NCBI GenBank assembly: GCA_964642015.1
Contig: CAZXLF010000008.1
Span: forward strand, 18,705-82,704
Length of the DNA stretch: 64,000 nucleotides
Direction: 5' to 3'
Source: an uncultured Planctomycetia bacterium
GTDB lineage: Bacteria > Omnitrophota > Gorgyraeia > 2-02-FULL-51-18
How positions within the stretch are numbered: position 1 is the first letter of the stretch; the number at the start of each line of letters is the position of its first letter. The translations under genes were made by a program, and so were the position numbers. This document shows, in pieces, positions 1 through 64,000 of this stretch. The notes beneath the pieces are model-generated. The model did not search any database and had not been told where the DNA came from. It saw only the letters and a program-made list of their open reading frames with translations.

Positions 1-789
1 TTTGCCCTGCGGACGAAAATAGAAATTATGGCTCAGATCCCACACAAACGGCCACGAAGCGTTGAATGGATAGAATTTTTTTGCAAGTAAAAGATGCCGG
101 CGATACGCTTTGAGTGATATGGGTGTTGCTTTTGCTTTTTGTGCTACCGAGCCGGCCCACGCACCGGCAGCATTAACGATGCGTTTGGCTATAAAAAATT
201 TATTCCCTGCTCTTACATGAAAATAACCGTTCTTTTTCTCAATAGACCCAAGCGTATGACCCATCAGTACTTTCACGTGATATCGCTTTAAAGCTTGGTA
301 GAAACCACGGATCAACGAATTCACATCGACCATCGCATCGCTTTTGCAAAAAATAGCTTCTTTAAAATCACCGTTTTTAAGAAGAGGCACAAACTGTTCG
401 GCTTTCTGGCGCGAAAACCGCCGACAGGATAACCCCTCCTTTTTTAAAATGGCTTCTGTTTTTCTTAATTCATTAATCTCTCCATCTTTGGCCAGCAAAA
501 GCGAACCGTGAGGATCGAGCGCGGCGCCCTTCCATCCATTTTTACCGCATTGACTCAAAAAATTACGGCCTTCATGAGCTAATTTAGCCAGGACCGGATC
601 CGAGATCGCCTGTCGGATCATGCCGGCATTTCTTCCTGATGCATGACCGCCAAGCTTATGCTCATGCTCTATCACCACAGTATTCTTCTGTCCTTTCTTC
701 GCTAAATGATATGCCGTTGAAAGACCAGCGAATCCGCCGCCGATGATCAGTGTATCGACTAAGATCTTGCTGTTATTATTTCTTCGCAT
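1..789 (-). CDS. FAD-dependent oxidoreductase (D-amino-acid oxidase / glycine oxidase-like), C-terminus truncated by the window edge
   Basis: Reverse translation from the ATG whose complement lies at 787-789 is open to position 1. The N-terminus reads MRRNNNSKILVDTLIIGGGFAGLSTAYHLAKKG, a GxGxxG Rossmann motif, followed by HEHKLGGHASGRNAGMI, which is typical of this family. It was not in the ORF track because it is truncated; it overlaps the apgM stop by 14 nt. Confidence 0.55.
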   Translation of the reverse strand, partial: MRRNNNSKILVDTLIIGGGFAGLSTAYHLAKKGQKNTVVIEHEHKLGGHASGRNAGMIRQAISDPVLAKLAHEGRNFLSQCGKNGWKGAALDPHGSLLLAKDGEINELRKTEAILKKEGLSCRRFSRQKAEQFVPLLKNGDFKEAIFCKSDAMVDVNSLIRGFYQALKRYHVKVLMGHTLGSIEKKNGYFHVRAGNKFFIAKRIVNAAGAWAGSVAQKAKATPISLKAYRRHLLLAKKFYPFNASWPFVWDLSHNFYFRPQGK

Positions 790-2005
790 GCGATCCGTCG
801 CCTTTAATAAAAAAATCCATCAGTTCATGGCCTCGCTCAACAAGCCGGCCGGATGAACTCGCTGTCCTCTCACAGAATTTTTTAGGACCTTTTTTGTCAT
901 GCTTGGAATCATAGATCAAAAAAGGCACCGCATCGCTCGCATGCGTGCGAGTGCTGACACATGTGTAATGATCGGGCAAAATCATGATTTTATAATCTTC
1001 AAATTCCGAAAGCCCTTTTCTGAGCGTCCCGAGCACCAAACGATCAACATCCTCGATCGCTTTGATCTTAAGTTTTGGGTCTCCGATATGCGCCGCCTCG
1101 TCCGTGGACTCGACATGGATCACGACAAAGTCGCGGCTTCTCAGTGCATTGACCGCATACTCTGCTTTTCCTACGTAATTCGTATCAAAATAGCCTGTCA
1201 CGCCCGGAACGCGGATCACATCGAGCCCCGCATAGATCGCGATCCCTTTCACTAGATCTACCGCGGTGATCACGGCGCCGTGAAATCCATAACGCTTGAA
1301 ATAAGATGGAAAAGTCGGCGAATGCCCCTGGCCCCAAAGCCAGATCATGCTTGATTCACCTTTTCCATCACGCAAACGTTTTTGATTCACCGGATGATCT
1401 TTGAATAATTCACGTGAATCAGCCATCAGATCCAGTAATAATTTCGCGTCCTTGCCCTTAGGTAGAAATTTTTGATACTCCTGCCCCATGATGTCATGTG
1501 GAGGCGCGCAAACGATCTTATCCATACAGTGCGCTTCATCTTTGCAGATCATCAGATTTCGATAACCAGTGCCCTTTCCGGGATAAAACCGAAGCCGATG
1601 ATTATATTTTTTAAGGAGTTTATCATTCAGGAACTCCAAAAGCGTTTTAGCTTCGCCGAGACTGATATGATCGGCGCTGAAATCTTTAAGAAATTTTCCT
1701 TCGAGCGTGACGAGATTGCAGCGGAACGCTATTTCTTTTTGACTTAATTCTAAGCCATGCTCAGCCGCTTCAAGCGGGCCGCGGCCCGTAAAATATTTGG
1801 ACGGATCATAACCAAAAACGCTCATGCAGCCGATGTCGGTGCCGGGAACAAATCCGCGGGGGATGTTACGGCTTAAGCCGACGATGCCGTGGGCGGCAAA
1901 GTGATCCATATTCGGTGTTGACGCTGCTTCCAAAGGAGTGCGTCCATCCAAAGCATCCACCGGCCTGTCACCCATTCCATCAGGAATGACGACAACGTAC
2001 TTCAT
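776..2005 (-). CDS. apgM: 2,3-bisphosphoglycerate-independent phosphoglycerate mutase, archaeal-type (ApgM family)
   Basis: 409 aa. The N-terminus MKYVVVIPDGMGD and overall length match the cofactor-independent ApgM / metalloenzyme superfamily. Confidence 0.75.
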   Translation of the reverse strand: MKYVVVIPDGMGDRPVDALDGRTPLEAASTPNMDHFAAHGIVGLSRNIPRGFVPGTDIGCMSVFGYDPSKYFTGRGPLEAAEHGLELSQKEIAFRCNLVTLEGKFLKDFSADHISLGEAKTLLEFLNDKLLKKYNHRLRFYPGKGTGYRNLMICKDEAHCMDKIVCAPPHDIMGQEYQKFLPKGKDAKLLLDLMADSRELFKDHPVNQKRLRDGKGESSMIWLWGQGHSPTFPSYFKRYGFHGAVITAVDLVKGIAIYAGLDVIRVPGVTGYFDTNYVGKAEYAVNALRSRDFVVIHVESTDEAAHIGDPKLKIKAIEDVDRLVLGTLRKGLSEFEDYKIMILPDHYTCVSTRTHASDAVPFLIYDSKHDKKGPKKFCERTASSSGRLVERGHELMDFFIKGDGSHAKK

Positions 2006-2008
2006 AGA

Positions 2009-2977
2009 TCAGCTCACTAAGGCTTCGAGTTCTTTCAGCAAGAGCTCTTTTTCTTTTTCGGAATTGCGGATCACACAGCCGGCGGAATTATGATGTCCTC
2101 CGCCGCCAAAATTTCTGGCCACATTCGCTACATTAATCCCATATTTGGACCTGAGACTGACCCTGAACATTTTCCTTTCGGTTTCTCTGAAAACTGTAGC
2201 TATTTTAACACCTTCGATAGAGCGTAGGTCATCGGCGACTGCGTCGACATCGGAAATGTGCGCACCAAAACGCTTAAAATCTTTTTGATATACCGTGGAC
2301 CATGCCACAACGCCATTTATCGAAAAATCCGCGTTCATGATCGCATATCCTGAGAGTTTTGCTACCGAACGGCTCTTTTTCCAGTAAGATTCCTCTATCA
2401 AATGTTGAAGATCGACGCCCTTTCTCAGAAGCCGGCTGCAAATATCAAATGTCTTTGAGCGGATATTGGTAAATCTGAAAGAGCCCGTGTCCACGATAAT
2501 CGAGGTCAATAAACACGTTGCGATCGCCGGCGTGATCTCGACTTTAAGGGCTTTGATCAACTCATAGACAATTTCGCCGACCGCAGCAGCGTCTTCTTCC
2601 AGCACCTGGATCTTGCCAAATGAATTCCCAAAATCATGGTGATCAACTTGCACGGTGATTTTGGAACGGAAAAACGCCGTACGCAGCGCACCCAATTGTT
2701 TGACGCTCCCGCAATCCACTGCAATCGACACGTCCGCGGTTTCATGCGTGTCAGACATAATAAGCTCGCTGCCGGGAAGAAACTGAAAACGTGTCGGCAC
2801 GCCGTCCTGGCTCAAAAGGATCACTTGCTTGCCCATCAGAATAAGCGTGTGGCCAAGCGCTAAAAGACAGCCAATGGTGTCTCCATCAGGATTGACATGG
2901 GAAGCTACGATAATCTTCTTTGCTTTACGTATCGCTTGGATGGTTTTTGAAATATTTTGGTATAAACCAGTCTTCAT
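2009..2977 (-). CDS. nrnA: DHH-family phosphoesterase, NrnA-like oligoribonuclease / pAp phosphatase
   Basis: 322 aa. It carries the DHH-region motifs ASHVNPDGDTIG and VDHH, and a C-terminal DHHA1 motif GGGGHHNSAG. Confidence 0.8.
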   Translation of the reverse strand: MKTGLYQNISKTIQAIRKAKKIIVASHVNPDGDTIGCLLALGHTLILMGKQVILLSQDGVPTRFQFLPGSELIMSDTHETADVSIAVDCGSVKQLGALRTAFFRSKITVQVDHHDFGNSFGKIQVLEEDAAAVGEIVYELIKALKVEITPAIATCLLTSIIVDTGSFRFTNIRSKTFDICSRLLRKGVDLQHLIEESYWKKSRSVAKLSGYAIMNADFSINGVVAWSTVYQKDFKRFGAHISDVDAVADDLRSIEGVKIATVFRETERKMFRVSLRSKYGINVANVARNFGGGGHHNSAGCVIRNSEKEKELLLKELEALVS

Positions 2978-3065
2978 TTTCTATAACTTATTTAAAATAA
3001 ACAACTTATAAATACCCTTAATAAGTAGGGACTACGGTTCCTTTATCGGATGTGATTGTAGCTTT

Positions 3066-3094
3066 AAGATACCAAATGGCTAGATTGAAATCAA
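3066..3094 (-). promoter_or_regulatory. candidate sigma70-like promoter for nrnA-apgM
   Basis: The minus strand reads TTGATT, then 17 nt, then TATCTT in the 113 nt gap upstream of nrnA. The -35 element overlaps the tfoX stop codon. Confidence 0.25.
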
Positions 3095-3453
3095 GAATTA
3101 CGACGTCGAGAAACTTTACGTTTCTTGGACTGTAAACTAACTTTACAAGACTGATCGATCCACTGCTCCAATTCATCTCTATTCTCAATTACATTTGCGG
3201 GAACTTCCCAGTAAGACATTGTCACCTTTTTACGGCCGGCGGCTACATAAGTGAACGGTGAGCTGCCGGAATCCTCATAGTCTTTTCGATTCCGGTCTCC
3301 TGCCTTAAAATACAGTTGATCGTCCGCAATGATGCCGAATACAACGCCGTTCTTGTAAAGTCCCCAGCCTCCGAACATTGCCTTCGACTCGATCCCGCGA
3401 ATGTGGCCCATAAGATCGTGGACCACATAATCATGAAAAGCATGCTTGCCCAT
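3091..3453 (-). CDS. TfoX N-terminal domain protein
   Basis: 120 aa. The motif MFGGWGLYKNGVVFGIIADDQLYFKA matches the TfoX/Sxy N-terminal domain signature. Confidence 0.65.
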   Translation of the reverse strand: MGKHAFHDYVVHDLMGHIRGIESKAMFGGWGLYKNGVVFGIIADDQLYFKAGDRNRKDYEDSGSSPFTYVAAGRKKVTMSYWEVPANVIENRDELEQWIDQSCKVSLQSKKRKVSRRRNS

Positions 3454-3465
3454 AGAATAATAAAA

Positions 3466-4077
3466 CTACTTTTCCAGATCTTTTAGTACTTCCGCTATTT
3501 TTTTGGATTGAAAATGAATATCGCAGTAGCCGTTAGGATTTTTCTGCAGATACTTCTGATGATATTCTTCGGCGGCGTAAAATTCGTCCGCCGGTTCAAC
3601 TTCGGTCACGATCCTATCTTTGAAAACTTTTGCTTTGATTAAAAGCTCTATTGCCTTTTTGGCGACTTTCTCTTGAACCGGATCATGATAAAAAATGGCT
3701 GATCGGTATTGGGTGCCGATATCATTTCCCTGACGGTTAAGTGTGGTGGGATTGTGATAACTGAAAAAGATCTCAAGCAACTTCGGATAGCTAAGCTTTG
3801 AGGGATCATAAGTGATCTCGATCGCCTCTGCATGGCCGGTGATCCCAGTGCAAACGATCTCGTAGCTAGGATTCTTCACATTGCCGCCGGTGTAACCTAC
3901 ACGAGTCGATACGACTCCGTCAAACTCTGAAAAAAGCTTTTCCATTCCCCAAAAACAGCCGCCCGCAAATGTCGCTTTTTCAGTTTTCATCGGTTCAGCC
4001 TCCGCCGCGTTTGCAAAAGGTTGGATCAAAAGCAATGCTGTAAAAATAATTACTACGTGTTTCATTTGAATATCCAA
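3466..4077 (-). CDS. msrA: peptide-methionine (S)-S-oxide reductase MsrA, secreted
   Basis: 203 aa. An N-terminal signal peptide ([18 protein letters not shown]) is followed by the MsrA active-site motif GGCFWG. Confidence 0.9.
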
Positions 4078-4080
4078 GCA

Positions 4081-5010
4081 TTATTTTACCACGGTACTAT
4101 ACTTCTCGCAGATCTTGTAGAAATTGCAATAACCGCAAAGCTTTGTGTTTTCAGTGAACGAAAATATATCTCTGGGCTTCGGAATATTTTTGACCGGATC
4201 TACAAGAAGCTCTCGCATCTGATGGATGCTGTCAGAGATCGTTGCTGTTGTGCTTTTTATCAATGCTTCATTAACAGTCTGCTCATTCGCGACCGGTAAT
4301 GGGCTTGCTAAATTAAAGAGAAATGCACGTACATCCGAGACTGGGACATTCCATTTTCTCATCGCATACATCGCATAGGCACCGATCTGCACTGCAGCGC
4401 CTTCGCTGTCATTTTTGCCCGTTTTCCAATCATAGATCTCGACCTTGCCTTTTTTCATCCTTGCAAAATCAAGTTTGACAAAGATCTTCGCTTTTTCAAA
4501 CTCGAATTCTTCCAGATCCTCGATCAAAAGCCATGACTTTTTATCATCAGCTTTTAATTCTTCGTAAAGGCTTGAGCCATAGAAATTTTTAAGGCACTCT
4601 GCCGAGCTGTCATGAAATTCTTTCCAGGTTTCGTCGGATATCGATTTTTCATATTCGTGTTCAAAAAGACCCAGATTATTCTTCGGATCGTCCCAATGTT
4701 TCTTGGCTTTGGAAGATTTATAGTTGGTCCGCATGATCTCGGTCAGACGCGCAAGTGCCGTGTCGAGAGGGACAGGCTGGCCGTTCCTTAACGATTTAAG
4801 CACGTCTTCGATCACATGATGGACGGTTTCGCCTTTCCAGGCCCATCGGTTCTTCAGATTTTTCAAAACATATGCCATCCGCGCCTCTTTCGGAGCGTTC
4901 TTATCCCATCCTCCCCAAGAAGCATAACGGTCATAAAAATATTTCCGCCGGCATTCGCGGAACTCTTCGTCCCTTGATTTAGACCATGAAAAAATATTTT
5001 CTAACGCCAC
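4081..5010 (-). CDS. PD-(D/E)XK nuclease family protein, Cas4/RecB-like with a 4-Cys cluster
   Basis: 309 aa. One N-terminal Cys (FRECRRKY) plus a C-terminal CGYCNFYKIC gives the C...CxxCx5C pattern of Cas4-like Fe-S nucleases. The nuclease motif reads KLDFA...GKVEIYDWKTGK, i.e. D...ExK followed by TG. No CRISPR array or other cas genes are nearby. Confidence 0.55.
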   Translation of the reverse strand: MALENIFSWSKSRDEEFRECRRKYFYDRYASWGGWDKNAPKEARMAYVLKNLKNRWAWKGETVHHVIEDVLKSLRNGQPVPLDTALARLTEIMRTNYKSSKAKKHWDDPKNNLGLFEHEYEKSISDETWKEFHDSSAECLKNFYGSSLYEELKADDKKSWLLIEDLEEFEFEKAKIFVKLDFARMKKGKVEIYDWKTGKNDSEGAAVQIGAYAMYAMRKWNVPVSDVRAFLFNLASPLPVANEQTVNEALIKSTTATISDSIHQMRELLVDPVKNIPKPRDIFSFTENTKLCGYCNFYKICEKYSTVVK

Positions 5011-5016
5011 GAAAAA

Positions 5017-5289
5017 TTATTTGCGGGAATTGGGTTTGTCGAGAGGGACCGCGTCCGACAATGCGTTGCCGAACATGGCCGCCGTACCGGCAAGGCCTGA
5101 ACGTTCAGCTTCTTTTTGCCAAAAACCTTTTTCGGTTTTGGCGGGAGGATTTTTTCTTTTTTCTCTCTGCTCTTTTTTATACTCTTTCAATTTTTCATAT
5201 TCCGGAGTACCCGGTTGAGATGCCAAAACTAGACTAGAAACGTTCAGGAACAATATCATCATTAAAAAAAATGTATAAAACTTCTTCAT
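5017..5289 (-). CDS. small secreted hypothetical protein, Lys/Glu-rich
   Basis: The ORF 5017-5403 overlaps the DJ-1 gene. The internal start MKKFYTFFLMMILFLNVSSLVLA gives a clean signal peptide and a non-overlapping 90 aa product. Confidence 0.4.
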   Translation of the reverse strand: MKKFYTFFLMMILFLNVSSLVLASQPGTPEYEKLKEYKKEQREKRKNPPAKTEKGFWQKEAERSGLAGTAAMFGNALSDAVPLDKPNSRK

Positions 5290-5302
5290 GAAACTCTCCT
5301 TT

Positions 5303-5854
5303 TTACTTAACGACCATCTTTTGAGATAATTGCTCGGCTTTTTCCGCGCTGACAAGCTGACTGACAAGTTCGAGCGAAAATTCCATAGCGCTTCCCGGTC
5401 CACGGCTCGTGATGACCTGAGCGTCCGACACGACGCGCTCCGGCAGGAATTTTACTTTCGGGCCGAGATCATTCTCATAACCAGGAAAGCAGGTTGCTTT
5501 TCTGCCATCCAGAAGACCGTTAGGAGCCAAAACCACAGCCGGCGCCGCACAAATCGCTCCAATGATTTTTCCCGATCTCTTCATTTTCTGCAAGAGATCT
5601 TTCAGTGCCTCGGATTTATTTAAATTCTCTGCTCCGGGCATCCCGCCAGGCAAGATCACGGCATCCGGAGTTCCCTGATATTGCTCGATCATCAGATCTG
5701 TTTCAACCGTGATGTCATGCGCGCCGATGATCTCGCGCTTTCCCACTCCGGCGACGATCACCTCAATACCAGCACGGCGCAGCACATCGATCGGCGTAAT
5801 CGCTTCGATCTCCTCAAATCCATCGGCCAAAACGATCAAAGCGGTTTTTTTCAT
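5303..5854 (-). CDS. DJ-1/PfpI (ThiJ) family protein
   Basis: 183 aa. The motifs LIVLADGFEEIE, GGMPGAENL and IGAICAAP (the Cys nucleophile elbow) are characteristic of the family. Confidence 0.85.
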   Translation of the reverse strand: MKKTALIVLADGFEEIEAITPIDVLRRAGIEVIVAGVGKREIIGAHDITVETDLMIEQYQGTPDAVILPGGMPGAENLNKSEALKDLLQKMKRSGKIIGAICAAPAVVLAPNGLLDGRKATCFPGYENDLGPKVKFLPERVVSDAQVITSRGPGSAMEFSLELVSQLVSAEKAEQLSQKMVVK

Positions 5855-5858
5855 AGAA

Positions 5859-7718
5859 TTATTTCACGATCCCGGTTTCAAGCCACTGATATTTACCTTC
5901 CAGCATCTTCCGGCCTATCCCGTAGATCATTTTATCATCATTTTGTCGTTGAGACTTGAATTCTCTTTGGATACGAAGCGTAGCTTCTTTACAGAAAAGA
6001 TCCGCAAGCTCCTCAGGCCCTCTATCCGAAGGATTCTCATTCGTAAGATATGCCGCCCGCGAACAGGCCGCCGCCATCGAAAAAAGATCGGTACCAATAT
6101 TCACGAACCGCGCCAGGATCTGCTGGTGCTTTTCAAGACCTTGCTGATAGACCGCCATGGCCATAAAAAGCTCCCGGGCCAGACGATGGCTGGTCTTCTC
6201 GATGAAAGAAATATGTTTTTTGATCGTCGGAGAAACTTTGGCGTAATTTTTCCAGCGCCTGAGATACACCCATTGCCTGGGATACCAGATCGCGTAATGG
6301 CCGAAAAATTCGAATGCCTTTTTTATCTTTTCACCAAACGGCGTCTTCGAGCTGATCATCGGAAGAATGCGCCTCAGATGCGGGTCCATCGCTTCACGCG
6401 CGATAAAAAGATGCATGATCTCACTGGTGCCTTCAATGATCAGATTGATCCGCGCATCCCTCATAAAACGTTCAACAGGGATCGGTTCCTCTCCTCTTCC
6501 CCGCAGCGAATCGGCCGTCTCATATCCTCTTCCGCCGCGGATCTGGACCGAATCATCCGCAATGCGCCAGGAAGCCTCCGTGCAAAAAAGCTTTGCCATC
6601 GCCGCTTCGAGACGCACATCCACTTTTCCACCGTCCACCATCGCGGATGCAAGCCACGTCACGCTGTCCATCGCGAAAGTCGTTGCGGTCATCATTGAAA
6701 TTTTGGAAGTGACAGCCTCATGATGGCCGATCGGGGCTCCCCACTGAACTCGCTTGTTTGACCAGTCTCTCGCGATCAACAGTGATTTTTTTGCCATGGC
6801 GGTACAAGCGGCGGGAACGGTCAACCGTCCCGTATTCAAAGTGACAAGAGCCAGTTTCAAACCCTGACCCAAACCCCAGATGATATTTTCCTTGGGCACT
6901 TTGACATCATGGAATCTTAAAAGTCCGTTTTGGATTCCTTTCAGTCCCATGAAACTGCATCGATGCACGACCTGGAATCCCGGCATATTCTTTTCTACGA
7001 TAAAAGCGGTGATTTGTGACCTTTCTTTGCCATTTACGACCTTGGGTGGAGTTTTCGCCATGACGACCAGAATGTCCGCGATCGTGCCGTTCGTGCACCA
7101 GAGTTTTTCACCATTGATCAAATAATAGTCGCCGTTTTCTATTGGCATCGCGGTCGTAGACATATTGGCCGGATCGGAACCGACACCGGGTTCCGTAAGA
7201 GCGAACGCGGAAACAGCGCCCTTTGCGAATTGGGGGAGGTATTTTTTCTTTTGTTCAGGCGTACCGAATAATTTTAAAGGCTGAGGCACGCCGATGCTTT
7301 GATGCGCGGACAATAATACCGCCGTAGAACCGCAATGGCTTGCGACCATAGCGATCGCACGATTGTAATTGATCTGCGAAAAACCAAGACCGCCGTACTC
7401 TTTTGGGATCTTTAAACCAAAACATCCGAGGTCGGCCAAACCTTTCATCACCGAATCAGGGATCAGACCTGTCCGGTCGATCGCATCGGCATCGACGTTC
7501 GACTTTAAAAATGCTTCGAGTTTTTTCAGGAACTCATCGCCGATCTTCTTATCCGTGGCTTCCTGCTCAGGAAAAGGAAAAATAAGATCCCAGCGGACTT
7601 TCCCGGTAAAAAGATCGCCTACAAAGCTGGGATATTTCCAGGATTCCTCGCGGGCTGCTTCGGCAACTTCTAGCGATTTAGCCTTTTGTTCGTTCTCCTT
7701 ACCTTTTAGCAGTTCCAT
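5859..7718 (-). CDS. acyl-CoA dehydrogenase family protein (long form)
   Basis: 619 aa. The ACAD-type motifs FALTEPGVGSDPANM, YLINGEKLWCTNG and GGRGYE are present, and there is an extended C-terminus. Confidence 0.85.
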   Translation of the reverse strand: MELLKGKENEQKAKSLEVAEAAREESWKYPSFVGDLFTGKVRWDLIFPFPEQEATDKKIGDEFLKKLEAFLKSNVDADAIDRTGLIPDSVMKGLADLGCFGLKIPKEYGGLGFSQINYNRAIAMVASHCGSTAVLLSAHQSIGVPQPLKLFGTPEQKKKYLPQFAKGAVSAFALTEPGVGSDPANMSTTAMPIENGDYYLINGEKLWCTNGTIADILVVMAKTPPKVVNGKERSQITAFIVEKNMPGFQVVHRCSFMGLKGIQNGLLRFHDVKVPKENIIWGLGQGLKLALVTLNTGRLTVPAACTAMAKKSLLIARDWSNKRVQWGAPIGHHEAVTSKISMMTATTFAMDSVTWLASAMVDGGKVDVRLEAAMAKLFCTEASWRIADDSVQIRGGRGYETADSLRGRGEEPIPVERFMRDARINLIIEGTSEIMHLFIAREAMDPHLRRILPMISSKTPFGEKIKKAFEFFGHYAIWYPRQWVYLRRWKNYAKVSPTIKKHISFIEKTSHRLARELFMAMAVYQQGLEKHQQILARFVNIGTDLFSMAAACSRAAYLTNENPSDRGPEELADLFCKEATLRIQREFKSQRQNDDKMIYGIGRKMLEGKYQWLETGIVK

Positions 7719-7769
7719 AAATTCTCCGGTTTTTATAAGAATGCTTTATCTTGATAAAGAATAGTTAAA

Positions 7770-7780
7770 ATTATAGCACA
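7770..7780 (-). promoter_or_regulatory. candidate extended -10 promoter for the acyl-CoA dehydrogenase gene
   Basis: The minus strand reads gTGcTATAAT (TGnTATAAT) in the 75 nt AT-rich gap between the rlmD stop (7794) and the ACAD start (7718). Confidence 0.35.
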
Positions 7781-7793
7781 AAAAAATTTATTT

Positions 7794-8978
7794 TTATACA
7801 ACCGAAGCGGATTTTTTCTTTAGAAGCACCGCAATCTCGATATGCTTTGTCCGCGGGAACATATCGAATGGCGCAACGCATTCAAATTCATAGCAGCCTT
7901 TAGTCAAAATAATCTTGAGGTCTCTGACCAGTGTCAGAGGATCGCACGACAAATAGATCAAATATTCGGGCACAGCTTCACCGGAAAAATAATTGGCCAG
8001 TGAGAGATCGATCCCCTGCCTTGGCGGGTCCAAGAAAATAAGCGATTTACTATTTTTTTCCTTTTCAAATACGGATCGGAACGCCTTCTCGACGCGGCCC
8101 GATATGATCTCCATGTGCGTCAGCTTTCTTTCCTCTTTATTCATCCGCAACGCATGAATGCTGTAAGGATTTTCTTCGATACAATAGATCTTAATGGCAC
8201 TTGTAGCCGAAAGAATGCTGAAAGTGCCGACGCCGGCATAAAGGTCAAAAAACGTGTGACATGCCGAACGATCGATCCATTCGCGCATTTTTTTTACCAG
8301 AAGTTCCGAAACCTTAAGATTATTCTGAAAAAATCCTCTGGAATGTGTTAAAAGCAGCTCATTCCCGATCCTGATCCTCAAGAAAGTGTCATCCTGGTCT
8401 GAAAATATCTCTCCTTTTTCGGAAAGTTTAAAACTGATCTTCTCAAGATTCTTTTTCATTTTCCATTTTTTTTGATAAAGAAGTGCGAAGCGAGGATCTG
8501 CTATCTGACAATCTTTAATAACGACCTTGGATATATTATCTCGACCGATAAATCCCAGTCTTTGCAGCTCTTTGTCATTCGGTACAGTGCGGTGCAGTGT
8601 GATGCCGTTACGGTATCTATAGTCTTGGTCTGAATAAACGATGGATTGGATCAAAGACGGGTCAACGTTAAGAGATCTCTGGAATATTTCTTTGATCTGT
8701 GCTTCCTTCAGCTTCAATTCCTCGGAATAGATCACATGCTGATATTGGCATCCGCCGCAGTAGGCGATATGAACGCAGGGCGGATCAATGCGGAATGGGG
8801 AACGCTGAAGAATTTTTGCCGTCTTCGTTTTAAGAAAGTTTTTCTTATCTTGAAGAACCTCGGCAATGACCTTCTCACCGGGAAGCGCGCCTTCCACAAA
8901 ACAGGTTTTACCGTTTACGGTGCTTAAACCGTCCCCGCCGAAAGCAATTTTATCAATCAGCAGTTCAATAGATTTCAA
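7794..8978 (-). CDS. rlmD: 23S rRNA (uracil-5)-methyltransferase, RlmD/RumA family
   Basis: 394 aa. It has an N-terminal TRAM-like region, a Cys cluster (CVHIAYCGGCQYQH), a SAM motif FDLYAGVGTFS, and the motifs DPPRQG and YLSCDP. Confidence 0.85.
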   Translation of the reverse strand: MKSIELLIDKIAFGGDGLSTVNGKTCFVEGALPGEKVIAEVLQDKKNFLKTKTAKILQRSPFRIDPPCVHIAYCGGCQYQHVIYSEELKLKEAQIKEIFQRSLNVDPSLIQSIVYSDQDYRYRNGITLHRTVPNDKELQRLGFIGRDNISKVVIKDCQIADPRFALLYQKKWKMKKNLEKISFKLSEKGEIFSDQDDTFLRIRIGNELLLTHSRGFFQNNLKVSELLVKKMREWIDRSACHTFFDLYAGVGTFSILSATSAIKIYCIEENPYSIHALRMNKEERKLTHMEIISGRVEKAFRSVFEKEKNSKSLIFLDPPRQGIDLSLANYFSGEAVPEYLIYLSCDPLTLVRDLKIILTKGCYEFECVAPFDMFPRTKHIEIAVLLKKKSASVV

Positions 8979-9583
8979 CTCAAGGATTGCTTAAAGCTTG
9001 GGCGCGCTTGAATACGCTGGAACCAAGCGGTGAGGTTCTTCAAATCCTGCGGGATCCCACTCCCTACGATCGGCAGAGCCGCAATGTGCGGCGTAACCGC
9101 TACATCTGCAAGCGAATACTCTCCAAAAAGATACTCTTTACTATCGAGCATTTTGTCGAGTTCCTTTAGCCCTTCAAGCACTTCGGCTCTCTTTTTTTCC
9201 TTTACTTCCTCGCGCTGCTCGGGTTTTGGCTTAAGAATACACTCGATCACAAGGAGCCCGATGTTCAGCACAAGCTTTTTGTCGATCACTGCGACAAATT
9301 GACGTATCTCTTCTTTTTTTCGATCATCCTTCGGCATTAAAGCAAGCCCCGGATATTTTTGATCCAAATATTGATTGATCAAAAAAGCCTCCGACATATA
9401 AACATCGCCGTCGATGATCGCCGGAACCGTACCTTTCGGGCTGGCCTTTTTGAATTCGGGCGTTTCTTTTACCGATTTATCGGCGTGAACGTCGATCGGC
9501 TGATATGGAATGCTCTTTTCTGCCAGGACGATCTTCGTTTCTCTTGAATTTCCCGATCTTGGGAAACAATATAGTTTAATCAT
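8975..9583 (-). CDS. glutathione S-transferase family protein
   Basis: 202 aa. It has a thioredoxin-like N-terminus (KLYCFPRSGNS, VPAIIDGD) and the GST C-terminal helices. There is a 4 nt overlap with rlmD, suggesting translational coupling. Confidence 0.75.
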   Translation of the reverse strand: MIKLYCFPRSGNSRETKIVLAEKSIPYQPIDVHADKSVKETPEFKKASPKGTVPAIIDGDVYMSEAFLINQYLDQKYPGLALMPKDDRKKEEIRQFVAVIDKKLVLNIGLLVIECILKPKPEQREEVKEKKRAEVLEGLKELDKMLDSKEYLFGEYSLADVAVTPHIAALPIVGSGIPQDLKNLTAWFQRIQARPSFKQSLS

Positions 9584-9619
9584 ATGATTCTCTTTAATAT
9601 TTTCCGTTCAATTTTAAAT

Positions 9620-11044
9620 TTACTTCTGATCCAGGAACGCCTTCAGTTTGTCCGCTTGCTCGCCGGCATCCTTTACACAATCAGAGATGCCTACACCTCG
9701 ATAACTGGAACCGGTCAAAAACAAACCTTTATGTTCGTTCAAATTATTCTCAATTTGAGACACCAATTCCAAATGATCAAGTTCGTATTGTACCATAGCA
9801 TCCGGGTAACGGCTAAGCGATGAAAAAAGCGGTTTAGCTTGAATACCCAGAAGTTCACGCAACTCACGGCACGCCAGCTCTTCCAGTTCTTTATCTCCCA
9901 CTTGAAATATTTTCTTCCCAAAAACACCGCCTGCGAATACCCGAAAAAGTACTGCATCTTCAGGAGCTCTGTTGTTGAATTTCTGGCTGCTAAAACTGCA
10001 AGCAACGAGCGCACTATTCTCGGTTTTCGGAACAACAAAACCGAAACCATTCAGCGGATGTTTAATGTCCTTTCGATTGAACGCAAAATTGATCGTAGCG
10101 ACCGATTCAAAATTGATCCGATTCAACCGCTCATAAAGCGTCATATCCAGATCCTGTATCATTCGGGCCATCAACTTTGAAGAAACAGTTGAACAAACAG
10201 CATCAAAGGTTAGATCCTCTCCTGATACCGTGCTCAGCTTCCACTGATCGGATGCAGGCATTCTTGTGATCTTTTTTATTCCGCATCGAAGCCGGATGGA
10301 ATTTTGCGGGATCATTTCTGTGATCTTTTTTGTCAAAGTCTCCATACCGTCGCGAAAGGACAAAAACAGGCTGTATCTGGGCCCGCTGGCTTTATCAAAT
10401 CCGCCTTTTTTTTGTTTTGCGTTTGCCAACAAGCCGCGCACAATACTTCCGTATTTTTCCTCCATTTGCCTGAACCTTGGCATTGTGGCAAGAATACTCA
10501 AACGTTCCGGATCGCCGGTGTATATTCCGCCGATCATCGGCTGCCCTACCCGATCCAGACACTCACGGCCGAAACGCCTTCGGATAAAAGAACCTACACT
10601 TTCGTCCCTCCCATTTTGGTGGCGCGGAATAAAGGGTTCGAACATCATTCTCAATTTACCGCCCACAGAAAACAGACCGCTTTTCAAGAAAGCGCCAATG
10701 TCCGTCGGAGCGATCAGGTAAAATCCTTGCGGGACTTCCAGAAGTTTCCGATCTTTTACGATAAAACTTTTTCTATTTTCATCCCGCGTGCCGATAATCT
10801 CAGATTCCAATCCCAATTTTCTGCACAAATCAAGCGCCCAAGGTTTATCGGAGATAAAAGAATCGGGGCCTTTTTCGAGAAGAAACTCTTCCCTCTTCTC
10901 GGACTCGATCGTTCCTCCCAGACGGTTTGCAGCTTCAAAAAGTGTGATCTCGAGAGGTTCCGCAGATCTATTACTCAACTCAAAAAGCCGGTGCACTAGC
11001 GAGAGGCCCGAAATGCCACCGCCGATCACGGCCACGCGCTTCAT
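9620..11044 (-). CDS. hemY: protoporphyrinogen / coproporphyrinogen III oxidase (HemY/CgoX family)
   Basis: 474 aa. The FAD-binding N-terminus VAVIGGGISGLS, the motif GGTIES and the HemY-family length fit. It is adjacent to hemH. Confidence 0.85.
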   Translation of the reverse strand: MKRVAVIGGGISGLSLVHRLFELSNRSAEPLEITLFEAANRLGGTIESEKREEFLLEKGPDSFISDKPWALDLCRKLGLESEIIGTRDENRKSFIVKDRKLLEVPQGFYLIAPTDIGAFLKSGLFSVGGKLRMMFEPFIPRHQNGRDESVGSFIRRRFGRECLDRVGQPMIGGIYTGDPERLSILATMPRFRQMEEKYGSIVRGLLANAKQKKGGFDKASGPRYSLFLSFRDGMETLTKKITEMIPQNSIRLRCGIKKITRMPASDQWKLSTVSGEDLTFDAVCSTVSSKLMARMIQDLDMTLYERLNRINFESVATINFAFNRKDIKHPLNGFGFVVPKTENSALVACSFSSQKFNNRAPEDAVLFRVFAGGVFGKKIFQVGDKELEELACRELRELLGIQAKPLFSSLSRYPDAMVQYELDHLELVSQIENNLNEHKGLFLTGSSYRGVGISDCVKDAGEQADKLKAFLDQK

Positions 11045-11045
11045 G

Positions 11046-12011
11046 TCACACTGATCCCTGGATTTGTTTCGCAGATTTTATGGAACTTCCTAAGAGGTCA
11101 ACGACTTGGCGTCCCAGCATTTCAATAAATTTTGGATGGTCGGCTACTGTGGAAGCTCTACAATATCTCAGCCCGGCCTGCTCGGCCGACTGTTTAGCCT
11201 CAACATCCAGGTCATAAAGTACTTCGACATTGTCACACAAGAATCCGATAGGGATCAGCATAACGTTCAGGAATTTCTTTCGATCGAGAGACCGGATCAC
11301 CTGCTTTACATCCGGTATAAGCCACGGGTCATTGGGATTTCCGCTGCGACTCTGGTAACCGCAATCCCATGAAACAATGCCCAAATTCTTTGCGACCAAC
11401 GAAGACGCTTCTCTAAATTGATCCGCGTATCCGCTCTCTTCCGACATGGTTAACGGGATCGAATGGGCCGAGAATAAAAAAAACGTCTTTTCAAGCTCGT
11501 CATCAGAAAACTTGCCAATGGCAGTTCTGACTTTATCCGACTGAGCAGCGATAAATAAAGGTTCTTTATAAAAATCAGGCATATATTCCACTGCGATCGA
11601 TGAAGCCCCAACTGCATTTTGAGCTTCTTTGAGTTTTTTCACGTACTTCTCAAAACTGGCAAAACAGCGGAATGAAGACAGAACAACCGCAATCACTTTC
11701 TCAGTATGTTTATCCTTTAAATCCTTAAAAGCATCTGCCATAGAAGGCGCCGCATGCCTAAAACCCATCTCTACATTCAAAGCCAAGTTTTGATCTGCAA
11801 ACCACGATTCAAGCGCAGATCTTTGCTTGGCGGTGACGCTATTATATTCAGACTTGCCGTCAAACACTTCATAGTGATGCAGGACCTCATCGAATCTGCT
11901 CGGTGGGATTTTGACGCCTTCCAAAACGCTTTGAAGAAAAGGACGCACTTCGGCCATAGAGGTTGGCCCGCCAAATCCTATCAATAAAACGGCCGTTTTT
12001 TTATTGGACAT
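11046..12011 (-). CDS. hemH: ferrochelatase (HemH / CpfC)
   Basis: 321 aa. It begins TAVLLIGFGGP and has the typical ferrochelatase C-terminal half. Its stop abuts the hemY start. Confidence 0.9.
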   Translation of the reverse strand: MSNKKTAVLLIGFGGPTSMAEVRPFLQSVLEGVKIPPSRFDEVLHHYEVFDGKSEYNSVTAKQRSALESWFADQNLALNVEMGFRHAAPSMADAFKDLKDKHTEKVIAVVLSSFRCFASFEKYVKKLKEAQNAVGASSIAVEYMPDFYKEPLFIAAQSDKVRTAIGKFSDDELEKTFFLFSAHSIPLTMSEESGYADQFREASSLVAKNLGIVSWDCGYQSRSGNPNDPWLIPDVKQVIRSLDRKKFLNVMLIPIGFLCDNVEVLYDLDVEAKQSAEQAGLRYCRASTVADHPKFIEMLGRQVVDLLGSSIKSAKQIQGSV

Positions 12012-12070
12012 ATTTTATTGGTCAACGATATTCGGTGTGCGGTTTGCGCAAACCGCCAACCGAAAACCGC

Positions 12071-14038
12071 TCATCGATTCTGCCTCGTACTCATTTCGTG
12101 GACCATATCCACTAAAGCGATCACGTTTTCGACAGGCGTATCCGGTAAGACGCCATGGCCCAGATTAAAAATATGCCCGGGGCGTCCTTTCACGGAATCA
12201 AGAATAACTTTCACATGTTTTTTGATATCCTTCAAATTTGATAATAATATTGAGGGATCTAAATTGCCTTGGATCGCCTTTTTCTTGCCGATGATCTTCC
12301 ATGCCTTATCCAGACCGATCTGATGGTCAACGCTGATCACATCTCCGCCGGCTAGGCTGAAAGACTTTAAAAATCTGGATGTTCCAGTCCCAAAATGGAT
12401 CACCGGGACACCCTTTTTAACATCTTCTATCAATTTCGATGAATATGGCATCGCGAATTTTCTGTATTCAAACTCCGAAAGATGGCCCGCCCAGCTGTCG
12501 AAAACTTGCACGGCCTGCACGCCGGCTTCGATCTGTTGATTCAGATACTGAGCCGTCGCGATCGAAATCTTTTCCATCAAGGCTTTCCACGCCTTGGGTT
12601 CTTTCAGCATAAATTCTTTCGTTAACTGAAAATCTTTGGATGATCCGCCCTCGATCATATAGGAAGCTAGCGTGAACGGTGCTCCCGCAAACCCAATTAA
12701 CGGTATCGATCCATTCAAAGCGTCCCTGGTTTGCCGGATAGCCTGAAAAACGAACGAAAGCGAATTTCGAACATCCGCCTCAGGCAAATCGCTGACATCA
12801 CTTGCGCTTCGAATGGGCCGCTTGATTGAAGGTCCGTCTCCTTTTAAATATTCCAGTCCTAGTCCAAAACTTTCAGCAAGCAACAGAATATCCGAAAAAA
12901 TGATCGCAGCATCCGCCTTGATCTTTTCCTGCGCAACCACGGTTATTTCCGTCACGAGGTCCTTATCTTTACAAATATCCAAGAACGGTTTCGCATCACG
13001 GATGCGGCGATACTCCTTCATATAGCGCCCCGCCTGGCGCATCAACCAGATCGGCGTGTAGGATGTCTTCTCCAAACAGCTGGCTTTCAGAAAGGCGCTC
13101 TCATGATACGCATGGCCTTCCGGTTTAGTCTCATCTTCAGCGATTAAAGGGATTGGTTTACTGACTTCGGATGTGTACTCCCTAGATCGTTTCATTTCCA
13201 AAATCCCGGAGGCCCTTTGCGACGTTTCCGTAACTAAAGGCCCCATTTTAGGACTTTCGGGCTGAATATCCACCGAAATACCAAAAGATGAGAGCGTTTT
13301 GGTGCAGTCGGGGCCAACTGACGCGATGACCATTTGTTGTAGCGCATTTTTCAATTTTAATTCTACACCTATAAATCGCGCCACTTTCAACAGATGCTCT
13401 GCTTGGACAGCCGTCGTAAAAATAGCTACGTCCATTTTCCCTTCAACGATCTGGCAGACCGCATTTTTTAAAGGGCCAAGATCATCTGGAAGCTCCCAAC
13501 GATACACGGGCACCGGAGTCACGTAAGCTCCTCTGATCTTCAATCCTTCTAACAGCTCATTGTTCCTTGCGCCGTATTCCTGAACGAAAACTTGACGCTC
13601 TTTCAACGGTATTTTTTTTCTGTTCTGATCCAGTATCTGTAAAATTTCACGCCAGGTATTCGGTTCAGGTACTGTCAATGCAAACGGGACAGCCCATTCA
13701 TTCAAAACACGTACAGGCTTGGGTCCACGCGGGACGATCACTGTTCTTTTCAAAGCATCGAGGATCTTCTTACGCGGATATTTTGTCTCTAAAACCGCCA
13801 TTAGCGATCTTGCGCCGACACCCGTCAATAAGATTAAAAGGCCGACTTTTTTCTTAAAAAGTTTGTCCGCGAACGAAAATACGGCCGTATTATTTTCAAG
13901 GGATACTTCCTTCATCGAAGGAGCAGAAAAAGCATTGCCACCCTGTAAGTTAATAAGGTCCGACATCGTCTTCGCAAGACGGCTTTCAAAAAAAACTACG
14001 TTCAGACCTTTTAATTTGGAATCTGTATTCATCGGCAT
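12071..14038 (-). CDS. hemDE: fused uroporphyrinogen-III synthase (HemD, N-terminal) and uroporphyrinogen decarboxylase (HemE, C-terminal)
   Basis: 655 aa. The N-terminal 260 aa are HemD-like. The C-terminal 350 aa carry the URO-D signature PIWLMRQAGRYMKEYR and AIIFSDILL. Confidence 0.85.
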   Translation of the reverse strand: MPMNTDSKLKGLNVVFFESRLAKTMSDLINLQGGNAFSAPSMKEVSLENNTAVFSFADKLFKKKVGLLILLTGVGARSLMAVLETKYPRKKILDALKRTVIVPRGPKPVRVLNEWAVPFALTVPEPNTWREILQILDQNRKKIPLKERQVFVQEYGARNNELLEGLKIRGAYVTPVPVYRWELPDDLGPLKNAVCQIVEGKMDVAIFTTAVQAEHLLKVARFIGVELKLKNALQQMVIASVGPDCTKTLSSFGISVDIQPESPKMGPLVTETSQRASGILEMKRSREYTSEVSKPIPLIAEDETKPEGHAYHESAFLKASCLEKTSYTPIWLMRQAGRYMKEYRRIRDAKPFLDICKDKDLVTEITVVAQEKIKADAAIIFSDILLLAESFGLGLEYLKGDGPSIKRPIRSASDVSDLPEADVRNSLSFVFQAIRQTRDALNGSIPLIGFAGAPFTLASYMIEGGSSKDFQLTKEFMLKEPKAWKALMEKISIATAQYLNQQIEAGVQAVQVFDSWAGHLSEFEYRKFAMPYSSKLIEDVKKGVPVIHFGTGTSRFLKSFSLAGGDVISVDHQIGLDKAWKIIGKKKAIQGNLDPSILLSNLKDIKKHVKVILDSVKGRPGHIFNLGHGVLPDTPVENVIALVDMVHEMSTRQNR

Positions 14039-14041
14039 GGT

Positions 14042-15172
14042 CTATCTGCTTTGATCAACAACTTGCTCATAGATATTTTCGATCTCATTCACCATCCGGT
14101 CGAGAGAACAAAGTTTCACAGCCATCTTTTGACCATTCTCGGCTATGGATCGCGCTTTATCAGGATCCTCGATAATAGATCGGATAGCTTTGACCAAAGC
14201 ATCAGCGCTTTTGGGTTCGACAAGAAAACCGTTCACTTGATCCTGAATGATGGAGTTGATGGCCCAAATATTCGTGCCGACCACCGGTTTTTTAGCGACC
14301 ATCGCTTCGGCGATCGTGAATCCAAAACCTTCCCGAAACGTTGCCGGATGAACAAAAGCATCCATGATTGATAAAATGCCCGTCACATCCGGAATAGCTG
14401 AGAGTATCCTTACCCGATCTTTTAGAGCCAATTTTTCAATAAGTTCCTCCAAATTCTCTTTTTCGCGACCATTTCCCAAGATCAAAAGAAAAATATTCCC
14501 GAATTTACCGCTCAACTTTTTTACCGCTTCTATCAGGTATTCATGGCCTTTATCGCGGACCAACCGCGAAATAGAACCCACGACAAATGCGCTGGCTGGG
14601 ATACCCAATCTATTCCGCTCCACCAAAGGATCTTTTTCCGACATTCTTTTTTGGAACGCATCGACATCGATCGCGTTCTGCACCAAACAAATCCTTTTTT
14701 CATCAACGCCGTGCGTCTTCTTCAATTCATCCGCCACAAGCGGGCTTACCGCGATCACACGCTCTCCCCAGCATCCGAATATTCTTCTGCCTAATCTCGG
14801 CTTGTAAAAACCATGCGCTGTCGTCACAACCGGGATTTTTGTCATTTTTGATATGAAGAAAGCTAATACTTGCATCACGCGCGTATGAGCGTGAAGAAGA
14901 TCGATCTCTTCTTTTCTGACAAGATCGACTATTTTGGGAAGATTAAAATAAAGTTTGGGGCTGAGCTCGGTCTTGGTGCGTAAAGGAAATATAAAAATAT
15001 CAAATCCCTTTTTCTTTAGAACCTCCGCCATGTCTCCACCTGATGATAAGATGCCCACACGATAACCCTTCTGTAGAAGTTTCGTGCCAGTCATATCAAT
15101 ATAACTGGTGATGCCTCCTATGTTAAGGTGTGTAGCTAAATGAAGAACCTTGATGCGCTTATGGGAAGCCAT
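14042..15172 (-). CDS. glycosyltransferase family 4 (GT-B fold)
   Basis: 376 aa. It starts KVLHLATHLNIGG and has an E-x7-E-like C-terminal region, FREGFGFTIAEAMVAKKPVV. Confidence 0.85.
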   Translation of the reverse strand: MASHKRIKVLHLATHLNIGGITSYIDMTGTKLLQKGYRVGILSSGGDMAEVLKKKGFDIFIFPLRTKTELSPKLYFNLPKIVDLVRKEEIDLLHAHTRVMQVLAFFISKMTKIPVVTTAHGFYKPRLGRRIFGCWGERVIAVSPLVADELKKTHGVDEKRICLVQNAIDVDAFQKRMSEKDPLVERNRLGIPASAFVVGSISRLVRDKGHEYLIEAVKKLSGKFGNIFLLILGNGREKENLEELIEKLALKDRVRILSAIPDVTGILSIMDAFVHPATFREGFGFTIAEAMVAKKPVVGTNIWAINSIIQDQVNGFLVEPKSADALVKAIRSIIEDPDKARSIAENGQKMAVKLCSLDRMVNEIENIYEQVVDQSR

Positions 15173-15187
15173 AAGAAAGATGCTGAC

Positions 15188-16930
15188 TTAATTCTTCAGA
15201 TCCGGTGAATAGGGCGTTTGAATACCGTAGCGTTGGCTTAAAGAATTTATCTCATCAAGTATCTTTGGATTTGAGCCTTCCGTCGTCAGACGGCTAATCA
15301 GATAATAGATCTTGTTGAACGCGTATCCTTTCATGATGTCGGCGTTACCGTGCGGTGCGTCCTTCAGCGAACGTGTGAAGACCAATTCCTTGGTCTTTCC
15401 GTCAACATCGCCCAAAAGCTGCATGGAAAAAGAATCCTCATCGTTGTAAGTTCCATAAAGCGTGAACTCCGCGTTGCGGTAAAAATCGGGCAGGGATTTG
15501 GGAAATACCTCGCTTTCATCCAAATTATTCAGCCGGTACCTTAGATTCAAAAAAAGCGGGTCTCGGATCTTATCATAAAATCCGCCAAGACCTTCATGAA
15601 TCGCTGAAATGCTCTTCACGTATTGAGACCAGGCGCGGTTCTGATAAGAAATAAAATCCAAAAGGTAACGGTTCACTTTCGCGCCTCCGCTGAACGCAAA
15701 AATCGGCCTTGTCTTGTCATTGATGCGCGTCACGGAATTGATAAGTTCTCGCGAGTCCACAACTCCGTAAGTCGGCCGGCCGTCTGAAATCAGGATCACA
15801 TTGGAAGGTGTGCGATTTATGGGAAGCCCGACAATGTTTTGAAAAGCCGCATAAACATCCGTCTGCTGGCTCGCGGTAAGATCCAATACAAAACGTTCGG
15901 CTTTCTTGATATTCTCGGGCGTCGCCTGAACCGACCCCTTAGAAAAGAAATGGGTCTCGTCTTTGAATGAAACGATATTAAAAAGATCATTCTGATTCAA
16001 ATGCTCGAGACAATAACGAATGCCTCTCTGAACTTCTTCCAAGCGGTCTTTACGGATACTCAGCGAGCAATCGATGGTGAAAAGAATCTCTTTCGGCATG
16101 ACATGAAAAACTTTCGCGTCTTTTTTGGCCAAAATATTTATCATATAATATTTTTTGCCGTCCGAAGGATCCTGGTACGTAAAGACCTGTACATCCATAA
16201 AATCATCCAAAGCGCCGTATTTGGCGATGTTCAGCTTCGACTCGCCGACACCTTCATCCAAACCATCGGCAAAGCCTCCGGGGCTGCCGCTGCCTGTTCC
16301 GCCACCTCCGCCGCCGCCGGTGCCGCTGGGCGTGAATCCGGGCATACCCTCTTCAGGATCGATGCCTACATTCTGCGTTGCTTCAATATTTAAACCGGCC
16401 AGAGGTTTCGCGAGGAACTTTAAAAGATTATCCTGATCAAATTTGCGGCTTAATATTTTGGCCACTGAAGCGCCGGCCGTCGATTGCTGTCTGGATTGAA
16501 CTTTATCTTTTAATTGGCGCTCTTGAGTCTTTGTCGCGACCGCTTCAAAATCTCGCGCGTTGGTCAGCGAGGAACCTTCCATTTCGATCTGTCTCGGGAC
16601 CGTCTCCATTGAATTTTGATTCAAAGGCGTCGACCGTCTCACCAGCGAATCCACAGTGACATCTTTTACCGACGCGATGGAGTTAGTCATGCCTTTATTG
16701 ACGAATTGAAGGGACTGCGTATTCCCATGGCGCTCTCCGCCGCCCGGTTTACCGGCTATCGTAGGCAGATTCTCGACGCCTTTCAAGCGGAACTGCCTCG
16801 TCACGTGTTCCTCCGCGGCCGGATTCATTTTGACGTGGATGAACCACAAAGCAATGATCGCAAAAAGGTGCAGAATTAAGGATGAAACGACCGGGAAAAA
16901 CCAGGGATGCCTTCGGATTCTCTCAAACAT
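15188..16930 (-). CDS. VWA-domain membrane protein (BatA/BatB-like)
   Basis: 580 aa. It has an N-terminal TM helix, a Gly-rich linker, and then a VWA domain with a MIDAS-like motif TIDCSLSI. Confidence 0.7.
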   Translation of the reverse strand: MFERIRRHPWFFPVVSSLILHLFAIIALWFIHVKMNPAAEEHVTRQFRLKGVENLPTIAGKPGGGERHGNTQSLQFVNKGMTNSIASVKDVTVDSLVRRSTPLNQNSMETVPRQIEMEGSSLTNARDFEAVATKTQERQLKDKVQSRQQSTAGASVAKILSRKFDQDNLLKFLAKPLAGLNIEATQNVGIDPEEGMPGFTPSGTGGGGGGGTGSGSPGGFADGLDEGVGESKLNIAKYGALDDFMDVQVFTYQDPSDGKKYYMINILAKKDAKVFHVMPKEILFTIDCSLSIRKDRLEEVQRGIRYCLEHLNQNDLFNIVSFKDETHFFSKGSVQATPENIKKAERFVLDLTASQQTDVYAAFQNIVGLPINRTPSNVILISDGRPTYGVVDSRELINSVTRINDKTRPIFAFSGGAKVNRYLLDFISYQNRAWSQYVKSISAIHEGLGGFYDKIRDPLFLNLRYRLNNLDESEVFPKSLPDFYRNAEFTLYGTYNDEDSFSMQLLGDVDGKTKELVFTRSLKDAPHGNADIMKGYAFNKIYYLISRLTTEGSNPKILDEINSLSQRYGIQTPYSPDLKN

Positions 16931-16938
16931 GATTTCCT

Positions 16939-19374
16939 TTAATAGTTTTCTTTGTCAGGTATCTTCTCAGCCCACTCGCTTTTCGGATAATGCGCCTTCA
17001 ACTCCGAAAACGCTTTGTGCGCATCGTCAAATTTATTCAGCTGCGTAAAACACTCTCCCGCCTTGTAAAGCGCAAGCGGCGTATATTTTTCATCATCATA
17101 AAGGATCGCGACCATCATGAACGCCTTCGCGGCTTCGGGAATATTTCCGGCCTTGAGACGCAGGTTCGCGATCTCAAACCGCGCACGCATCGTGACCTTC
17201 ACTTCAGAATCATAGCGCAGCGCTTCTGCAAAATATTTTTCGGCGTCGGCATCTTTATTCATTACGGCCGAGGCAATACCCAAACCTAAATTCGCATGAG
17301 GTACATACGCTCCATTGGATTTTATTTTGATCGATTGGGCATAAAAATCGATCGCCTTCACGTAATCTTTCATGCCCATCGCGCTTTCGCCTTGAAAAAA
17401 AGCGATCTCATGGCTCAGGTCCTGGCCGGGAATGCGGTTAGGCAAAAGCTCAAGAATCTTGGACAGCTTCGCATAGTCGCTATGATCCAATAGATACTGC
17501 ATCAGCCAAAAAACTCCGTCCGTGTCCACTTTAACATTCGGTTTATTGAAAATGAGATCTTCGTAGAATTTTCTGGCACGCTCGAAGTCATTGGCCTGGA
17601 TGTAAATAAAACCCAATCGCGAGACAGCTTCCGCAGCCAGCGGACTATCCGGGTAATCGTGACAAAATTTTTCATAAAGAAACGCTGCGTGTTTTGTATC
17701 ACCCTGATTTTCTATGCTTGCCGCTTTTCCATATAAGGATTCCGCATATACTTTAGACATCGGATAATGGTGGATCACATACTGAAACGCATCGGCTGCC
17801 TGTTTGTATTTTTGAAGACCTGTCAAAGCGACACCCAATTTGTAATAAGCAATATCCAGCAGCGGATCCTGCGAATGTTCCTTGATCAAAAGCAGAGCTG
17901 TTTCAACCGCCTTTGCAAAATTTCCCGCATCAAGGTCCAATTGGATCATTTGAAAATAAGCTTTGGGAACCTGCTCGTCTTCACGAAAAAGAGCGACAGC
18001 TTGTTCTAAACTCTGTCTGGCTTTCACGGGATCGCCGGCCTTCGCGTATACATCTCCCAATTCATATAACGCGGCTTTATAATAATCACCTGAATTTTTC
18101 TGAGGCACTGCTTCAAAAGCCGCCGCCGCGCCGGAATAATCGCCGATGTCCTTGAGCAATTCTCCTTTTTCGTAATAAACCATGGCTGGATTCGTCGGAT
18201 CTTGGGTTAAAAGGTCCTGAATGACCTGGAACGCCTCCTCTTTTTTGCCGGATAGCGCCAATGTTTTGGCTTTTTTGAAAATGGCCTTTTCTTTCGTCGC
18301 TTTGTCAGTTTGCGGGTCTGCGATCAATTCGTCAAAACCGCTCGACGCCGCGGCGTAATCTTTTTTATCAAGCACGATGCTTGTGATCAAAAACTTCACT
18401 TCCGACATATGCCCGGTCTTTTGAATAAAATCTTTCTCGGCATCGAGACGTTTCTTCGCGGTATCCAGATCGTGCAGCTGATAGTCACAGTAAAAAAGAT
18501 TCATCAGTGCCTTCTCATGGGTTGCGTTTATTTTCTTCTGCGCATCGGTCGTCTCTTCGCTTTCAGCAGGATGAAGCGCTAGAAGTTTCTCATAATCATC
18601 TTTTGCCTTTGTATATTCCTTATTATAGAAATGGACCTCGGCGATCTTGAATCTTGCGTCCCTGGCTATCTCGGCCGGCATATTACGGTCTGCGGCGATC
18701 TGGTAAGCGGTGACCGCACTGTCAAATTTCTTCTCCTTCAGATAATAATCCCCAAGTTCTATAGAGGCATAAGTCGCGAACTCATTCTGAGGATATTCTT
18801 TCAAAAGCTTTTGGTATATCTCTACGCTTTTCTCGGAATTCTTCTTGCCCTCATAGGATTTGCCCATATAAAAAAGAGCGCCTCCGCGGATCGTCGGATC
18901 CGTGGCATCCTTAGCGATCTTCTGAAAGATCTTAACAGCCGGAGCAGTCTGCTTTAGGTAATAATGAGCGGTGGCGACCCTAAACCAAGCGATGGAAACA
19001 CGGTTATCATTGGGAAAATTTTTGATAAAGGCCTGAAATTTATCGATCGCTTCGGGATAATTCTTGCTGAAAAAATAGGAGTCCGCTAAACGAAAATGAG
19101 CGGATGAAGCTTCAGAGGATCCGGGATTGGACTGGATGAATTTCTCATACTCACTGATCGCCGGCGCGTACATCTTTCTAACATAGAGTCCGTTGGCAAA
19201 ATCAAGCGAAGTCGAACTGTCATTCGCGGGCGATGCGTTGGCCTGGGGCTCCGCCGCAGACAACTGGGAAATAAAAAAAACTCCCAGAAAGAAGATAAGG
19301 CTGAAAGATTTGATCGGGATCAGCCTTCTCTGGTTGTGGCGAAAGAAATATTCCATATTTTGGATTTTGCGCAA
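16939..19374 (-). CDS. tetratricopeptide-repeat protein, secreted or periplasmic
   Basis: 811 aa. A signal peptide is followed by many TPR-like repeats of the form W/Y...A...Y...G...A...F. Confidence 0.8.
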   Translation of the reverse strand: MRKIQNMEYFFRHNQRRLIPIKSFSLIFFLGVFFISQLSAAEPQANASPANDSSTSLDFANGLYVRKMYAPAISEYEKFIQSNPGSSEASSAHFRLADSYFFSKNYPEAIDKFQAFIKNFPNDNRVSIAWFRVATAHYYLKQTAPAVKIFQKIAKDATDPTIRGGALFYMGKSYEGKKNSEKSVEIYQKLLKEYPQNEFATYASIELGDYYLKEKKFDSAVTAYQIAADRNMPAEIARDARFKIAEVHFYNKEYTKAKDDYEKLLALHPAESEETTDAQKKINATHEKALMNLFYCDYQLHDLDTAKKRLDAEKDFIQKTGHMSEVKFLITSIVLDKKDYAAASSGFDELIADPQTDKATKEKAIFKKAKTLALSGKKEEAFQVIQDLLTQDPTNPAMVYYEKGELLKDIGDYSGAAAAFEAVPQKNSGDYYKAALYELGDVYAKAGDPVKARQSLEQAVALFREDEQVPKAYFQMIQLDLDAGNFAKAVETALLLIKEHSQDPLLDIAYYKLGVALTGLQKYKQAADAFQYVIHHYPMSKVYAESLYGKAASIENQGDTKHAAFLYEKFCHDYPDSPLAAEAVSRLGFIYIQANDFERARKFYEDLIFNKPNVKVDTDGVFWLMQYLLDHSDYAKLSKILELLPNRIPGQDLSHEIAFFQGESAMGMKDYVKAIDFYAQSIKIKSNGAYVPHANLGLGIASAVMNKDADAEKYFAEALRYDSEVKVTMRARFEIANLRLKAGNIPEAAKAFMMVAILYDDEKYTPLALYKAGECFTQLNKFDDAHKAFSELKAHYPKSEWAEKIPDKENY

Positions 19375-19739
19375 GCGTCGAGAATGCGGACAACATGCTC
19401 ATGATAAGTTTTTTGGTCAGCTCTCAATACCACCGCCTGGCTCGGATAAAGCTCGGCTGTTTTCTTGAGCAGACTGCTCAATTGCTCCACACTGACCCTC
19501 TTTCGGTTCACGACCACAGTGCCATCCTTCAAGATATTGATCACGATCTCTTCGGGAGAGATCTTTGCTTCCGCGCTTGTTTGCGCCTGAGGCACGGCAA
19601 TGTTGAGTTCGGATTCAAAATTAAAATGCAGGAAGAGCGCCATGAAAAATGACAAGTTGATGAACAAAATATCGATCAAAGATGTCATCTGGATCACTGG
19701 GAGCGGTTTTACATATTCATTCTGTTTGAAACTGATCAT
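19320..19739 (-). CDS. exbD: biopolymer transport protein ExbD/TolR
   Basis: 139 aa. It has one N-terminal TM helix (TSLIDILFINLSFFMALF) and a periplasmic ExbD domain. Its 3' end overlaps the TPR ORF start by about 55 nt. Confidence 0.8.
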   Translation of the reverse strand: MISFKQNEYVKPLPVIQMTSLIDILFINLSFFMALFLHFNFESELNIAVPQAQTSAEAKISPEEIVINILKDGTVVVNRKRVSVEQLSSLLKKTAELYPSQAVVLRADQKTYHEHVVRILDACAKSKIWNISFATTREG

Positions 19740-19764
19740 CGGGGTCTCTCCGCGCTCGAAAAAG

Positions 19765-20502
19765 TTATTTGGAAATCAATTGCACGATCTCGGAAGCCGT
19801 CGCTTCGGCCGTCGAGGTGATCGTGCTGATCCTTCCTCTGAAATATGAATAAAAAGCGAGGCACGGTACCGCGATCACAAGTCCGAACGCGGTATTAATC
19901 ATCGCCTTGGCAAGTCCTTGAGTCAGAACGACCGGGTGGATCGTCCCCAGTTTGAAGTAGTTGAATGCGTCGATCATTCCTATAATAGTGCCCAAAAGAC
20001 CCAACATCGGCGCGATGACGGCCATATCGCCAAGATAATTGAGGTTCTGCCAAAGCTTTTCGATGCGCGCCTTGCCTTCATACTGTACCGCGCCTTCGAT
20101 CACGGCCTTGCCATGAGAAAGTCTGGATAACCCTTTAAGCGCGATCGATGAGATCATATTCTCCTGCTGCTTGCATACCGAAGTGGCCTTCTGGAACTCT
20201 TTTTTTTCCAACAGAAAAAGCAGGTTTTCTGTAAAATCGCGCGGCGCAAGTTTTTCAGGGTTAACATGCATGAAATGGTAAATGATCGAGGACACAGCTG
20301 CAACAGACAAAAGTCCTAAAAAGATCATGCAGGTACCGCCGGCAACGACCAGTTGCCATAACGTAGTGCCTTTGTCTGCTGTTTCGGAAACCGCACCTAC
20401 ACCGGTTTTGGCCGCGAAAGCGTTGTACCCGACGAACAGTATCGCAAGGATCAGCAATGGCAACACAAAATAAAGGAAACGAAATTTTTTTAACATATCC
20501 AC
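19765..20502 (-). CDS. exbB: MotA/TolQ/ExbB proton-channel family protein
   Basis: 245 aa. A signal/TM helix is followed by the ExbB core with GLLGTIIGMIDAF and a C-terminal TM helix. Confidence 0.85.
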   Translation of the reverse strand: MDMLKKFRFLYFVLPLLILAILFVGYNAFAAKTGVGAVSETADKGTTLWQLVVAGGTCMIFLGLLSVAAVSSIIYHFMHVNPEKLAPRDFTENLLFLLEKKEFQKATSVCKQQENMISSIALKGLSRLSHGKAVIEGAVQYEGKARIEKLWQNLNYLGDMAVIAPMLGLLGTIIGMIDAFNYFKLGTIHPVVLTQGLAKAMINTAFGLVIAVPCLAFYSYFRGRISTITSTAEATASEIVQLISK

Positions 20503-20557
20503 TCCCGTGATTGATGAACTGTTGGATTGATGCTGGATAAAAATTCTTTGTTGGATG

Positions 20558-20567
20558 TATTATAACA
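20558..20567 (-). promoter_or_regulatory. candidate extended -10 promoter for exbB
   Basis: The minus strand reads ttTGtTATAAT (TGnTATAAT) about 55 nt upstream of the exbB ATG. A GGGAG Shine-Dalgarno sequence lies 5 nt before the ATG at 20502. Confidence 0.35.
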
Positions 20568-20611
20568 AATATTTTTTTGGAAAGAAAAGGATTATCCTTG
20601 CCGGAAGACGG

Positions 20612-20649
20612 ACAAAAATAAGCTCCGCCGAAAGGATTCCGGCGGAGCT
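20612..20649 (-). terminator. Rho-independent terminator for the giant gene
   Basis: A perfect 10 bp GC-rich inverted repeat agctccgccg / cggcggagct (20621-20630 and 20640-20649) encloses a 9 nt loop. On the minus-strand transcript it is followed by UAUUUUUGU (complement of 20612-20620). It lies 160 nt downstream of the stop at 20810. Confidence 0.6.
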
Positions 20650-20809
20650 ATGAGCGCATTTGAAAAGTCGGCTACGCTCCGGACTGATTGGGATCGGTCG
20701 CGCTCCAGAGTAACGTATAGAAGCGATTTTTTGGATCGTTCTACTTCTCCCAAAGCGCGGGATTCGCGAAGCGTAGCCTAAAGATTAACAATGTAATGAA
20801 CAAAATACC

Positions 20810-23800
20810 TTATGCAGCAGAACCTATCGTCTGTGTTGCTGCCTTGACCGCCGATATCCATATCGCCCATTCAACCGGTGCGATCTTCGGCAAATATTTG
20901 AATACCCCATCCACCAGCTTTATGAAACCAGGAAGTTTGTCGCTCAACAGGTCGAGCACCAACAAGATCTGGGCTGCCTGTAATGCACCGCGAGCAGAAC
21001 GCTCTTCACCACTCTTCAATTCAAGCAGAAGCGCCTTCTTCTCGGAGCTGATGACAATATCAGCTTCATACTCTTTCTCGTTGGCAATGAGTACAAAATT
21101 TTTGTCTTTACCGTTTTTATCCTTTCCGAGAAGACCTGGAATTTGGGACAATTTCTTTTGTGCGTCGGAGATAAAATAGACATTATTCCCAAAAATACCT
21201 TTGATTTCATCCAATTCACCATTTTGAAGACCTGCGAGGTCGGTGTCGGATATCAAGACGCCCGGTGTCACAGCTCTTGCTTCGCGAATGTCTCTTTGAA
21301 TATCAACCTTGTTATCTTTGAAAGCCTTCACGTCATAGAGCGCATAACCAGCTACTTTACCAGCGTTGGCGAGTTCTGCTAATCTGGCCCCCACAGCATT
21401 TATCTTCTTGATATCGACCCCATAAACTGATTGCACAAATTCAGGTTGTCCAGCCAATGAAACAGCTACTTTCGCAGTGATCGAATCTGAAATATCATCA
21501 TTGCCAACTAACGCGCCGATCTGATCAAATGAAGCTTTAAGATCCGCAACCGCTTTCTTTCTGGAAGCATCGTTGCTCGCTTTGGATGCTTGCGACAAGG
21601 CGGATGCAAAAGCGGGCACGATCTCATTCAAGCCGGTTCTTAAATAGGCTTGACGTGTACGATAATCCAAAGTGAGTGTGACTTCTGTCGGACGAGGTAA
21701 ACGCAGTTCGCTTAGCGATCGGATAATCTCGGTTCGGATAGATTGTTCTTGTTCAGGAGTAAGATTCTGCTCGAGCGCTCTTGTCAGCTCTGTGAAAACT
21801 AAATTACTGATCGCATTGAAAGTCGCCAATTCTTTATCATTCAGCTGTCTCAACGCATTGATAAGGTTTCGCTTAGATTCGGGAGATTCGATCGTCGATT
21901 TATCGATGATCAAAGAAAGTTTGGTCTTGGAATTCAAAGCTTCGTTCACGGAACCAAAGATTACGGCATTGACCTGGCCTTGCTCGGCGCCGATCGATTT
22001 TACAAAGGCATCAAACTTCGAACGCGCTTCTTCGTTCGCACTTTCAGGGAGCACAAAGCCGATGTTCAAAACTGGTTGTTGAGGCAAAAGCTGCGCACTG
22101 GGCAGCTCCTGTTTTTCAGCCAGTCGAGCGCCCTGTTGCTGCAGCTCGGTCAATTGAGTAATATAATTGTTCAGACGCGTGATCGCTAAATTTCCGGCAG
22201 CTGAGGCGCGCCCTTGTTTTGTATCAGTCAAATATTTAACTGCAGCTTGTACCGAGACTAATATGTTTCTCATTTGAGCAATAGCACGATTAATATGACC
22301 GTTGACATCCGTTTGGCGGCTCTCAATCGCTAATTGCAATTCTCTAATCACGGCGCGCGTGGGAACAACCGTTTTATCTAGATGCAGGCGGAAAAGAGGA
22401 TCTTGATGCTTCGAAATCGCTTCTTGGGGCGTTTGCCAATTGCCTAGTTCACCCATCGCAGCTAAAAATTCTGTGCTGATTGCTATTAATCTTTCCGAAG
22501 GTTCTATCCGTTCTTCTTTGGCTAAACGCGCGCCGGCAACAACATTGGCATTAGAAATATAATCAATGAGTTTTTGCCGCTCATCGATACCCCTTGGTTT
22601 TGTCAATTCCTTATCTTGGAACCAAACAAAAATAAGTGCCTCTCTTAACAATTCAGATACAGGACGTTCGGTATAAGCCTTATAAGTCCTTGTGTCCATA
22701 CCCGGATTATTGCTTTCGTCTTTCACTATCTGAGTAATTGTCTCGGCATGCGCATCTATTATAGATTCGCCCGGATAATCCGCTCCGTTCAATTCTGTCA
22801 TCACAGCGGTTAAGCCTCTAAAATTATCAATACCGGATACCTCTGACAAATTCAAAAGCGTTTGATCCAATCTTTGTTTCTCTCCGGCAGCCAGAACTCC
22901 TTCCAGAGATTCTTTTGATTCAATCCGACGTTGAGCAAGTCGCGCACCGGCAGGAGAAACTTTGAAAAGCTCCTCAGCGCCTTTCCCGGCAAATTTTTCT
23001 GCGAGCTGTTCTTTTGTCAAAAGCAGCGGCTCTGTTTGAAGCGCTTGATGCAATGTTGCCCAAAATGCAGGATTGATATCCAGATGTGTCAGTTCGATCA
23101 AACGATCTCCGCGATATCCGCCGGCTTCAATCTCGGCTTTAAGAACATTCGCTTCCCTCACAAAATATGGAGTGAGCACACCTTTAATATAACGATAAGA
23201 CGGACCGTAAGCGCCCGTGCCTTCATATGTGATATGAATGATCCCTTCTTCGGCATTAAGTCTCTTGGCTGTTTCAAATGCTTTGCTCCCCGGTAAAATC
23301 AGTTTCAATCCCTTGGGGATAAGCGCCAGATCAAGGTCCTGTTTCTTCTGTCCGGAAGGTAACAGACCGGTGCGCGGAACAAATTGTCCACGAGAGAAAC
23401 TGCCGCTTACGGCAAAGCCGTATATCTCCCCTTCATCCACTAACTGCTGAAGCTCATTGATCACACGACGCCACTGAGGATTATCTTCAAAATACTTCCT
23501 GATCGCTTCGTTTTCCGCCGAAAGTCTGGCACCTTCTGTTTTGGCCTTTGTTTTATCAAAGAAATCGCGCGCGGCATGGCTTGCGGTCAAGATCGATTGT
23601 TTCGCGCTTTCAAGATCCGGCGTCTGGAAAGTCACACGAACGATAAATGCTCCTTCAGGGGTCACTAAAAGCGTATTCGTGACCGCTTTGCCTGACTTTT
23701 TACCTTCATCTGGAATAAATAGAACGCGATGAAAATCATTTGCGAATTGATCTTCGAAGGTAGAGGGTGAAGCGCCTGTTACGCTTGTAATTGCGAGCAC

Positions 23801-26800
23801 ACCTTTGCCTTTGACCGCTTCTTTCGAACGTGCAGAATTAAAGATTTCGTCCGGCAAAAATTCGCGGTAGCGGGCTAATTCCTCATTAGTATATCCGTAA
23901 GCTGTCGCAGCGCCGTAATTCGACGCGGTCGCTTCCGATGAAACGAAGCTATGAGGGAATTGGGCATTCGGCCGGTTGGCGATCGCGATCGTAGCCGCTG
24001 TCGCTTCTGCGGAACCGCTGCGCCCAAAAACCAAAAGGTGTCTTCCATTCAGGTCCGCACCGATACTTGCAACCACACGCGGCAATAGATCGCCATCGCC
24101 GGGCGTTTGGATCTTAAGTCCCGGATATTGCGACTGCAAGGCTCTCGCGTCATTGATGATCTGTTGATGACGATGCTGCGAAATAGCCTTTTCGTAATCT
24201 TTCTGCAGATCTGCCGCCCTGGGCCCCAGGGTCAAGATGGTAGCCTGATTGATGAAATCGGATTTAAACGTTGTGAACTCAGGACTGTTCACATCAATGC
24301 CGAGAGCTTCAGCTTTTACTTTCGCTATCTTCTCTAAAGCTGTGCTCGGCAGATCGAACGGCGTCACGCCTGCATCACTTGGCGCATTAAAGCTGACACC
24401 TCCTATACGAAAGTTATCGTTGATCAGAAAACGATTACGGCCATCGAGCTGGCTCTGAGAATCCTCTTCAAAGAACGAAAATAACGAAGTGCTGTCCGTC
24501 GGCGTAGACACCGCTTCAGGAACGATCAATCCATTCGTCTTTTCAAGCGCATCGCCGACGAAATAAAGGATTTTTACTCCTTGAGAACGAAGATCGCTAA
24601 GATGAGTATTCAAATCCGTCACGCCGCCGTACGGAATCTTTTTACCTTGGAAATAAACGCTTCCTAAATCTAATGAGTACGACAGATCTCTTGAGCCTTC
24701 ATCGGCCAATATCGCAACCGCAATATTCGGATTATGCTCCGTAAAATACTGAATGCTTCTCTCGGCAAAGTGCACTGCGTTGCCATCAGCGACTTCTTTT
24801 ACATCTTTACCCTGACCAGCAAAAAGTATCGAACCAAACGCCTGGCTTGCAGAAGAAGCAACCGCGAACGACGTTAAAGGATTATTCAGTGCCGTCGAAG
24901 CGGATTCAGTACGCGTATCGCCGAGAGCTTTGACTTCGATCTTCTCTGCTTTCAGATTGTAAGGGTTGCGTTCGAGCGCTGGACCGAAGTTTTCTGGCAC
25001 ATTGACCGGGATGAATTCCGCCAGGCGCGCTCCTGACAAAGCAACTGAAGACTTGGTGCCAATAATTCCTATTCCTTCAATGTTCACGGACGTGCGGTTA
25101 TATTGCCAGCGGCCTTCGCGCTGAATGCGCTCGATAGCCCGGTTCCTGCCCGTCAACTGTTGATTCTCGGCTGTCTTCAAATCTTCAGGATTGGCCTTGG
25201 CTTGGTCCGCAGCGTCAAATACATCGATCGATTGGACATGCGAATCCTTGAGCCCAATGTTCAAAAAGAACGGGAGAGCAGGATTCAGGTTATTTCCGTG
25301 GACAAACGCGTTCTTCAGCAGATCATTGATAATATCCTGCACTTCGGTATTTGCGGACTCGCCTTCAAACGCAAAGTTAAGCTGGGATGATAAACTGGAT
25401 AAAGCCAAACTGACCGATTTATAAAGATATTGTTTAGGATATGCTTGCAGACTCGTTAAGTCTATCCTGATCGCTTTCCCTTCGCGGACCGCTCGGACCA
25501 ATTCGGCAACCTGGGATTGACTGTAAGCATTGTTTAAGTCAAAGCTCAGGATCTCTTTAGCAGTAGAAACGTTCCTAACGTGCTCCGATAAACCTAACTC
25601 ATTGCCTGCTAAACGAGCACCTTGCTTTGGAGTCGGAGTCACAGCGATCGTATATAGCGAATTTTTATTTTGAAGAATAAGTCCAAGTACTCTATCGTAA
25701 TAGAAGCTTAGCCCGCTTACCTCTTTTTCAACACCGGGAGCGATCGAGTAATTATGGCCAGTGGCACGAGGCGACTCAATATGAAAAACCTCAAGACCAT
25801 TGGTGACGGGATTAAAGTCGATCTTCCAAGCGACGCTAGATTCGGGTGCAGATGCAGGTGTCTCAGGCGATGAAAAAGCAACAAGAAGCGCAAAGCTTCC
25901 CTTGTCGGCAACAGGATAACGCCCGCGCTCTTGAGGGCTAAGCCTTTGCGGGGAAACAGTTATAGATTCTAGCCCCCTAAGGAAAGTTAATTTTGCCTCA
26001 GCGGCCGTCAATTTTTCAATACCGGTCAATTCACTTTCCAAAACACCCTGGCTGACGGCAACATTTACGATACGCCTGACCGTTTCCACACCAGTTGCGC
26101 TCGACAAGGATATATTTTCCGCAACGGGAAGATTCGATAAAGCTCTGTTCGCACTGACGATGGCCTGCTGTTTGACTTCTTCATTAGTCAGCCGAGCGCC
26201 CTGCGGACGTGTAGTTTCATATCGGGTCCGAGCCTGAGTTAAGTCATTGAGCGCCTTCGCCAATTCCACATGCGCCACTTCAACTTCTTTCTCAGCTCGG
26301 ATCGTTCGCTCTATTAATTGAATCCTGTTACTCGGAACCTCTCTAACATCAATGGTCTTCGATAAATAACCTTGCCTTTTCCACGATTCCAATTCTTGAA
26401 TAACTTGCGCTGCAGCAACCTGCACGCCACCAGCTTCTCTTGTATAAATTGTTCTATCCTGGGATCTAATGAATTCACCTCGTGCGTCTTCACTTGATTC
26501 AATTTGAGCCAGTTTACCGCGCGCCACTGGACCAGGGTTTTTTCTTAATTCTTCAAGAAGAGGTATATAATTAACTTGCCCGTAACTAGGCTCTCCTTGT
26601 GATTCTGAACCTGTCCTTAAAAGTGGGAGTAATTGTCCTAGATATCCGATCGTGCGGTTATCGACCCCTCGATCAGATGAAATACCGTGACCTGAAAAAC
26701 GATCCAGTATCGCCGGATTTCTTGTTAAGATGCCTCTGATTAAAATATCAAAATCTCTCCGGAAATTTTCATCTCTAAATCGCTCTGTAATGCGCGTCGC

Positions 26801-29800
26801 CCACCGGCTGATATCATTATTATCAGCGCCGCCTATAAACTTCTCTAACAGCCTTTCGGCCGTCTCCTCCTGGGCTAGCCGGGCTCCGGCTGCCATTACC
26901 TCTAAATTCTCTATAATTTTTTGAGCCGCGCCCAGCGCTGTCAATGTTAGCTCAATTCTTTCCTGTACACTTGTTTCAGGCCGTTTCGCTATCTCGTGGA
27001 AATTGTCAATGCTCTGTTTTGCCTGCTGAAGCTGCGGGACGCCGTTAAAAACATCTTCCAAATATAAGAGAAGATCGGAATGGCGGTCTTCATAATCCAC
27101 ATGGAATGACAGACTCCAATCCCCAACCGTACCTAGCGAACGGACATAGTCAACGCTTTCAAAAAATCCTTTATAGCCGGGCGTACTCACTTTAACGACT
27201 TTCTCGGTCAATCCGTTCTGTTTGTATTTCCAGAAAAACGGTGAAAACCTTTCATTGAGCCCGTCCAATATTCTTCTCGCCTCATCCTGTCCAACGGTCT
27301 CGATATTTCCCAAATTTTTTCCAGCTTCCACAACTTTTTCCCTCTTATCACTTTCTTCAACGACGCCGGCAAGGAACGAGATCATCTGCCGAGCGGTCCT
27401 ATCCACACTCACTTTTGGCGATTGGAGAAGAGCGTTACGCGCCATCTCTCCGTATTTTTCCTTATCTTGGTAAATTTTGCTGAAGTTGACCAGAGCATCC
27501 AGGAAACCCGTTGTGGTAGGTTCGCCTTTACTATTAAAGGGTACGTTGAAACCGTTGGCGACTGCCTCGTTGTGTCCATCATAAAATGTGACTGATTCAG
27601 GCACAGCTCCATCGTGGCTGGCGATGATCAAGGCGCCATTCATTTGCGCTTTTTGAAAACCGGTGGCAGACGCTTCGCGTCCATCATCCGCAAGCATCAC
27701 CGAGAAATCAGTTCCTTGAAATAACTCAGGAGCTTCCCAAATGTTATAATTATCAAAAAATATGACTCTCTCCTTCAGCCGGCCCGTTTTATCGTCGTTG
27801 ACCGCTCTTAAAATTCTGTAATATTGTGTCAGCCCGTAGCTATCATCCTGGTGGGTTCTACCTCCAAAAACGAACACGATGCCCGAGGCGAGAAATGCCT
27901 CTCTCATCACATCGTTCTCTAAAACATCGGCGAATCGTTCGAGTCTCTTATATTCCACAATTCTTCTCACCCAAATGCCGATCGGGTTTTTATTATTGAT
28001 GGTCTTCTTGGCCCATGCCGACCAATCGTAACCGTCTTTCTTTTCGGCCATTCGTTGAGCAAGAAATTCCACAAGACGTGCACGACTTCTATCTTTGGCG
28101 GCTAAAATCTGATCGTTACTCATTCTCCTTACTTTTTCCAGATCTTTGAATTCATTTTGAGGCCAATAGGTCGAACTTACGCCATTAGTCACAAACTTGA
28201 TCTTAGAAGAAAACTGTCTCAAGAGGTCCATCTCCTTCATAACTTTGGCATGTTTTTCAGCGACGCCAAACACGCCATCCGAGGCATTTATAATGAGAGC
28301 TGTTGCATCGATCTTCCCTGTTGTGCTGTCCCGCACAGGCATGGATTCATCATAATATCGTGAGTCCACTTGCAGATGTTTCAGTGTCTTATCATCCCAA
28401 TGAGGATGCGCGTACAAAAGCGGAGTATGATCGTTAAAAATATAACGAGTACCCTTAAAAAATGGGTCGTTCTTAAAAGCGCTTCTTGCTGTGTCGCCAA
28501 AAACTTGGTGATGAACCATCATCGCTGAAGCTTCGCTCATGATCGTGACATCCGGTTTTTTATCCAATTTTTTAAGCAACGCAAGCGTTCCGTGACCTAA
28601 AATCCAGCTGTGATCGAACCTTGCCTCCTGCGCGTTATCAATATCGCGGACACCGGGATAAACGACATTGACTTTAGCAGTTATAATATCTTTGCCAAGT
28701 TCAGGAGCCAGGAAATAAACAGCTGCTTTACCATATACGCCCGCCGGGGCTTTTAGAACTTTTACATTTACTTTACGTCCGTCATACATGTCTACGGTGA
28801 TGTCAAACACGTGTTCCATAAGGTCTTTTAGATGGTGACTTACATTTTCTTTTTCAAGAGTAAGCGAACCATCCGGATGCACCTTCTGCACCCAAACGTG
28901 ATCATATAACAAAGACACCCCTGTCACGTCAGCGCCAAGTTCGCTGAGCGAAATCACTCTTTCCTTCAGCAATGGCCCTATCCCTCCTACTGAAGAAGCC
29001 ATCGCCGCTTTACGCATCTCGATCCTTCTTTGCTCATCCGTCAAAGAGCGATCTTCTTTTAATTTCGTCTGAAGGAGCCCCAATAATTCTCCACTCAAAG
29101 CCATTTCCATCGTAACTTCAACTATATGTTTATCTTTAAGAACAGGGTGATGAGCTTCAACAAACGATTGAGCTCCAGCAAGCCGTGCACCAGCTTCGGC
29201 CCGTTTAAACTTGAGCCACATAGGAAGCCTTCTGAAACCGTTCTTATCAGCCATGGCTTCCTGCAGTTTGGAACCTGCTCGCGCCTCCGCAGCTAGAAAT
29301 GTATTTTCGTAAACTGCCTGGACATCGCCGCTCGTACCGCCAACAATCGCATCGGTGATCTCAAGATCCGGATGTTTTTGACCGATGGCGTGAAGCGCTT
29401 GGACTGCATCGCTCAGCGTGGGATTACCTCTGATAAGAAGTGTCACGATACGATGATCTTTGGTGGTGGCAAAAATCGTCATCGGAAGCTGATGGTCAGG
29501 GCCGGACCAGCCTAATTGATTTCCTTTGGTCGTCGAGCCACCGTTTGTAAAATCGATCTTGTCTATAACGCTTACCCCGTCTTTTAAGATGCGCACACCG
29601 GCGATCGCTTCTTTAAAAATAAACTTATCCGGATTTAAAGCATTACCGGCCGCATCATAAGGTTGGCCATTTTTCAGCTCAACGTCATGGATCCCCGCTT
29701 TGTCGGCATCGAAAACAAGGAACGAAAAAGTTCCATTGAGCGGTTCTCCGACGGTTTCATTCAGTCCCAGCGTGTCCTGAGGCTTCATCACAAGTTTACC

Positions 29801-32800
29801 TTGGTTCACGATCAGTGTATTTTTTTCCAGCCACAGACCTTGGTGGGAATTTGTAGCCAGAACAATTTGATCTTCGTCAGGAGCGGCCTGGACCGATCTT
29901 TGAAGATTCTCGCCTAGAAAATCCTGCGGTGTGATCCGCGCGGACGTGGTACCGAAACTACGATTCAAAACTTCAGGATGATAAACATTTTCCGCTTGGA
30001 TCTTGTGCGTATCTATAACGAACGCGCGGACTTCAGCGGAAGTTTCAGACGTGCTGATAGCGACATCCTCGATCGTCTCGAGACCGTCCACTTTTTTCCC
30101 TTGCTTGTCATTTAATTCACGTCTTGTAAAACTTCCGGTCACAGCCGCTTTTGTTGTCAGTCTCGCGCCTTGGGTGATTATAGCCGGGGCTGGTCTTTGA
30201 ACGATAAGCGCACCAGTGGGTTTTTCAAAAACAAGACGAACGGAAGGAGGCCCACTGCGCAGGATAGGAGGAGCCCCAAAAACTCTCGTCAATTCAGGCA
30301 CTGGCTTAAAGCCGGCCTGAACAAATCGCTCGGTGATCTTATCCATGCTTTCGTAAGTAAAAGGCAAAGGCATCCACTCGCGGAGGTTGAATAATACATG
30401 GCCCTGATAATCCTCCAAAGACAATAAAAGTTTCTGCTGTGCTTGGGTCAATTTCATATAATCCCTTGAAAGCTTCAGCGCTTTGTTTTTCCAGGGGCCT
30501 TCAGGCCAGAACTCAGCGTTTTTCAATTCTTTTTCAAATAAAGGTATAGATTGTTTTTTGTCCGCTATCAGAGTTTCAACGACGATCACGCGTCCGCCGG
30601 GTTCCAGGATACGAAAGATGTTATCTATCTTTTGTGTTTGAGTCTCCTCATCCATATGGTGTAGCGCCCATTTGATGATAGCCGTGTGCACATGGTTCGA
30701 ATCAATATAAATATCACCGCCTCTTTCTGGAACGTAATGAACCCTGCCATTTTCTGTTACAAGATCCTTTCGCCAATCGTTAACATCCGTCCCGAGTATG
30801 GTCGTATTATTGAACCTCTCATCTGCGGCTATGGCGAATGGAAGATCCGCTCGGCCGGTTCCGATATCGGCTATGATACCTTCATTAGGCAATATATCTT
30901 CGACCAAAGGCAACGCTTGCAACTTGGCAAGTTCCCTGCCGTGCGCGAACATGAGTTTACGCAATTCGAAAGGCAAAACACTCGCGGCTTTTCCCCTGCC
31001 TTGCGAAAACTCTTTAACAAACAGGTCCGCCAGGTCATACGGATCTCTTTCCCTGCCGCGTCTGTCTTTGTATGTCTTCAGTAGAAAATCCACCATCCGC
31101 TGCACAAGTTCCTCTCTGCTCATTTTCTCGCCTCTCAAGCTCACTGCTTGCGGATTCTTGCCAAACTTATAAAGCCCGGAGTTAGAAAGAATTTCCGTAT
31201 CAAAGCGGCGAAGAATAAGTTGAGCGAAAACATCGCGGACCGCTCGGTTTTCCAACGCAGGCAACGGATTGAAAGCAATATTTCCGCGCGGGGATATACT
31301 CGCTGCCAGGCGGGCTCCCTGGATCAGATACAACGCGCCGACAGCTTTATTCAAGGCATTTCTGTCAGAAGGAGTGGGGCTTGGACTCTCAGACAACAGA
31401 TAACTTTGATATCTACTTATGACGGATCCAATAAAATCGTCGATCTGCTCCCTTGTAGACCATTGTTTGCTTTGGTTGGTAAAGCTTACGAGGTCTTCTC
31501 TGACATGATAGGACTGGTCAGTGATCTCGCTGGCTAAAGTGGTCAGGATACCTGACACCTGATCCTGAAGACGAGAGAATTCAAAAACAGCCTTTGTTTC
31601 CGTAACAGCTGCCTTATTTACAATGGCATTATTACCATAATAGATCGCCACCGTATCGCCCCGTTTCCAGCTGCTATAATGTGAGGGAGTAACGGCTCCG
31701 TTCTGGCCCACAACACCGGATTTTTCATCGATAAGATTCAAATTGACTGTATCACCGTTGGGCAATGCCTGGAAACTGAGTCCGGCAAAAGACCAATTTT
31801 GATCGGTTAGTTTCAAGGTCTGTTCAAAAGCAGCGATCTGAGTACCGGCGAGCCGCGTGCCTGCTGGTGGCTGAGGTGCACGGCGAGTGTTGAAAAACTC
31901 CAACAAATCATTTTTATCCCTAAAATCTTTTATAGGATAAGCTTTCCATGGCTGTGCCAGATCAACGACCTCGATCAGATCGGCCGGAATTGATGTGCCC
32001 AAATAATCGGCGGTAAGATCACCGAATTGCTGAATACCATTCGATTCTCCCCGTTGAGGCTGCGCAAAAATAGTCGGAGCGTCTTTGCGGATTCGTATCG
32101 CAAAAGTATTATGTTGAGTACGTGGATTTTCGATAAATCCTAATGCAGATGGCGCATCCCAGAAGAAAAGATATTGAGAACTGTGCGTCAAAGAAAATGT
32201 CTCATCGGTCGGTTGCTTTAAAGCGGCTGAAAGACCGTTGGCTCGTATACTTTCAAACCGATCGATCTTTGCTTCATGATAGATATATTGTGCCAAACGT
32301 TCTTTTTGCTGATAGATCTGCTTAGCTTCGACAAGCCGTTGATGACCAGAAGAAACAGGACTCTCTTTGGCAAGTTTTTCATCGATCTGGCTGATCAAGT
32401 ACTCATGAAGATCCTTCAATAGCAACGTATTGCGGGCTACTTTTTCTTCTGCCGCTTTTCTGGCTTCGGGAACCCCTATGACATCCGAATGAGCACCGTA
32501 TGGAATTCCATAGGGCAGCGTCACGTGTTGAAGATAATAAATAGGAATATGCGGAATATTCGCTAAGGCGTAAAGTCTGCGATGCGCTGCTTCTCTTTCG
32601 ACCGCATTATCAGAATGGGCATACGTATCGACGCTACGGGATATCACTCGCTTCGCCGCTTCCACTAAAATATCTTTTGGAAGATTTTCTAATACCAAAT
32701 CCTGTAGAAATTGGCGAAGATGTTGGCTGACATCACTCGTATTCACGAGCAAGTATTGCGCGACCGCTTCGATCTGTCCTTCTCGAGTTGAATTTTGCGG

Positions 32801-35800
32801 GAAGGGCACAGATGGAACATATTCCCGATTATAAGGCAACTCAACCAAAGAAGCGGAACTTTGAATCCCAGGTCTTTCCGGATTAAGAATATCTTCTCCG
32901 GTACGAGGTAATTGAGTCACAAACAGTCTCAAATCCCTTGTATTAGGCAATTCCTTGCCTGCCAAACGAGCTCCCTGGATCGTAATAAGGTACCCTTGGA
33001 CTCGGACCAAGATGCGCTGATTCTGAGTATCCACTTCTACAAGCGATCCTAATCCTGGAGCGGATAAAAGCTGGCGTCCCAATTCCTCAAGAGACAATGC
33101 TTGAGGGGCAGAGGCAGCGATCTGCTGTATTTGATCTACGGCTTCATTGATGCGGACCCGGGAGATCGCCGGCTCATAAACTTTTCTTTCATATTCCGCG
33201 GCTCTTGAGTTCCATGAATCGTCATATTTAGCAGCCTGCTCGATCAACTGATTCCATTCAGGAGTCTTGTTCCAATAAATATTCGCCGCCTGGTTGACCG
33301 CTTGCAAAAGAGACCTAATCCTTTGATCGCGCGGTTGATTCGGATGAAAAGGTTCATAAGGAAAACCTACTCCGTTCCACTGATCAAAAAAGTCTTTCAA
33401 GCCTCCTGTCTTTGGTGCGATCACAGGTGTACCAAATTTATTCGCTATCTGTTGCGCAATACCCGCAGGCTCAAAATGAGAAGGCATTAAATAAGCGTCG
33501 ACGGAAGCATATAAACGCTGAGCGATCTTATGATCAAATCCGACAAGCACCGTCAAAACATCCGGATACCTCTTTGCCAATTCGACCAACTTGCTCTCGA
33601 TCGCTTGGCCTTCCGTATCGCCTTCCGTTGCGGATCCCTGGATCACAAGTCGGACTCTCTGCCCTTCTGCGCCTCGAACACCGCGCAACGCTTCCAATGT
33701 GCCTTCGTCGATATCGCCGTAACCTTTCTGTCCTGTAAATCGTCCGACACTGCCAATGACAAGATCCTTCAAAAATTCCGACTCAGGAACATGCTGCAGA
33801 CCGCCATTGACCACTTTCAATTTAGAAGTATTTATTCCTTCGCCCGAATTTATCTGCCGATAAAATGCCGTTTTATTTTGGAGATGGGCAGCGACCGCTT
33901 CTTCGGGAGTAAATTGTCTATAGCGAATATGGTCGTTATCTCCTGCCAACGCCGGTTCTGAAGAGGGCGGATGAGCTCCGCCGCCATTGAAGACCGCTAT
34001 CGTTTTACCTTCATCTCTCATGCGCTGGACCATTCCTTCAAATCCAAACGCGGTGCCTCCCTCTTGCGCTGACTTCGTCAACTCGGACAGATTGCCTTCG
34101 CTGACAGCCACAAGACTATCTGCGCCCAATAAAAATCCTTTGCCCAGAGAGATTTTATGTCCCGAAGTATTGTTACGATAATATTCAAGGCCATTATGCG
34201 TGTCAGTCACAAGTTTTGCTTCCAGATTTAATAAATTAGAAGAAGGGTTCTCATCGTGTATCACTTGCGCGATCGTTTGCCCGTTTCTTTCAAATAGGTC
34301 TACTCCGGGTTCCAGAACATGGTCTCTCACCAATTTTTGGATCAATTCATCATTCGGATTCACCAAAAGATAACCATTGAATACACCTTGATAAGCCATA
34401 TTGTGAGTGATATAAACTACGGCTGTTTTCGGAAATTGGCTGGCATAATTGTTCTTCGCATAGACGGGGATCAAGCCGGTTTGCCAATCGTTGGCATGGA
34501 TCACATCGACAGGCAATCCTAATTCGAACACCACTTTCGATAAAATTTCCGACTCGATCAAACCTCTCAAACTATCAGGTTCTTCATAAAGTTTCCTGAA
34601 AAGGATATTTTCCCGGTCTTCTAATAGATTATAGGTAACGCCGTTTCGCACAAAGGTCCTGACATCGATCTTCACAGAACCCCTTCCTACAGGGATCTCA
34701 AGCGTTTTCACCTGGCCTTCTTTGATCACTTTTCCAAAATTAGGCGCGATCAGGCTGACGCGATGTCCGCGCTGCGCAAGATTGACTGGCAGATTCTGAT
34801 TGTAATCAAACTGTCCGCCTGCTTTCGGCAATTCAGTTAGACCGCTTTCCATAGCTACGAATACAATGTTGCGCGGTGTTGTTGTTACATTTCCCACCGC
34901 CAATCGCGCACCACCCACCGTGACATTGGGTCTTTGTATGGATTCAAAGAATTCTTTGAGTTGGCGTTCATCTTTAAATTGAGTGATCGGGATCCCTATC
35001 CATGGATATAAAGGGTGGACGACCTCTACATAACTTGCAGGGACATTTGTCGCACGATAATCCCCATTGTCATCTCCGAGTTCTCCGCCGGGGCTGGGAG
35101 CATGCCAAACTGTCGGAGCAGTTTTAATGGCACGTAGTAAAAGGTCTCTCGAACCTTTTCCAAATTCGCTGTTTCGTATTTGATTGAACGCGTAAGAATC
35201 CGTGAAAAATATTGAGTCACGTCGTTCAGCGCCTTGAGGAATAAAGTTGATATCAAGCCCATGCTCTTTGATGCTTGCGAAATTTACAGAATTGGCGGCA
35301 TGTGAAATAAATTGGTCCAATTGATATTTCTTCGAAGCCGTATCCGAAATAGACGAAAGGAGTCCGTGAGCTCCAGGATTTGCTTCTTGATCGAGCGTTT
35401 GTAATCTTTGGCTGAGCGCCGCAGTAAGCGCATCATGGATCTGTTTTAATCTATCTTCGCGCGTTTGAGTGGGAACCAACGGACTTGTCAGCGGGAAATT
35501 CAACGGTTTACGCTGATAGAAAATTTGATCGCGATTAAGATATGCTAACGCGTAAAGACGACGGCGGGCACCTTCCACTTCGTCAGGATTTTTGAATTTA
35601 ACGATATTGTTAATATCTTGTGCGATGAGTCTATTGATGACTTCTCGAATAGAATCAATGACAAATCGATCCCATTCAGGCACATGCATGTAATATTGAT
35701 CCAGCGATGTAAATCTTGCCCATATCCAGTTATCGTTCGTCGATAAAAACTCGACCGCCGCCTGGATCGCAAGCTCACCTTCAGATGTGGCAGGGTTCTT

Positions 35801-38800
35801 AAAATTAAAGTTCATTTCGACGGGTTTTAACGCAGTGTTTGTCAACACGGCATATACAGGTAAAGACTTGGCTTCGGTCGGAGGAAGCGATTGCGCAAGT
35901 CTTGCTCCTTGAGCAGTTTTCTGCTCTTCCTGGGCCGTCCCTATTCGTTCCATCAGATGCAGCTCATAATCCTTAAGAGCCTTAAGATCCTGAAAAGCGA
36001 TGATTTGATTGTAGGATACTCTTGGTCCGTTCAAATAATCTGCCGGTGCTTTATTATTCCCAAACATCCATTTCACTTTTTCAAAATTCATATTATCCGA
36101 GTCTGCTTCAACCGGCCACATCACGATCTCACCAAGCAGCGTGTCTCCCGTCACGGGATTGCCGTTCGCATCTCTTAAACTAGATAATAATGGTTGGTTA
36201 TTTATATCTTTCCAATTGTTCTGCATCCTATTCCACATGGAGGATTCTTTAACCGGTTTTGCCATGGCATCATTCAGACTGGTATAAATTAAAGCCCATC
36301 CGGACACATTGCCCATTTTAATCGGCCGCGCGGCCAAGAGTTTATTCGAAGCCACCTCGGCCTTTCCGGTAAAATAAGTCACCATGCTGCCCGCTCTTAC
36401 AATAGAGCCTTGTTTCAAAGAACTGAATAATATCGCCACCAATCGATCTATAAGCACATTAATACCGATCAAAGAATTAAACATGGTCGAACTATTAGAC
36501 GCATCGACAGTAAGATGAAGGAAAGAACCGGATCTGCGGTTTTGCTCAAAGTGGAGCAGGTTATACAGAGCTTCGTACAAACTCCCATCAGCCGTCAAAA
36601 GCTTATGATAGATCTCAGCGGAACCGATATCGAAATAGATGGTTTGTCGCGGATCATGGTACGAAGTTACCAATTTCGGCAGGCTCTCCCCTTTTAAAAT
36701 ATTATAAACTTCCGTGTAAAAGTCTCCTTTGTCTGTACCTCGAACCGCGCCGCGTGAAGCCAGGTAAGCATCCAAATCGATACCGCTTCTGATCTTGAAA
36801 AAGTCTCTTGACGTATCCAACTCATAATTGAACTGATGTTGATCCAACAATTGTGTTAACTGATCCAAAGCAACGAGGAACGCTTTATATTCAGCCTTGT
36901 CGCTCGAAGTAACAAGTCCGTTGGCTGTATTCGCATTTAGCAATCTTCTATTATCTCCGCCGGACGCCTGTAATTCGGCTTTCACTTTGGCGTCAAGTTT
37001 TGGATTGGCGAGAATAGAATCTCTATCTTCCTTTTCACCAAAATACTCAACGCTGCCATCTTTCTCATTGGCGATAAAGAAACCCAAACGATTCTGCACA
37101 TCGTTCAGGGATTCAGGACTTGTAATGGCGTTCATACCATTTTTGATCTCATGTCTTCCTATATAGATAGTGTCTCCGGCCAACCAAACCAGGCCAGGCT
37201 GTTTGATAAATTTAAGCCCCTGGGTCAGTTGATAAGCGCCTTGCAAGGCGTAACTCATTACACTCTCGAGATCGCTCCCGTCACGCAAAAGAACAGGTAT
37301 CCTGACATTGTTGGTTTTATTACCCGGAAGAAACCGAGTTGATTGTCCGCCGGCCTGCAACACCACAATATTCAAGTCATCAAAAGTGAGTGACGGCTCT
37401 CGTTGTATTCTGTTGGCGAGTCTTGTCCAATATTGGTTTTTAGGATCATTCAGATCCAAAGTGCCTGCTTTTAGCTGATCAAATATCGCCTTGGCCTCTG
37501 AATATCCGCGGACCAGCATTCCTCCGTTACCGATGCCACGGCCGGGATTGGTGCTGATGAGAACCGGCACATCATTTCGGATAGCGCCTCTATTACCTAT
37601 CCTGCCGGCCCTCAGGGATTCCATGTAACTTTCATAAGATGTTTTTTGATCCTGATCCCATGCGGTCACAATGATCAGATCTGCAGAAGGCTCCGCATTT
37701 TTCATTTCACTATTAACAGCATTTTCTCTGAATTCCAGGGTTTTACGAAGCTGTTCAGAGTTTAAAGCCTCTTCATTCTGAGCCGTAAGGCGTGCACCGG
37801 CAGTCAACCTGATAAGCACAGTCTCAGAATTGTTCCCTTGAGGAATTGCATCGATGCCTGCATTATGGAAATCGTTTGAGATCCATTGCATGAGACGGTC
37901 AAAATTTACTCTGTGATCTATCGAGATGCTTCTGAAATTGCCTTCTAAAACATAATCTTCAAACTTCAAGAACAATTCTGAGTCCAGATGCCTAAGCGCC
38001 TTCAACATATTTGAAGTATGCTCAGGATGGGCCGGGTCTTCTACTAATTCGTAATCCGATGCTTTGACGTTCGCTAGCCTAATCGATAAAGTCCGGCTTG
38101 AATCGACGCTGGTAAGAATATTTGTATTTTGTGGATTTGGCGCATTATCTTGGAAATCTTCCACCCAATCCCTGAATTGACCGGCCGTAACATGTCTGTC
38201 GATATAAATTCCCGCAAGACCTTGACCCGCCATATAAGTATCGAAACGAGCCTTCAGCGCATCTTCCTGTTCTAAGGCGAATAAGACCGTCGCTGTATGT
38301 CTAGGATGAAAATTGTGTTCGTAAATATTATAATTAGCATGTGCTGATACAGGCTTGGTTACGCTCGGAGGAGTAAGGAATTTCATGGGCTTGGCATCGA
38401 TCCTTGTGAGACTAGCGGTCGTCTCCTGGATCGCTTTTTCCAAATAATTCAGCGCAACTTTGACCGTTTTTCCTTTCACATTTGAATCGCCGATCAGGAA
38501 TTTAAACCTGGCTAATGCTGAAGTTTGGTCTGTCATCGTGGGAAGAACTAAAGCGCCTGATTGAATATTTTCTTCAGTTAAAGTAACTGTCGGAGATTGG
38601 TTTGCATCGGCGATCCTTTTCAGAAACCACAGCATATCTCTTAAATTTTCCAGACTTTCTTTTTGCGGTTCAAAACGTGTGTAATCATTCCCTCGAGGCA
38701 CGGTGACATCCTGCATTTCAACAAGAGACCCGGCGATACCGCCCGCCAATAACGTCGGCACCAAAGCCTCGGGTTTTCCTGTCCCTGGAGGATTGGCTAC

Positions 38801-41800
38801 GAATCGGTGAGGTTCAAATCGGAGATTAACCAGTCTTCGGGTAGTAGCATAGATCCAATTCGTCCAACTTAATATGCTGTTGGAACGATTAAGACGATCC
38901 TCCGTGACCAAATCAGGGAGTAGTTCTTTTTGGAATTTACGGTCGTCTACAACATAATTGGCCGTATTGAAGAGCCCCTGCACCGTCATCACATCGCGGC
39001 TCCGGGATGAGAGACTGGTCCAAAATGAATCTTTTATCTCAAAACCTTCCACTAATCTTCTAGTCCACTGATGGATGCCTAGCTTTTGATATAATTTGAC
39101 CAACGGCTGCAAAAGCGCTACCCCTTTTACTTTCGATTGGAATTTTGTCTGAGCTCCTCCTTTTTGGCCTGGCACTTTAACTGCGGATTCCGTAATCAGC
39201 GACGACCCCGTTAATAACTGTATAGCGGCTATTTTAGGATCAACTGTAGCGGCTCTATTATCAACATTTGATATGAACCGGGTTGTGCGTCCCTGCTGAG
39301 AAAGATGTTCGGTCAAACCGGACAATGTCGGAAAAACCATCGACGCATCATGATTGTCAGGCCACTCCAAGGTTTCTTTATCAATTTCAGGATCTACGTT
39401 CCTTGTAAAATCACCAGTCTTTCGATCGTAAGTGCTCGTAGAAGGGATCAATGCCAAATAAATCACTGGGGCATCCGCATCCGAATGAGTATAAATATGG
39501 ATGTCCGGATCTAAACTGAGCACACTTTCATGTAGCCCAAACTGCTGTCTAACGGCTGGGTTCTGAAGCGCTGTACGTGGAACCTCGCGATATCCCATGC
39601 GCCGGATATCCGCGATCGTGTCTTCATTGGTAAAATGGCTCGTCAAAAGAACCAAAGGTATATTATTTTGGTTGGAACCGCTCTGATAAATACCTTTCTT
39701 CTTATAACTGCTATTCGCGGCAGCGATCTGAGCGACAGCTATTTCGTTGAATGTCCTTAAGCCGTGAGATAGAAGGTCAACAAAATAAGTGCCTTTGGCT
39801 TTATCGGTGAAATAAGGCTCATCTCCTTTGTTATATTGCCTCTGCCCGAATCGAAAACCTCTCCCCCCCGCACTGACTACGACATAAAATCTTTTCGCAA
39901 GCTCATTCCCTACCCGCGATAAAAACCTGCCGGTGACCCTGATCTCGGCATTTCCAAGATCCGTGATCTCATTTGCCATATGCTCTAGGCCTACTTCACG
40001 TAAATGTGCCACGGCTTCTCTATAACTGACCCGCAACACGGTCGTTTGTCTATCAGAATAAGGAAAATACACGGAGTCTCCCGATTCCGTGGAAGTGCCG
40101 GGTTTCCAATCAGCCACTTGATTTGAATCCTGCAAGACTGTATCGATATTATTCAGTAAGCTATTTTCATTGGTGGAGGTTGAACTGCTTGAAAAGTCTT
40201 GAGAGATCAGCTCCAGAAGATGCTGTCTATAGATAAGATCTCTCACTTGCAAGCCTAATTTTTCATCATGCTGAGGTCCGGACAATCTGGGATTCGGATC
40301 GGCGACCTTCTGCAATAGATTGTAGGCGTTGATAAATGTTCTGTTCCTTCCAAAATCCTGGGGCCTCGGATTATTCAATAAAGTATGATAAAAAACGTAA
40401 CCCAAATGCGCTTGCGCGATCTTTTTGTAATATTCGTTGTACGGTCTATCGGTTTGGATCTTTCGAGCGATCCTCAAATGTTCGCTGATACTTAATCCGC
40501 CGAATCCGCTGAATCCGAACATGAAAGAAGTAAAATAAGTCCTGGAAGATCTTAAGAAATTCTGCATTATATTGATGCGCTGCCGGTCACTCCGAATATA
40601 CTTCAGCGAATAGATCAGCTTCGACAATTCGCGGAACGATCTCGGATCCGATTTTTTGGCGAGGATCACTTCGATCCCGGGAGGGCCATGAATGGGTTGT
40701 GTATCGATATGATAAGCAGCGTTTATAAGTCCATCGACAACGATCTGCATATATTGAGCTTGTAAGTCGGCCGGAATTAATGAGTAATATTTTTCCAGAT
40801 CGTCCATGAAAACTTTTGAGATCTTAACGATTTTATTTTCGTTATCAGGATGTCTTAAGGTAGCATCCGGGGATGTAGCGCTGGCATCATCCAATACTTG
40901 AAAATCCACTTTTTTAGCGGCAAGGTTGGGGTCTTGATTCAGTCTCGCTGACAAATTATTTCTTAAATCCTGATAAAATACCTGATGCCCATAAAAACCG
41001 GCTGTTTCTCCCGGTTTATTTCTCAACAACACTCCCGCTACGGCCAGTCTTGCTCCACTGGGCTGTTCCAAAAACCCAAGATCCGGATGCAGCATATCCG
41101 CGATCGATTTTGCAGCAGCAGACGGGTTTTTCAGAGCTTCGAACGCTTGAGAATTTCCGGTGATGAGCACGCCGCCTGCTTGATCAGCGCCGTAGGTTAT
41201 AGGAAATTCCGGCGACATCGGTTTTTCATTCACCACTCCATAAACATAAAGCTTCACAGAACCGTCAGCCTGCCTGATCGCGGTCACGTCAAAAGCAATG
41301 CCGTGCGATTTTAATTGATCGACCTTCTTGTATCCTTCTTGAGCCAATTTTCTTACATCGGACGATTGTAAAACAATGACAGTCCTGGCATTTTCGACCG
41401 TCGGGTAATCCATTACTTTGCTGACCTGCACAGTATTATCGATCGTTTCGATCGGCTGAGTTTGAAACTCTTCTATAGGAGGATGCGTTGAGTTGGCCTG
41501 AAAATGTTGGTGATTCTTTACCGAAGAGCCGGCGCCGATCCCGTTGAATATGGTCGTAAATCCGGATTCTTTTGCGAAGTAGATCAAATCAATCAGGCTC
41601 GCCTGATCCAGATCCTGCGGCACTGCAACCTTGCTTGCGATCACAAAATGAAATGGGTCCGCTAAAAATGGATTCGCGACAACATTCCATTTTTTGCTGA
41701 TACCTGCCCATGAGAGGATGCGTTCAATGAGAGGCATGTTTCGAGGATCCAGCCTGTCAGCGGGATCTTGGGCTTTACCCATCAAGAAATGACGGTAAAA

Positions 41801-44800
41801 ATAAGCTGCTAGCAGATAAATTGTTCTTATATTGTATTGATTGATCAAACGGGGAATTTCTGGAGGAGAAGCAGATGTAACTAAACCTTGGGCTTTGCCT
41901 GAGAAATCAGCAAGACGCGCGACAAACGGCCCGGCTCTGACATCGATAATATTTTCGAGCTTATTCTGATCGATGAATCCTATCGCCCTTTGTTCATAAT
42001 GGATCGCCTTCAGTACATCACGCAGTGAATAAATATTCAAAAATTGCAACGCCTTAACCAGCAGATTTCCAGTGAAAGCATTGATACTGGCTATGTTCGC
42101 AGCGGTCGATTTTGTTTTTTCAACTGCAAGTCTGGCTCCAGCTGCTAGCTGCGATTCTCTATCGCGGCGTTGTCCAGCTATGTCTTCAACTAAAGCCTTA
42201 ATCACCGCGTCTTCCTTTAATTTATCTAATATAGCTACGTCTCCTTGAGAACGAAGAGCTTGGAGGTTCGTATATTGGGATTGCAAAGGCTTTAAAAAGT
42301 CAGCAATTTTTTTCGCTCTTTGGCTTTCAAGTATGGTTAAGGCCAATGATTTTTCTGTTTCAGCGCGATTTGCTCCGGGCGCCGACAAAGCACTCTCAAC
42401 TTTTTCTTTTAATCCTTCGGTATCCGAACCTAATTTCTCTCCCAAAATCGCCTCAGCCTGCAAATAGCGCCGGATGATCTTATGATCTGTTAAAGGCGGC
42501 TGTATTTGATCTCTAAGTTTTGCGGCTGCCGGCGCGCCAACGATCGGGACTTGCGCATTGTAATCAAAAGTCGGCGAAATTTTCTCAACGAAAACTCTCA
42601 GCCCTTCCAAAGTCATCGCCGCCATAAACTCGTTCGGATCCGAATGAGGCGTGACAAAAGCGAGCTGAACTGCTAACGGCTCACTCTGAGGCGATTCTAA
42701 CTGATAAGTATGTGTGATCAACCCGGAATACTCTTCGGAACTATGCACAACAAATTGCATAGATTGGTCCTGAAATATTTCTTTGAAAATATCATGAACG
42801 GCCTGAATCTGATCGTTCGAAAGAACATTAGGAGTCATAATATCAATATCTAAATCTTCTACCTTAGAGAGATCCGTGCGGCCATTTTGATCCATGGAGT
42901 CCCAAACGCTCCCCGAAATCTTAAATTGTGCGTTCGCGCTAAATTGTTTTGCGGCATCATCGAGCCGTTTTTGAAGCAACGCCGCATTGATCTGTGTGCC
43001 GTCTTCGGAGAATAATGCAGCCGGACTGACTTGTGCAAGCCGAGCGCCGGTTGGAGCTAATCTCGCTCCTGCAGTCCTATAGTTTTCATCGTAATAATTG
43101 ACGGTCTTAAAAGCCGCAGACTTGGCTTGACCCTCGTCTTCTTTATTTAAAACCAACAAATCAACGCGTTCTCGATCTGTCAGAGCGGCCCAAAGATTAT
43201 TTTGAACGGCCGTTTTGGCCACAGTTTTCGCCTCGTTTAAAGCAGGATTTTGATCAGCCTCTAACTGCCGTAAATTTGAAAGCTCCGCCCCAAGTTGTTC
43301 TGCAAGCACATGCGCGCGAGCCTCTTTTGAAAGGCTTTTTTTGGCTTCGCTGATTTCATAAGCAACAAGCTGATTCACAACCTCTTCCTTTGCTTTAGTG
43401 GCATCAAAGTTTTTAAGGTATAAGAAAGCGTTTTGCTCATCTGCTGAAATCTTGTCCCACAATATTCCGGCTAAATTATTTTTTGCTCCCTGCGCCGCTT
43501 GCTTTTCTGCTGGCAGTGCTGTTGGCTTGGCTGCAATGACTTCAAGCGCACGCAAATTCCTTAAATCTGCCTGGTGCTCAAGCCGTAGCCTTTCTAAAAC
43601 TGTCTGCTGAAATGCTTTTTGGATACGTTCAGCGGTTTTTTTCTGGCCTGCTGTAACCAATGATTGCACTTGTTTAAAAATGTCGGCCTTCGCTTTGGCC
43701 AAATCATCATTATTAGCTATCTTCAGAATATCGTTCCGATCAGCGAGAGAAAATGAATCCCATAGCGCATCAATCAAATTATTCCTAAAATTCCTGGCAT
43801 CATCTTTGGCGGTTGTAATACGGGTATTTAGATCCGCAAGCTGCGCTTCCAGTTCCGGTGACGTCCCTTGAGATGTAATGGCTGCTTGAACGGTTTTCAC
43901 TTGGCCAGCTAACTCTGGCGCAACCCTATCAAGTTCTTGAAGCCTGATAAAATCGGAACGACGGTCCGCCGCGAGACGAGAAATTGAAGGTTTGATGCGC
44001 GCAGAAAGTTCTCCTTGAGCGCGTTCTGCGCGTCCTTTTTGAGATAAAATGAGATACAAAGGACGGATAATAAGTGGGAACAGCATCGCGGCTATCACTA
44101 ATACTGTCATAACTATTTGTCCGGAAAGTATTGTGGTCAGCAATAAAACACCGCCTATGACCAGTGGGCCAAGAACGCCTCCCACATACGCATAAAGCAG
44201 CACGGCGTAAGCAAGATTAATAGATGGGATCACTACGTTCGTGACAAATCTCCCCGCGATCCCTAAATAGTCCCTGAATGAACTAGGCTGTTGAGAAGGT
44301 TCAATACGACGATAAGCCCCGCTCTCAGGTGAACGGTAATACCAGGCACCTAATTCCTTGAAATTACTCATAATCTGTTTCAATCCGCCGGCTAGATCCT
44401 TTTTCACGAAACCAAACCATTTCCTATATCCCACACCCCACGGAGTCGCGCCGGGACCGCTGAGTATCGGCGTAGCTCCCCAACTGATGACTGTAACAAT
44501 GAACAGCCCAGACCAGACCAAGGCGACGCTCTGCCATAAAACGGCTCCGATCACAATGACCGGTAGCATCATCGCGGATATGACTATTTGTTTCTGGAAC
44601 ATTGTCAGCGTCGACTCATTCAGGCCGAAATGCTGCAAGGCCCAGCCCTTAGGGCTCACGACAAATTCCGCGAGGCCTTTCAAGCCTTTGATCTGACCAA
44701 ATGCGTATAACGGAATATACGCGGTGAAAATAAAAGCCAACGCGGGGAACGCAAAAAGAAAGTAAAGGGTGCCTCGGACAAAACCCTTGTCGAGCCACAT

Positions 44801-47800
44801 CTGGTATATATTATTGAGGTTGATGGTCTGAGAAAAATACACACCCAAAATACCTAAGAAAATATACATCGGGAACGCGATGAAACCGCTTAAACCCAGA
44901 AATAGCACCGACACCATATAAATAGGCAATAACCAGGTGACCACGAATTTTTTCAAGTAGAAGCCGAGCGTGACGAAGAGCGTTAATTTCTTTGAGAATG
45001 ATATGTTGGGATCCCTAAAATACCTATAGATCTGTCTTCCCATCAGAAGCTCGTGAGAACTCGTCCCGAACTTCTCAAAAGCCACCGCCTGGTTTTGCCA
45101 GCTCGCTTCTCTGGATTTGCCTGCGCGCATATAGTCCCTTTGAACGCTCACCTGCCCCTTAAGCCAGGTTTTGATGGCAAGGGTCAAATCTTCGGCGACA
45201 TAATCAACCGGAATAACGCCGAACTCCTTAAAAGCCTTGCTATCAATGATCGCGCCATGGCCATAAAATCCTATGGCCCCAAGCATGCCTAAATTCCTCT
45301 GCACAATGGTGGTCCATGTTTCGTCTCCGATGGCCACCGCCATCGCCTTCCAGTTATAAGGCCTTGTGAAGATATATTCGGCGAAATTAACAAAACCAAT
45401 GTTCGGGTTCTGGTTGAATTCGGCCATCGCGTTAGGCAACTTGATCATCTGCTCATAGCGTGTATCAAAGTTAACGTCGAAAGCATAACATTTCTCATTG
45501 CGGATAAACGCTGCCATGTTGTTTTGGCTCAGCACCTTTCCTATTCTGGAGACATCACCTTCTAATAAAATTTTGTCTATCTCTACAACTTTGTCTACAT
45601 ATACACCTCTATCTCTATCAAACACTTTGACACTCTTAGACAGAGTTCCATAAACTCCCTGATCTGCATCTCCCTTCTTCGGGATTTTAATAGTTGCGAT
45701 CTCAAGCCAAGGATGATCAAGCTGAAGTTGTTTAATATATGCCAGGGTCTCGGGGGTTGTGCGATCACTTCCGGCGGCGGCGTAATACCAAAGAAGCTGT
45801 AATTTACCGTCCACCTTTTCCGCGATATTTTTAGCATATTCATCATCAGACATACCCTCAGGTTTAGGAAAGTTTATCCTGGCATACCGTTCATAAGACT
45901 TGCGCACATTTTCCAGACCTTTCAATGTTCTATAAATATGCATGCCCCTCATATTCGCCCAATGAACGATCATCTTTTCAATATCCGCGGCACCCTGAAG
46001 ATCCGAGGGAATAACAACCTGGTCCGCTCCTTTAATATTTTTGATGCTTTCCGCAAACTCAGATGCCTCCGGATGCTTTTCCTTTATCATCTCGATCAAA
46101 TTCTCCCACTCATCCTGATACCGGCTGACAAGGTGCGTCAACTTGGTCGTGCCGGTATCTTCGACATGATTTAACGGAGTCTCATTGGGATCACTAGTAA
46201 GCTTTCCGTTGAGTAGAAAAGCGATATTCTCTCCACCTGAGGTTACAGTCACTGTCAGTGTCTTCAAATCCGCCCACAAAGGAGCATCTTGCATATCCTG
46301 GTCATAAAGACTTTGATACAATTCCTTTAAGCGCTGGAGAGCTTCGGCATTCTTTGGCTGTTTAGGATCCGCAAGGTTGCGCAGATAACGATCTCTTTCT
46401 TCGTTCGACAGCTTGTTGTTCTCTCGAAGATTGTTGATAATATCTCTCATGTCTTGCTGATAAATAGCTTCTCTTTCCGCTTCACTTGTTACAGATCTTG
46501 GAATTAGTTTTTGCTTAAATTGGCTCTTTACGTTATCCATATCGCGGACCATTCTTTGCCATGTGAACGATTCGACATACCCCGCGACCCCAATGATAAT
46601 GACGAGACTAATAAGCGCAGGTATCATACTGCCTAAGATCAACAAACCTATCGGGATAGGCAAAGAGAACAAAACCATTAAAAATGAGATCTTGTCATAT
46701 CGGAATAATCCCGATTTCATGCCCTGATAAAATCCGAGCGTAGCTTGTCCTTCGTAAAAAAATGTCATGATCACAAGAAGCATAAAAGGCACGACCGGCA
46801 GGACCAACAGCGCGATAAGCGCAGCAGTGGCCAAAGCCGGCAAGGTAGAGCCTAGAAGAGCGATCACAGGGATCATAAGAAAATACAAAACGGTAGAATT
46901 CCAGCCCACTGTCATCGATGTGAGAGGCATCCATATCATCCACCACCCAAAGGCGTTTTCACGTCTGCGACTCTCGTCCGCAAGCTTCTGATCCTTGATT
47001 CCGGCGCCTTTTTTGATCTGGTATTTTATTCCGGATTGGTTTTCCCAATCCACTTTAGAAAGTGCGTAGACGACGATGGCGGCTACCGCAATAACCGCAA
47101 AACTAATGATCGCGGCGGTAAGGGCCCAGCCGGAAAAGATCGCAAATATCGGCAGAGGAAAAATGATCGTCGCGAGAAAGAATATGGGGATAGGCAAAAA
47201 GATCGTTACGATAAAATATGGCATGACGGGCAGCGCGGCGAGCAGTAATTGGCGCAATCCCTTAATGCCTAACGGGCCACCGGAACGATCTGAATAGGTT
47301 TTTGGCGCAAGACCTGCCGGCAAGTTACCGTTACCGTTGGGACGCGGCATCAAAGAGGAGTCTGTAAAGTATGGTTTATACTGTCTAAACAGGGGTGATT
47401 GAGTGAAGAGACTTTTAACAATAGCCGCGTCACCGCTAAGACCCGGTTTGGTGGCGTCAAGCTTCGCCCTGATCGTACTATATTCCGTCTCCAATTTTTT
47501 AACTATCCCTTCAAGACCGATCATATAATCACGAAGGTCCGCGTTTATTCCTTCTGGATTGCTCTTAGCATTCCATTCGCCTTCATACCGATTTAGCCAA
47601 TCTGGCGTGCGGAACCAGTCTTCAAAATCCTCAAAAGTAATATGGTCTTGCTTAGTCAAGAAAAGTTTTTTGGGTATAGGGGCATCATAGACATATTCCG
47701 CTTTCGCATAACGATAAAAAAGACTGATCCTAGCCGTATATTGCTGTCCTATTTTTTTTATCGCTTCCACATCTCGAGTCGCGCCAGCCGTTCTCAAAGC

Positions 47801-50800
47801 ATTGATCGCGCGGTTCCATTCATAATGTCTGTAAGTAGGGGTCGTTCCTCTGAAATCCCCGGCTGTAGAAAATAGGATCTCCTTCAACAGACGCGCCTCA
47901 AAACCTTCACTAGAAGACAGATACTGCCGCAGATCCTGCAGATCCTCTTGAATGTTTTGAATACCGGGTCGATTTAAATGAGTCACATGCTGACCGACTG
48001 CCTCCCTCCACGCAAGAAATTCTGATTCATCCGCAAAGTCAGACTTACCTAATCTAGCGACAAGGTCCCGGACCATATTTTCCTTCGCGCTGTTGAGCGC
48101 ATTGAGATCTGTAAAACCATAGTTCTCGTTAGCATCTAAAAGACCCTGTATACGCGCTTCTACTTGAGATTTCAATGTTCTTTGAAGCGCATTGGAACGA
48201 TCGATCGTAAGCCGCGCACCCTGATCTTGCGTGATATCATTCTTTAAACTTGCTCTAGCTTCTTCCTGCCCTGGAGCCACTGGACCTAACAGAAAATCCA
48301 GATGCTGATCTAAACGGTTGCTGAATAATTCTTGCGGTGTAGGAGCCGCTGGAGCTGGTGCGCCGCCAGGAAGCTCCCTTGGTTTTCTCCTGAACAGGCC
48401 GGCGATCCAGCCAAGAGGCCTCGCGATCCAACGGTTTTTCGTGAACAAATCGACAAGCCAGGCCGTCACAAAAGCTCTGAGTTGGGACAATCCAATGAAG
48501 GCAAGCACCCAAAGTAAACTCGTCCAAAGCTCATCCCAATAACCAACTTGTGATTTGCCTCCGGGTATTAGCTCGCCATCGACATATATATAAGTGTAGG
48601 TTTTTGGCGCAAGATTGGGGGCTAGCGGATCTGACTCAAGCATCGTCTGGACTTCCTTTTGCAGGCCATCGGCGGTTTGTAAATGAACGGTGCTTATATG
48701 TTTCGAAAGAGCGAACCCGTCTTCCGTGACCGATTGCACAGGACTTAAGAAAGAAGTATTCATGTCATATAAAATATATAGATTACCGTCCAGTACAACG
48801 CCGACCATTCCAGTCGCGAGTCTCGCGAGCTGGGTTTTATAGATCTCTCCCGCCACCCTTCCGTCGACAGTGATGATCTCGCTCTTTTTGAGCGCTTGGC
48901 GGCCAAAAATGATATCAAGAACTTTCGGAGGATCCAGAGTCGTCATCTCATAGATATAGGCATCAGGTCGTTCGCCAGGTTGTAAGTCTTTTAAAGAATC
49001 TTTGTTTTCAAATTTGATGACGGTCTTGCCATTGATCTCTTCCGTGGCAAATTTTACCGTGCGACTAAAATTCTTTACAGAGAAACGCTCGTTCTTGGCA
49101 TCATAAATATAAGCGGCCGGCAGAACACCCTCCGGGACCCTTCCCAATTCCTCATCCTCATACCACAAACGGTTGACGATCGAATTGCCATCTCGATATG
49201 CAACGATCAAGCTTCTTCCTTCCGGATCATTGGGAAGAAGGTATATATCCGCCATTTTCTTGGATGTGGGTTCCGGCCTTACATAGCGGATCGTTCCGCC
49301 TTCGGAAACTCTTATCCAGGCCATTTCTTGAATCACGGGGATTTGTGATTGCAGAGTTAAACCAAAATGATCTTTGAGCCCTTTTTCATATGCTGCCCTT
49401 CTTTCTTGTCCTAATTTAGTGTTTGGAAACGCGCTTAACGCTTTCTCGACCGTACCCGGTGCAGCCGGTGAAAAATATTCATAATTGATTTGACCATCAG
49501 CGCCGACCTTAAAGCTGTGCGTAGCATATCCCAGCGTGTTCCATTCCACCGATAAAGTTAGATTATTGCCCTGCTGCATCAAAATATTTCTTCCATAAAG
49601 ATCATTGGGTAAATAATAATTAACCCAGGTTGCACCGGCGGAATTCGTGGTCCGTGCCGGAATAAGCATGGTATCGCGAGAAATGCCCTGCTCTTTGAGC
49701 TTCGACCAGATCAGATCGTCGGGAAGAGTCGTATTCTTTCTCAAAGCATCGAATAATGATCTTGGATTTTCAAAAGTTGTCTTTTGGAGCGAAGTCTCTT
49801 TTCCATCCCTGACAAAGAATAATTCGGAAGATTTCGGCTGTAGGTCCGTCGTGTCCGTTGCGTTATTGACGTATCGAGTCTCATAATAGGTGCCGTCGGC
49901 CTGTGTGATGCGTTGGCTAATACGCCTTCCGTATACATCAACCGTACGGGTCATATTCATTGCCGGATATTTGTAAGTCAAAGACACGACCGCGCGCAGG
50001 TCTTCCAGTGTAGCTGTATCAGGGTTGAGAACGCGACCATCCCTAGTCGTCACCCTATCAAGGATCGCTTCATCGATTGGGTTGGTGTATTCGGCTAGTT
50101 TTTTATTATCGTCATTGAAATAAACCCTTACTCTTGTCGCAAACTTCATCACACCTGCCAAACCTTTATAGTCGCGGATCTCGACGTAAACTCGTTTAAA
50201 ATCCTTGCCGTCGTAAATCCCGGAAAACTTGGCTTTCAGCCGGCCTAACCCATCCATCGTTTCCTGCCAATACGTGTTGTTGGTCTCATCCTTGATCAGA
50301 GGAGCCAGATTTCCTTCTCTATCATAAAACGTTGTACCGGTCCTCATGTGTTTTGTAGAATTTCCGACCGTCGTATTATTCGTTGCGTCCCAGTTGTATA
50401 AATGGGATTCACTGGTCGTGAGCTCTTTTTGATCATTGTAGTTATAAAGAATAGACTGAGCCTGCTTGTTATCGGGCATCGGAATGTCAGAACGCGTAAT
50501 ATTGCCAAAAAAATCATAATTTTCGAACCACACTGTTCCTGCCGGCCCGCCCGTGATCTTGGTTCTGGCGCCTACCAGCTTGCCACCCTTAGAAACATAC
50601 TCTTGGACGGTTGCTGTGCTAATGGGAGTTCCATCAGCTGCGATATATCCGACTGTTTCACCATGTTTGATCAGGATGCCTTTAAAATATGTATCAACCG
50701 AAACAAGACGATCTAGAGCATCATAATTAAGTTTGATCTCTACGGCATCTTCTCCGACACCGATCGTTTGGCTTCTAAGCAGACCAAGCGCATCAAAACC

Positions 50801-53800
50801 ATATCTCGACACATTGGCATTCTGGGTCATATCCACCATGGCCATGTTATCCGCATTGACCCCTACGAACTTTCCGGAGGATCTGATCTTGCCGGCAATC
50901 GGCTGACCATTTTTATCCGTAGTCCTGGCTGTCCTGTTGTTTTCTTCTCCGTTGATGTATTGAACTTCCGTTTCCATAAAAATATCGCCCTTTTCGTTCA
51001 TGGAATAACTCTTCATAAGCCAATCGAGGCGATTGTAGCGGTCTTGGTGCTTTAAGTGCGTAAATAAATCTTCGGTTTCTACTATCGAAAAACCTTGAGC
51101 ATCATAACCTTTGGGTATGCTTCTTGTTTTAGGAATATCGTAAATATCTCTGCCTTGATCTGCGGATGCTTTCGCATTGTATCCATAAGTCACACGTTCT
51201 TTCTCTTCGCCGGCACGGCTGTCACGGGTAATGACAGTCCTCTCCCTCTTCGGGACCTCTACCGCCATGAGCCGGCCTTGACGGTAAGTTTTGATCAAAT
51301 TCAGAACCGGAGCTTCGTTGATCAGCTTTGTTTCTCGTGAAACAGAATTCTTCTCCTGATCGTAACCTAAGATATCAATATGGTGTGTATGCTTTGAAGA
51401 TGTGGCTAGACCCCTAAAATTTTCCAACGTCAACGGTTTGCCTGCGAGTGTATCAAACGATAAATTACCGTTGCGGTCCGGCTTGATCTTTGGACCGATA
51501 ACCATGTAAGCGTCCAGACTTTTGATATGGTCTTTAGATTCGGTGGTCGCGCGGTTAATGACGGTCATTTTCGCAACACCTGAATCATAAACAATGGTCC
51601 CCATCAATAACCCTTCGGGGGTGTAATACTCGATCACATCATCTGACCTGGCCTGGTTTAGCAGAGCAACTGCCGCATCCGCGTCGGGTTGTCTTGAGAT
51701 GACGTCCATTTCCGCATTCGTAAACGCGACCGGCTGACCTTTGTCGTTCAAAGCTTTCTTGATAAAATTTCCGTTCGTATCGCGTCTGAATTCTCTCTTT
51801 AACGCCACCTTTTGAGCATCCTGCCTGGTCTTATCAGCAAGTAATATCGGCCCTGTTTCACCTAATGAGATCGATCGAGAGAACAACTTTCCTCGGACAA
51901 GAGTGCCCGGCTCAGGAAAGATACCGTTGGCGTCTCTGAATGTTTGGCGGTCAAATTGAAAAGCGTCTACAAACTTTTCTTCGCCAAAATCTCCGATATA
52001 GCGTCTTGTGACCAAATTATCGTATACGGTAAACAATACTTCGCCCACTTTATCGCCTTCTCTGAATCGGTACTCAAAACGCGTATCGTATTGAGGGGCG
52101 CCGTCTTTATCCTTGGCGATCTTCCCGCTTGCGTCCTTCAAATAGGTCCGCACTTCGGTAATGATGTATTTTTTATCCGCCGTTGTGCCTCTGTTAATAC
52201 TTTGCTCGGAATCACCTGTCCATGGGAATAGATCCTTCACACTTGGATTGAACTTGTCATAAGTAAACCCGTCTCCGGATCGGATGGTGGATGTAATAGC
52301 TCCCGTCGGGAACGGGCTGGATTTATCCTTCCTTAATATACGCGTCACCCTGTCGGCCTTGATCTTTTCAGTCGGCTGTAGCGGATTTTTATCAAAATCC
52401 CTATTTTCAATCGGTGCGCCATCAATACGAATATTGCCTGTGAGAGAAAATGCAGGAATCCCGAACATCTGAACATCAATAGAAACCACGCGACCGTTGG
52501 AGTCCTTTACCAATACCCATGTCCTGCCCCAGCCTTTGCCCTGAGGTTCACGGCTATTACCTTTCGTGTCCACCGGCAACATAGGTGTATATGAATAATT
52601 AATATTATTGCTATTGTCGCTCGACTTTATCGCCGCACCTACTTCTTCGGCCACATGTATTTCTTCGGTAGCGGATAAAGGAGCGGCACGTACGGCCGGC
52701 GGTACTGCCTGAGGTGCTGCAGCAACAAATGCGTCAGGATGCCCATTCAGGACAAGATTGTCGAAGCCCGCTTTGGCAGCAGCATAAAAATTACCGCTGA
52801 TCAAAGCAGCGTATCCGGACGGCGTAGAAAATCCATGCGTGGTATCTACTTTTGCCGCTTTCCCGTCAGGGTAAACAGCATACGGGACGGCCAACGGATT
52901 TCCTTCCGCAACATTTCCGTCGGCATCACGTGGCTGAAAGTAACGGCCCAAACTATCGATCATATTACGGTACTTTTCTCTGTATTCAGTGGCTTTGTTC
53001 TGATAATTACCTTTAAGACCATTGTCTGTTTCTGCGCTCGCCAACTTTTCGTAGGCTTCCGCAATTCTGAGAACCCGTATCGCATATTGGGAAGATCCTT
53101 CGATCCAGATAACGTTTTTTTCGGCCGTTTGCTTGGCAAAACTTAGGCCGATCAGTCTTTTGCCGTCGTAAACACCTGTCCGCTCCTCGGCCGCCTTGAT
53201 CATCTTGTCTATTTCACTGAGCCGTTCAGCACGCGTCTTGCCGAAAAAGTCATCATTCAGCATTCTCTCAAGAGGAGCCCAGAAAGTAGTATCCGAAGCA
53301 TAACTAGTTTTATCGGCTCTCCATGATCCTTCTCTGAAAATCGAACCCTTATAGAACACGTGATTGGTCTTGTCATACATATCGCGGGTAAGATGAGTGT
53401 AAAGAAGCTCTGCTCTGTCCAACCAAACTTTATCGCCTGTTACTTGATAAAGTGCCGACCAAAAATGATAAGCGCTTTCCATATTCTCCGTTGATTCGAC
53501 ATTATAGAAAGAAATGCTGCTTCCGGCCGGCAGCGGCTGGCCTTCAGGCCCCATGCGTAAATGCCCGTCTTCCGTCAGCAATTTGGCTAAAAATTCCCCT
53601 CTGGCTTTCGCAAAATCCAGCTTTGCCGCGTCATTCGTCTGCGCATATCTTTGTAAAGCGGCTAACCCTATCCACGCATTAGGTCCTCCGTGAATATACC
53701 AATCCCAGTTCCGATGCCATTCGCCTGAATGATTGGTGATACGAACTACATTTAAAATTCCATTATCCGGCGAGGTAACACCTGGTTGAGGTTTGGTTTG

Positions 53801-56800
53801 GGGAGTTTTCTCGTCGCTAGCGCCCGAGTTGCCGGTAATATAGGTGTCTAATATTTTGTCCGCATTTCCATCAGAAACAATAGCAAAATTGGCCATTCCA
53901 TAAGTATAAGCACCATACTTTGAAATGTCTTCGCCGTCCCCAAAATATTCCTGAACTAGACCTGAAGGTAATGCGCGGCCTTTGAAATAGGCTAAGTATG
54001 TCTTAGCCTGCTCGGACAATTGTTTTCTCAGATCCCGGGCCAGTTTTTCGGCTTTTTGTTTGGCTTCTTGATTTGGAACAACTTGGGGTGTTTCTTTCTT
54101 AGCGGCAGGAGGCTGTTTAGGTGCGCCCGGTGGTGTTTGGCCTTGTGTCCTTCCGGCGCCCGTGAGCACGATCCCGAACAGAACAAATAAAATAGAGGCG
54201 GCGCGCATGAAGGTCTTATAAAATCCGGAAGGCCGGTTCGGGAACAATAAAACAGGAGAAGCTGGAGGCGCGCGTTCCGGTAAAGACGATAATTGATTTG
54301 TGGGAGGAAGCGAGTGCCCTCCGATATTACGCGCCGCTGCTTGAGAGATCCACATTGCCCAAGCCACAATGTCGGCGACCGCTTTATCTTTACTCGTCTT
54401 ACCGATCTCCCTTACTTGATCGGCCAGATTTCGTAACTCATTATTATTTTCACGACGCTGGATTCGAAGCCTCTGTTTCTCATCCTGAGATACCGCCACT
54501 GCAATGCTCTGATCAAGAGAAAGTTGCGCGGCCAGTAAAAAGCTCATTTGATCTAAAATTTGCTGGATGGCCTTCTTTTGGTTGTTGTCGATATTACTGA
54601 TATTTTTTAATAAGGACTGCACACCGTTCAGCTTTTGCTGGATCAAACGAGCATCCGATGTTTTCTTTGTCTCAACCGGCGTTATTCTATAATTCGCCGG
54701 TGCAATTTGGCTGACGATATCGAGATAGACTTTCGTTTGCTCCTCAAGTTGACTACTGATATTCTCCGATAATCCCGCATTTTTAATAGACTCTGAAACA
54801 GCCTTAACGTTGTACTCCAACCTGTCTACCAATTGACCGTGAGCAACCCATAGATCCGCCAACCGATTTTTTGCATTATACGATCCCGTAGCACGAAACT
54901 GATCGATGCTGTTTTGCAGATCACTTAACGCCGCAACAATATTTTCGATCTCGCCTGTAAGACCGCTCAAATTGGCGCTGGCAAGCGACCTTTGATTGGC
55001 TGACACAAAATCTGATAGATTACGGGCGGCTTCTTCAAGACCGATCAACGCCGCCACTCCTTCTGATACTTTCAGATTCAAACGATAACCGATCCATGAA
55101 GCTCCGACGACCATACCAATGACAGGTATGAACCAAGGCAAATTCAATATCCCTATCCATGCCAACGCAGTTCCTAAAATGGCTCCGGCGTATCCTAAGA
55201 AGAGTGCATTTTTGCCGCGGACGTTGAGATAATTGTAAGGCGCGGCAATCAAGGCTGAAAGGATGATCGGCACAATCCCCGCCGAAAATGCCCACGAAAT
55301 AAGCGTTCCAATCACTGCGCCGCTGAGCAGATGAGAAGCGATATTTTTAGCCTGCAAAGCCAATCTTGCGCCAGCCTTTGATTCAGCGATGATTTGCGCC
55401 TGTGCTTTCTGATTAGCATCCAATTCTGACTGAAGTATTTTTAAACGTCCTTCCGATTTTTGGACACCCCCATGCACCTCCCCGGCCCGGTAACCGACAT
55501 TACTTTTCAAAAACCAATCATAATCTTGCAATGCGGTTCTATTTTGCTCAGGTAATGCTGCAATCTTTTGTTGTAATTCTCCAACAACCTCATCTCGATA
55601 TTTAGCGTCAGGATAATTGAACACCGGTGGTAGGAATTCCGTGACCCGAAATACATTCCTTGGATAAGCCAAAGGAGACAAGCCGGCACTCCTTGGAGCT
55701 CCTTCAAGCCTTACGCCACCTTTAAGCAGAAACTCTAATTCAGAACCGAATACATTGGCATCTCCATTCGCCATGGCATTGCCGAACATTTCTTGTGCCC
55801 CGATAACCAAACTATAATCGGTCAGCTTATAAGAGGATGTGCCCAAAAAGATCTTCCCATCAGCGCTTGGAGTGATCGCGACAGATAATCCTGTGCGATG
55901 TTCCCATGCATCCCAACCAACCGTATAAAGAAGATGACGGCCTTCTTCTTTAGCGCTTTTAGCTTCCTGACTATCTTGATCCTCCCAGTACCAGATAGAC
56001 GGTAAATAAGGGCGAGCGCCACGAATATTCGCGAGACGCTTATTCATGTAATCAATATTTTGCAGGTACTCTTTATAAGCTTGCTGGATATTGTTGTATT
56101 CTTGCTCTGTCACATAAATCTTATTGGCGGACTGAATTTTATTATCTTTCAACAGTTGATAAATCTCGGGGTTGTTCTTCCTGAAATTCTCCCCATAAAT
56201 ATCCGCTGCTAACAATCCCAATTTATCCGCTCGTCTGACCCAATTCAAGCCAGCGATGACAAAATTGTCTTTTTGAGAAACAAGTACACGGTCAAACCTT
56301 CTTCCATACAGCAAATCATGACCTGTTTTTTCATCCCGCACAATCTTGAGATATCCATTAGCCTCACCCTTTTCTCCATCGATTTCGGCCATAACAGCTT
56401 CTGGCACTCCAGATCTGTCGAGATCTCGATAATATTTCGTCGACTTTTCCTTCGAAGGATCCGCATCCAGATCGATAACGAAATACCATTGATGTCTAAA
56501 ACCGGGCGCGGTGGGAGTATAGGATTTCCAAAATTCTCCGGGTCTCTGCGGAAAACGGTAATATCCTTTTGAAAAGGTCAGTTTGCGGGACGTGCCAAAA
56601 ACGGGAAGTTCATATTCGATCAGATCTCTGGCTTGTTCATAGGGCCGTCTAACCCCTTCTACACGAGCATCGACCATGGCGTAAAGTCCCAAACGCCTCC
56701 ATAAGTTCTCATAATCTTGCTGGGCTTTCGTTAATTCTTTTTGCGTTCTCGTGACCTGCTGTTTCAGCGATGCTTCAACACGCCTCAATTTTTCTAGTTC

Positions 56801-59800
56801 CAAAGCGCGAGTGACTCTAACTTCCTGGATCGCTTTTGCTCTTTCTGCTACAGCAGGCACAGGTACTTTATTTTCAGCTTTAAGTTTGTTGGCTGCGCTC
56901 TGCAAAACCACTGCCGTTTCAGGATTGTTTTCACGTAAAACTGGTGCGCTCCACCACAGATAACTCGAAAAAGCCAGCACCGTCGCTAAAGCATTCAAAA
57001 TAATCCTTTGAGTATTTTGTACTATATTTAGGCCTGCCAACCGAGCTCCCTCGGGCGCGCCCTTTTGCTTTTGCTGCAATTCCTCAATCTGGCGCTGAAC
57101 ATCTTCTATTTGTCTTTGGATTTGCCTGATATTCCGCTGCTGTCTTTGTCTTTCAAGTTGCAAAAGACGCCCAACATTGGCCCTAGATTCGCCAGAACCG
57201 GTCCTTCGGATCAATTTGGACCCGATCGCATCAACGACACTTCGGCTGGCGATGATCTGGTCGATGCGCTCAGAAAGTTGCTTAGCCTCTTCAGGAGTTT
57301 TGGCATTATTGAGCTGATCGGCGAATTTTACGATCTGAGCATCATTTTCATCGCCAAAAACTTTTAATACCGTATCTCCTGTAACAAGCTGATAGGTCGG
57401 CGGCGCGTCAGAAACTCGCACATAAACACCTCCGTGTGTGGCGGCATGTTTCTCGGCTTGAGCAGCAGCAACCGTTTTGCTGTTCGGAGCAATTTGGATC
57501 CAGCGCGTCTGAAGAGAAACCGTATTCTGCGGTGACGACACGCCCAACGCTCTAGACCAAAGTGCGCCGAGCTGTGCTTGAGCTCCCTGCAGACCGCCAA
57601 GGACCTCCTGCGCGTTTACGGGAAGACCGTTATTCAGTCTCGTGCGGCTAAGGTCGACCCCTCTTTCCATCCCGTAAAGGATATCGTTCATCTGTTTAAG
57701 GAATTGATCCCGTAACGTCGGAGCTTGGGGAGTTCTTTGAGGCAATCCGCGCGTGACACCGTATAATTTGTCTCCGCTCTCTCTGGTCAAATATTCACGC
57801 CACTCGGTCGTCATCGCGGCGTTTTCTCCAAAAATGACCTGATTAGTCGAAACTGAAAAATTCACACCGTTAATACGGATCGGTCCGGCTTGGTCGATAC
57901 GAAGCGGGTGCAAGCTTTCAGGACTTAATCTGCTGAAATCCACTGCAAAATAATAAGCGTAATAATTCTGGCCTTCTTGAAAAACGTGCTGGACACCAGG
58001 AATTATTTCTCCGGCGTTCTTTTTGTCAAAAGTTTCTTTAGAAATTTTCACTCTCGCCACGATCGCGGGATAATTATCGCGTCTTAAAGTGCTCAATGCA
58101 TCCGGATCAGAGCTTTTTTCTTCGATCAGATTGCGAGCCGGTACGTCTTCTCCCAAACGCGATATAGGAAAATCGACCCCATCATAAAGCGCGACGATCT
58201 GACCGTCCGGAGTGATCTGCGCAGCGTTTGCATAACGAAAATAAGTACCGTCCGCCGCCTGGTGACGAAAACCTGCGGCGGCTCGTTCCACAACAATCGA
58301 TTCAGCGGGCATCCCTTTGTCAGGATTGACATATTGACCTGTGATCTTTTGGTTGGCGTTGATACGGCCCCCATAATAACGGAACGGTCCATAAAAATTA
58401 CCGTAGTCATAGATATTATGGAAACTCAGCGGGCCATTCAATAAGAACGAACGAGTTTGTAGGAACCTGTCATTTTTTCTCGCTGTCTCAAGCTCTCTCG
58501 AAACTGCTGGCACTTGGGCAGCAGGCGCTGGCGCAGGTTTAAGATAAGTAGCGGGTGCGATCCCATAAACATCGTTCAAGTGTCCGGCGATTTCTGCGAT
58601 GCGCACACGGCGAGCCAGATTAAAAACATTCTGTTGAAGTGCCAATGTTTCAGTGTCCAACCTATCATAGAGCGCGCGTAACCGGTTTAGTTCCGCCTGA
58701 GCAGAATATGCAGACGCTTTATCAGTTGCTCTTCCCGCAAGCGCCGCGGATTGGCTATTGTAATAATTATTCATATATACCAGCATGCCGTTAATTCCCA
58801 GATACGCTCGCTGAACGTTCGTACCTTCCTTTTTATCTTCAAAACGCACAAAGATCGTCGAGTCCTTGGTCAATGCCTCGCGAAGCTCCGGCGTAGCGGC
58901 GGCCAGCAAACGTTCCTTAACAGCCTTATCCTTTGCAAATTCTGAAAAAGGCTTGATCAGTCCCATGTCCGTAGTCTCTATTAAACGAAATTCGCCCGGC
59001 TTCGTTTCGACAAGTCCCGCGCCAATGTGAGTCTGCAAAAGCATATCCGCAACAGCTAGCTCGTTGATCAATCTATTTATCTTTTCAGGATTAATTTCTC
59101 CGATCTGTGCTAATTCTGAATGAATAGGATGAGACGGCGTGGCAAAAGCATTCAACACATCCAAGTAAATCTGAAGCGATTTAGACTGGGCGGCCGCATC
59201 TTTGGGTGCTTTTTCAGACTCCATCTGAGCTAATAGATCTTTCTGAGCGGCTCTTGCTTTTTCGATAGCCTGTTGAAGCGTCTGACCTTGACGCTCTCCT
59301 TTAGCTGTTGGTTCCGAAGTCGGGATAACGGCGGCACGCCCCATATTACCAGTCGCATTGACGATCTCTTTTTGGAAGAAATTCTGAAGCGCATTCCGAT
59401 AAGCTGTTTCTTCGGCAGATAATTTTTCCTGAACAACGGCCTGACGTAACTCAAGCGGTTCAGTCAAGGCTACTTCTGCCGTTATAAATGAAACCACGAA
59501 AGGATCTGATTGATTTGAATATTGGCTGGCTATCGCATTGTCACGGTCGATCGAAAACTGTATGGGAACATTTCTACCGTTTTGGAGTTGAGTCATCGCA
59601 AATCTGACGCGCGCAATTTCCCGTTCAACCTGCTGGACAGCCTGCATCGCCGCAATTTGCGCTCTTTGGTCAGCTATCACTTGTTTACCGGCTGGCGGCT
59701 GGAACGCTTGATCCAAAAATGGCCGTACGAACGGTGACTGGCTTCCGCGGAAAATATCATAACCGGTAAGCGGCCTAAATTGTTTAGCTGTAGGCGCAAG

Positions 59801-62800
59801 AATCGGTAATCCCAGATCAGGCCGATAATTTGGTATCAGATTAATTTCTCTCGGGCGCAATAAATAATCTGAAAAAGAAGCCGGGCGCTCGTAGGGTTGA
59901 TAGATCGGCATCCGGATATTCGGGCTAACCTCCTGCCGGCGGGCCGCTAAAATAACTGATTCATTGTGGCGCCACAATCCCCATCCTTTCGTTGCCGCTT
60001 CGTGACGGCTCCACTCGCCGCTTTGCACTTTGGCCGCGATCTCTGCGTCAGTCGCTCGACGAGCTAAGTGCAATTGATATGCCCAATACGGATCTGAAAT
60101 ATTCGTCGGATACATTGTCTTGAACGAATCAAAATAACCCGGGGCACCTCCGCGTCCTAACATCGGGAAATAATCACCGGTATTCATGAAATACTGATGG
60201 CCGGGGACCATATTGCCTGTAGTGGGACGGCCAAATTGATCTCGATGTGAATTCGGATTGCGACCGGTGGTTGGATTACCAAACATGTCGGTATAAGCTC
60301 CTGCATTCCGTCCGGTAGGCGGCATTGGATATTGAGGAAATGGGTTAACAGGAGGCCGATATGAAGTTTGTGGTGCGGGCGGCTGCGAGACCAGAAAAAG
60401 AAGCACAGGTAATTTTTGTTTTTCCGGATCGATGCCGCTCGCAGCCGCGTGAGCGCGCAAAATATTATCGATCCTCTTCCATAGATCAGAGCCAAGACTT
60501 GATTCAAATTCGCGTGGCAGAGAAGCACCCGCTTCCATATGGAACGCCAACGATAAAGCCACAACATCCCGCGCCCATGCATCGCGCCTTTTTTGAATAT
60601 CCTCCTTGATCTCGTTATCTAACGCGTCGCTGATCGCGAACGCTCTCATGAAAAACTCGCCCGGCTTTCTTGTGCCCTCATCGAGATAACGGTGAATTTC
60701 CAACAACCTTGTGCTTAATTCCTCATCGGTGGGTTCATGGTGATAAAGCGGCTTCGCATCTTTTCTGTATTGAGGACTTGCGAAGAGCTTTTTAACAGCT
60801 TCATCGACTTTGGCGTGGAGCTCAGCGCTTGCCGGCACCGCTAGCGGATTTACTTGAGCCTGCCTTAAAGCATTCATAACGAGCGGATGATTCGCAGCTC
60901 GCTTTTCCATATCTCTATTCAATTTGGAAATCGCCTCGTTCATCAATCCAGCCGTCATCCCTGGCAAGCCGTCCGACGCCGGGCTGACCGTCACAGGATT
61001 TCCAGGCGCGGCTTCGTGCGACCTCAGCAACTCTTGAGCTTTTTTAAGCTCCGCTTCAAATTGCGCTCTTTGTTGTTGTAAATCCTTAATCTGTTGCTGA
61101 ACATCCGCTTTCGGCCGCCCTTCTCCGCCCTCTTTCTTTTTGCCTTTGTCACGTAATAGCGGTTCAAAAGCGGCTCTTTTCGATTCTTTACTCTCTTTCG
61201 AAGAAACAAACGCTGTTACATTTTCCGGCCTGCTCGTCGGAATTCCCTTAAAACTGCTCAAAAAGAATACAACTGTTAAAAAAACAATGCTTAAAACCGA
61301 AATAATCGGGATCATTCTCCAGTTGATCCGTCCGGTACGCTGTTCGCTTGGGCGAAAAGACGGGCTAACTATTTCCGCTTGCTGCGGCTTGGCTACTGAG
61401 ACTTTTTGTGTTGGTGCAATTACAGGTTTCGGCAAGGATTCTTTGGTCGAAATTGCCCAATTCTCCAAACTTGCTGAAGCATTTTGTCCTAACCGTCGTA
61501 CCCAAGCCGGCTCTTTTATGTTGTGGAGCAACAAATCGAGTTGCGCACTCAAGCGTTTTGCTTGCCGATCTCTGGCAGTTTGTTCCGTTTGAGGCAATGC
61601 TTCAAGCTGTCTTAGCTTTCTCATGACAGGCTCCGCCAAAGCAGATGCTATTTCCGACTGCGCAGGAGCTTGCGCCTGTTTCACTTGTTCCAGAAGTCTT
61701 TCAAATACACTGGCCTTCCAATCCTCCGATGAAAGCACGTTGGCTTTAGCCGCCTCTACAGCGTCGGAAAAACTCTGCAACGCTTCGGCGATCTGGATCG
61801 CATTGCGTTTCCTGAGCATCAGCAAAGATGCTTCATTTCGTTCCATAGAGATTCTTGTCTTTTTCTGCGAAGCTGCATCGGCACCAGCTAGTATTTCGGC
61901 CTTTTGAGAAATTAGTTCACCTAGTTTTTCGGCCCGGGCGGTACTTGCCTGTTTTCGAGAAAACGCATCCAATAAATCAGGCAGCGTAGTTTGAATAGAG
62001 GCTGTGTCGATGCCGCTGATTCCACGCACGCCTTCATTATAAGATTTTAATAGCTGATAAAGTTCGGGCATCGACCCTATTGCATCCAATGTTTTAAGCG
62101 CTTTTTGACGGTCGTTCCGGATCTGTCTCATAAATTTGTCACGCTGATTACCTGCAAATCCATCAATAGCCGCGCGAATCTTGGCATCCGTTTGCTTAAG
62201 TCTAGTTACCGTAGATTCGGAAACACCTGCAAGCCGGGCGATCTGTCTTTGTGTTACTCTAGTCACGCCTTGGCTTTTCAGATTAGCCACAGCATCCAAA
62301 ATGGCCTGCCCGGTACTTTTTTCGCCGACAGTTGGCAATGCAGCCGCAGGAGCCACCGCAGCCGGAGCCGGTATAGGAAACGCTTCATTGGCGATACGCT
62401 CTACTTCCGCGTCAAATTGTTTACGATCTATGACCTCGAATTTGGAAACCTTATCGGCCAAATCTTTAAAAGCCGCTATCGGATCCAATGTCGGCGTCGG
62501 AACTATAGGAGGCGTTTCAGGGGTTATTTTTTCCGTAGGCGTTTCTTCTGCAGGAGGATTCTCAACAGGAATTTCTGGCTCAGGCTTGATCTCTTCTTCT
62601 GAGGTTTGCGATCTCTGAGACTCCGACTTATTAACAAGCGATGATGTAATAATCGAAAGAAAGAAGCCGCCCAATAATACTATAGGAAGCGATTCGCTGC
62701 CTAAAGGCTGATTTTCTTCCTTATACGTATATAGTTCATCCGTCGCTTGCGCGACAACCGCATCTCTGGAGGCGGTCTGACCGGGCTTGTTTTGTTCGAC

Positions 62801-64000: not shown

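What the first reader, a model, noticed from the sequence alone, without database searches (positions are those of the whole stretch)
20810..64000. A single uninterrupted ORF of more than 43 kb (at least 14,393 codons) that runs off the window
One minus-strand frame stays open for 43,191 nt and is still open at the window edge. This is among the largest bacterial protein sizes and is the dominant feature of the window. The translation is a mosaic of enzymatic, repeat and membrane modules rather than a simple repeat expansion. It does not resemble a polyketide/nonribosomal synthetase (no ketosynthase, acyltransferase, condensation or adenylation signatures were seen), so it is unlike the commonly described giant-gene classes. 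Giant mosaic genes of this kind have been reported from candidate-phylum bacteria such as Omnitrophota. If that lineage applies it would fit, but this is inference from sequence character only.
Basis: seen in the sequence. Interest (0 to 1): 0.9.

Follow-up and report, generated by a model that had tools for sequence, protein, structure and literature searches.

The report
Giant multi-enzyme glucan-synthesis gene with junction motifs
The 43-kb open reading frame is a real bacterial gene, most likely from a Planctomycetia-type organism, that strings about two dozen complete sugar-polymer enzymes together, including a fungal-type glucan synthase; a conserved five-residue peptide marks each join and gives a concrete way to test whether such giant proteins are cut into pieces.

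Summary
The minus-strand frame is open from 20813 to 64000 (14,396 codons; stop at 20810-20812) and runs off the window. It is a real gene: dN/dS is 0.12-0.17 against two homologues that are themselves open over 17.4 and 23.6 kb, per-run assemblies are 100% identical over the 3' 9.7 kb, and the ORF has no DNA repeats.

The Omnitrophota guess is not supported: the closest homologue is labelled Planctomycetia. The architecture does match the "multi-enzyme" giant proteins described in Omnitrophota.

Recognised modules:
- A complete FKS-like GT48 glucan synthase (transmembrane cluster, catalytic domain, transmembrane cluster). Fungal Fks1/Fks2 are the top 13 structural matches.
- A HIT/GalT-like module and two sugar-nucleotide pyrophosphorylase-like modules.
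- GT5 glycogen synthase, a methyltransferase, GT35 phosphorylase and a GlpX-fold FBPase.

New here: the pentapeptide G-A-R-L-[A/T/S] occurs 23 times (0.5 expected), at cassette boundaries, conserved as peptide but not as DNA, and also in both homologues. Other lineages use other junction motifs (SSSP, SSAG).

The protein is almost cysteine-free (2 of 14,396).

I read it as a membrane-anchored glucan-synthesis polyprotein or beads-on-a-string assembly. Cleavage is inferred, not shown.

The parts
20810..64000 (-). Giant ORF. It has 14,396 codons plus a stop at 20810-20812, and its 5' end lies outside the window. Protein residue n corresponds to window bases 64000-3(n-1)-2 to 64000-3(n-1).
   Evidence: Open frame. 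dN/dS 0.12-0.17 against L002 and L006 in both annotated and unannotated parts. 100% identical independent assemblies of the 3' part. 2 Cys in 14,396 aa against 1.10% in the neighbouring proteins.
57050..64000 (-). aa 1-2317. N-terminal part, truncated by the window edge. It has two TM-like helices (aa 438-456 and 896-914) and no junction motif inside. Function unknown.
   Evidence: No Pfam, NCBIfam or PDB-sequence match. aa 2-326 is 27% identical to L006 residues 123-417. TM helices from hydropathy.
55373..57049 (-). aa 2318-2876. Cassette that opens with GARLA (window 57035-57049). Function unknown.
   Evidence: Motif. No family match.
48221..55372 (-). aa 2877-5260. Membrane cassette that opens with GARLA (55358-55372). 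It is the longest motif-free stretch. TM helices lie at aa 2900-2918, 2949-2967, 3264-3282 and probably 5165-5183. The proposed extracytoplasmic domain is aa 3283-5164 (window 48509-54154).
   Evidence: TM helices. aa 3291-5260 is 54-74% identical to L006 and L002. aa 4776-5158 is conserved in distant GT48-bearing giants, where it precedes a single TM helix followed by a basic stretch. Faint GH76 hit at aa ~3516-3625 (E 0.028).
43070..48220 (-). aa 5261-6977 (1,717 aa). A complete FKS-like GT48 glucan synthase unit that opens with GARLT (48206-48220). It has about 6 TM helices (aa 5596-5805, window 46586-47215), a cytoplasmic GT-A domain (aa ~5882-6369, window 44894-46357) and about 7-8 TM helices (aa 6352-6645, window 44066-44947). 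Catalytic motifs: K6155; D6175-V-N6177 (FKS1 DAN); E6270-D6271 (FKS1 ED); G-K-S-R at 6294-6297.
   Evidence: PF02364 E 2.3e-22, 79.5 bits, gathering cutoff 37.2. phmmer against yeast FKS1 residues 941-1318 with aligned motifs; residue roles from PMC12715860. E-D is nearly invariant in a 48-sequence family alignment. AF2 model pLDDT 76.6, pTM 0.78. The top 13 Foldseek PDB matches are all Fks1/Fks2, E down to 3.4e-22, TM-score 0.54 over about 1,115 columns.
43049..43069 (-). aa 6978-6984. First copy of a tandem junction motif (GARLAPT followed by GARLAQ).
42140..43048 (-). aa 6985-7287. Cassette that opens with GARLA (43034-43048). Function unknown.
   Evidence: No family match.
41057..42139 (-). 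aa 7288-7648. HIT/GalT-like (DUF4922) cassette that opens with GARLA (42125-42139). H-Q-H-F-Q motif at aa 7497-7501.
   Evidence: PF16269 E 9.4e-07, 29.3 bits, cutoff 23.6. Motif. The same cassette is present in L002, L006 and P0020, with block ends at the motif.
37799..41056 (-). aa 7649-8734. Cassette that opens with GARLA (41042-41056) and has a UTP-glucose-1-phosphate uridylyltransferase-like core at aa ~8202-8297.
   Evidence: PF01704 E 2.5e-08, 33.5 bits, cutoff 22. PDB 2i5k, E 0.008.
35909..37798 (-). aa 8735-9364. Cassette that opens with GARLT (37784-37798). Fucose-pyrophosphorylase-like nucleotidyltransferase domain at aa ~8873-9266.
   Evidence: PF07959 E 1.5e-11, 44.4 bits, cutoff 34.
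34913..35908 (-). aa 9365-9696. Cassette that opens with GARLA (35894-35908). Function unknown. Paralogous to the start of cassette aa 10343-10894.
   Evidence: Self-BLAST aligns 9362-9701 with 10340-10718. Motif.
32975..34912 (-). aa 9697-10342. GT5 glycogen/starch-synthase cassette that opens with GARLA (34898-34912). The enzyme's N-terminal strand starts 13 residues after the motif. Motifs: K-A-G-G (9726-9729), H-A-N-D-W (9835-9839), F-E-P-A-G (10176-10180).
   Evidence: PF08323 E 5e-28 and PF00534 E 5e-11. PDB glycogen and starch synthases down to E 1e-14. Motifs read, positions.
31319..32974 (-). aa 10343-10894. Cassette that opens with GARLA (32960-32974). Function unknown.
30170..31318 (-). 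aa 10895-11277. Class-I SAM methyltransferase-like cassette that opens with GARLA (31304-31318). Motif I is D-I-G-T-G at aa 11045-11049.
   Evidence: PF13649 23.6 bits and PF08241 20.1 bits, both just below their curated cutoffs. Motif read. Present twice in L002 and in L006, with block ends 1-5 residues from the motif.
29192..30169 (-). aa 11278-11603. Cassette that opens with GARLT (30155-30169). Function unknown.
26888..29191 (-). aa 11604-12371. GT35 alpha-glucan phosphorylase cassette that opens with GARLA (29177-29191). The PLP-lysine motif E-A-S-A-T-G-F-Q-K is at aa 12109-12117.
   Evidence: PF00343 E 5.6e-19, 68.3 bits, covering profile positions 308-580 of 713. TIGR02094. PDB phosphorylases at about E 1e-8. 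Motif.
26201..26887 (-). aa 12372-12600. Small cassette that opens with GARLA (26873-26887). Function unknown.
25622..26200 (-). aa 12601-12793. Small cassette that opens with GARLT (26186-26200). Function unknown.
25034..25621 (-). aa 12794-12989. Small cassette that opens with GARLA (25607-25621). Function unknown.
23534..25033 (-). aa 12990-13489. Class-II (GlpX-type) fructose-bisphosphatase-fold cassette that opens with GARLA (25019-25033).
   Evidence: 40-54% identity to the shared module of P0011-P0018. AF2 model pLDDT 78, pTM 0.81; the motif sits at the end of a disordered 44-residue leader. Foldseek match to 5a5l FBPase/SBPase, E 3.2e-13, prob 1.00, target TM-score 0.73. The Pfam GlpX signal is only faint, and only in homologue P0013.
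22949..23533 (-). aa 13490-13684. Small cassette that opens with GARLS (23519-23533). Function unknown.
22535..22948 (-). aa 13685-13822. Small cassette that opens with GARLA (22934-22948). Function unknown.
22133..22534 (-). aa 13823-13956. Small cassette that opens with GARLA (22520-22534). Function unknown.
21392..22132 (-). aa 13957-14203. Cassette that opens with GARLA (22118-22132). Function unknown.
20813..21391 (-). aa 14204-14396. Last cassette, which opens with GARLA (21377-21391). The C-terminus reads ...TIGSAA.
20621..20649 (-). Terminator-like hairpin (13-bp stem with 8 G-C pairs, followed by a T-run) between the giant gene's stop and exbB. It suggests the giant gene ends its own transcription unit.
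   Evidence: This is a consensus scan only; 3 such sites were found against 2.0 expected in the 2-kb region scanned.

Best explanation
The ORF is a genuine gene of a Planctomycetia-affiliated bacterium. It encodes a membrane-anchored chain of at least 23 cassettes, and most of the recognisable ones are full-size enzymes of sugar activation and glucan metabolism.

Centrepiece. The core is a complete FKS-type (GT48) processive glucan synthase/translocase. A membrane cassette with a roughly 1,900-residue probable extracytoplasmic domain precedes it. About 18 cassettes follow it, and I read them as cytoplasmic.

Recognised downstream cassettes:
- a HIT/GalT-like nucleotidyl-transferase
- two sugar-1-phosphate nucleotidylyltransferase-like modules
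- a GT5 alpha-glucan synthase
- a SAM methyltransferase
- a GT35 alpha-glucan phosphorylase
- a GlpX-fold fructose-bisphosphatase

Proposed working. Sugar phosphates are made and activated to NDP-glucose next to the membrane. The activated sugar is handed to the GT48 core, which polymerises it and extrudes a beta-glucan through its own TM channel. The GT5/GT35 pair builds and phosphorolyses an alpha-glucan buffer that recycles glucose-1-phosphate.

Junction peptide. Every cassette opens with the conserved peptide [A/Q]-G-A-R-L-[A/T/S]. I take this as the signal read by one dedicated factor, most likely a processing protease. On that reading the ORF is a bacterial polyprotein that delivers a whole pathway in fixed stoichiometry at one membrane site.

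Shown: the ORF, purifying selection, the domain homologies and catalytic motifs, the two predicted folds, and the motif with its coincidence with cassette boundaries.
Inferred: enzyme activities, substrate and product, membrane topology and cleavage.

My probabilities: real multi-enzyme cassette gene about 0.95; functional FKS-like glucan synthase about 0.7; motif is a functional junction signal about 0.85; motif is a cleavage site about 0.4.
For: Gene reality:
- Open frame.
- dN/dS 0.12-0.17 in annotated and unannotated regions alike.
- Homologues L002 and L006 are open over their entire 17.4 and 23.6 kb.
- Independent assemblies are identical over the 3' part.

GT48 core:
- Pfam match above the curated cutoff.
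- The FKS1 motifs K, D-x-N, E-D and G-K-x-R are aligned and conserved.
- The TM-GT-TM layout is present.
- The AF2 model matches Fks1/Fks2 best, E 3e-22.

Other enzymes.

Junction motif:
- 23 occurrences against 0.5 expected; the maximum in 2,000 shuffles was 5.
- 0 occurrences in the 17 neighbouring proteins and at most 1 in any other reading frame.
- Codons vary at every position, so the conservation is at peptide level.
- 9 of 19 independent homology-block boundaries lie within 15 residues of a motif; 0 of 20,000 random placements reach that.
- The motif is kept at orthologous junctions of L002 and L006 while the upstream flanks diverge.
- In the AF2 model it lies in a disordered leader directly before the fold.
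- Cassette sizes equal those of free-standing enzymes; for example, GT5 starts 13 residues after the motif.
- Other lineages of GT48-bearing giants carry different recurrent junction peptides. S-S-S-P occurs 8 times against 0.07 expected. K-x-S-S-A-G occurs once two residues before an adenylate-kinase P-loop N-terminus.

Topology:
- A strongly basic stretch follows the last TM helix.
- No motif occurs inside the proposed ectodomain segment.
Against: - No protease family was found anywhere in the 14,396 residues. No proteomic data were available, so cleavage is unproven.
- PGI and PGM, which the proposed pathway needs between FBPase and NDP-glucose, were not recognised. About 8,000 residues have no annotation at all.
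- The methyltransferase and GlpX assignments are below Pfam cutoffs at sequence level.
- The simple hydropathy count gives 7 helices after the GT domain. That would put the C-terminal enzymes outside the cell unless one helix is not membrane-spanning.
- Free-standing relatives of the FBPase-like cassette (P0011-P0018) carry Sec-type signal peptides, which suggests an exported role for that fold.
- The near-total lack of cysteine is more typical of exported proteins (my own knowledge).
- The lineage assignment rests on one submitter-given record title.
Confidence: 0.5

Rival explanations
1. Uncut mega-enzyme. The protein stays in one piece, as a beads-on-a-string scaffold of more than 1.5 MDa anchored by the FKS-like core. 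G-A-R-L-A is then a conserved linker element or short linear motif bound by a partner, for instance the 811-residue TPR protein encoded two genes downstream. It would organise or regulate the chain, not mark cuts.
For: - No protease domain was found.
- The motif sits in a disordered linker, which is where short linear motifs are found.
- A TPR protein, a typical peptide-motif binder, lies in the exbB-exbD-TPR-VWA cluster directly downstream.
- The published Omnitrophota work could not show cleavage either.
Against: - Many of the folds normally work as homo-oligomers: GlgP, GlpX and UDP-glucose pyrophosphorylases (my own knowledge). That is hard to reconcile with permanent tethering in one chain.
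- A terminator-like hairpin separates the giant gene from the TPR cluster.
- A pure spacer would not need an invariant pentapeptide.
Confidence: 0.3
2. Predation or cell-surface weapon, as proposed for Omnitrophota 'Archaeovorins'. Most of the chain would be extracytoplasmic and act on foreign cell walls or polysaccharides. The enzyme-like folds would serve to bind, remodel or degrade glycans outside the cell.
For: - West-Roberts 2023 predict mostly extracellular localisation for GT5 and glycolytic-fold domains in giant proteins.
- Relatives of the FBPase-like cassette carry signal peptides.
- Extreme cysteine depletion.
- An odd hydropathy count of TM helices after the GT domain.
- A possible GH76-like region in the N-terminal part.
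Against: - The recognisable modules need NTPs, NDP-sugars, SAM, PLP/phosphate or sugar phosphates, which are cytoplasmic metabolites.
- Their catalytic motifs are intact.
- The segment after the last TM helix is strongly basic, consistent with the positive-inside rule.
- No dockerin, lectin, peptidoglycan hydrolase or SecA-DEAD domain was found.
- The genomic context is that of a free-living heterotroph.
Confidence: 0.12
3. Artefact. On this view the long frame is a chimeric or collapsed assembly, or a decayed non-coding relic that happens to stay open.
For: - The window comes from a metagenome-type assembly.
- The 5' 26 kb of the ORF was not seen in a second identical assembly here.
- Module order differs between the window, L002 and L006.
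Against: - An open run of 14,396 codons against a next-best run of 819.
- Purifying selection in every segment tested.
- Homologues from two other samples are equally open.
- Identical independent assemblies for the 3' 9.7 kb, with 16 kb recorded.
- No repeats that could mislead an assembler.
- Conserved catalytic motifs.
Confidence: 0.02

Closest known systems
Giant 'multi-enzyme metabolic cluster' proteins of Omnitrophota (Nielsen & Lui 2026, bioRxiv 10.64898/2026.06.07.730766, class 1), and the 'Archaeovorin' giants with many transmembrane helices described by West-Roberts et al. 2023 (bioRxiv 10.1101/2023.11.21.568195)
   Same: - More than 10,000 residues.
- Many different enzyme Pfams tile one polypeptide with none dominating.
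- Clusters of TM helices.
- Starch-synthase GT5 (PF08323) plus GT1, methyltransferase, HIT and sugar-phosphate enzymes including FBPase-like folds.
- PVC superphylum.
- Post-translational cleavage has been suspected but never located.
   Different: - The host appears to be a Planctomycetia-type free-living bacterium, not Omnitrophota.
- No SecA-DEAD, C39 or S8 peptidase, dockerin, PGM/PMM or HEAT scaffolding was found in the 14,396 residues available.
- The FKS-type GT48 core is not mentioned in the main text of either paper ('glucan synthase' has 0 occurrences).
- Neither paper's main text uses 'linker' or 'polyprotein', and only West-Roberts discusses cleavage. It states that information on cleavage points is absent.
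[quoted passage not shown]
   Same: - Same layout of TM cluster, cytoplasmic GT-A domain and TM cluster, and a similar unit size (1,717 against 1,876 residues).
- The motifs K1082, D-A-N, E-D and G-K-G-R have counterparts.
- The predicted fold matches Fks1/Fks2 better than any cellulose, chitin or hyaluronan synthase.
   Different: - About 14% identity.
- D-V-N in place of D-A-N.
- FKS1 residues Y849 and E851 fall outside the alignable region.
- No N-terminal accessory domain was recognised.
- No Rho1-type GTPase partner is expected in a bacterium.
- The unit is embedded in a protein of more than 14,000 residues.
- Product linkage is unknown.
- Characterised GT48 enzymes are eukaryotic (my own knowledge, not tested here).
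Giant genes of Planctomycetota (Reva & Tummler 2008; Kohn 2016; reviewed in PMC12673574)
   Same: The phylum is known for many genes longer than 5 kb and proteins above 10,000 residues, some linked to carbohydrate metabolism or the cell surface.
   Different: Those reports give general categories (surface, transport, signalling, calcium binding). I found no description of a GT48-centred enzyme chain or of junction peptides. At more than 43 kb this gene is also at the top of the size range quoted for the phylum: West-Roberts report no protein above 30,000 aa in PVC phyla other than Omnitrophota.
Cyclic beta-1,2-glucan synthase Cgs/NdvB/ChvB of Brucella and Agrobacterium (my own knowledge)
   Same: One membrane polypeptide combines a processive glucan-synthesising glycosyltransferase with a glucan phosphorylase domain, which is the same logic of synthesis plus phosphorolytic control.
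   Different: Cgs is about 2,900 residues and uses GT84 and GH94 domains, not GT48, GT5 and GT35. It has no nucleotide-sugar-forming modules and no junction motif. It is an analogy only.
Viral polyproteins and eukaryotic multifunctional chains such as AROM (my own knowledge)
   Same: Several complete enzymes are encoded in one ORF. In viral polyproteins, short conserved peptides at the joins are read by one protease.
   Different: No protease was identified here and cleavage was not shown. The scale (at least 23 cassettes) and the bacterial chromosomal setting are unlike either.

Membership tests
GT48 (FKS / callose-synthase type glucan synthases) | Sequence match to the family model (Pfam PF02364) above its curated threshold | tested here: met
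   79.5 bits against a cutoff of 37.2, E 2.3e-22, covering profile positions 3-509 of 819. phmmer match to yeast FKS1 residues 941-1318, E 1e-8.
GT48 (FKS / callose-synthase type glucan synthases) | Catalytic and UDP-glucose-binding residues: K1082, D1102-A-N1104, E1221-D1222 (review PMC12715860) | tested here: met
   These align to K6155, D6175-V-N6177 and E6270-D6271. G-K-S-R aligns to G-K-G-R. E-D is at least 90% conserved in 48 family members. N1085 aligns to S. Y849 and E851 fall outside the alignment.
GT48 (FKS / callose-synthase type glucan synthases) | Architecture of TM helices, cytoplasmic GT-A domain and TM helices, with an overall fold like Fks1 | tested here: met
   About 6 helices, the GT domain, then about 7 helices. 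AF2 model pTM 0.78. The top 13 Foldseek PDB matches are all Fks1/Fks2, TM-score 0.54 over about 1,115 columns, ahead of BcsA, CesA, Chs and HAS.
GT48 (FKS / callose-synthase type glucan synthases) | Synthesises beta-1,3-glucan from UDP-glucose | not testable with these tools
   Needs biochemistry.
GT5 bacterial glycogen / starch synthase | GT-B two-domain match (PF08323 plus PF00534) and motifs K-x-G-G, H-x-x-D-W and E of F-E-P-x-G | tested here: met
   E 5e-28 and 5e-11. PDB synthases down to E 1e-14. Motifs at aa 9726, 9835 and 10176. The usual Cys of F-E-P-C-G is Ala here.
GT35 alpha-glucan phosphorylase | Full-length match to the family and the PLP-binding lysine motif | tested here: inconclusive
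   PF00343 scores 68.3 bits but covers only profile positions 308-580 of 713. The motif E-A-S-x-T-G-x-x-K is present at aa 12109-12117. The N-terminal half was not recognised, although the cassette has full enzyme size (768 aa).
Class II (GlpX) fructose-1,6-bisphosphatase | Family sequence model and fold | tested here: inconclusive
   Fold: Foldseek match to 5a5l, E 3.2e-13, prob 1.00, target TM-score 0.73. Sequence: no Pfam hit for the window's module; PF03320 reaches only E 0.015 in homologue P0013; the profile search against PDB sequences found nothing. Metal-binding residues were not checked.
Omnitrophota multi-enzyme giant proteins (Nielsen & Lui class 1) | At least 10,000 aa, many distinct Pfams with none dominant, and TM helices or a signal peptide | tested here: met
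   At least 14,396 aa; 9 distinct domain families, none recurring beyond one weak internal duplication; 19 TM-like helices.
Omnitrophota multi-enzyme giant proteins (Nielsen & Lui class 1) | Encoded by Omnitrophota (class Gorgyraeia) | tested here: not met
   The closest genome homologue is titled Planctomycetia. The neighbouring genes suggest an aerobic heterotroph. No marker-gene phylogeny was possible.
'Archaeovorin' giants with many transmembrane helices (West-Roberts 2023) | Numerous TM regions plus a divergent SecA DEAD helicase domain; often C39 or S8 peptidase | tested here: inconclusive
   TM regions are present. No SecA_DEAD, C39 or S8 hit appeared in overlapping tiles at E up to 0.01-0.05. 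The N-terminal part of the gene is outside the window and could not be examined.
PKS / NRPS megasynthases | Ketosynthase, acyltransferase, condensation or adenylation domains, and carrier proteins | tested here: not met
   None was found in any Pfam tile or in PDB sequence searches.
Polyprotein (one ORF processed into several proteins) | Conserved short recognition peptide at the junctions between complete functional units | tested here: met
   G-A-R-L-[A/T/S] occurs 23 times against 0.5 expected, at cassette borders, conserved as peptide and not as DNA, and shared with L002 and L006.
Polyprotein (one ORF processed into several proteins) | A cognate protease and demonstrated cleavage products | tested here: inconclusive
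   No protease family was detected in the available 14,396 residues or in the 17 neighbouring genes. Cleavage itself cannot be tested with these tools.

The most novel reading that the evidence does not exclude
G-A-R-L-A here, and the analogous lineage-specific peptides S-S-S-P and K-x-S-S-A-G in other GT48-bearing giants, are processing sites. On this reading the enigmatic giant genes of the PVC superphylum are bacterial polyproteins: whole metabolic pathways fused into one ORF, built around a bacterial FKS-type glucan synthase, shuffled cassette by cassette, and cut by a co-evolving protease into stoichiometric, co-localised enzymes.
Probability: 0.35. Interest if true: 0.9.

Novelty: new variant of a known kind. 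Interest (0 to 1): 0.72.

Why it matters
Giant genes of PVC bacteria are a recognised puzzle. Both key papers leave open whether the products work as one chain or are cut, and one states that the absence of known cleavage points blocked further analysis.

This locus supplies an explicit, statistically unambiguous set of 23 junction sites that partition the protein into enzyme-sized cassettes. Similar but different junction peptides occur in other lineages. That turns the question into a direct experiment: look for termini at, or peptides across, G-A-R-L-A. It also gives a rational way to cut such proteins for structure prediction.

The locus also shows that a fungal-type GT48 glucan synthase is the conserved core of a large family of very long, mostly cysteine-poor proteins. 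The family has 335 clusters at 50% identity, 73 of them below E 1e-30 and 20 of the best 150 above 5,000 residues. This bears on the origin of a eukaryotic cell-wall enzyme and antifungal drug target.

Finally, the locus extends the 'multi-enzyme giant' architecture beyond Omnitrophota to a probably free-living planctomycete.

Tried and rejected
Searches that found nothing:
- The word-indexed homologue search with the GT48+TM tile returned nothing, probably because hydrophobic words swamped the candidate list. The exhaustive HMMER search then found 335 cluster representatives.
- PDB sequence search of residues 1-5000 gave no hit.
- NCBIfam on ten tiles gave only the phosphorylase.
- A profile of the FBPase-like module against PDB sequences gave nothing. 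Only structure prediction plus Foldseek identified it.

Attempts to reach the source contig and the gene's 5' end:
- Cluster look-ups showed that the neighbouring genes sit on an NCBI contig of 138,673 bp.
- Gene-position look-ups returned only short Logan contigs.
- Exact look-ups of the truncated ORF fragments failed.
- The total length, start codon and any signal peptide therefore remain unknown.

Other dead ends:
- Accession searches in the literature (ERP125453, SRR12313480, Ga0080064) gave nothing usable. PRJEB41565 was a guess of mine and is not linked to this locus.
- A protease was looked for with Pfam/NCBIfam tiles and simple catalytic-motif patterns (GDSGG, HExxH, DTG and others); none was found. 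A cysteine protease inside the window is unlikely, because there are only two cysteines and neither is conserved.
- The genomic context of the signal-peptide-bearing relatives P0011 and P0012 was uninformative.

Readings I rejected:
- The motif as a DNA-level recombination or repeat element: its codons vary freely and the ORF has no DNA repeats.
- Compositional bias around the motif: not different from background (0.59 against 0.57).
- Plasmid origin: no match in the plasmid collection for a flanking gene.
- No Rfam family or tRNA anywhere in the window, and no tandem repeats in the ORF.

Full report
**1. Observation**

The minus-strand frame that begins at base 64000 is open down to 20813 (14,396 codons), with the stop at 20810-20812. 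The next longest open stretch in the window is 819 codons. The base composition is 46% G+C. Codon-position GC is constant along the whole ORF (GC1 0.51-0.57, GC2 0.38-0.42, GC3 0.44-0.48). The ORF has no tandem repeats and no DNA self-repeats. Only two weak internal protein duplications exist.

**2. Is it a real gene?**

A scan of one genome per species found a single relative, L002 (contig CAYJXB010000021.1). It is 68% identical over the query tile, and all 17,369 bases of the locus are one open frame. A scan of JGI metagenomes found L006 (Ga0080064_1000216, a 168,673-bp contig). It is 70% identical, and all 23.6 kb are open.

Nei-Gojobori dN/dS between the window and these homologues is 0.12-0.17, in regions with and without recognisable domains. 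Per-run Logan assemblies SRR12313479 and SRR12313480 are 100% identical to the window over 10922-30496 and 9765-25956. The former contig is recorded as holding 5,398 codons of the ORF. Misassembly or a decayed relic is therefore very unlikely. What remains unverified by an identical second assembly is the 5' 26 kb.

**3. Lineage**

L002's record title is 'uncultured Planctomycetia bacterium'. All other genes in the window lie downstream on the same strand:
- exbB, exbD, an 811-aa TPR protein, a VWA protein and a GT4
- a hemD-hemE fusion, hemH and a HemY-like oxidase
- GST, a TrmA-like methyltransferase, acyl-CoA dehydrogenase, DJ-1, a PD-(D/E)XK nuclease, MsrA, TfoX, a DHH phosphoesterase and iPGM

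This looks like a free-living, probably aerobic heterotroph. It does not look like the fermentative, terminal-oxidase-lacking Omnitrophota described. The Omnitrophota suggestion is not supported. A marker-gene placement could not be made here.

**4. Anatomy**

I scanned overlapping 1,000-residue Pfam tiles, NCBIfam and PDB sequences. In protein coordinates they give:
- GT48 Glucan_synthase, aa ~5882-6369, flanked by TM clusters at aa 5596-5805 and 6352-6645
- DUF4922 (HIT/GalT branch; H-Q-H-F-Q at aa 7497-7501)
- a UDPGP-like core, aa ~8202-8297
- a fucose-pyrophosphorylase-like domain, aa 8873-9266
- GT5 plus GT1 glycogen synthase, aa 9709-10283
- a class-I methyltransferase, aa ~11043-11150 (just below the curated cutoffs)
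- GT35 phosphorylase, aa 11874-12140

Residues 1-5500 and 12150-14396 gave nothing by sequence.

The word-indexed search with the C-terminal 1,200 residues found eight proteins, P0011-P0018. They share a roughly 500-residue module with aa 12990-13489 at 40-54% identity. An AlphaFold2 model built with them (pLDDT 78, pTM 0.81) matches a class-II FBPase/SBPase (5a5l, E 3e-13).

Catalytic signatures are intact:
- GT48: FKS1 K1082, D-A-N and E-D align to K6155, D-V-N 6175-6177 and E-D 6270-6271.
- GT5: K-A-G-G, H-A-N-D-W and F-E-P-A-G.
- GT35: the PLP-lysine motif.

No ketosynthase, acyltransferase, condensation or adenylation domain is present.

**5. The FKS-like core**

An exhaustive HMMER search with aa 5560-6700 against 1.84 billion cluster representatives found 335 proteins at E<=1e-3, 168 at <=1e-10 and 73 at <=1e-30. 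Of the best 150, 62 are at least 2,000 residues long and 20 are at least 5,000.

The family consensus (GKP..Q..F.RGE...D.NQD...HYGHPD...EDI...GK.RE) is even closer to yeast FKS1 than the window's copy. E-D is nearly invariant.

A model of the core built on that alignment (pLDDT 76.6, pTM 0.78) has Fks1/Fks2 cryo-EM structures as its 13 best PDB matches (E 3.4e-22 to 1.9e-13; TM-score up to 0.54 over about 1,115 columns). These rank ahead of bacterial and plant cellulose synthases, chitin synthases and hyaluronan synthases. Membership of GT48 is met on every feature that can be tested in silico. The product remains untested.

**6. The junction peptide**

A k-mer count shows GARL 23 times against 0.5 expected, and GARLA 18 times against 0.05. 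The maximum in 2,000 shuffles is 5. It occurs 0 times in the 17 neighbouring proteins and at most once in any other frame.

The sites are aa 2318, 2877, 5261, 6978, 6985, 7288, 7649, 8735, 9365, 9697, 10343, 10895, 11278, 11604, 12372, 12601, 12794, 12990, 13490, 13685, 13823, 13957 and 14204.

The flanks are not conserved. All four or six codons are used for G, A, R, L and A, so selection acts on the peptide and not on the DNA.

The sites coincide with boundaries defined independently:
- The ends of homology blocks with L002 and L006 (7281/7657, 8729-8733, 9369, 10893/11283).
- The internal repeat (9362/9701, 10340).
- The shared FBPase-like module (about 12999/13493).

Nine of 19 distinct boundaries lie within 15 residues of a motif. 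None of 20,000 random placements reaches that.

L002 has 8 copies and L006 has 7, kept at orthologous junctions while the upstream flanks diverge. In the AF2 model the motif ends a 44-residue disordered leader directly before the fold.

The segments between motifs have the sizes of free-standing enzymes:
- FKS-like unit: 1,717 aa
- HIT: 361 aa
- GT5: 646 aa, with the enzyme's first strand 13 residues after the motif
- GT35: 768 aa
- FBPase-like: 500 aa

Cassette order differs between the three homologues, with breakpoints at the motif; for example, the methyltransferase cassette is duplicated in L002 and L006.

Distant GT48-bearing giants carry their own recurrent junction peptides. S-S-S-P-[L/V] occurs 8 times against 0.07 expected in P0030 and 6 times against 0.06 in P0037. 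K-x-S-S-A-G occurs in P0021 and P0024, once two residues before an adenylate-kinase P-loop N-terminus.

Neither giant-gene paper's main text contains 'linker' or 'polyprotein'. [quoted passage not shown]

**7. Topology (inferred)**

Region aa 4776-5158 is conserved in distant relatives. There it precedes a single TM helix followed by a basic stretch. The equivalent helix here is aa 5165-5183.

With the GT domain cytoplasmic and about six helices before it, residues 3283-5164 would be extracytoplasmic. This lies within the one long stretch (aa 2877-5260) that lacks the motif. The sequence after the last helix (aa 6645) is strongly basic, which favours a cytoplasmic location for the roughly 7,700 C-terminal residues. 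Their cofactor needs require that location.

The raw hydropathy count of seven helices after the GT domain conflicts with this, unless one is an interface helix as in Fks1.

**8. Cysteine**

Two cysteines occur in 14,396 residues, against 1.10% in the neighbours (binomial P about 9e-66). The same DNA has 349 and 683 TGY codons in the other two frames. L002 has 0 of 5,789 and L006 has 2 of 7,864. The wider family has a median of 0.39%. Even canonical cysteines are replaced (F-E-P-C-G to F-E-P-A-G; G-C-G to G-T-G). I have no satisfactory explanation for this.

**9. Mechanism and rivals**

The best-supported reading is a membrane-anchored glucan factory. Cytoplasmic cassettes make and activate hexose phosphates. 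An FKS-like synthase polymerises and exports a glucan. A GT5/GT35 pair buffers glucose-1-phosphate.

The junction peptide is read by one factor. I favour a processing protease, that is, a polyprotein, at about 0.4. An uncut chain in which the motif is a binding or linker element comes next, at about 0.3. A surface 'weapon' role as proposed for Omnitrophota is at about 0.12. An artefact is at about 0.02.

Against cleavage: no protease was found and no product data exist. Against the pathway: PGI and PGM were not recognised, and more than half of the residues are unannotated.

**10. Comparison and novelty**

The closest described kind is the multi-enzyme giant protein of Omnitrophota. Giant genes are also well known in Planctomycetota. 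The finding is therefore not a new category.

The new points are:
- the probable planctomycete host
- a complete fungal-type GT48 synthase as the conserved core of a large family of very long proteins
- the invariant junction pentapeptide that delimits shufflable, enzyme-sized cassettes
- the cysteine purge

The junction sites make the long-standing 'cleaved or not' question directly testable.

Noticed in passing
window 20813-64000 (whole ORF); also L002 and L006: Near-total absence of cysteine. There are 2 in 14,396 residues (C376 and C6171, neither conserved) against 1.10% in the neighbouring proteins. L002 has 0 of 5,789 and L006 has 2 of 7,864. Canonical Cys positions in the GT5 and methyltransferase motifs are substituted. 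Unexplained.
   Followed up: partly
P0021, P0024, P0030, P0037 (proteins): Other GT48-bearing giant proteins carry their own over-represented junction peptides: S-S-S-P-[L/V] and K-x-S-S-A-G. One S-S-A-G lies two residues before an adenylate-kinase P-loop N-terminus. This suggests a general, lineage-specific junction code.
   Followed up: partly
P0011-P0018; loci L007 and L008: A family of 727-1,768-residue, cysteine-poor proteins with Sec-type signal peptides. They combine the same GlpX-fold FBPase-like module with class-I aldolase (PF00274, two copies in P0012) or class-II aldolase-like regions. These are 'glycolytic' folds that appear to be exported.
   Followed up: partly
P0047 (1,140 aa): An apparently full-length, stand-alone FKS-like protein. 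It starts with Met and carries a TM-GT-TM unit of about 1,100 residues. The GT48 core therefore also exists outside giant proteins.
   Followed up: no
window 12071-14038 (-), with 11046-12011 and 9620-11044: A fused hemD-hemE gene (PF02602 plus PF01208, 655 aa), followed by hemH and an amine-oxidase-family HemY-like gene. Together they form a compact late-haem-pathway cluster.
   Followed up: no
window 15188-20502 (-) and 20621-20649: An exbB-exbD-TPR (811 aa)-VWA (580 aa) cluster lies directly downstream of the giant gene. A strong terminator-like hairpin separates the two. Whether the cluster is functionally linked to the giant protein is unknown.
   Followed up: partly
window 1-64000: Every sizeable gene in the window is on the minus strand, and the GC skew of the plus strand is negative in every 2-kb bin. 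The giant gene may therefore be co-oriented with replication. A coding-strand purine bias would give the same pattern.
   Followed up: no
window ~53126-53455 (aa ~3516-3625) and P0033 residues 153-250: Faint Glyco_hydro_76 similarity in the proposed ectodomain (E 0.028), and 24.1 bits (cutoff 25.9) in P0033, a relative that shares nearby parts of that region (aa 3439-3554 and 3804-4044). This hints at an (alpha/alpha)6-type glycan-processing domain next to the synthase.
   Followed up: partly
window 22949-23533 (aa 13490-13684) and 29192-30169 (aa 11278-11603): By eye, the first small cassette has a Pol-beta-type nucleotidyltransferase-like G-S...D-x-D pattern. The second resembles modules I saw in P0021 and P0037. 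Neither reached any family threshold.
   Followed up: no
window 62174-62273 (aa 576-609): A weak helix-turn-helix-like hit (LacI family, 21 bits, below the cutoff of 27) in the N-terminal unknown region. Probably spurious.
   Followed up: no

Follow-up and report, generated by a model that had tools for sequence, protein, structure and literature searches.

Viral polyproteins, such as those of picornaviruses (3C protease, cutting at Q|G) and potyviruses (NIa protease, heptapeptide sites), are encoded by one ORF that contains many unrelated complete proteins, joined by short conserved linker peptides with unconserved flanks; the motif varies among lineages, and the cleavage sites co-evolve with their protease. 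Cyanobactin-type RiPP precursors (PatE) carry pentapeptide recognition sequences that flank each cassette and are read by the PatA/PatG proteases. The Porphyromonas gingipain precursors and the staphylococcal Atl autolysin give rise to two to five secreted products and are self-processed or cut after Arg/Lys. For giant bacterial proteins, the domain content has been described both for the Omnitrophota 'multi-enzyme metabolic cluster' giants (bioRxiv 10.64898/2026.06.07.730766) and for the giants of West-Roberts et al. 2023 (bioRxiv 10.1101/2023.11.21.568195), and these two recent surveys leave open whether the products of 10,000 to 147,000 residues are single chains or are cut. In one of the two papers, C39 or S8 domains are proposed to carry out cleavage, at points that the paper calls unknown; a recurrent junction motif is mentioned in neither. 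A literature search for 'GARLA', the pentapeptide described below, returned surnames alone.

The window (i.e., the whole stretch of DNA that was analysed, 64,000 nucleotides) contains a minus-strand ORF (20810..63991) encoding 14,393 aa, which was confirmed to be real. The 9 nucleotides 5' of its ATG (GAC GGC CGG) contain no stop, so that the frame runs open up to the edge of the window; translation may in fact begin beyond it, which leaves the N-terminus uncertain. The closest named homologues of the giant protein belong to Candidatus Omnitrophota/Omnitrophica, and it is probably of Omnitrophota origin. Like the other multi-enzyme giants from Omnitrophota hosts, it exceeds 10 kaa and possesses many distinct Pfam families, including a GT5/GT1 sugar-metabolism module, as well as TM-like segments; in contrast to those giants that carry C39 or S8 domains, it has neither. 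PDB sequence searches with the giant protein gave matches limited to GlgA, phosphorylase, FKS1 and UGPase. The following modules were recognised:

43070..48220, minus strand: GT48/FKS1-like 1,3-beta-glucan synthase module (aa 5258-6974), with ~9 hydrophobic TM-like segments
41057..42139, minus strand: DUF4922 module (aa 7285-7645), with a HIT-like HxHF motif
37799..41056, minus strand: UDPGP-type nucleotidyltransferase module (aa 7646-8731)
35909..37798, minus strand: fucose-pyrophosphorylase-like module (aa 8732-9361)
32975..34912, minus strand: GlgA-type glycogen/starch synthase module (GT5 + GT1; aa 9694-10339)
30170..31318, minus strand: SAM methyltransferase module (aa 10892-11274)
26888..29191, minus strand: alpha-glucan phosphorylase (GT35) module (aa 11601-12368)

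Furthermore, the dark module M9 (aa 9362-9693) and M11 (aa 10340-10710) form a paralogous pair (26% identity, E 5e-22). A search of 5.8 billion proteins with the C-terminal 2025 aa of the giant yielded zero homologues.

A first-pass annotation had counted about 24 copies of GARLA or close variants in this protein. Scanned with the regular expression G[AT]RL[AST], the giant ORF gave exactly 24 matches (18 GARLA, 4 GARLT, 1 GARLS and 1 GTRLA), compared to 0.18 expected from composition (Poisson log10P = -41.9), and the remaining frames and ORFs of the window gave none. Residue shuffles of the protein (n=2000) contained 0, 1 or 2 matches each, and GARLA ranked first in an unbiased k-mer enrichment scan of the giant (log10P -39). 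The residue preceding the motif is A (9 sites) or Q (8 sites) at 17 of the 24 sites, which agrees with the Q or A said at first to be usual there; position -2 is enriched in P/T/A, and the remaining flanking positions hold no information. The search for an extended consensus around the sites thus came out negative, and the motif is an island of 5-6 residues. The sites are distributed as follows:

57035..57049, minus strand: GARLA at aa 2315, C-terminal of a coiled-coil-like QQKQK stretch
55358..55372, minus strand: GARLA at aa 2874; a hydrophobic TM-like segment starts 15 aa downstream
48206..48220, minus strand: GARLT at aa 5258, within a block 62% identical to the related giant fragment L085p (DARLA there); the weakest junction candidate
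43034..43069, minus strand: tandem sites at aa 6975 and 6982, GARLAPTGARLA, following the glucan-synthase module
42125..42139, minus strand: GARLA at aa 7285, N-side of the DUF4922/HIT-like module
41042..41056, minus strand: GARLA at aa 7646, DUF4922/UDPGP junction
37784..37798, minus strand: GARLT at aa 8732, junction of the UDPGP and fucose-pyrophosphorylase-like modules
35894..35908, minus strand: GARLA at aa 9362, start of M9
34898..34912, minus strand: GARLA at aa 9694, about 14-15 aa before the GT5 (GlgA) Pfam match; pLDDT<50 in the AF2 model
32960..32974, minus strand: GARLA at aa 10340, after the GlgA module, in a pLDDT<50 segment
31847..31861, minus strand: GTRLA at aa 10711, end of M11
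31304..31318, minus strand: GARLA at aa 10892, N-side of the SAM-methyltransferase module
30155..30169, minus strand: GARLT at aa 11275, after the methyltransferase module; GARLA in L085p
29177..29191, minus strand: GARLA at aa 11601, N-side of the phosphorylase module; homology to the fragment P0001 starts exactly here
26873..26887, minus strand: GARLA at aa 12369, after the phosphorylase module
26186..26200, minus strand: GARLT at aa 12598
25607..25621, minus strand: GARLA at aa 12791
25019..25033, minus strand: GARLA at aa 12987
23519..23533, minus strand: GARLS at aa 13487
22934..22948, minus strand: GARLA at aa 13682
22520..22534, minus strand: GARLA at aa 13820
22118..22132, minus strand: GARLA at aa 13954
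21377..21391, minus strand: GARLA at aa 14201, the final site; the stop codon follows 192 aa further

The tandem GARLAPTGARLAQ, noticed already at first reading, is real (aa 6975-6987, nt 43034-43069), and L085p possesses a comparable one (GARLATKPEGARLAT). Among the positions first given, three had to be corrected (34888-34902 to 34898-34912, 31846-31860 to 31847-31861, and 25013-25027 to 25019-25033); the others were correct.

The initial observation that each copy uses different codons was confirmed by codon counts. All four Gly and all four Ala codons occur across the 24 sites, Arg is encoded by AGA at 8 and by CGN at 16 of them, and Leu by TTR at 8 and by CTN at 16; because the synonymous codon families are all used, GARLA is conserved at the protein level and is not a DNA repeat. 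At 10 orthologous junctions (50 codons), 37 synonymous differences compare with 1 non-synonymous, and the flanking linkers give no alignment. Purifying selection acts strongly on the motif at the protein level. A DNA repeat or recombination scar was rejected, as nucleotide conservation is absent and synonymous codon variation has reached saturation both among the sites of the ORF and between orthologues. An origin of the motif by internal duplication was rejected as well (self-BLAST at E 1e-4 was empty; the sole paralogs are M9 and M11). A nucleic-acid signal, i.e., an internal ribosome-binding or start site, an RNA-processing signal or a cassette-insertion scar with the peptide as its by-product, could be read from GGA GCN as a Shine-Dalgarno-like GGAG and from the TTG or CTG at the Leu of some sites. 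However, every synonymous codon is used, and the peptide stays fixed where 37 of the 50 orthologous codons differ synonymously; a Shine-Dalgarno core with an in-frame start was found near 3 of the 24 sites (random mean, 2.9), and Met is depleted downstream. The codon data effectively refute this reading, to which we give next to no credence.

The sites had been said to fall between recognisable domains, and this stood up well: all Pfam domains of the giant lie each within one inter-site segment, and so do the seven different enzyme families. The BLAST homology blocks shared with other giants both begin and end at sites, and 18 of 24 block starts are located within 30 aa of a site, compared to 9.6% for random positions. 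The individual placements proposed at first were also found: site 9694 lies just before GT5, each copy of the duplicated module is bounded by sites, and sites 11275 and 12369 follow the methyltransferase and phosphorylase modules. The GlgA module has the same length as its free-standing homologues P0013 and P0016. The pooled inter-site distance has a median of 366 aa (interquartile range 195-612), and the cassettes between sites comprise 130-2400 aa.

In the AF2 model, the sites flanking GlgA are in segments with pLDDT<50 just outside a fold with pLDDT>90. The site flanks are less hydrophobic than the background (0.276 vs 0.319 +/- 0.017) and are enriched in disorder-promoting residues, and the linkers around the sites are indel-rich, hypervariable and not alignable beyond the motif. 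Closely spaced duplicate sites (7, 9, 20, 25 and 26 aa apart) resemble redundant cut sites, or pairs of sites that would release a spacer peptide. A location in linkers with hydrophilic, disorder-promoting flanks and low pLDDT would also suit a passive linker element with no specific reader, acting as hinge, helix cap or pause in co-translational folding. Such an element, however, has no need of five residues kept invariant by strong purifying selection in proteins whose ordinary linkers are hypervariable, and a concerted swap of at least 11 junctions to an unrelated pentapeptide in a nested lineage, as described below, would be unexpected for it; we therefore regard a passive element as improbable. 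From the initial proposal of an inter-module linker or cap, the punctuation is well supported, but the structural cap is not, since there is no extended consensus.

The same punctuation, which the first-pass annotation had proposed to look for in other giants, is carried by eight related giant-ORF fragments, one of them a syntenic orthologue of 15,285 aa. GARLA-type sequences are the top over-represented k-mer in P0001, P0003, P0005, L002p, L085p and L099p, and the motif is weakly present in P0004 (top pattern ARLAS) and P0007. The syntenic orthologue has GARLA between C-terminal modules that show no detectable similarity to those of the window. Among relatives ~62% identical the module order differs, and the motif is kept at every module. 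The motif travels with the junction, independent of the surrounding sequence.

In other giants, different short peptides stand at the same places. In P0002, R[AS]E[VLM]R flanks the same GlgA and DUF4922 modules (11 sites vs 0.06-0.12 expected), in P0010 RTSP flanks GlgA (9 sites vs 0.03 expected), and in P0018 [AGS]SSP follows GlgA. Site 7285 has orthologues in L085p (3336), L002p (526), P0004 (643, PARLA) and P0002 (3829, RSELR), and site 7646 in L085p, L002p, P0004 and P0002 (RAEVR); the junctions equivalent to site 9694 read RSEVR in P0002, GARLA in P0003 and L002p, GARLS in P0004 and RTSP in P0010. P0002, of the RSEVR type, is nested inside the GARLA clade with 100% bootstrap. Sites co-evolving with a sequence-specific reader would be expected to show such a wholesale motif swap in a nested lineage. 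No common scissile-bond signature is obvious among the four motif types (GARLA, RSEVR, RTSP and SSSP).

Convincing punctuation was not found in the available fragments of P0008, P0011, P0014, P0037, P0048 and P0082; the APAAP runs in P0048 were rejected as punctuation, being low-complexity sequence. P0008, P0011, P0014, P0048 and P0082 are GlgA-bearing giants, which counts against a polyprotein reading of the ORF. An initial scan of metagenomes, for which a 48-aa profile of the GlgA N-terminus was used, found nothing.

Judged from the sequences compared here, the balance tips slightly towards the GARLA sites being recognised by a co-evolving endopeptidase, which would cut the giant as a polyprotein. 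The giant ORF would be the polyprotein precursor, and [A/Q]-G-A-R-L-[A/T/S] would be the sequence that a dedicated endopeptidase specifically recognises, encoded most likely elsewhere in the genome or past the window edge. This enzyme would cut the nascent or completed chain within the flexible linkers and may thereby set free as many as about two dozen proteins of ordinary size, i.e., a membrane-embedded glucan synthase, sugar-nucleotide-forming enzymes, a glycogen synthase, a methyltransferase, a glucan phosphorylase and many orphan proteins; the ORF would act as a protein-level operon ensuring fixed stoichiometry. We infer that the reader is a protease and that it cuts, as well as the bond cut and the location of the protease. 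Among the features that count against the polyprotein reading, some adjacent enzymes are fused directly, the motif being absent from their junction (GlgP-MalQ in P0001, GlgA-GlgA in P0005), long N-terminal stretches have few or zero sites, the motif types lack an obvious common scissile-bond signature, and the protease searches below were negative. The initial, more speculative suggestion of processing sites that release modules is strengthened by the purifying selection, the survival of the motif through module shuffling and the lineage swap; the protease was not identified in the searches that follow.

No peptidase domain was detected in the giant (Pfam, whole protein and each module, up to E 0.5) or in P0001-P0005, P0010 and L002p, and scans of these giants for HExxH, HxxEH, GDSGG, subtilisin and GxSxG motifs were empty save for one chance GNSGA. 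At the giant loci examined, there is no conserved protease gene beside the giants and no neighbour gene common to these loci, hence no candidate reader there. A peptidase was not found among the genes neighbouring the giant either: a neighbouring DJ-1/PfpI protein was rejected as the protease, as its AICAAP motif is DJ-1-type and the PfpI Cys-His pair is lacking. A Tiki/TraB/ChaN-like N-terminal module of ~460 aa (IHIQDAH...GGFH), which P0001, P0010 and P0082 have in common, gained no support as the protease; it gave a faint Pfam match (E 0.14) and no PDB profile match, its AF2 model (pLDDT 66) gave no significant Foldseek match, and it is absent from the window. The neighbours of the giant are of housekeeping type (e.g., heme biosynthesis, iPGM, MsrA, ACAD); with these genes around it and the synteny repeated in a relative, a phage or mobile-element origin was rejected.

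The lack of a detected protease would fit an uncleaved docking motif, i.e., a linker pentapeptide bound by an adaptor, scaffold, chaperone or TPR-type partner that organises or regulates an intact megaprotein. The motif is indeed short and sharply delimited within flexible linkers, lineage switching fits any co-evolving reader, protease or other, and the third gene downstream of the giant encodes a TPR protein of 811 aa. However, the TPR/ExbBD/VWA neighbours are not conserved beside other GARLA-type giants, and the syntenic relative has a Ysc84 gene instead. Moreover, docking does not require module-sized spacing, gene-equivalent boundaries or survival through module shuffling, and tandem sites 7-9 aa apart would be an odd arrangement for it. 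We consider docking rather unlikely.

Separation of the modules might also proceed with no protease at all, through autoproteolysis or 2A-like ribosomal peptide-bond skipping, which would agree with the negative search and with a short motif on the N-side of each module. However, the motif has no obligatory Ser/Thr/Cys nucleophile, Asn-Pro and Asp-Pro are absent, and features of inteins, Hint domains and SEA domains are missing (zero Hint/intein Pfam matches; 2 Cys per 14,393 aa). The 2A consensus, D(V/I)ExNPGP, is located at the C-terminus of the upstream protein; here the consensus is [AQ]GARLA, and no NPGP-type sequence is present. As the ribosome is universally conserved, motif switching among relatives (GARLA/RSEVR/RTSP/SSSP) would be unexpected for a ribosome-dependent mechanism. 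Separation of this kind appears very improbable.

The polyprotein reading can be compared with the systems mentioned at the outset. The giant resembles viral polyproteins in all the features listed there for their ORF, linkers, motif and flanks, but it is found in a cellular bacterium among housekeeping genes, its cargo serves the metabolism of carbohydrates, the search for an embedded protease was negative, and cleavage is putative. Like a cyanobactin precursor, it would be a bacterial precursor with repeated, lineage-specific recognition sequences of 4-5 residues bracketing cassettes; the cyanobactin cassettes, however, comprise 6-8 residues and those of the giant 130-2400 (a ~100-fold difference in scale), and S8 or DUF protease genes were not found in the giant or among its neighbours. 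With the gingipain and Atl precursors it would share the cutting of a bacterial multi-domain precursor at defined sites into separate functional proteins, but it would yield ~24 products by means of a 5-residue code, most of them enzymes found in the cytoplasm of other bacteria. For C39 double-glycine processing, the motif contains G-A, a permitted P2-P1 pair, and C39 domains are present in other Omnitrophota giants. In contrast to C39 substrates, R-L-A would be on the prime side, positions -12 to -2 are nearly free of information with no hydrophobic leader pattern, and RSEVR, RTSP and SSSP have no GG/GA pair; a PF03412 match is absent in the giant.

The GARLA junctions are the first concrete candidate cutting sites for giant bacterial proteins. 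The junction motif leads to testable cut-site predictions, and with its help giants can be divided in silico into candidate mature proteins whose structures can then be predicted. Motif type versus protease repertoire provides a co-evolution signal that could find the enzyme across ~200 complete Omnitrophota genomes. More tentatively, and with somewhat less than even confidence, we propose that Omnitrophota giant ORFs are protein-level operons, i.e., virus-style metabolic polyproteins that would be cut at a lineage-specific pentapeptide code (GARLA, RSEVR, RTSP, SSSP) by a protease family not recognised by current profile libraries. If this is true, no intact giants would be present in the cell in place of the record-size 'giant proteins', whose real proteome could be predicted from the code. 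Among the polyprotein systems known from cellular organisms, this one would, if confirmed, be the largest, and it would also be a source of new sequence-specific proteases.

The giant ORF (window 20810-63991, minus strand; 14,393 codons) has a frame that is stop-free between the first ATG and the window edge (63992-64000), so the true start may lie farther upstream and the protein may exceed 14,393 aa. Downstream of it, on the same strand throughout, lie cellular genes, among them:

14042-20502, minus: ExbB, ExbD, an 811-aa TPR protein, a VWA protein and GT4, immediately downstream of the giant
12071-14038, minus: HemD-HemE fusion (uroporphyrinogen-III synthase plus decarboxylase), 655 aa
other downstream genes, minus: HemH, HemY, GST, TrmA-like methyltransferase, ACAD, DJ-1, PD-(D/E)XK nuclease, MsrA, DHH phosphoesterase, iPGM

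The HemD-HemE fusion has an identical entry in NCBI and Logan records, and its nearest named relatives are Candidatus Omnitrophota (the fused architecture is common to more than 100 database relatives, many labelled Omnitrophota). The giant gene's 3' end, together with the adjacent genes, was recovered in two independent Logan assemblies, and a syntenic contig (JGI Ga0209726_10000190; HemDE 72% identical) carries a giant gene at the same position, with a called length of 15,285 aa. This establishes the ORF as a real chromosomal gene of a PVC bacterium, probably one of the Omnitrophota; its product falls in the "multi-enzyme metabolic cluster" class, recently described among giant proteins. On the syntenic contig (locus L099, 8104-10004), a single Ysc84-domain gene stands in place of the ExbB, ExbD, TPR and VWA genes, the remaining synteny being retained.

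A pattern scan of the giant for G[AT]RL[AST], which the first-pass annotation had counted about 24 times, gives exactly 24 sites (18 GARLA, 4 GARLT, 1 GARLS, 1 GTRLA), one pair being the tandem that it had reported, GARLAPTGARLA; four of the seven coordinates that it quoted are correct and three are wrong by 1-10 nt. Only 0.18 matches are expected from residue composition (Poisson log10P = -41.9), 2000 shuffles of the sequence gave a maximum of 2, and no pattern of 3-5 residues outranks GARLA (log10P -39) when enrichment is scanned without bias. When the sites were aligned for an extended consensus, only positions -1 (A or Q, 17/24 sites) and -2 (P/T/A favoured) were informative outside the five core residues. 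The motif is absent from all other frames and ORFs of the window. The sequence IARLA at aa 584 (one mismatch) is part of a helix-turn-helix-like sequence, IARLAGVSESTV, and is no junction site; a weak LacI/HTH-type match (window about 62174-62302, minus strand, aa 564-606; E 2e-4, below the Pfam cut-off) falls inside the site-free N-terminal region.

The 24 sites divide the giant into 25 segments, and each Pfam-recognisable enzyme lies entirely inside one of them, so the proposed inter-module placement of the motif is supported. The enzymes were assigned with Pfam profiles, with further support from PDB matches:

aa 5258-6974: glucan synthase (GT48/FKS1-like), with TM-like segments
aa 7285-7645: DUF4922/HIT-like
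aa 7646-8731: UDPGP
aa 8732-9361: fucose-pyrophosphorylase-like
aa 9694-10339: GlgA, GT5 plus GT1
aa 10892-11274: SAM methyltransferase
aa 11601-12368: alpha-glucan phosphorylase

The GT5 profile match begins 15 residues into its segment, in agreement with the site noticed just before this domain, and the GlgA module has the extent of the free-standing GlgA homologues P0013 (623 aa) and P0016 (607 aa). The duplicated module, indeed bounded by sites as first described, is a paralogous pair (aa 9362-9693 and 10340-10710), both copies of which end ~5 residues ahead of the following site. In an AlphaFold2 model of aa 9352-10360 (alignment of 56 sequences), the GlgA fold has pLDDT>90 and the two flanking sites lie in stretches with pLDDT<50 (model residues 334-351 and 988-1009). 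The hydrophobicity of site flanks is 0.276 vs 0.319 +/- 0.017 at random positions.

The GT48/FKS1-like glucan synthase family is known mainly from eukaryotes; here its module (window 43070-48220, minus strand; Pfam Glucan_synthase E 5e-23, yeast FKS1 structures E 1e-6) is part of a bacterial protein and has ~9 TM-like segments. Orthologues ~62% identical are present in two related giants (P0004, L085p). The C-terminal part of the giant (aa 12369-14393; window 20813-26887, minus strand) consists of nine modules of 134-500 aa each, 2025 aa in total. Neither 5.8 billion proteins nor the syntenic orthologue yielded a detectable homologue of any of them; they are orphans with very fast turnover. 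The last 2533 aa of that orthologue have no BLAST-detectable similarity to the window protein, and contain five GARLA and one GARLS.

The motif observation is real, far beyond chance, and extends to relatives: protein and locus searches recovered eight more GARLA-punctuated fragments.

GARLA-punctuated fragments: length, sites, log10P
P0001: 7625 aa, 11 sites, -17.0
L002p (locus L002): 4580 aa, 10 sites, -19.1
L085p: 7034 aa, 9 sites, -15.6
L099p (syntenic orthologue, C-terminal part): 2533 aa, 6 sites, -12.5
P0003: 2727 aa, 7 sites, -13.2
P0005: 2039 aa, 5 sites, -9.6
P0004: 3412 aa, 3 sites, -5.0; plus two PARLA variants
P0007: 2051 aa, 2 sites, -3.2; weakly punctuated

With the relaxed pattern [GP][AST]R[LM][ASTV], the window giant together with P0001, L002p, L085p, P0003, P0004 and P0005 has 73 sites in 41,810 aa (median spacing 366 aa, 86% of intervals 100-1200 aa). 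L085p has no site in at least its first 3,000 residues. The bin of L002 (CAYJXB010000021.1), whose modules are 47-63% identical to those of the window giant, is labelled "uncultured Planctomycetia", whereas the neighbours of the window giant are Omnitrophota-like; either the label is wrong or the system reaches beyond Omnitrophota within the PVC group.

Homology between giants is limited to single modules with edges at sites: 18/24 HSP starts lie within 30 aa of a site, vs 9.6% for random positions. The order of orthologous modules varies among relatives ~62% identical, each module retaining its N-side motif. When junctions are aligned, identity is confined to the pentapeptide, the linkers on either side having indels and lacking conserved residues. 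Not all junctions are punctuated: in P0001 a phosphorylase passes straight into a MalQ-like region (GlgP-MalQ, about aa 5225), in P0005 two GlgA copies stand head-to-tail (about aa 1417-1430), and some GlgA-bearing giants have no motif within the fragments available.

A signal at the nucleic-acid level is effectively excluded as the basis of this conservation. The site codons span every synonymous family (Arg AGA and CGN, Leu TTR and CTN), bearing out the first-pass view of protein-level conservation rather than a DNA repeat, and the 50 motif codons of 10 orthologous junctions show 37 synonymous differences and 1 non-synonymous one (A/T at the permissive fifth position). Moreover, Shine-Dalgarno-plus-start is not enriched at the sites.

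Some further giants that share modules with the window protein carry different pentapeptides at their junctions. P0002 (NCBI, Candidatus Omnitrophica) has zero GARLA and 11 R[AS]E[VLM]R sites vs 0.06-0.12 expected, with RSEVR ~20 residues ahead of the GlgA start and RSELR immediately past the GlgA end; its DUF4922 module is bracketed by RSELR and RAEVR. These are exactly the junctions that have GARLA or PARLA in the window, L002p and P0004. The sites of P0002 span aa 3829-7510, and there are none in at least the first 3,000 residues. In P0010, RTSP (n=9, log10P -18.8) flanks GlgA on each side, and P0018/L003 has [AGS]SSP (n=6), one immediately past GlgA. A bootstrapped NJ tree built from GlgA modules places the protein with RSEVR inside a clade of GARLA users (100% support), implying that the motif switched in concert at all junctions, as far as a module tree can speak for proteins whose modules shuffle.

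The giant also shows extreme avoidance of cysteine: only 2 of its 14,393 residues are Cys (aa 373 and 6168), vs 1.1% across the 17 ORFs nearby (binomial P about 1e-65), and the GlgA motif EPCG, whose Cys is usually conserved, has become EPAG. P0001, P0002, L002p, L085p and L099p have 0-2 Cys in 2.5-7.7 kaa; the giants with RTSP or SSSP avoid it less (0.3-0.6% Cys).

With its place in flexible linkers, amino-acid-level selection, independence of flanks and modules, position at gene-equivalent edges and wholesale exchange between lineages, this 5-6-residue peptide behaves like the recognition site of a sequence-specific, co-evolving reader. The closest analogy is the protease cleavage sites of viral polyproteins, and we infer, with a slight leaning, that the giant may be a polyprotein processed by proteolysis, in which a sequence-specific protease would cut at the pentapeptides in the inter-module linkers. 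All four rivals rank below this model. The pentapeptide would be an uncleaved docking motif only with low probability, a passive hinge or folding element is distinctly improbable, and protease-independent self-separation is more improbable still, ahead only of the nucleic-acid signal. The defining features of C39, 2A, intein and RiPP systems were tested for, and the giant belongs to none of these. A 15-residue spacer conserved between two sites in L002p (aa 4512-4536, GARLS-TKASESLTRPTRTLE-GARLV) and L099p (aa 1917-1941, GARLS-IKASESLTQPALTLA-GARLA), and absent from the window giant, might be set free as a peptide or serve in docking.

The giants yielded neither a detectable peptidase domain nor a catalytic motif, and the neighbouring genes, which are not conserved between loci, yielded no protease candidate. 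An N-terminal ~460-aa module common to P0001 (aa 19-480), P0010 (aa 74-532, preceded by a signal-peptide-like segment) and P0082 (aa 52-504) has invariant IH(I/V)QDAH and GGFH motifs and faint similarity to the ChaN/Tiki superfamily (E 0.14). Its AlphaFold2 model gave no significant fold match and profile search did not confirm the likeness; the module is missing from the window and is not supported as a candidate protease.

Giant multi-enzyme proteins of Omnitrophota were already known. No junction motif is mentioned in the giant-protein paper, the huge-protein survey or the 2026 complete-genome preprint (literature compared includes bioRxiv 10.64898/2026.06.07.730766 and West-Roberts et al. 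2023, bioRxiv 10.1101/2023.11.21.568195); what is new here is thus polyprotein-type punctuation with a lineage-specific code in a cellular bacterial megaprotein. The survey of huge proteins named the unknown protease motifs as the obstacle. The GARLA punctuation makes it directly testable whether giant proteins act as single chains or are cut.

Follow-up and report, generated by a model that had tools for sequence, protein, structure and literature searches.

A string of nucleotide-sugar and alpha-glucan enzyme cassettes, bounded by the pentapeptide GARLA, in a giant membrane protein of an Omnitrophota-like bacterium

How a single reading frame comes to encode, one after another, enzymes of nucleotide-sugar and alpha-glucan metabolism, and what such a chain might do, is the question raised by the 64,000-nucleotide stretch of DNA analysed here (the window). 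The chain is encoded by one unbroken open reading frame (ORF) of 14,393 aa (window 20810-63991, on the minus strand, like all features below). The 9 nt that separate this ORF from the window end contain no in-frame stop; the true N-terminus may therefore lie beyond the window, and 14,393 aa is a minimum length for the protein. Nothing except the unusual length of the ORF suggests that mis-assembly, or sequencing errors removing stops, joined separate genes. Against this, 43,182 nt run without a stop and domain matches over 8,500 aa share one frame; two independent Logan assemblies are identical to window 9214-26930 (17.7 kb, zero mismatches), one of them carrying a single 5,398-aa gene fragment identical to aa 8996-14393; and in related genomes from other samples the corresponding locus is also occupied by giant genes (11-16 thousand aa; 11,114, 15,285 and 16,082 aa for the syntenic copies). 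The continuity of the giant ORF is thus not an assembly artefact, an explanation to which we assign almost no probability. No internal repeats were found in the protein. The closest relatives of its GT35 domain, as well as the neighbouring genes, point to Omnitrophota. The ORF is followed immediately downstream by a set of ExbB-ExbD-TPR-VWA genes.

Hydrophobic helices are confined to aa 430-6645, bearing out the membrane association proposed in the initial annotation, and aa 6650-14393 contain none. Within this membrane part, and outside the 12.5-kb interval originally noted, there is a GT48-like 1,3-beta-glucan synthase catalytic domain (aa 5879-6366, window 44894-46357; Pfam PF02364, E 3e-22, 79 bits), with transmembrane helices on both flanks, that aligns with residues 941-1318 of yeast FKS1 (E 7e-9), AEDL lying opposite NEDI and GKSRE opposite GKGRD. 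The last hydrophobic helix (aa 6624-6645) is followed by a Lys/Arg-rich stretch, with 8 such residues in 35 (window 43910-44122). The enzymes of the tail need NTPs, SAM and phosphate, which are available in the cytoplasm; for this reason, and because of the lack of hydrophobic helices after aa 6645 and the positive charges that follow, the enzyme stretch probably faces the cytoplasm, at variance with the previously suggested action at the cell envelope or at a cell-cell interface. Hydropathy leaves the number of helices downstream of the GT48 domain ambiguous, at 6-8 segments, and this topology is therefore drawn from the positive-inside rule and cofactor logic, not from the count. The cysteine content argues the other way: only 2 of the 14,393 residues are cysteines, compared with 1.1% in the proteins of neighbouring genes, a ca. 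80-fold depletion that is more typical of exported proteins.

The noted interval is the middle of this helix-free tail, which consists of a string of self-contained cassettes, about the size of free-standing proteins, with an invariant GARLA peptide in the flexible linkers between them. GARLA occurs 18 times in the giant protein, against 0.085 expected, exactly at the cassette boundaries and only in the reading frame of the giant ORF. The junctions in and around the interval are at aa 7285 (window 42125-42139), 7646 (41042-41056), 9362 (35894-35908), 9694 (34898-34912), 10340 (32960-32974), 10892 (31304-31318), 11601 (29177-29191) and 12369 (26873-26887). No copy departs from the five residues, yet the codons used for them vary freely, which points to selection on the peptide; the residues on either side are unconserved. 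Homology blocks shared with other large proteins begin and end exactly at GARLA, which is present nine times in the related large protein P0250, eight in P0251, five in P0272, six in P0351 and twelve in the giant protein of a relative; more distant homologs of the same cassettes lie within large proteins lacking it. We found no earlier description of GARLA as a cassette boundary in the literature.

The cassettes are, in order, a HIT phosphorylase, just upstream of the interval, a double nucleotidyltransferase, a cassette of unknown type, a GT5 synthase, a second unknown, a class I SAM methyltransferase with a partner domain and a PLP-dependent GT35 phosphorylase. Profile searches recovered the five families proposed in the initial annotation at the expected places, with the methyltransferase at or just under the cut-offs, and the Pfam matches follow the proposed order along the polypeptide; the GT48-like UDP-glucose-dependent synthase, the HIT-type NDP-hexose phosphorylase and the GARLA-delimited cassettes had been overlooked.

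The HIT-type NDP-hexose phosphorylase-like cassette (DUF4922; aa 7285-7646, window 41054-42139) matches Pfam PF16269 (E 8e-7 to 6e-6) and its translation shows the motif NHQHFQ (HxHxQ) at aa 7493-7498. Pfam matches and motif reading define the double nucleotidyltransferase cassette (aa 7646-9362, window 35906-41056). Its UDPGP match (PF01704, aa 8224-8281, E 7e-7 to 2e-8, 28.7-33.8 bits for a cut-off of 22) falls inside the proposed domain (aa 8031-8311) and is short, covering 58 of 413 profile positions; an N-terminal G-loop (SAGGRGFRFG, aa 8040) and three more family motifs (LLTSHFTNEDT at 8115, SNVDNRAATVDP at 8241 and QKGG at 8276) were recognised by eye. A single-sequence AlphaFold model of this domain failed, which we counted against our preferred explanation. 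The second nucleotidyltransferase was correctly located and is of the fucose-1-P guanylyltransferase type (Fucose_pyrophosphorylase, PF07959, E 1.6e-10 to 1.2e-11; motifs QAGGQSTRF at aa 8879 and WLAGDTIY at aa 8936), although it is longer than originally delimited (aa 8870-9263 instead of 8871-9014).

The GT5 glycogen/starch synthase cassette (aa 9694-10340, window 32972-34912) contains Glyco_transf_5 (PF08323, aa 9708-9976, E 2.8e-30) and Glycos_transf_1 (PF00534, aa 10073-10215, E 3.9e-12), confirming the GT5 domain first placed at aa 9704-10204, and also has sequence matches among PDB entries. In an alignment of 85 sequences it keeps every GlgA-invariant column, including the K-x-G-G motif and the catalytic Glu that had been singled out for inspection, the H..DW motif and the R/K pair (K9723-A-G9725-G9726, H9832, D9835, W9836, R10084, K10089, E10174, and TGGL at 10195). 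Its AlphaFold model (pLDDT 84.9, pTM 0.87) has the starch/glycogen synthase fold, its best PDB matches being starch synthase IV (TM 0.82) and the E. coli and A. tumefaciens glycogen synthases (TM 0.78-0.82 for the three); the GARLA at aa 9694 lies 14 residues ahead of the first GT5 strand, in a region of low pLDDT.

The methyltransferase cassette (aa 10892-11601, window 29189-31318) is called from its family profile, not from the giant-protein sequence alone: the Methyltransf_25/11 match (aa 11040-11137, E 2e-5 to 5e-4; aa 11011-11144 in the initial annotation) is complemented by an 18-member family whose members all match Pfam methyltransferase models and share motif I and the acidic residue without exception. 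The class I residues are D11042-x-G11044-x-G11046 (motif I), D11069, H11111-H11112 and LEPGGRVIVVE at 11129, and a conserved C-terminal partner domain spans aa 11288-11605. The cassette is 61% identical over 746 aa to the giant protein of the nearest relative, in a block that starts exactly at the GARLA at aa 10892. The domain is of a generic small-molecule/O-methyltransferase type with no substrate signal, making the suggested methylation of a glucan pure speculation.

The GT35 alpha-glucan phosphorylase cassette (aa 11601-12369, window 26885-29191) matches Phosphorylase (PF00343) at aa 11879-12129 (E 1.3e-17 to 3.9e-19), within the interval proposed for such a domain (aa 11644-12204), and its N-terminal half is also present from ca. 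aa 11622 (TIGR02094, positions 19-518 of 600, E 2.6e-33). Its key residues are GG11669-70, H11855-T11856, TNG at 11935, RR12009-10, K12015 and EASATGFQK, which ends in the PLP lysine, K12114 (encoded at window 27650-27652), another position marked for inspection. In a comparison of 36 homologs (22-63% identity), invariance is limited to precisely the catalytic and cofactor residues, K12114 included. From GARLA to GARLA, the cassette is 768 aa long, compared with 769 aa for the free-standing Omnitrophota phosphorylase MFH1858105.1, and is conserved as a unit, with 53% identity, in the otherwise unrelated large proteins P0250 and P0251, where the GARLA also precedes the GT35 fold by the same ca. 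21 residues.

To call the set a complete alpha-glucan toolkit was an overstatement, because Pfam and NCBIfam profile searches detected no branching enzyme, debranching enzyme, 4-alpha-glucanotransferase or phosphoglucomutase, and about half of the interval consists of cassettes without recognisable fold. Two of these, at aa 9362-9694 (window 34910-35908) and aa 10340-10892 (window 31316-32974), are paralogous, the latter giving just a faint, non-significant beta-propeller-like match.

In the nearest relative, the giant gene in synteny likewise encodes methyltransferases, a GT5, an intact GT35 and an end resembling fucose pyrophosphorylase, in a different order and with highly diverged sequences; the conservation of this set suggests that it is under selection. 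As cassette order is not conserved and no database representative has a methyltransferase next to GT35, a strict assembly line seems improbable.

Taken as a whole, these observations are best explained by a string of cassettes tethered in the cytoplasm, a reading to which we give about an even chance. Because their catalytic residues are intact, we take the cassettes to be working enzymes. The nucleotidyltransferases would convert sugar-1-P and NTP into NDP-sugar, GT5 would use NDP-glucose to make alpha-1,4-glucan, GT35 would release glucose-1-P from the glucan with phosphate, and the HIT enzyme would return hexose-1-P from NDP-hexose and phosphate. This loop would be tethered, on the cytoplasmic face, to the membrane-embedded GT48-like synthase, ca. 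1,300 residues upstream of the first cassette, and its most likely role would be a local glucose-1-P / NDP-glucose / glycogen buffer feeding, or balanced against, polysaccharide export. The fusion would then fix the stoichiometry of the enzymes and co-localise them in a small cell.

The 18 copies of GARLA exactly at cassette boundaries also make it a candidate processing site. As a less likely alternative, the ORF may be translated once and cut at GARLA by a dedicated protease, freeing ca. 20 enzymes in fixed proportions, among them the synthase, the phosphorylase, the nucleotidyltransferases and the methyltransferase, in which case the fusion would be a gene-expression device and not a functional tether. 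The excess of the motif in one frame, the selection on the peptide, its unconserved flanks and low-confidence position in the GT5 model, the exact bounding of homology blocks, the free-standing length of the GT35 cassette and the recurrence of GARLA in five other large proteins all agree with this, and cleavage of giant proteins has been suggested before, without information on cut points (West-Roberts et al., bioRxiv 10.1101/2023.11.21.568195). However, domain searches found no protease in the giant ORF or neighbouring genes, a short linear motif might just as well serve for docking or as a structural linker signal, and more distant cassette homologs do without it.

Nor do we favour the "Archaeovorin" model of a tail placed outside the cell, or delivered to a host, and acting on foreign surface or storage polysaccharides. 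The cysteine depletion and the downstream ExbB-ExbD-TPR-VWA set would fit such an array, and published proposals place much of the Omnitrophota giant proteins outside the cell and tie them to predation; this is nevertheless improbable here, because nucleotidyltransferases, a SAM methyltransferase and an NDP-sugar-dependent synthase would lack substrates there, the last helix is followed by Lys/Arg, searches of the giant ORF and its neighbours found no adhesin, dockerin, lectin, HEAT, peptidase or lytic domains, and a 2026 Omnitrophota survey considers sugar-metabolism modules compatible with the cytoplasmic face (bioRxiv 10.64898/2026.06.07.730766). It is very unlikely that the domains are decayed enzymes that keep their folds as a glucan-binding scaffold: an identity of 20-30% to characterised enzymes, scores under the NCBIfam trusted cut-offs and the very fast divergence of giant genes between relatives could suggest so, but all catalytic and cofactor residues tested are kept, being the sole invariant positions among the GT35 homologs, and they are also retained in the non-orthologous GT35 copy of the nearest relative.

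The GT5 and GT35 cassettes share folds and catalytic and cofactor residues with classical bacterial GlgA (GT5), GlgP/MalP (GT35) and TIGR02094 (alpha-glucan family phosphorylase) enzymes. Unlike these, which are separate genes in operons, they are embedded in a single chain, their identity to GlgA and GlgP/MalP is just 20-32%, with GT5 and GT35 under the NCBIfam trusted cut-offs, the near-invariant Cys of FEPCGL is replaced by Ala, and no GlgB, GlgC or GlgX partners were detected. The mycobacterial methylglucose lipopolysaccharide pathway pairs an alpha-1,4-glucosyltransferase with SAM methyltransferases working on the same glucan, a possible lead for the methyltransferase, which here gives no substrate signal. 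The GT48-like domain resembles fungal FKS1 and plant callose synthase in its catalytic region and flanking helices, and differs in its bacterial host, its low identity and a coverage of ca. 500 of 819 profile positions. Viral and other polyproteins likewise have a strictly conserved short peptide at each boundary between autonomous units, whereas this is a cellular membrane protein in which domain searches found no protease and GARLA is a candidate cleavage site.

The fusion, treated initially as unusual, has published counterparts: Omnitrophota giant proteins combine GT5, GT1, methyltransferase and sugar-phosphate enzymes in one polypeptide (bioRxiv 10.1101/2023.11.21.568195; bioRxiv 10.64898/2026.06.07.730766). 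In proteins of the "Archaeovorin" type (West-Roberts et al., bioRxiv 10.1101/2023.11.21.568195), the commonest domains include GT1 and a glycogen-synthase-like GT5, accompanied by methyltransferases and sugar-phosphate enzymes; these proteins, too, are each encoded by one giant ORF, contain numerous transmembrane helices and have large unannotated stretches. They are larger (30-85 thousand aa, against 14.4 thousand here) and have HEAT, TPR, NUDIX, C39/S8 peptidase, SecA-like and lytic transglycosylase domains that our domain searches did not find, while GT35, UDPGP, fucose-pyrophosphorylase-type, HIT and GT48 domains go unmentioned in that paper. The sugar-metabolism Module 2 of the "multi-enzyme metabolic cluster" (bioRxiv 10.64898/2026.06.07.730766) likewise comprises repeat-free chains tiled by distinct Pfam families, with a PF08323 and PF00534 core and scattered methyltransferase and HIT domains, anchored by transmembrane helices without signal peptide and with enzymes read as cytoplasmic. 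Its phosphoglucomutase, ROK kinase, receiver and radical SAM partners are absent here, and that paper mentions neither PF00343, PF01704, PF07959 nor PF02364, nor does it discuss junction motifs or cysteine depletion. Chains of this kind, in which many enzymes, GT5, GT1 and methyltransferases among them, are joined in a giant protein, are therefore already known in Omnitrophota; what looks new is that the cassettes are bounded by the junction peptide GARLA and, as a second side result, that the chain is depleted in cysteine.

The interval with the named alpha-glucan enzyme domains (window 27380-39900) lies within a single giant ORF on the minus strand (window 20810-63991), which runs uninterrupted for 14,393 codons (43.2 kb); 15 ordinary genes lie downstream of it, also on the minus strand. 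The 9 nt between its first ATG and the end of the window (63992-64000) contain no stop codon, so the giant protein may extend beyond the window at its N-terminus. GC content is even across the window (44-49%), and two independent Logan assemblies (SRR12313480 and SRR12313479) reproduce positions 9214-26930 with zero mismatches; one of them has one called gene fragment, 5,398 aa long, that corresponds to aa 8996-14393 of the giant protein. These identical assemblies and the long fragment indicate that the continuity of the part containing the fucose-pyrophosphorylase-type, GT5, methyltransferase and GT35 domains is not an artefact of one assembly. No tRNA genes were found within the 64-kb window.

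Pfam scans of the whole protein, run again on 900-aa tiles at E≤0.5, recovered in place every domain named in the initial annotation: UDPGP (aa 8224-8281; best E 2e-8), Fucose_pyrophosphorylase (aa 8870-9263; 1.2e-11), Glyco_transf_5 (aa 9708-9976; 2.8e-30), Glycos_transf_1 (aa 10073-10215; 3.9e-12), Methyltransf_25/11 (aa 11040-11137; 2e-5) and Phosphorylase (aa 11879-12129; 3.9e-19), all on the minus strand. Matches were above the Pfam gathering thresholds for GT5, GT1, GT35 and UDPGP. Upstream of the interval, on the same strand, the protein also contains a GT48 'Glucan_synthase' domain (aa 5879-6366, window 44894-46357; Pfam E 3e-22) and a DUF4922 domain (aa 7431-7500) of the HIT-type fold common to GDP-hexose phosphorylases, which carries the motif NHQHFQ. 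No further domains were added by Pfam at E≤0.5 on the tiles, and neither Pfam nor NCBIfam gave any match in the first 5,800 and last 2,200 residues. The N-terminal part (aa 1-5878, window 46358-63991, minus strand) contains about ten hydrophobic helices and, as the sole trace of a domain, a weak helix-turn-helix-like match under threshold (aa 583-606; LacI, E 2e-4). Self-BLAST revealed no internal repeats at E<1e-3, and PDB sequence searches retrieved nothing significant for u2, the cassette that follows GT5, for the 560 aa that separate the nucleotidyltransferases, or for the last 2,025 aa.

The GT5 cassette scored 106.2 bits against PF08323 (threshold 22.7) and 46.5 bits against PF00534 (threshold 26.4). 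With NCBIfam TIGR02095 (glgA, ADP-glucose type) it reached 194.1 bits, under the trusted cut-off of 328.45; it is a divergent member. Its motifs PKAGGQ (K9723), IHANDW, GRFTGQKG, FEPAGIAQ (E10174) and KTGGL align with E. coli and plant synthases, the E. coli reference residues being K15, D137, R300, K305 and E377. Across 85 sequences, including free-standing GlgA proteins, the columns of K9723, G9725, G9726, H9832, D9835, W9836, K10089 and E10174 are invariant and that of R10084 is at least 90% conserved; the cassette keeps all columns that are invariant in GlgA. An AlphaFold model from this alignment (pLDDT 84.9, pTM 0.87) retrieved with Foldseek, as top matches, starch synthase IV, barley SSI and the glycogen synthases from A. 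tumefaciens and E. coli (target-normalised TM 0.72-0.82; 0.78-0.82 for 6gne, 2qzs and 1rzu). The model predicts a GT-B twin-Rossmann fold that superposes on the solved synthases. A word-indexed protein search with GT5 gave only free-standing GlgA proteins, with identities of up to 32%, and no giant proteins, which are apparently absent from the index. Likewise, ordinary GlgA genes dominated a scan of a genome collection, with no other giant genes among the matches listed.

The GT35 domain, which starts around aa 11622 with a GGIG motif, scored 63.8-68.8 bits against PF00343 (threshold 27), over profile positions 308-580 of 713 only, and 115.7 bits against NCBIfam TIGR02094, under the trusted cut-off of 191.7, over positions 19-518 of 600. 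Its motifs FNDHTP, VTNGV, VRRIVEYKR and EASATGFQK align with rabbit muscle phosphorylase through the PLP lysine; the reference features were the PLP Lys in E-A-S-x-T-x-x-x-K, rabbit R569, K574 (phosphate site) and H377 (in 'HT'), and TNG. In the 36 closest homologs (22-63% identity), conservation reaches 95% or more at only 20 positions, and these include G11669-G11670, H11855-T11856, G11937, R12009-R12010, K12015, E12106, A12107, T12110 and K12114; six of them (K12114, R12009-R12010, K12015, H11855 and G11937) are invariant. The alignments of 85 and 36 sequences thus bear out the catalytic residues expected from the annotation, with the K-x-G-G and catalytic Glu present in GT5 and the PLP Lys in GT35. 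Relatives of the GT35 part, 40-63% identical, are embedded in proteins of 1.7-7.6 thousand aa, and free-standing homologs of 577-769 aa also occur. An exhaustive search with the stretch from the methyltransferase to GT35 retrieved 726 related representatives.

The UDPGP domain reached 28.7-33.8 bits against PF01704 (threshold 22), matching only 58 of the 413 profile positions, and hit yeast UGP1 in the PDB at E 7e-4 over ca. 95 aa. The motifs SAGGRGFRFG (8040), LLTSHFTNEDT (8115), SNVDNRAATVDP (8241) and QKGG (8276) lie opposite those of yeast UGP1, and we take them to correspond to the family motifs GGxGxR (the G-loop), (M/L)TS..T, DN....DP and KGG. For the UDPGP region, an AlphaFold model from a single sequence was unusable (pLDDT 34). 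The fucose-1-P guanylyltransferase-type domain, with the G-loop QAGGQSTRF at aa 8879, scored 41-44.6 bits against PF07959 (threshold 34; positions 4-384 of 418), and the PDB search detected no solved relative by sequence. The methyltransferase sequence alone is marginal (21.8 bits against 21.2 for PF08241; 25.7 against 27 for PF13649). Its family was retrieved by the exhaustive search and not by the word-indexed one, and all 18 members match Pfam methyltransferase models (best E 1e-12); motif I (D11042, G11044, G11046) and the acidic D11069 are invariant among them, and LEPGGRVIVVE is present. The family profile reaches E 7e-9 against class I SAM methyltransferases of solved structure, among them a D-glucose O-methyltransferase (E 3e-7), with no specific substrate signal.

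To call this set a 'complete' alpha-glucan toolkit was an overstatement, because branching, debranching, disproportionating and phosphoglucomutase domains were not detected in the giant protein. By eye, two large homologs in which this GT35 cassette also occurs, P0250 (from Logan, 7,625 aa) and P0251 (MGH7197593.1, 3,825 aa), contain GH13-, GH77- and debranching-enzyme-like regions and thereby more of the alpha-glucan enzymes than the window's protein has; both have a signal-anchor-like start and, N-terminally, a conserved domain ('IQDAHDSLEAQKKI ... VTGGFHA').

In the giant protein there are 18 copies of the pentapeptide GARLA, where shuffles predict 0.085, and one of GARLS; GARLA is present only in the reading frame of the giant gene. 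The first bases of the 18 sites (window 21377-57049, minus strand) are at 57049, 55372, 43069, 43048, 42139, 41056, 35908, 34912, 32974, 31318, 29191, 26887, 25621, 25033, 22948, 22534, 22132 and 21391. The copies in and around the interval (aa 7285, 7646, 9362, 9694, 10340, 10892, 11601 and 12369) fall exactly between recognisable enzymes, and cut the chain into HIT, UDPGP plus fucose-pyrophosphorylase type, u1, GT5, u2, methyltransferase and GT35 cassettes. Homology blocks have the same bounds: aa 11600-12373 match aa 4451-5229 of P0250 and 581-1351 of P0251, and homology to a relative's giant protein also begins at a GARLA, from aa 10890. In length the GT35 cassette (768 aa) nearly equals P0253, a free-standing phosphorylase from Omnitrophota (769 aa). 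All five residues of the motif are invariant, its codons vary at every position and its flanks are unconserved; in the GT5 model it lies within the disordered first eight residues. The closest large homologs contain 9, 8, 6, 5 and 12 copies, and more distant ones none. Together, the ends of the homology blocks, the match in length, the invariance, the disorder and the sharing among homologs mark GARLA, at the level of sequence, as a true boundary and a candidate processing or junction motif. A DNA-level recombination signal was rejected on account of the codon variation at all five positions. We found no description of GARLA in the two preprints on giant genes or elsewhere in the literature. 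The two unassigned cassettes on either side of GT5, u1 and u2 (window 34910-35908 and 31316-32974, minus strand), are paralogous, both matching one region of the homolog P0351 with 31-32% identity; u2 showed only faint matches, to designed beta-propeller proteins.

A neighbouring gene product, a HemD-HemE fusion, has its best named matches in Candidatus Omnitrophota (50-55% identity), and the GT35 cassette, too, has its nearest named relatives there (MGH7197593.1 and MFH1858105.1); from these matches we infer Omnitrophota as the phylum. This protein of 655 aa (window 12071-14038, minus strand) joins uroporphyrinogen-III synthase (HemD) to uroporphyrinogen decarboxylase (HemE), a fusion that is widespread among the matches, with both Pfam domains present in nearly all. 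Closer HemD-HemE relatives (72%, 63% and 63% identity) come from groundwater-type metagenomes and keep the gene order (GT4, HemDE, HemH, HemY, GST, RlmD, acyl-CoA dehydrogenase and so on), with giant genes of 15,285, 11,114 and 16,082 aa at the same position. Directly downstream of the giant gene (window 14042-20502, minus strand) are genes for ExbB/TolQ-like, ExbD, 811-aa TPR (YbgF/BamD-like), VWA and GT4 proteins; the ExbB-ExbD-TPR-VWA set is kept beside the giant gene in one relative (ERZ27296333), gives way to a Ysc84-like gene in the nearest relative (L084) and is absent from a third (L086).

BLAST aligned only the C-terminal ca. 430 aa (aa 13966-14393, window 20813-22093, minus strand) with a 63% relative (L086:7692-8753; 30% identity), and only the last 66 aa with the 72% relative (39% identity). 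These comparisons indicate a conserved C-terminal module and, elsewhere, extremely fast divergence of giant genes at a fixed locus. We extended the gene of the 72% relative by 10 kb with the JGI contig Ga0080064_1000216, identical to Ga0209726_10000190 over the overlap. The last 5,965 aa of its product comprise the final part of a domain like fucose pyrophosphorylase, three methyltransferase domains, with one block 61% identical over 746 aa to the window's protein, a GT5+GT1 synthase (26% identical) and a GT35 with FFTHT, ITNGV, RRIVGYKR and EASGTSGMK intact. Judged by sequence, the enzyme set is kept in this relative, and the arrangement and most of the sequence are not. Strict collinearity, as in an assembly line, was rejected because this relative has its methyltransferases ahead of GT5 and because no database representative has a methyltransferase beside GT35.

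The giant ORF encodes more than 15 hydrophobic helices, all between aa 430 and 6645 and clustered on either side of the GT48 domain, with 6-8 segments after it by hydropathy. The domain aligns to residues 941-1318 of yeast FKS1, with transmembrane helices on both flanks, and GT48 is, to our knowledge, an essentially eukaryotic family. Our literature search on bacterial GT48 gave nothing relevant, and the domain is absent from both giant-gene preprints. Directly after the last helix, the stretch SQKGRAERAQGELSARIKPSISRLAADRRSDFIR has 8 K/R in 35 residues; by the positive-inside rule, the 7,750 aa that remain would lie on the cytoplasmic side. Nucleotidyltransferases, synthase, methyltransferase and phosphorylase need NTPs, NDP-sugars, SAM and phosphate, and these needs lead to the same placement; the tail is thus probably cytoplasmic. 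Cysteine depletion, however, stands against it: there are two cysteines in 14,393 aa (0.014%; aa 373 and 6168), against 68 in the 6,103 aa (1.1%) of 15 neighbouring proteins. The depletion is common to related large proteins (0 in 7,625 aa; 2 in 5,965 aa) but not to free-standing homologs, and in the GT5 cassette the near-invariant Cys of GlgA FEPCGL is replaced by Ala.

The best-supported reading is that the tail would be a cytoplasm-facing string of working enzymes interconverting hexose-1-phosphate, NDP-hexose and alpha-1,4-glucan. Its anchor would be a GT48-like synthase embedded in the membrane, itself a putative user of UDP-glucose, and the fused enzymes would keep a buffer of glucan and sugar nucleotides close to the exporter, in fixed stoichiometry. 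That the chain is instead a pseudoenzyme scaffold is unlikely given the conservation of catalytic residues, and, with independent assemblies in agreement, an assembly artefact can in practice be excluded. The published model of an extracellular, predation-related tail fits the cysteine depletion, but it does not fit the cofactor needs of the enzymes, and adhesin or lytic domains were not found.

A serious rival, which we hold only tentatively, is that the chain does not stay whole and is cut at its GARLA junctions. The motif copies would then be processing sites, and this giant gene and its same-lineage relatives would encode a bacterial polyprotein, a less likely reading that gains its weight from the junctions. 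Cleavage would turn one translation product of ca. 1.6 MDa into about twenty enzymes in stoichiometric amounts, and giant genes would gain, lose and exchange GARLA-bounded cassettes. If true, this would fill in the missing 'cleavage points' of Omnitrophota giant proteins and account for a free cassette order with a fixed junction peptide. Literature searches combining 'polyprotein' and Omnitrophota retrieved nothing relevant.

Giant genes fill a sizeable share of the small Omnitrophota genomes. From its sequence, the window's protein appears unusually readable: a glucan synthase sits in the membrane, and behind it comes a closed set of intact enzymes for glucose-1-P, NDP-sugars and alpha-glucan. 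Its cassettes are concrete, expressible units for asking whether giant proteins are real enzyme arrays, and the GARLA junctions and near-absence of cysteine make the question of one chain or many experimentally approachable.

Giant ORFs are common in Omnitrophota (PMC10066038). In the 'Archaeovorins', GT5 plus GT1 is the second most common content, and sugar-phosphate enzymes occur too (bioRxiv 10.1101/2023.11.21.568195). Archaeovorin-type proteins come from giant ORFs (>20 kb) with multiple transmembrane helices in Omnitrophota genomes; here the ORF has 43.2 kb and more than 15 hydrophobic helices, in a genome that probably belongs to Omnitrophota by the best named matches. The window's protein has glycosyltransferases and a methyltransferase, but no hydrolase, peptidase, NUDIX, HEAT or SecA-like match at E≤0.5; with these hallmarks missing, we assign it to the wider class of 'multi-enzyme metabolic cluster' proteins and not to the strict Archaeovorins. 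This class, from a 2026 survey, includes a sugar-metabolism module around PF08323 and PF00534, and its proteins are interpreted as anchored in the membrane, with the enzymes on the cytoplasmic side (bioRxiv 10.64898/2026.06.07.730766). It is defined by many Pfam families, none dominant by copy number, and by transmembrane anchoring without a signal peptide. The window's protein has nine distinct families, PF08323 and PF00534 among them, no internal repeats, and transmembrane helices; as regards the signal peptide, it is possibly incomplete at the N-terminus. Its GT35, UDPGP, fucose-pyrophosphorylase-type, HIT and GT48 domains are unmentioned in the two preprints. In all, the protein fits the 'multi-enzyme metabolic cluster' class, a kind already known, and it is the junction motif and the cysteine depletion that could change the understanding of such proteins.
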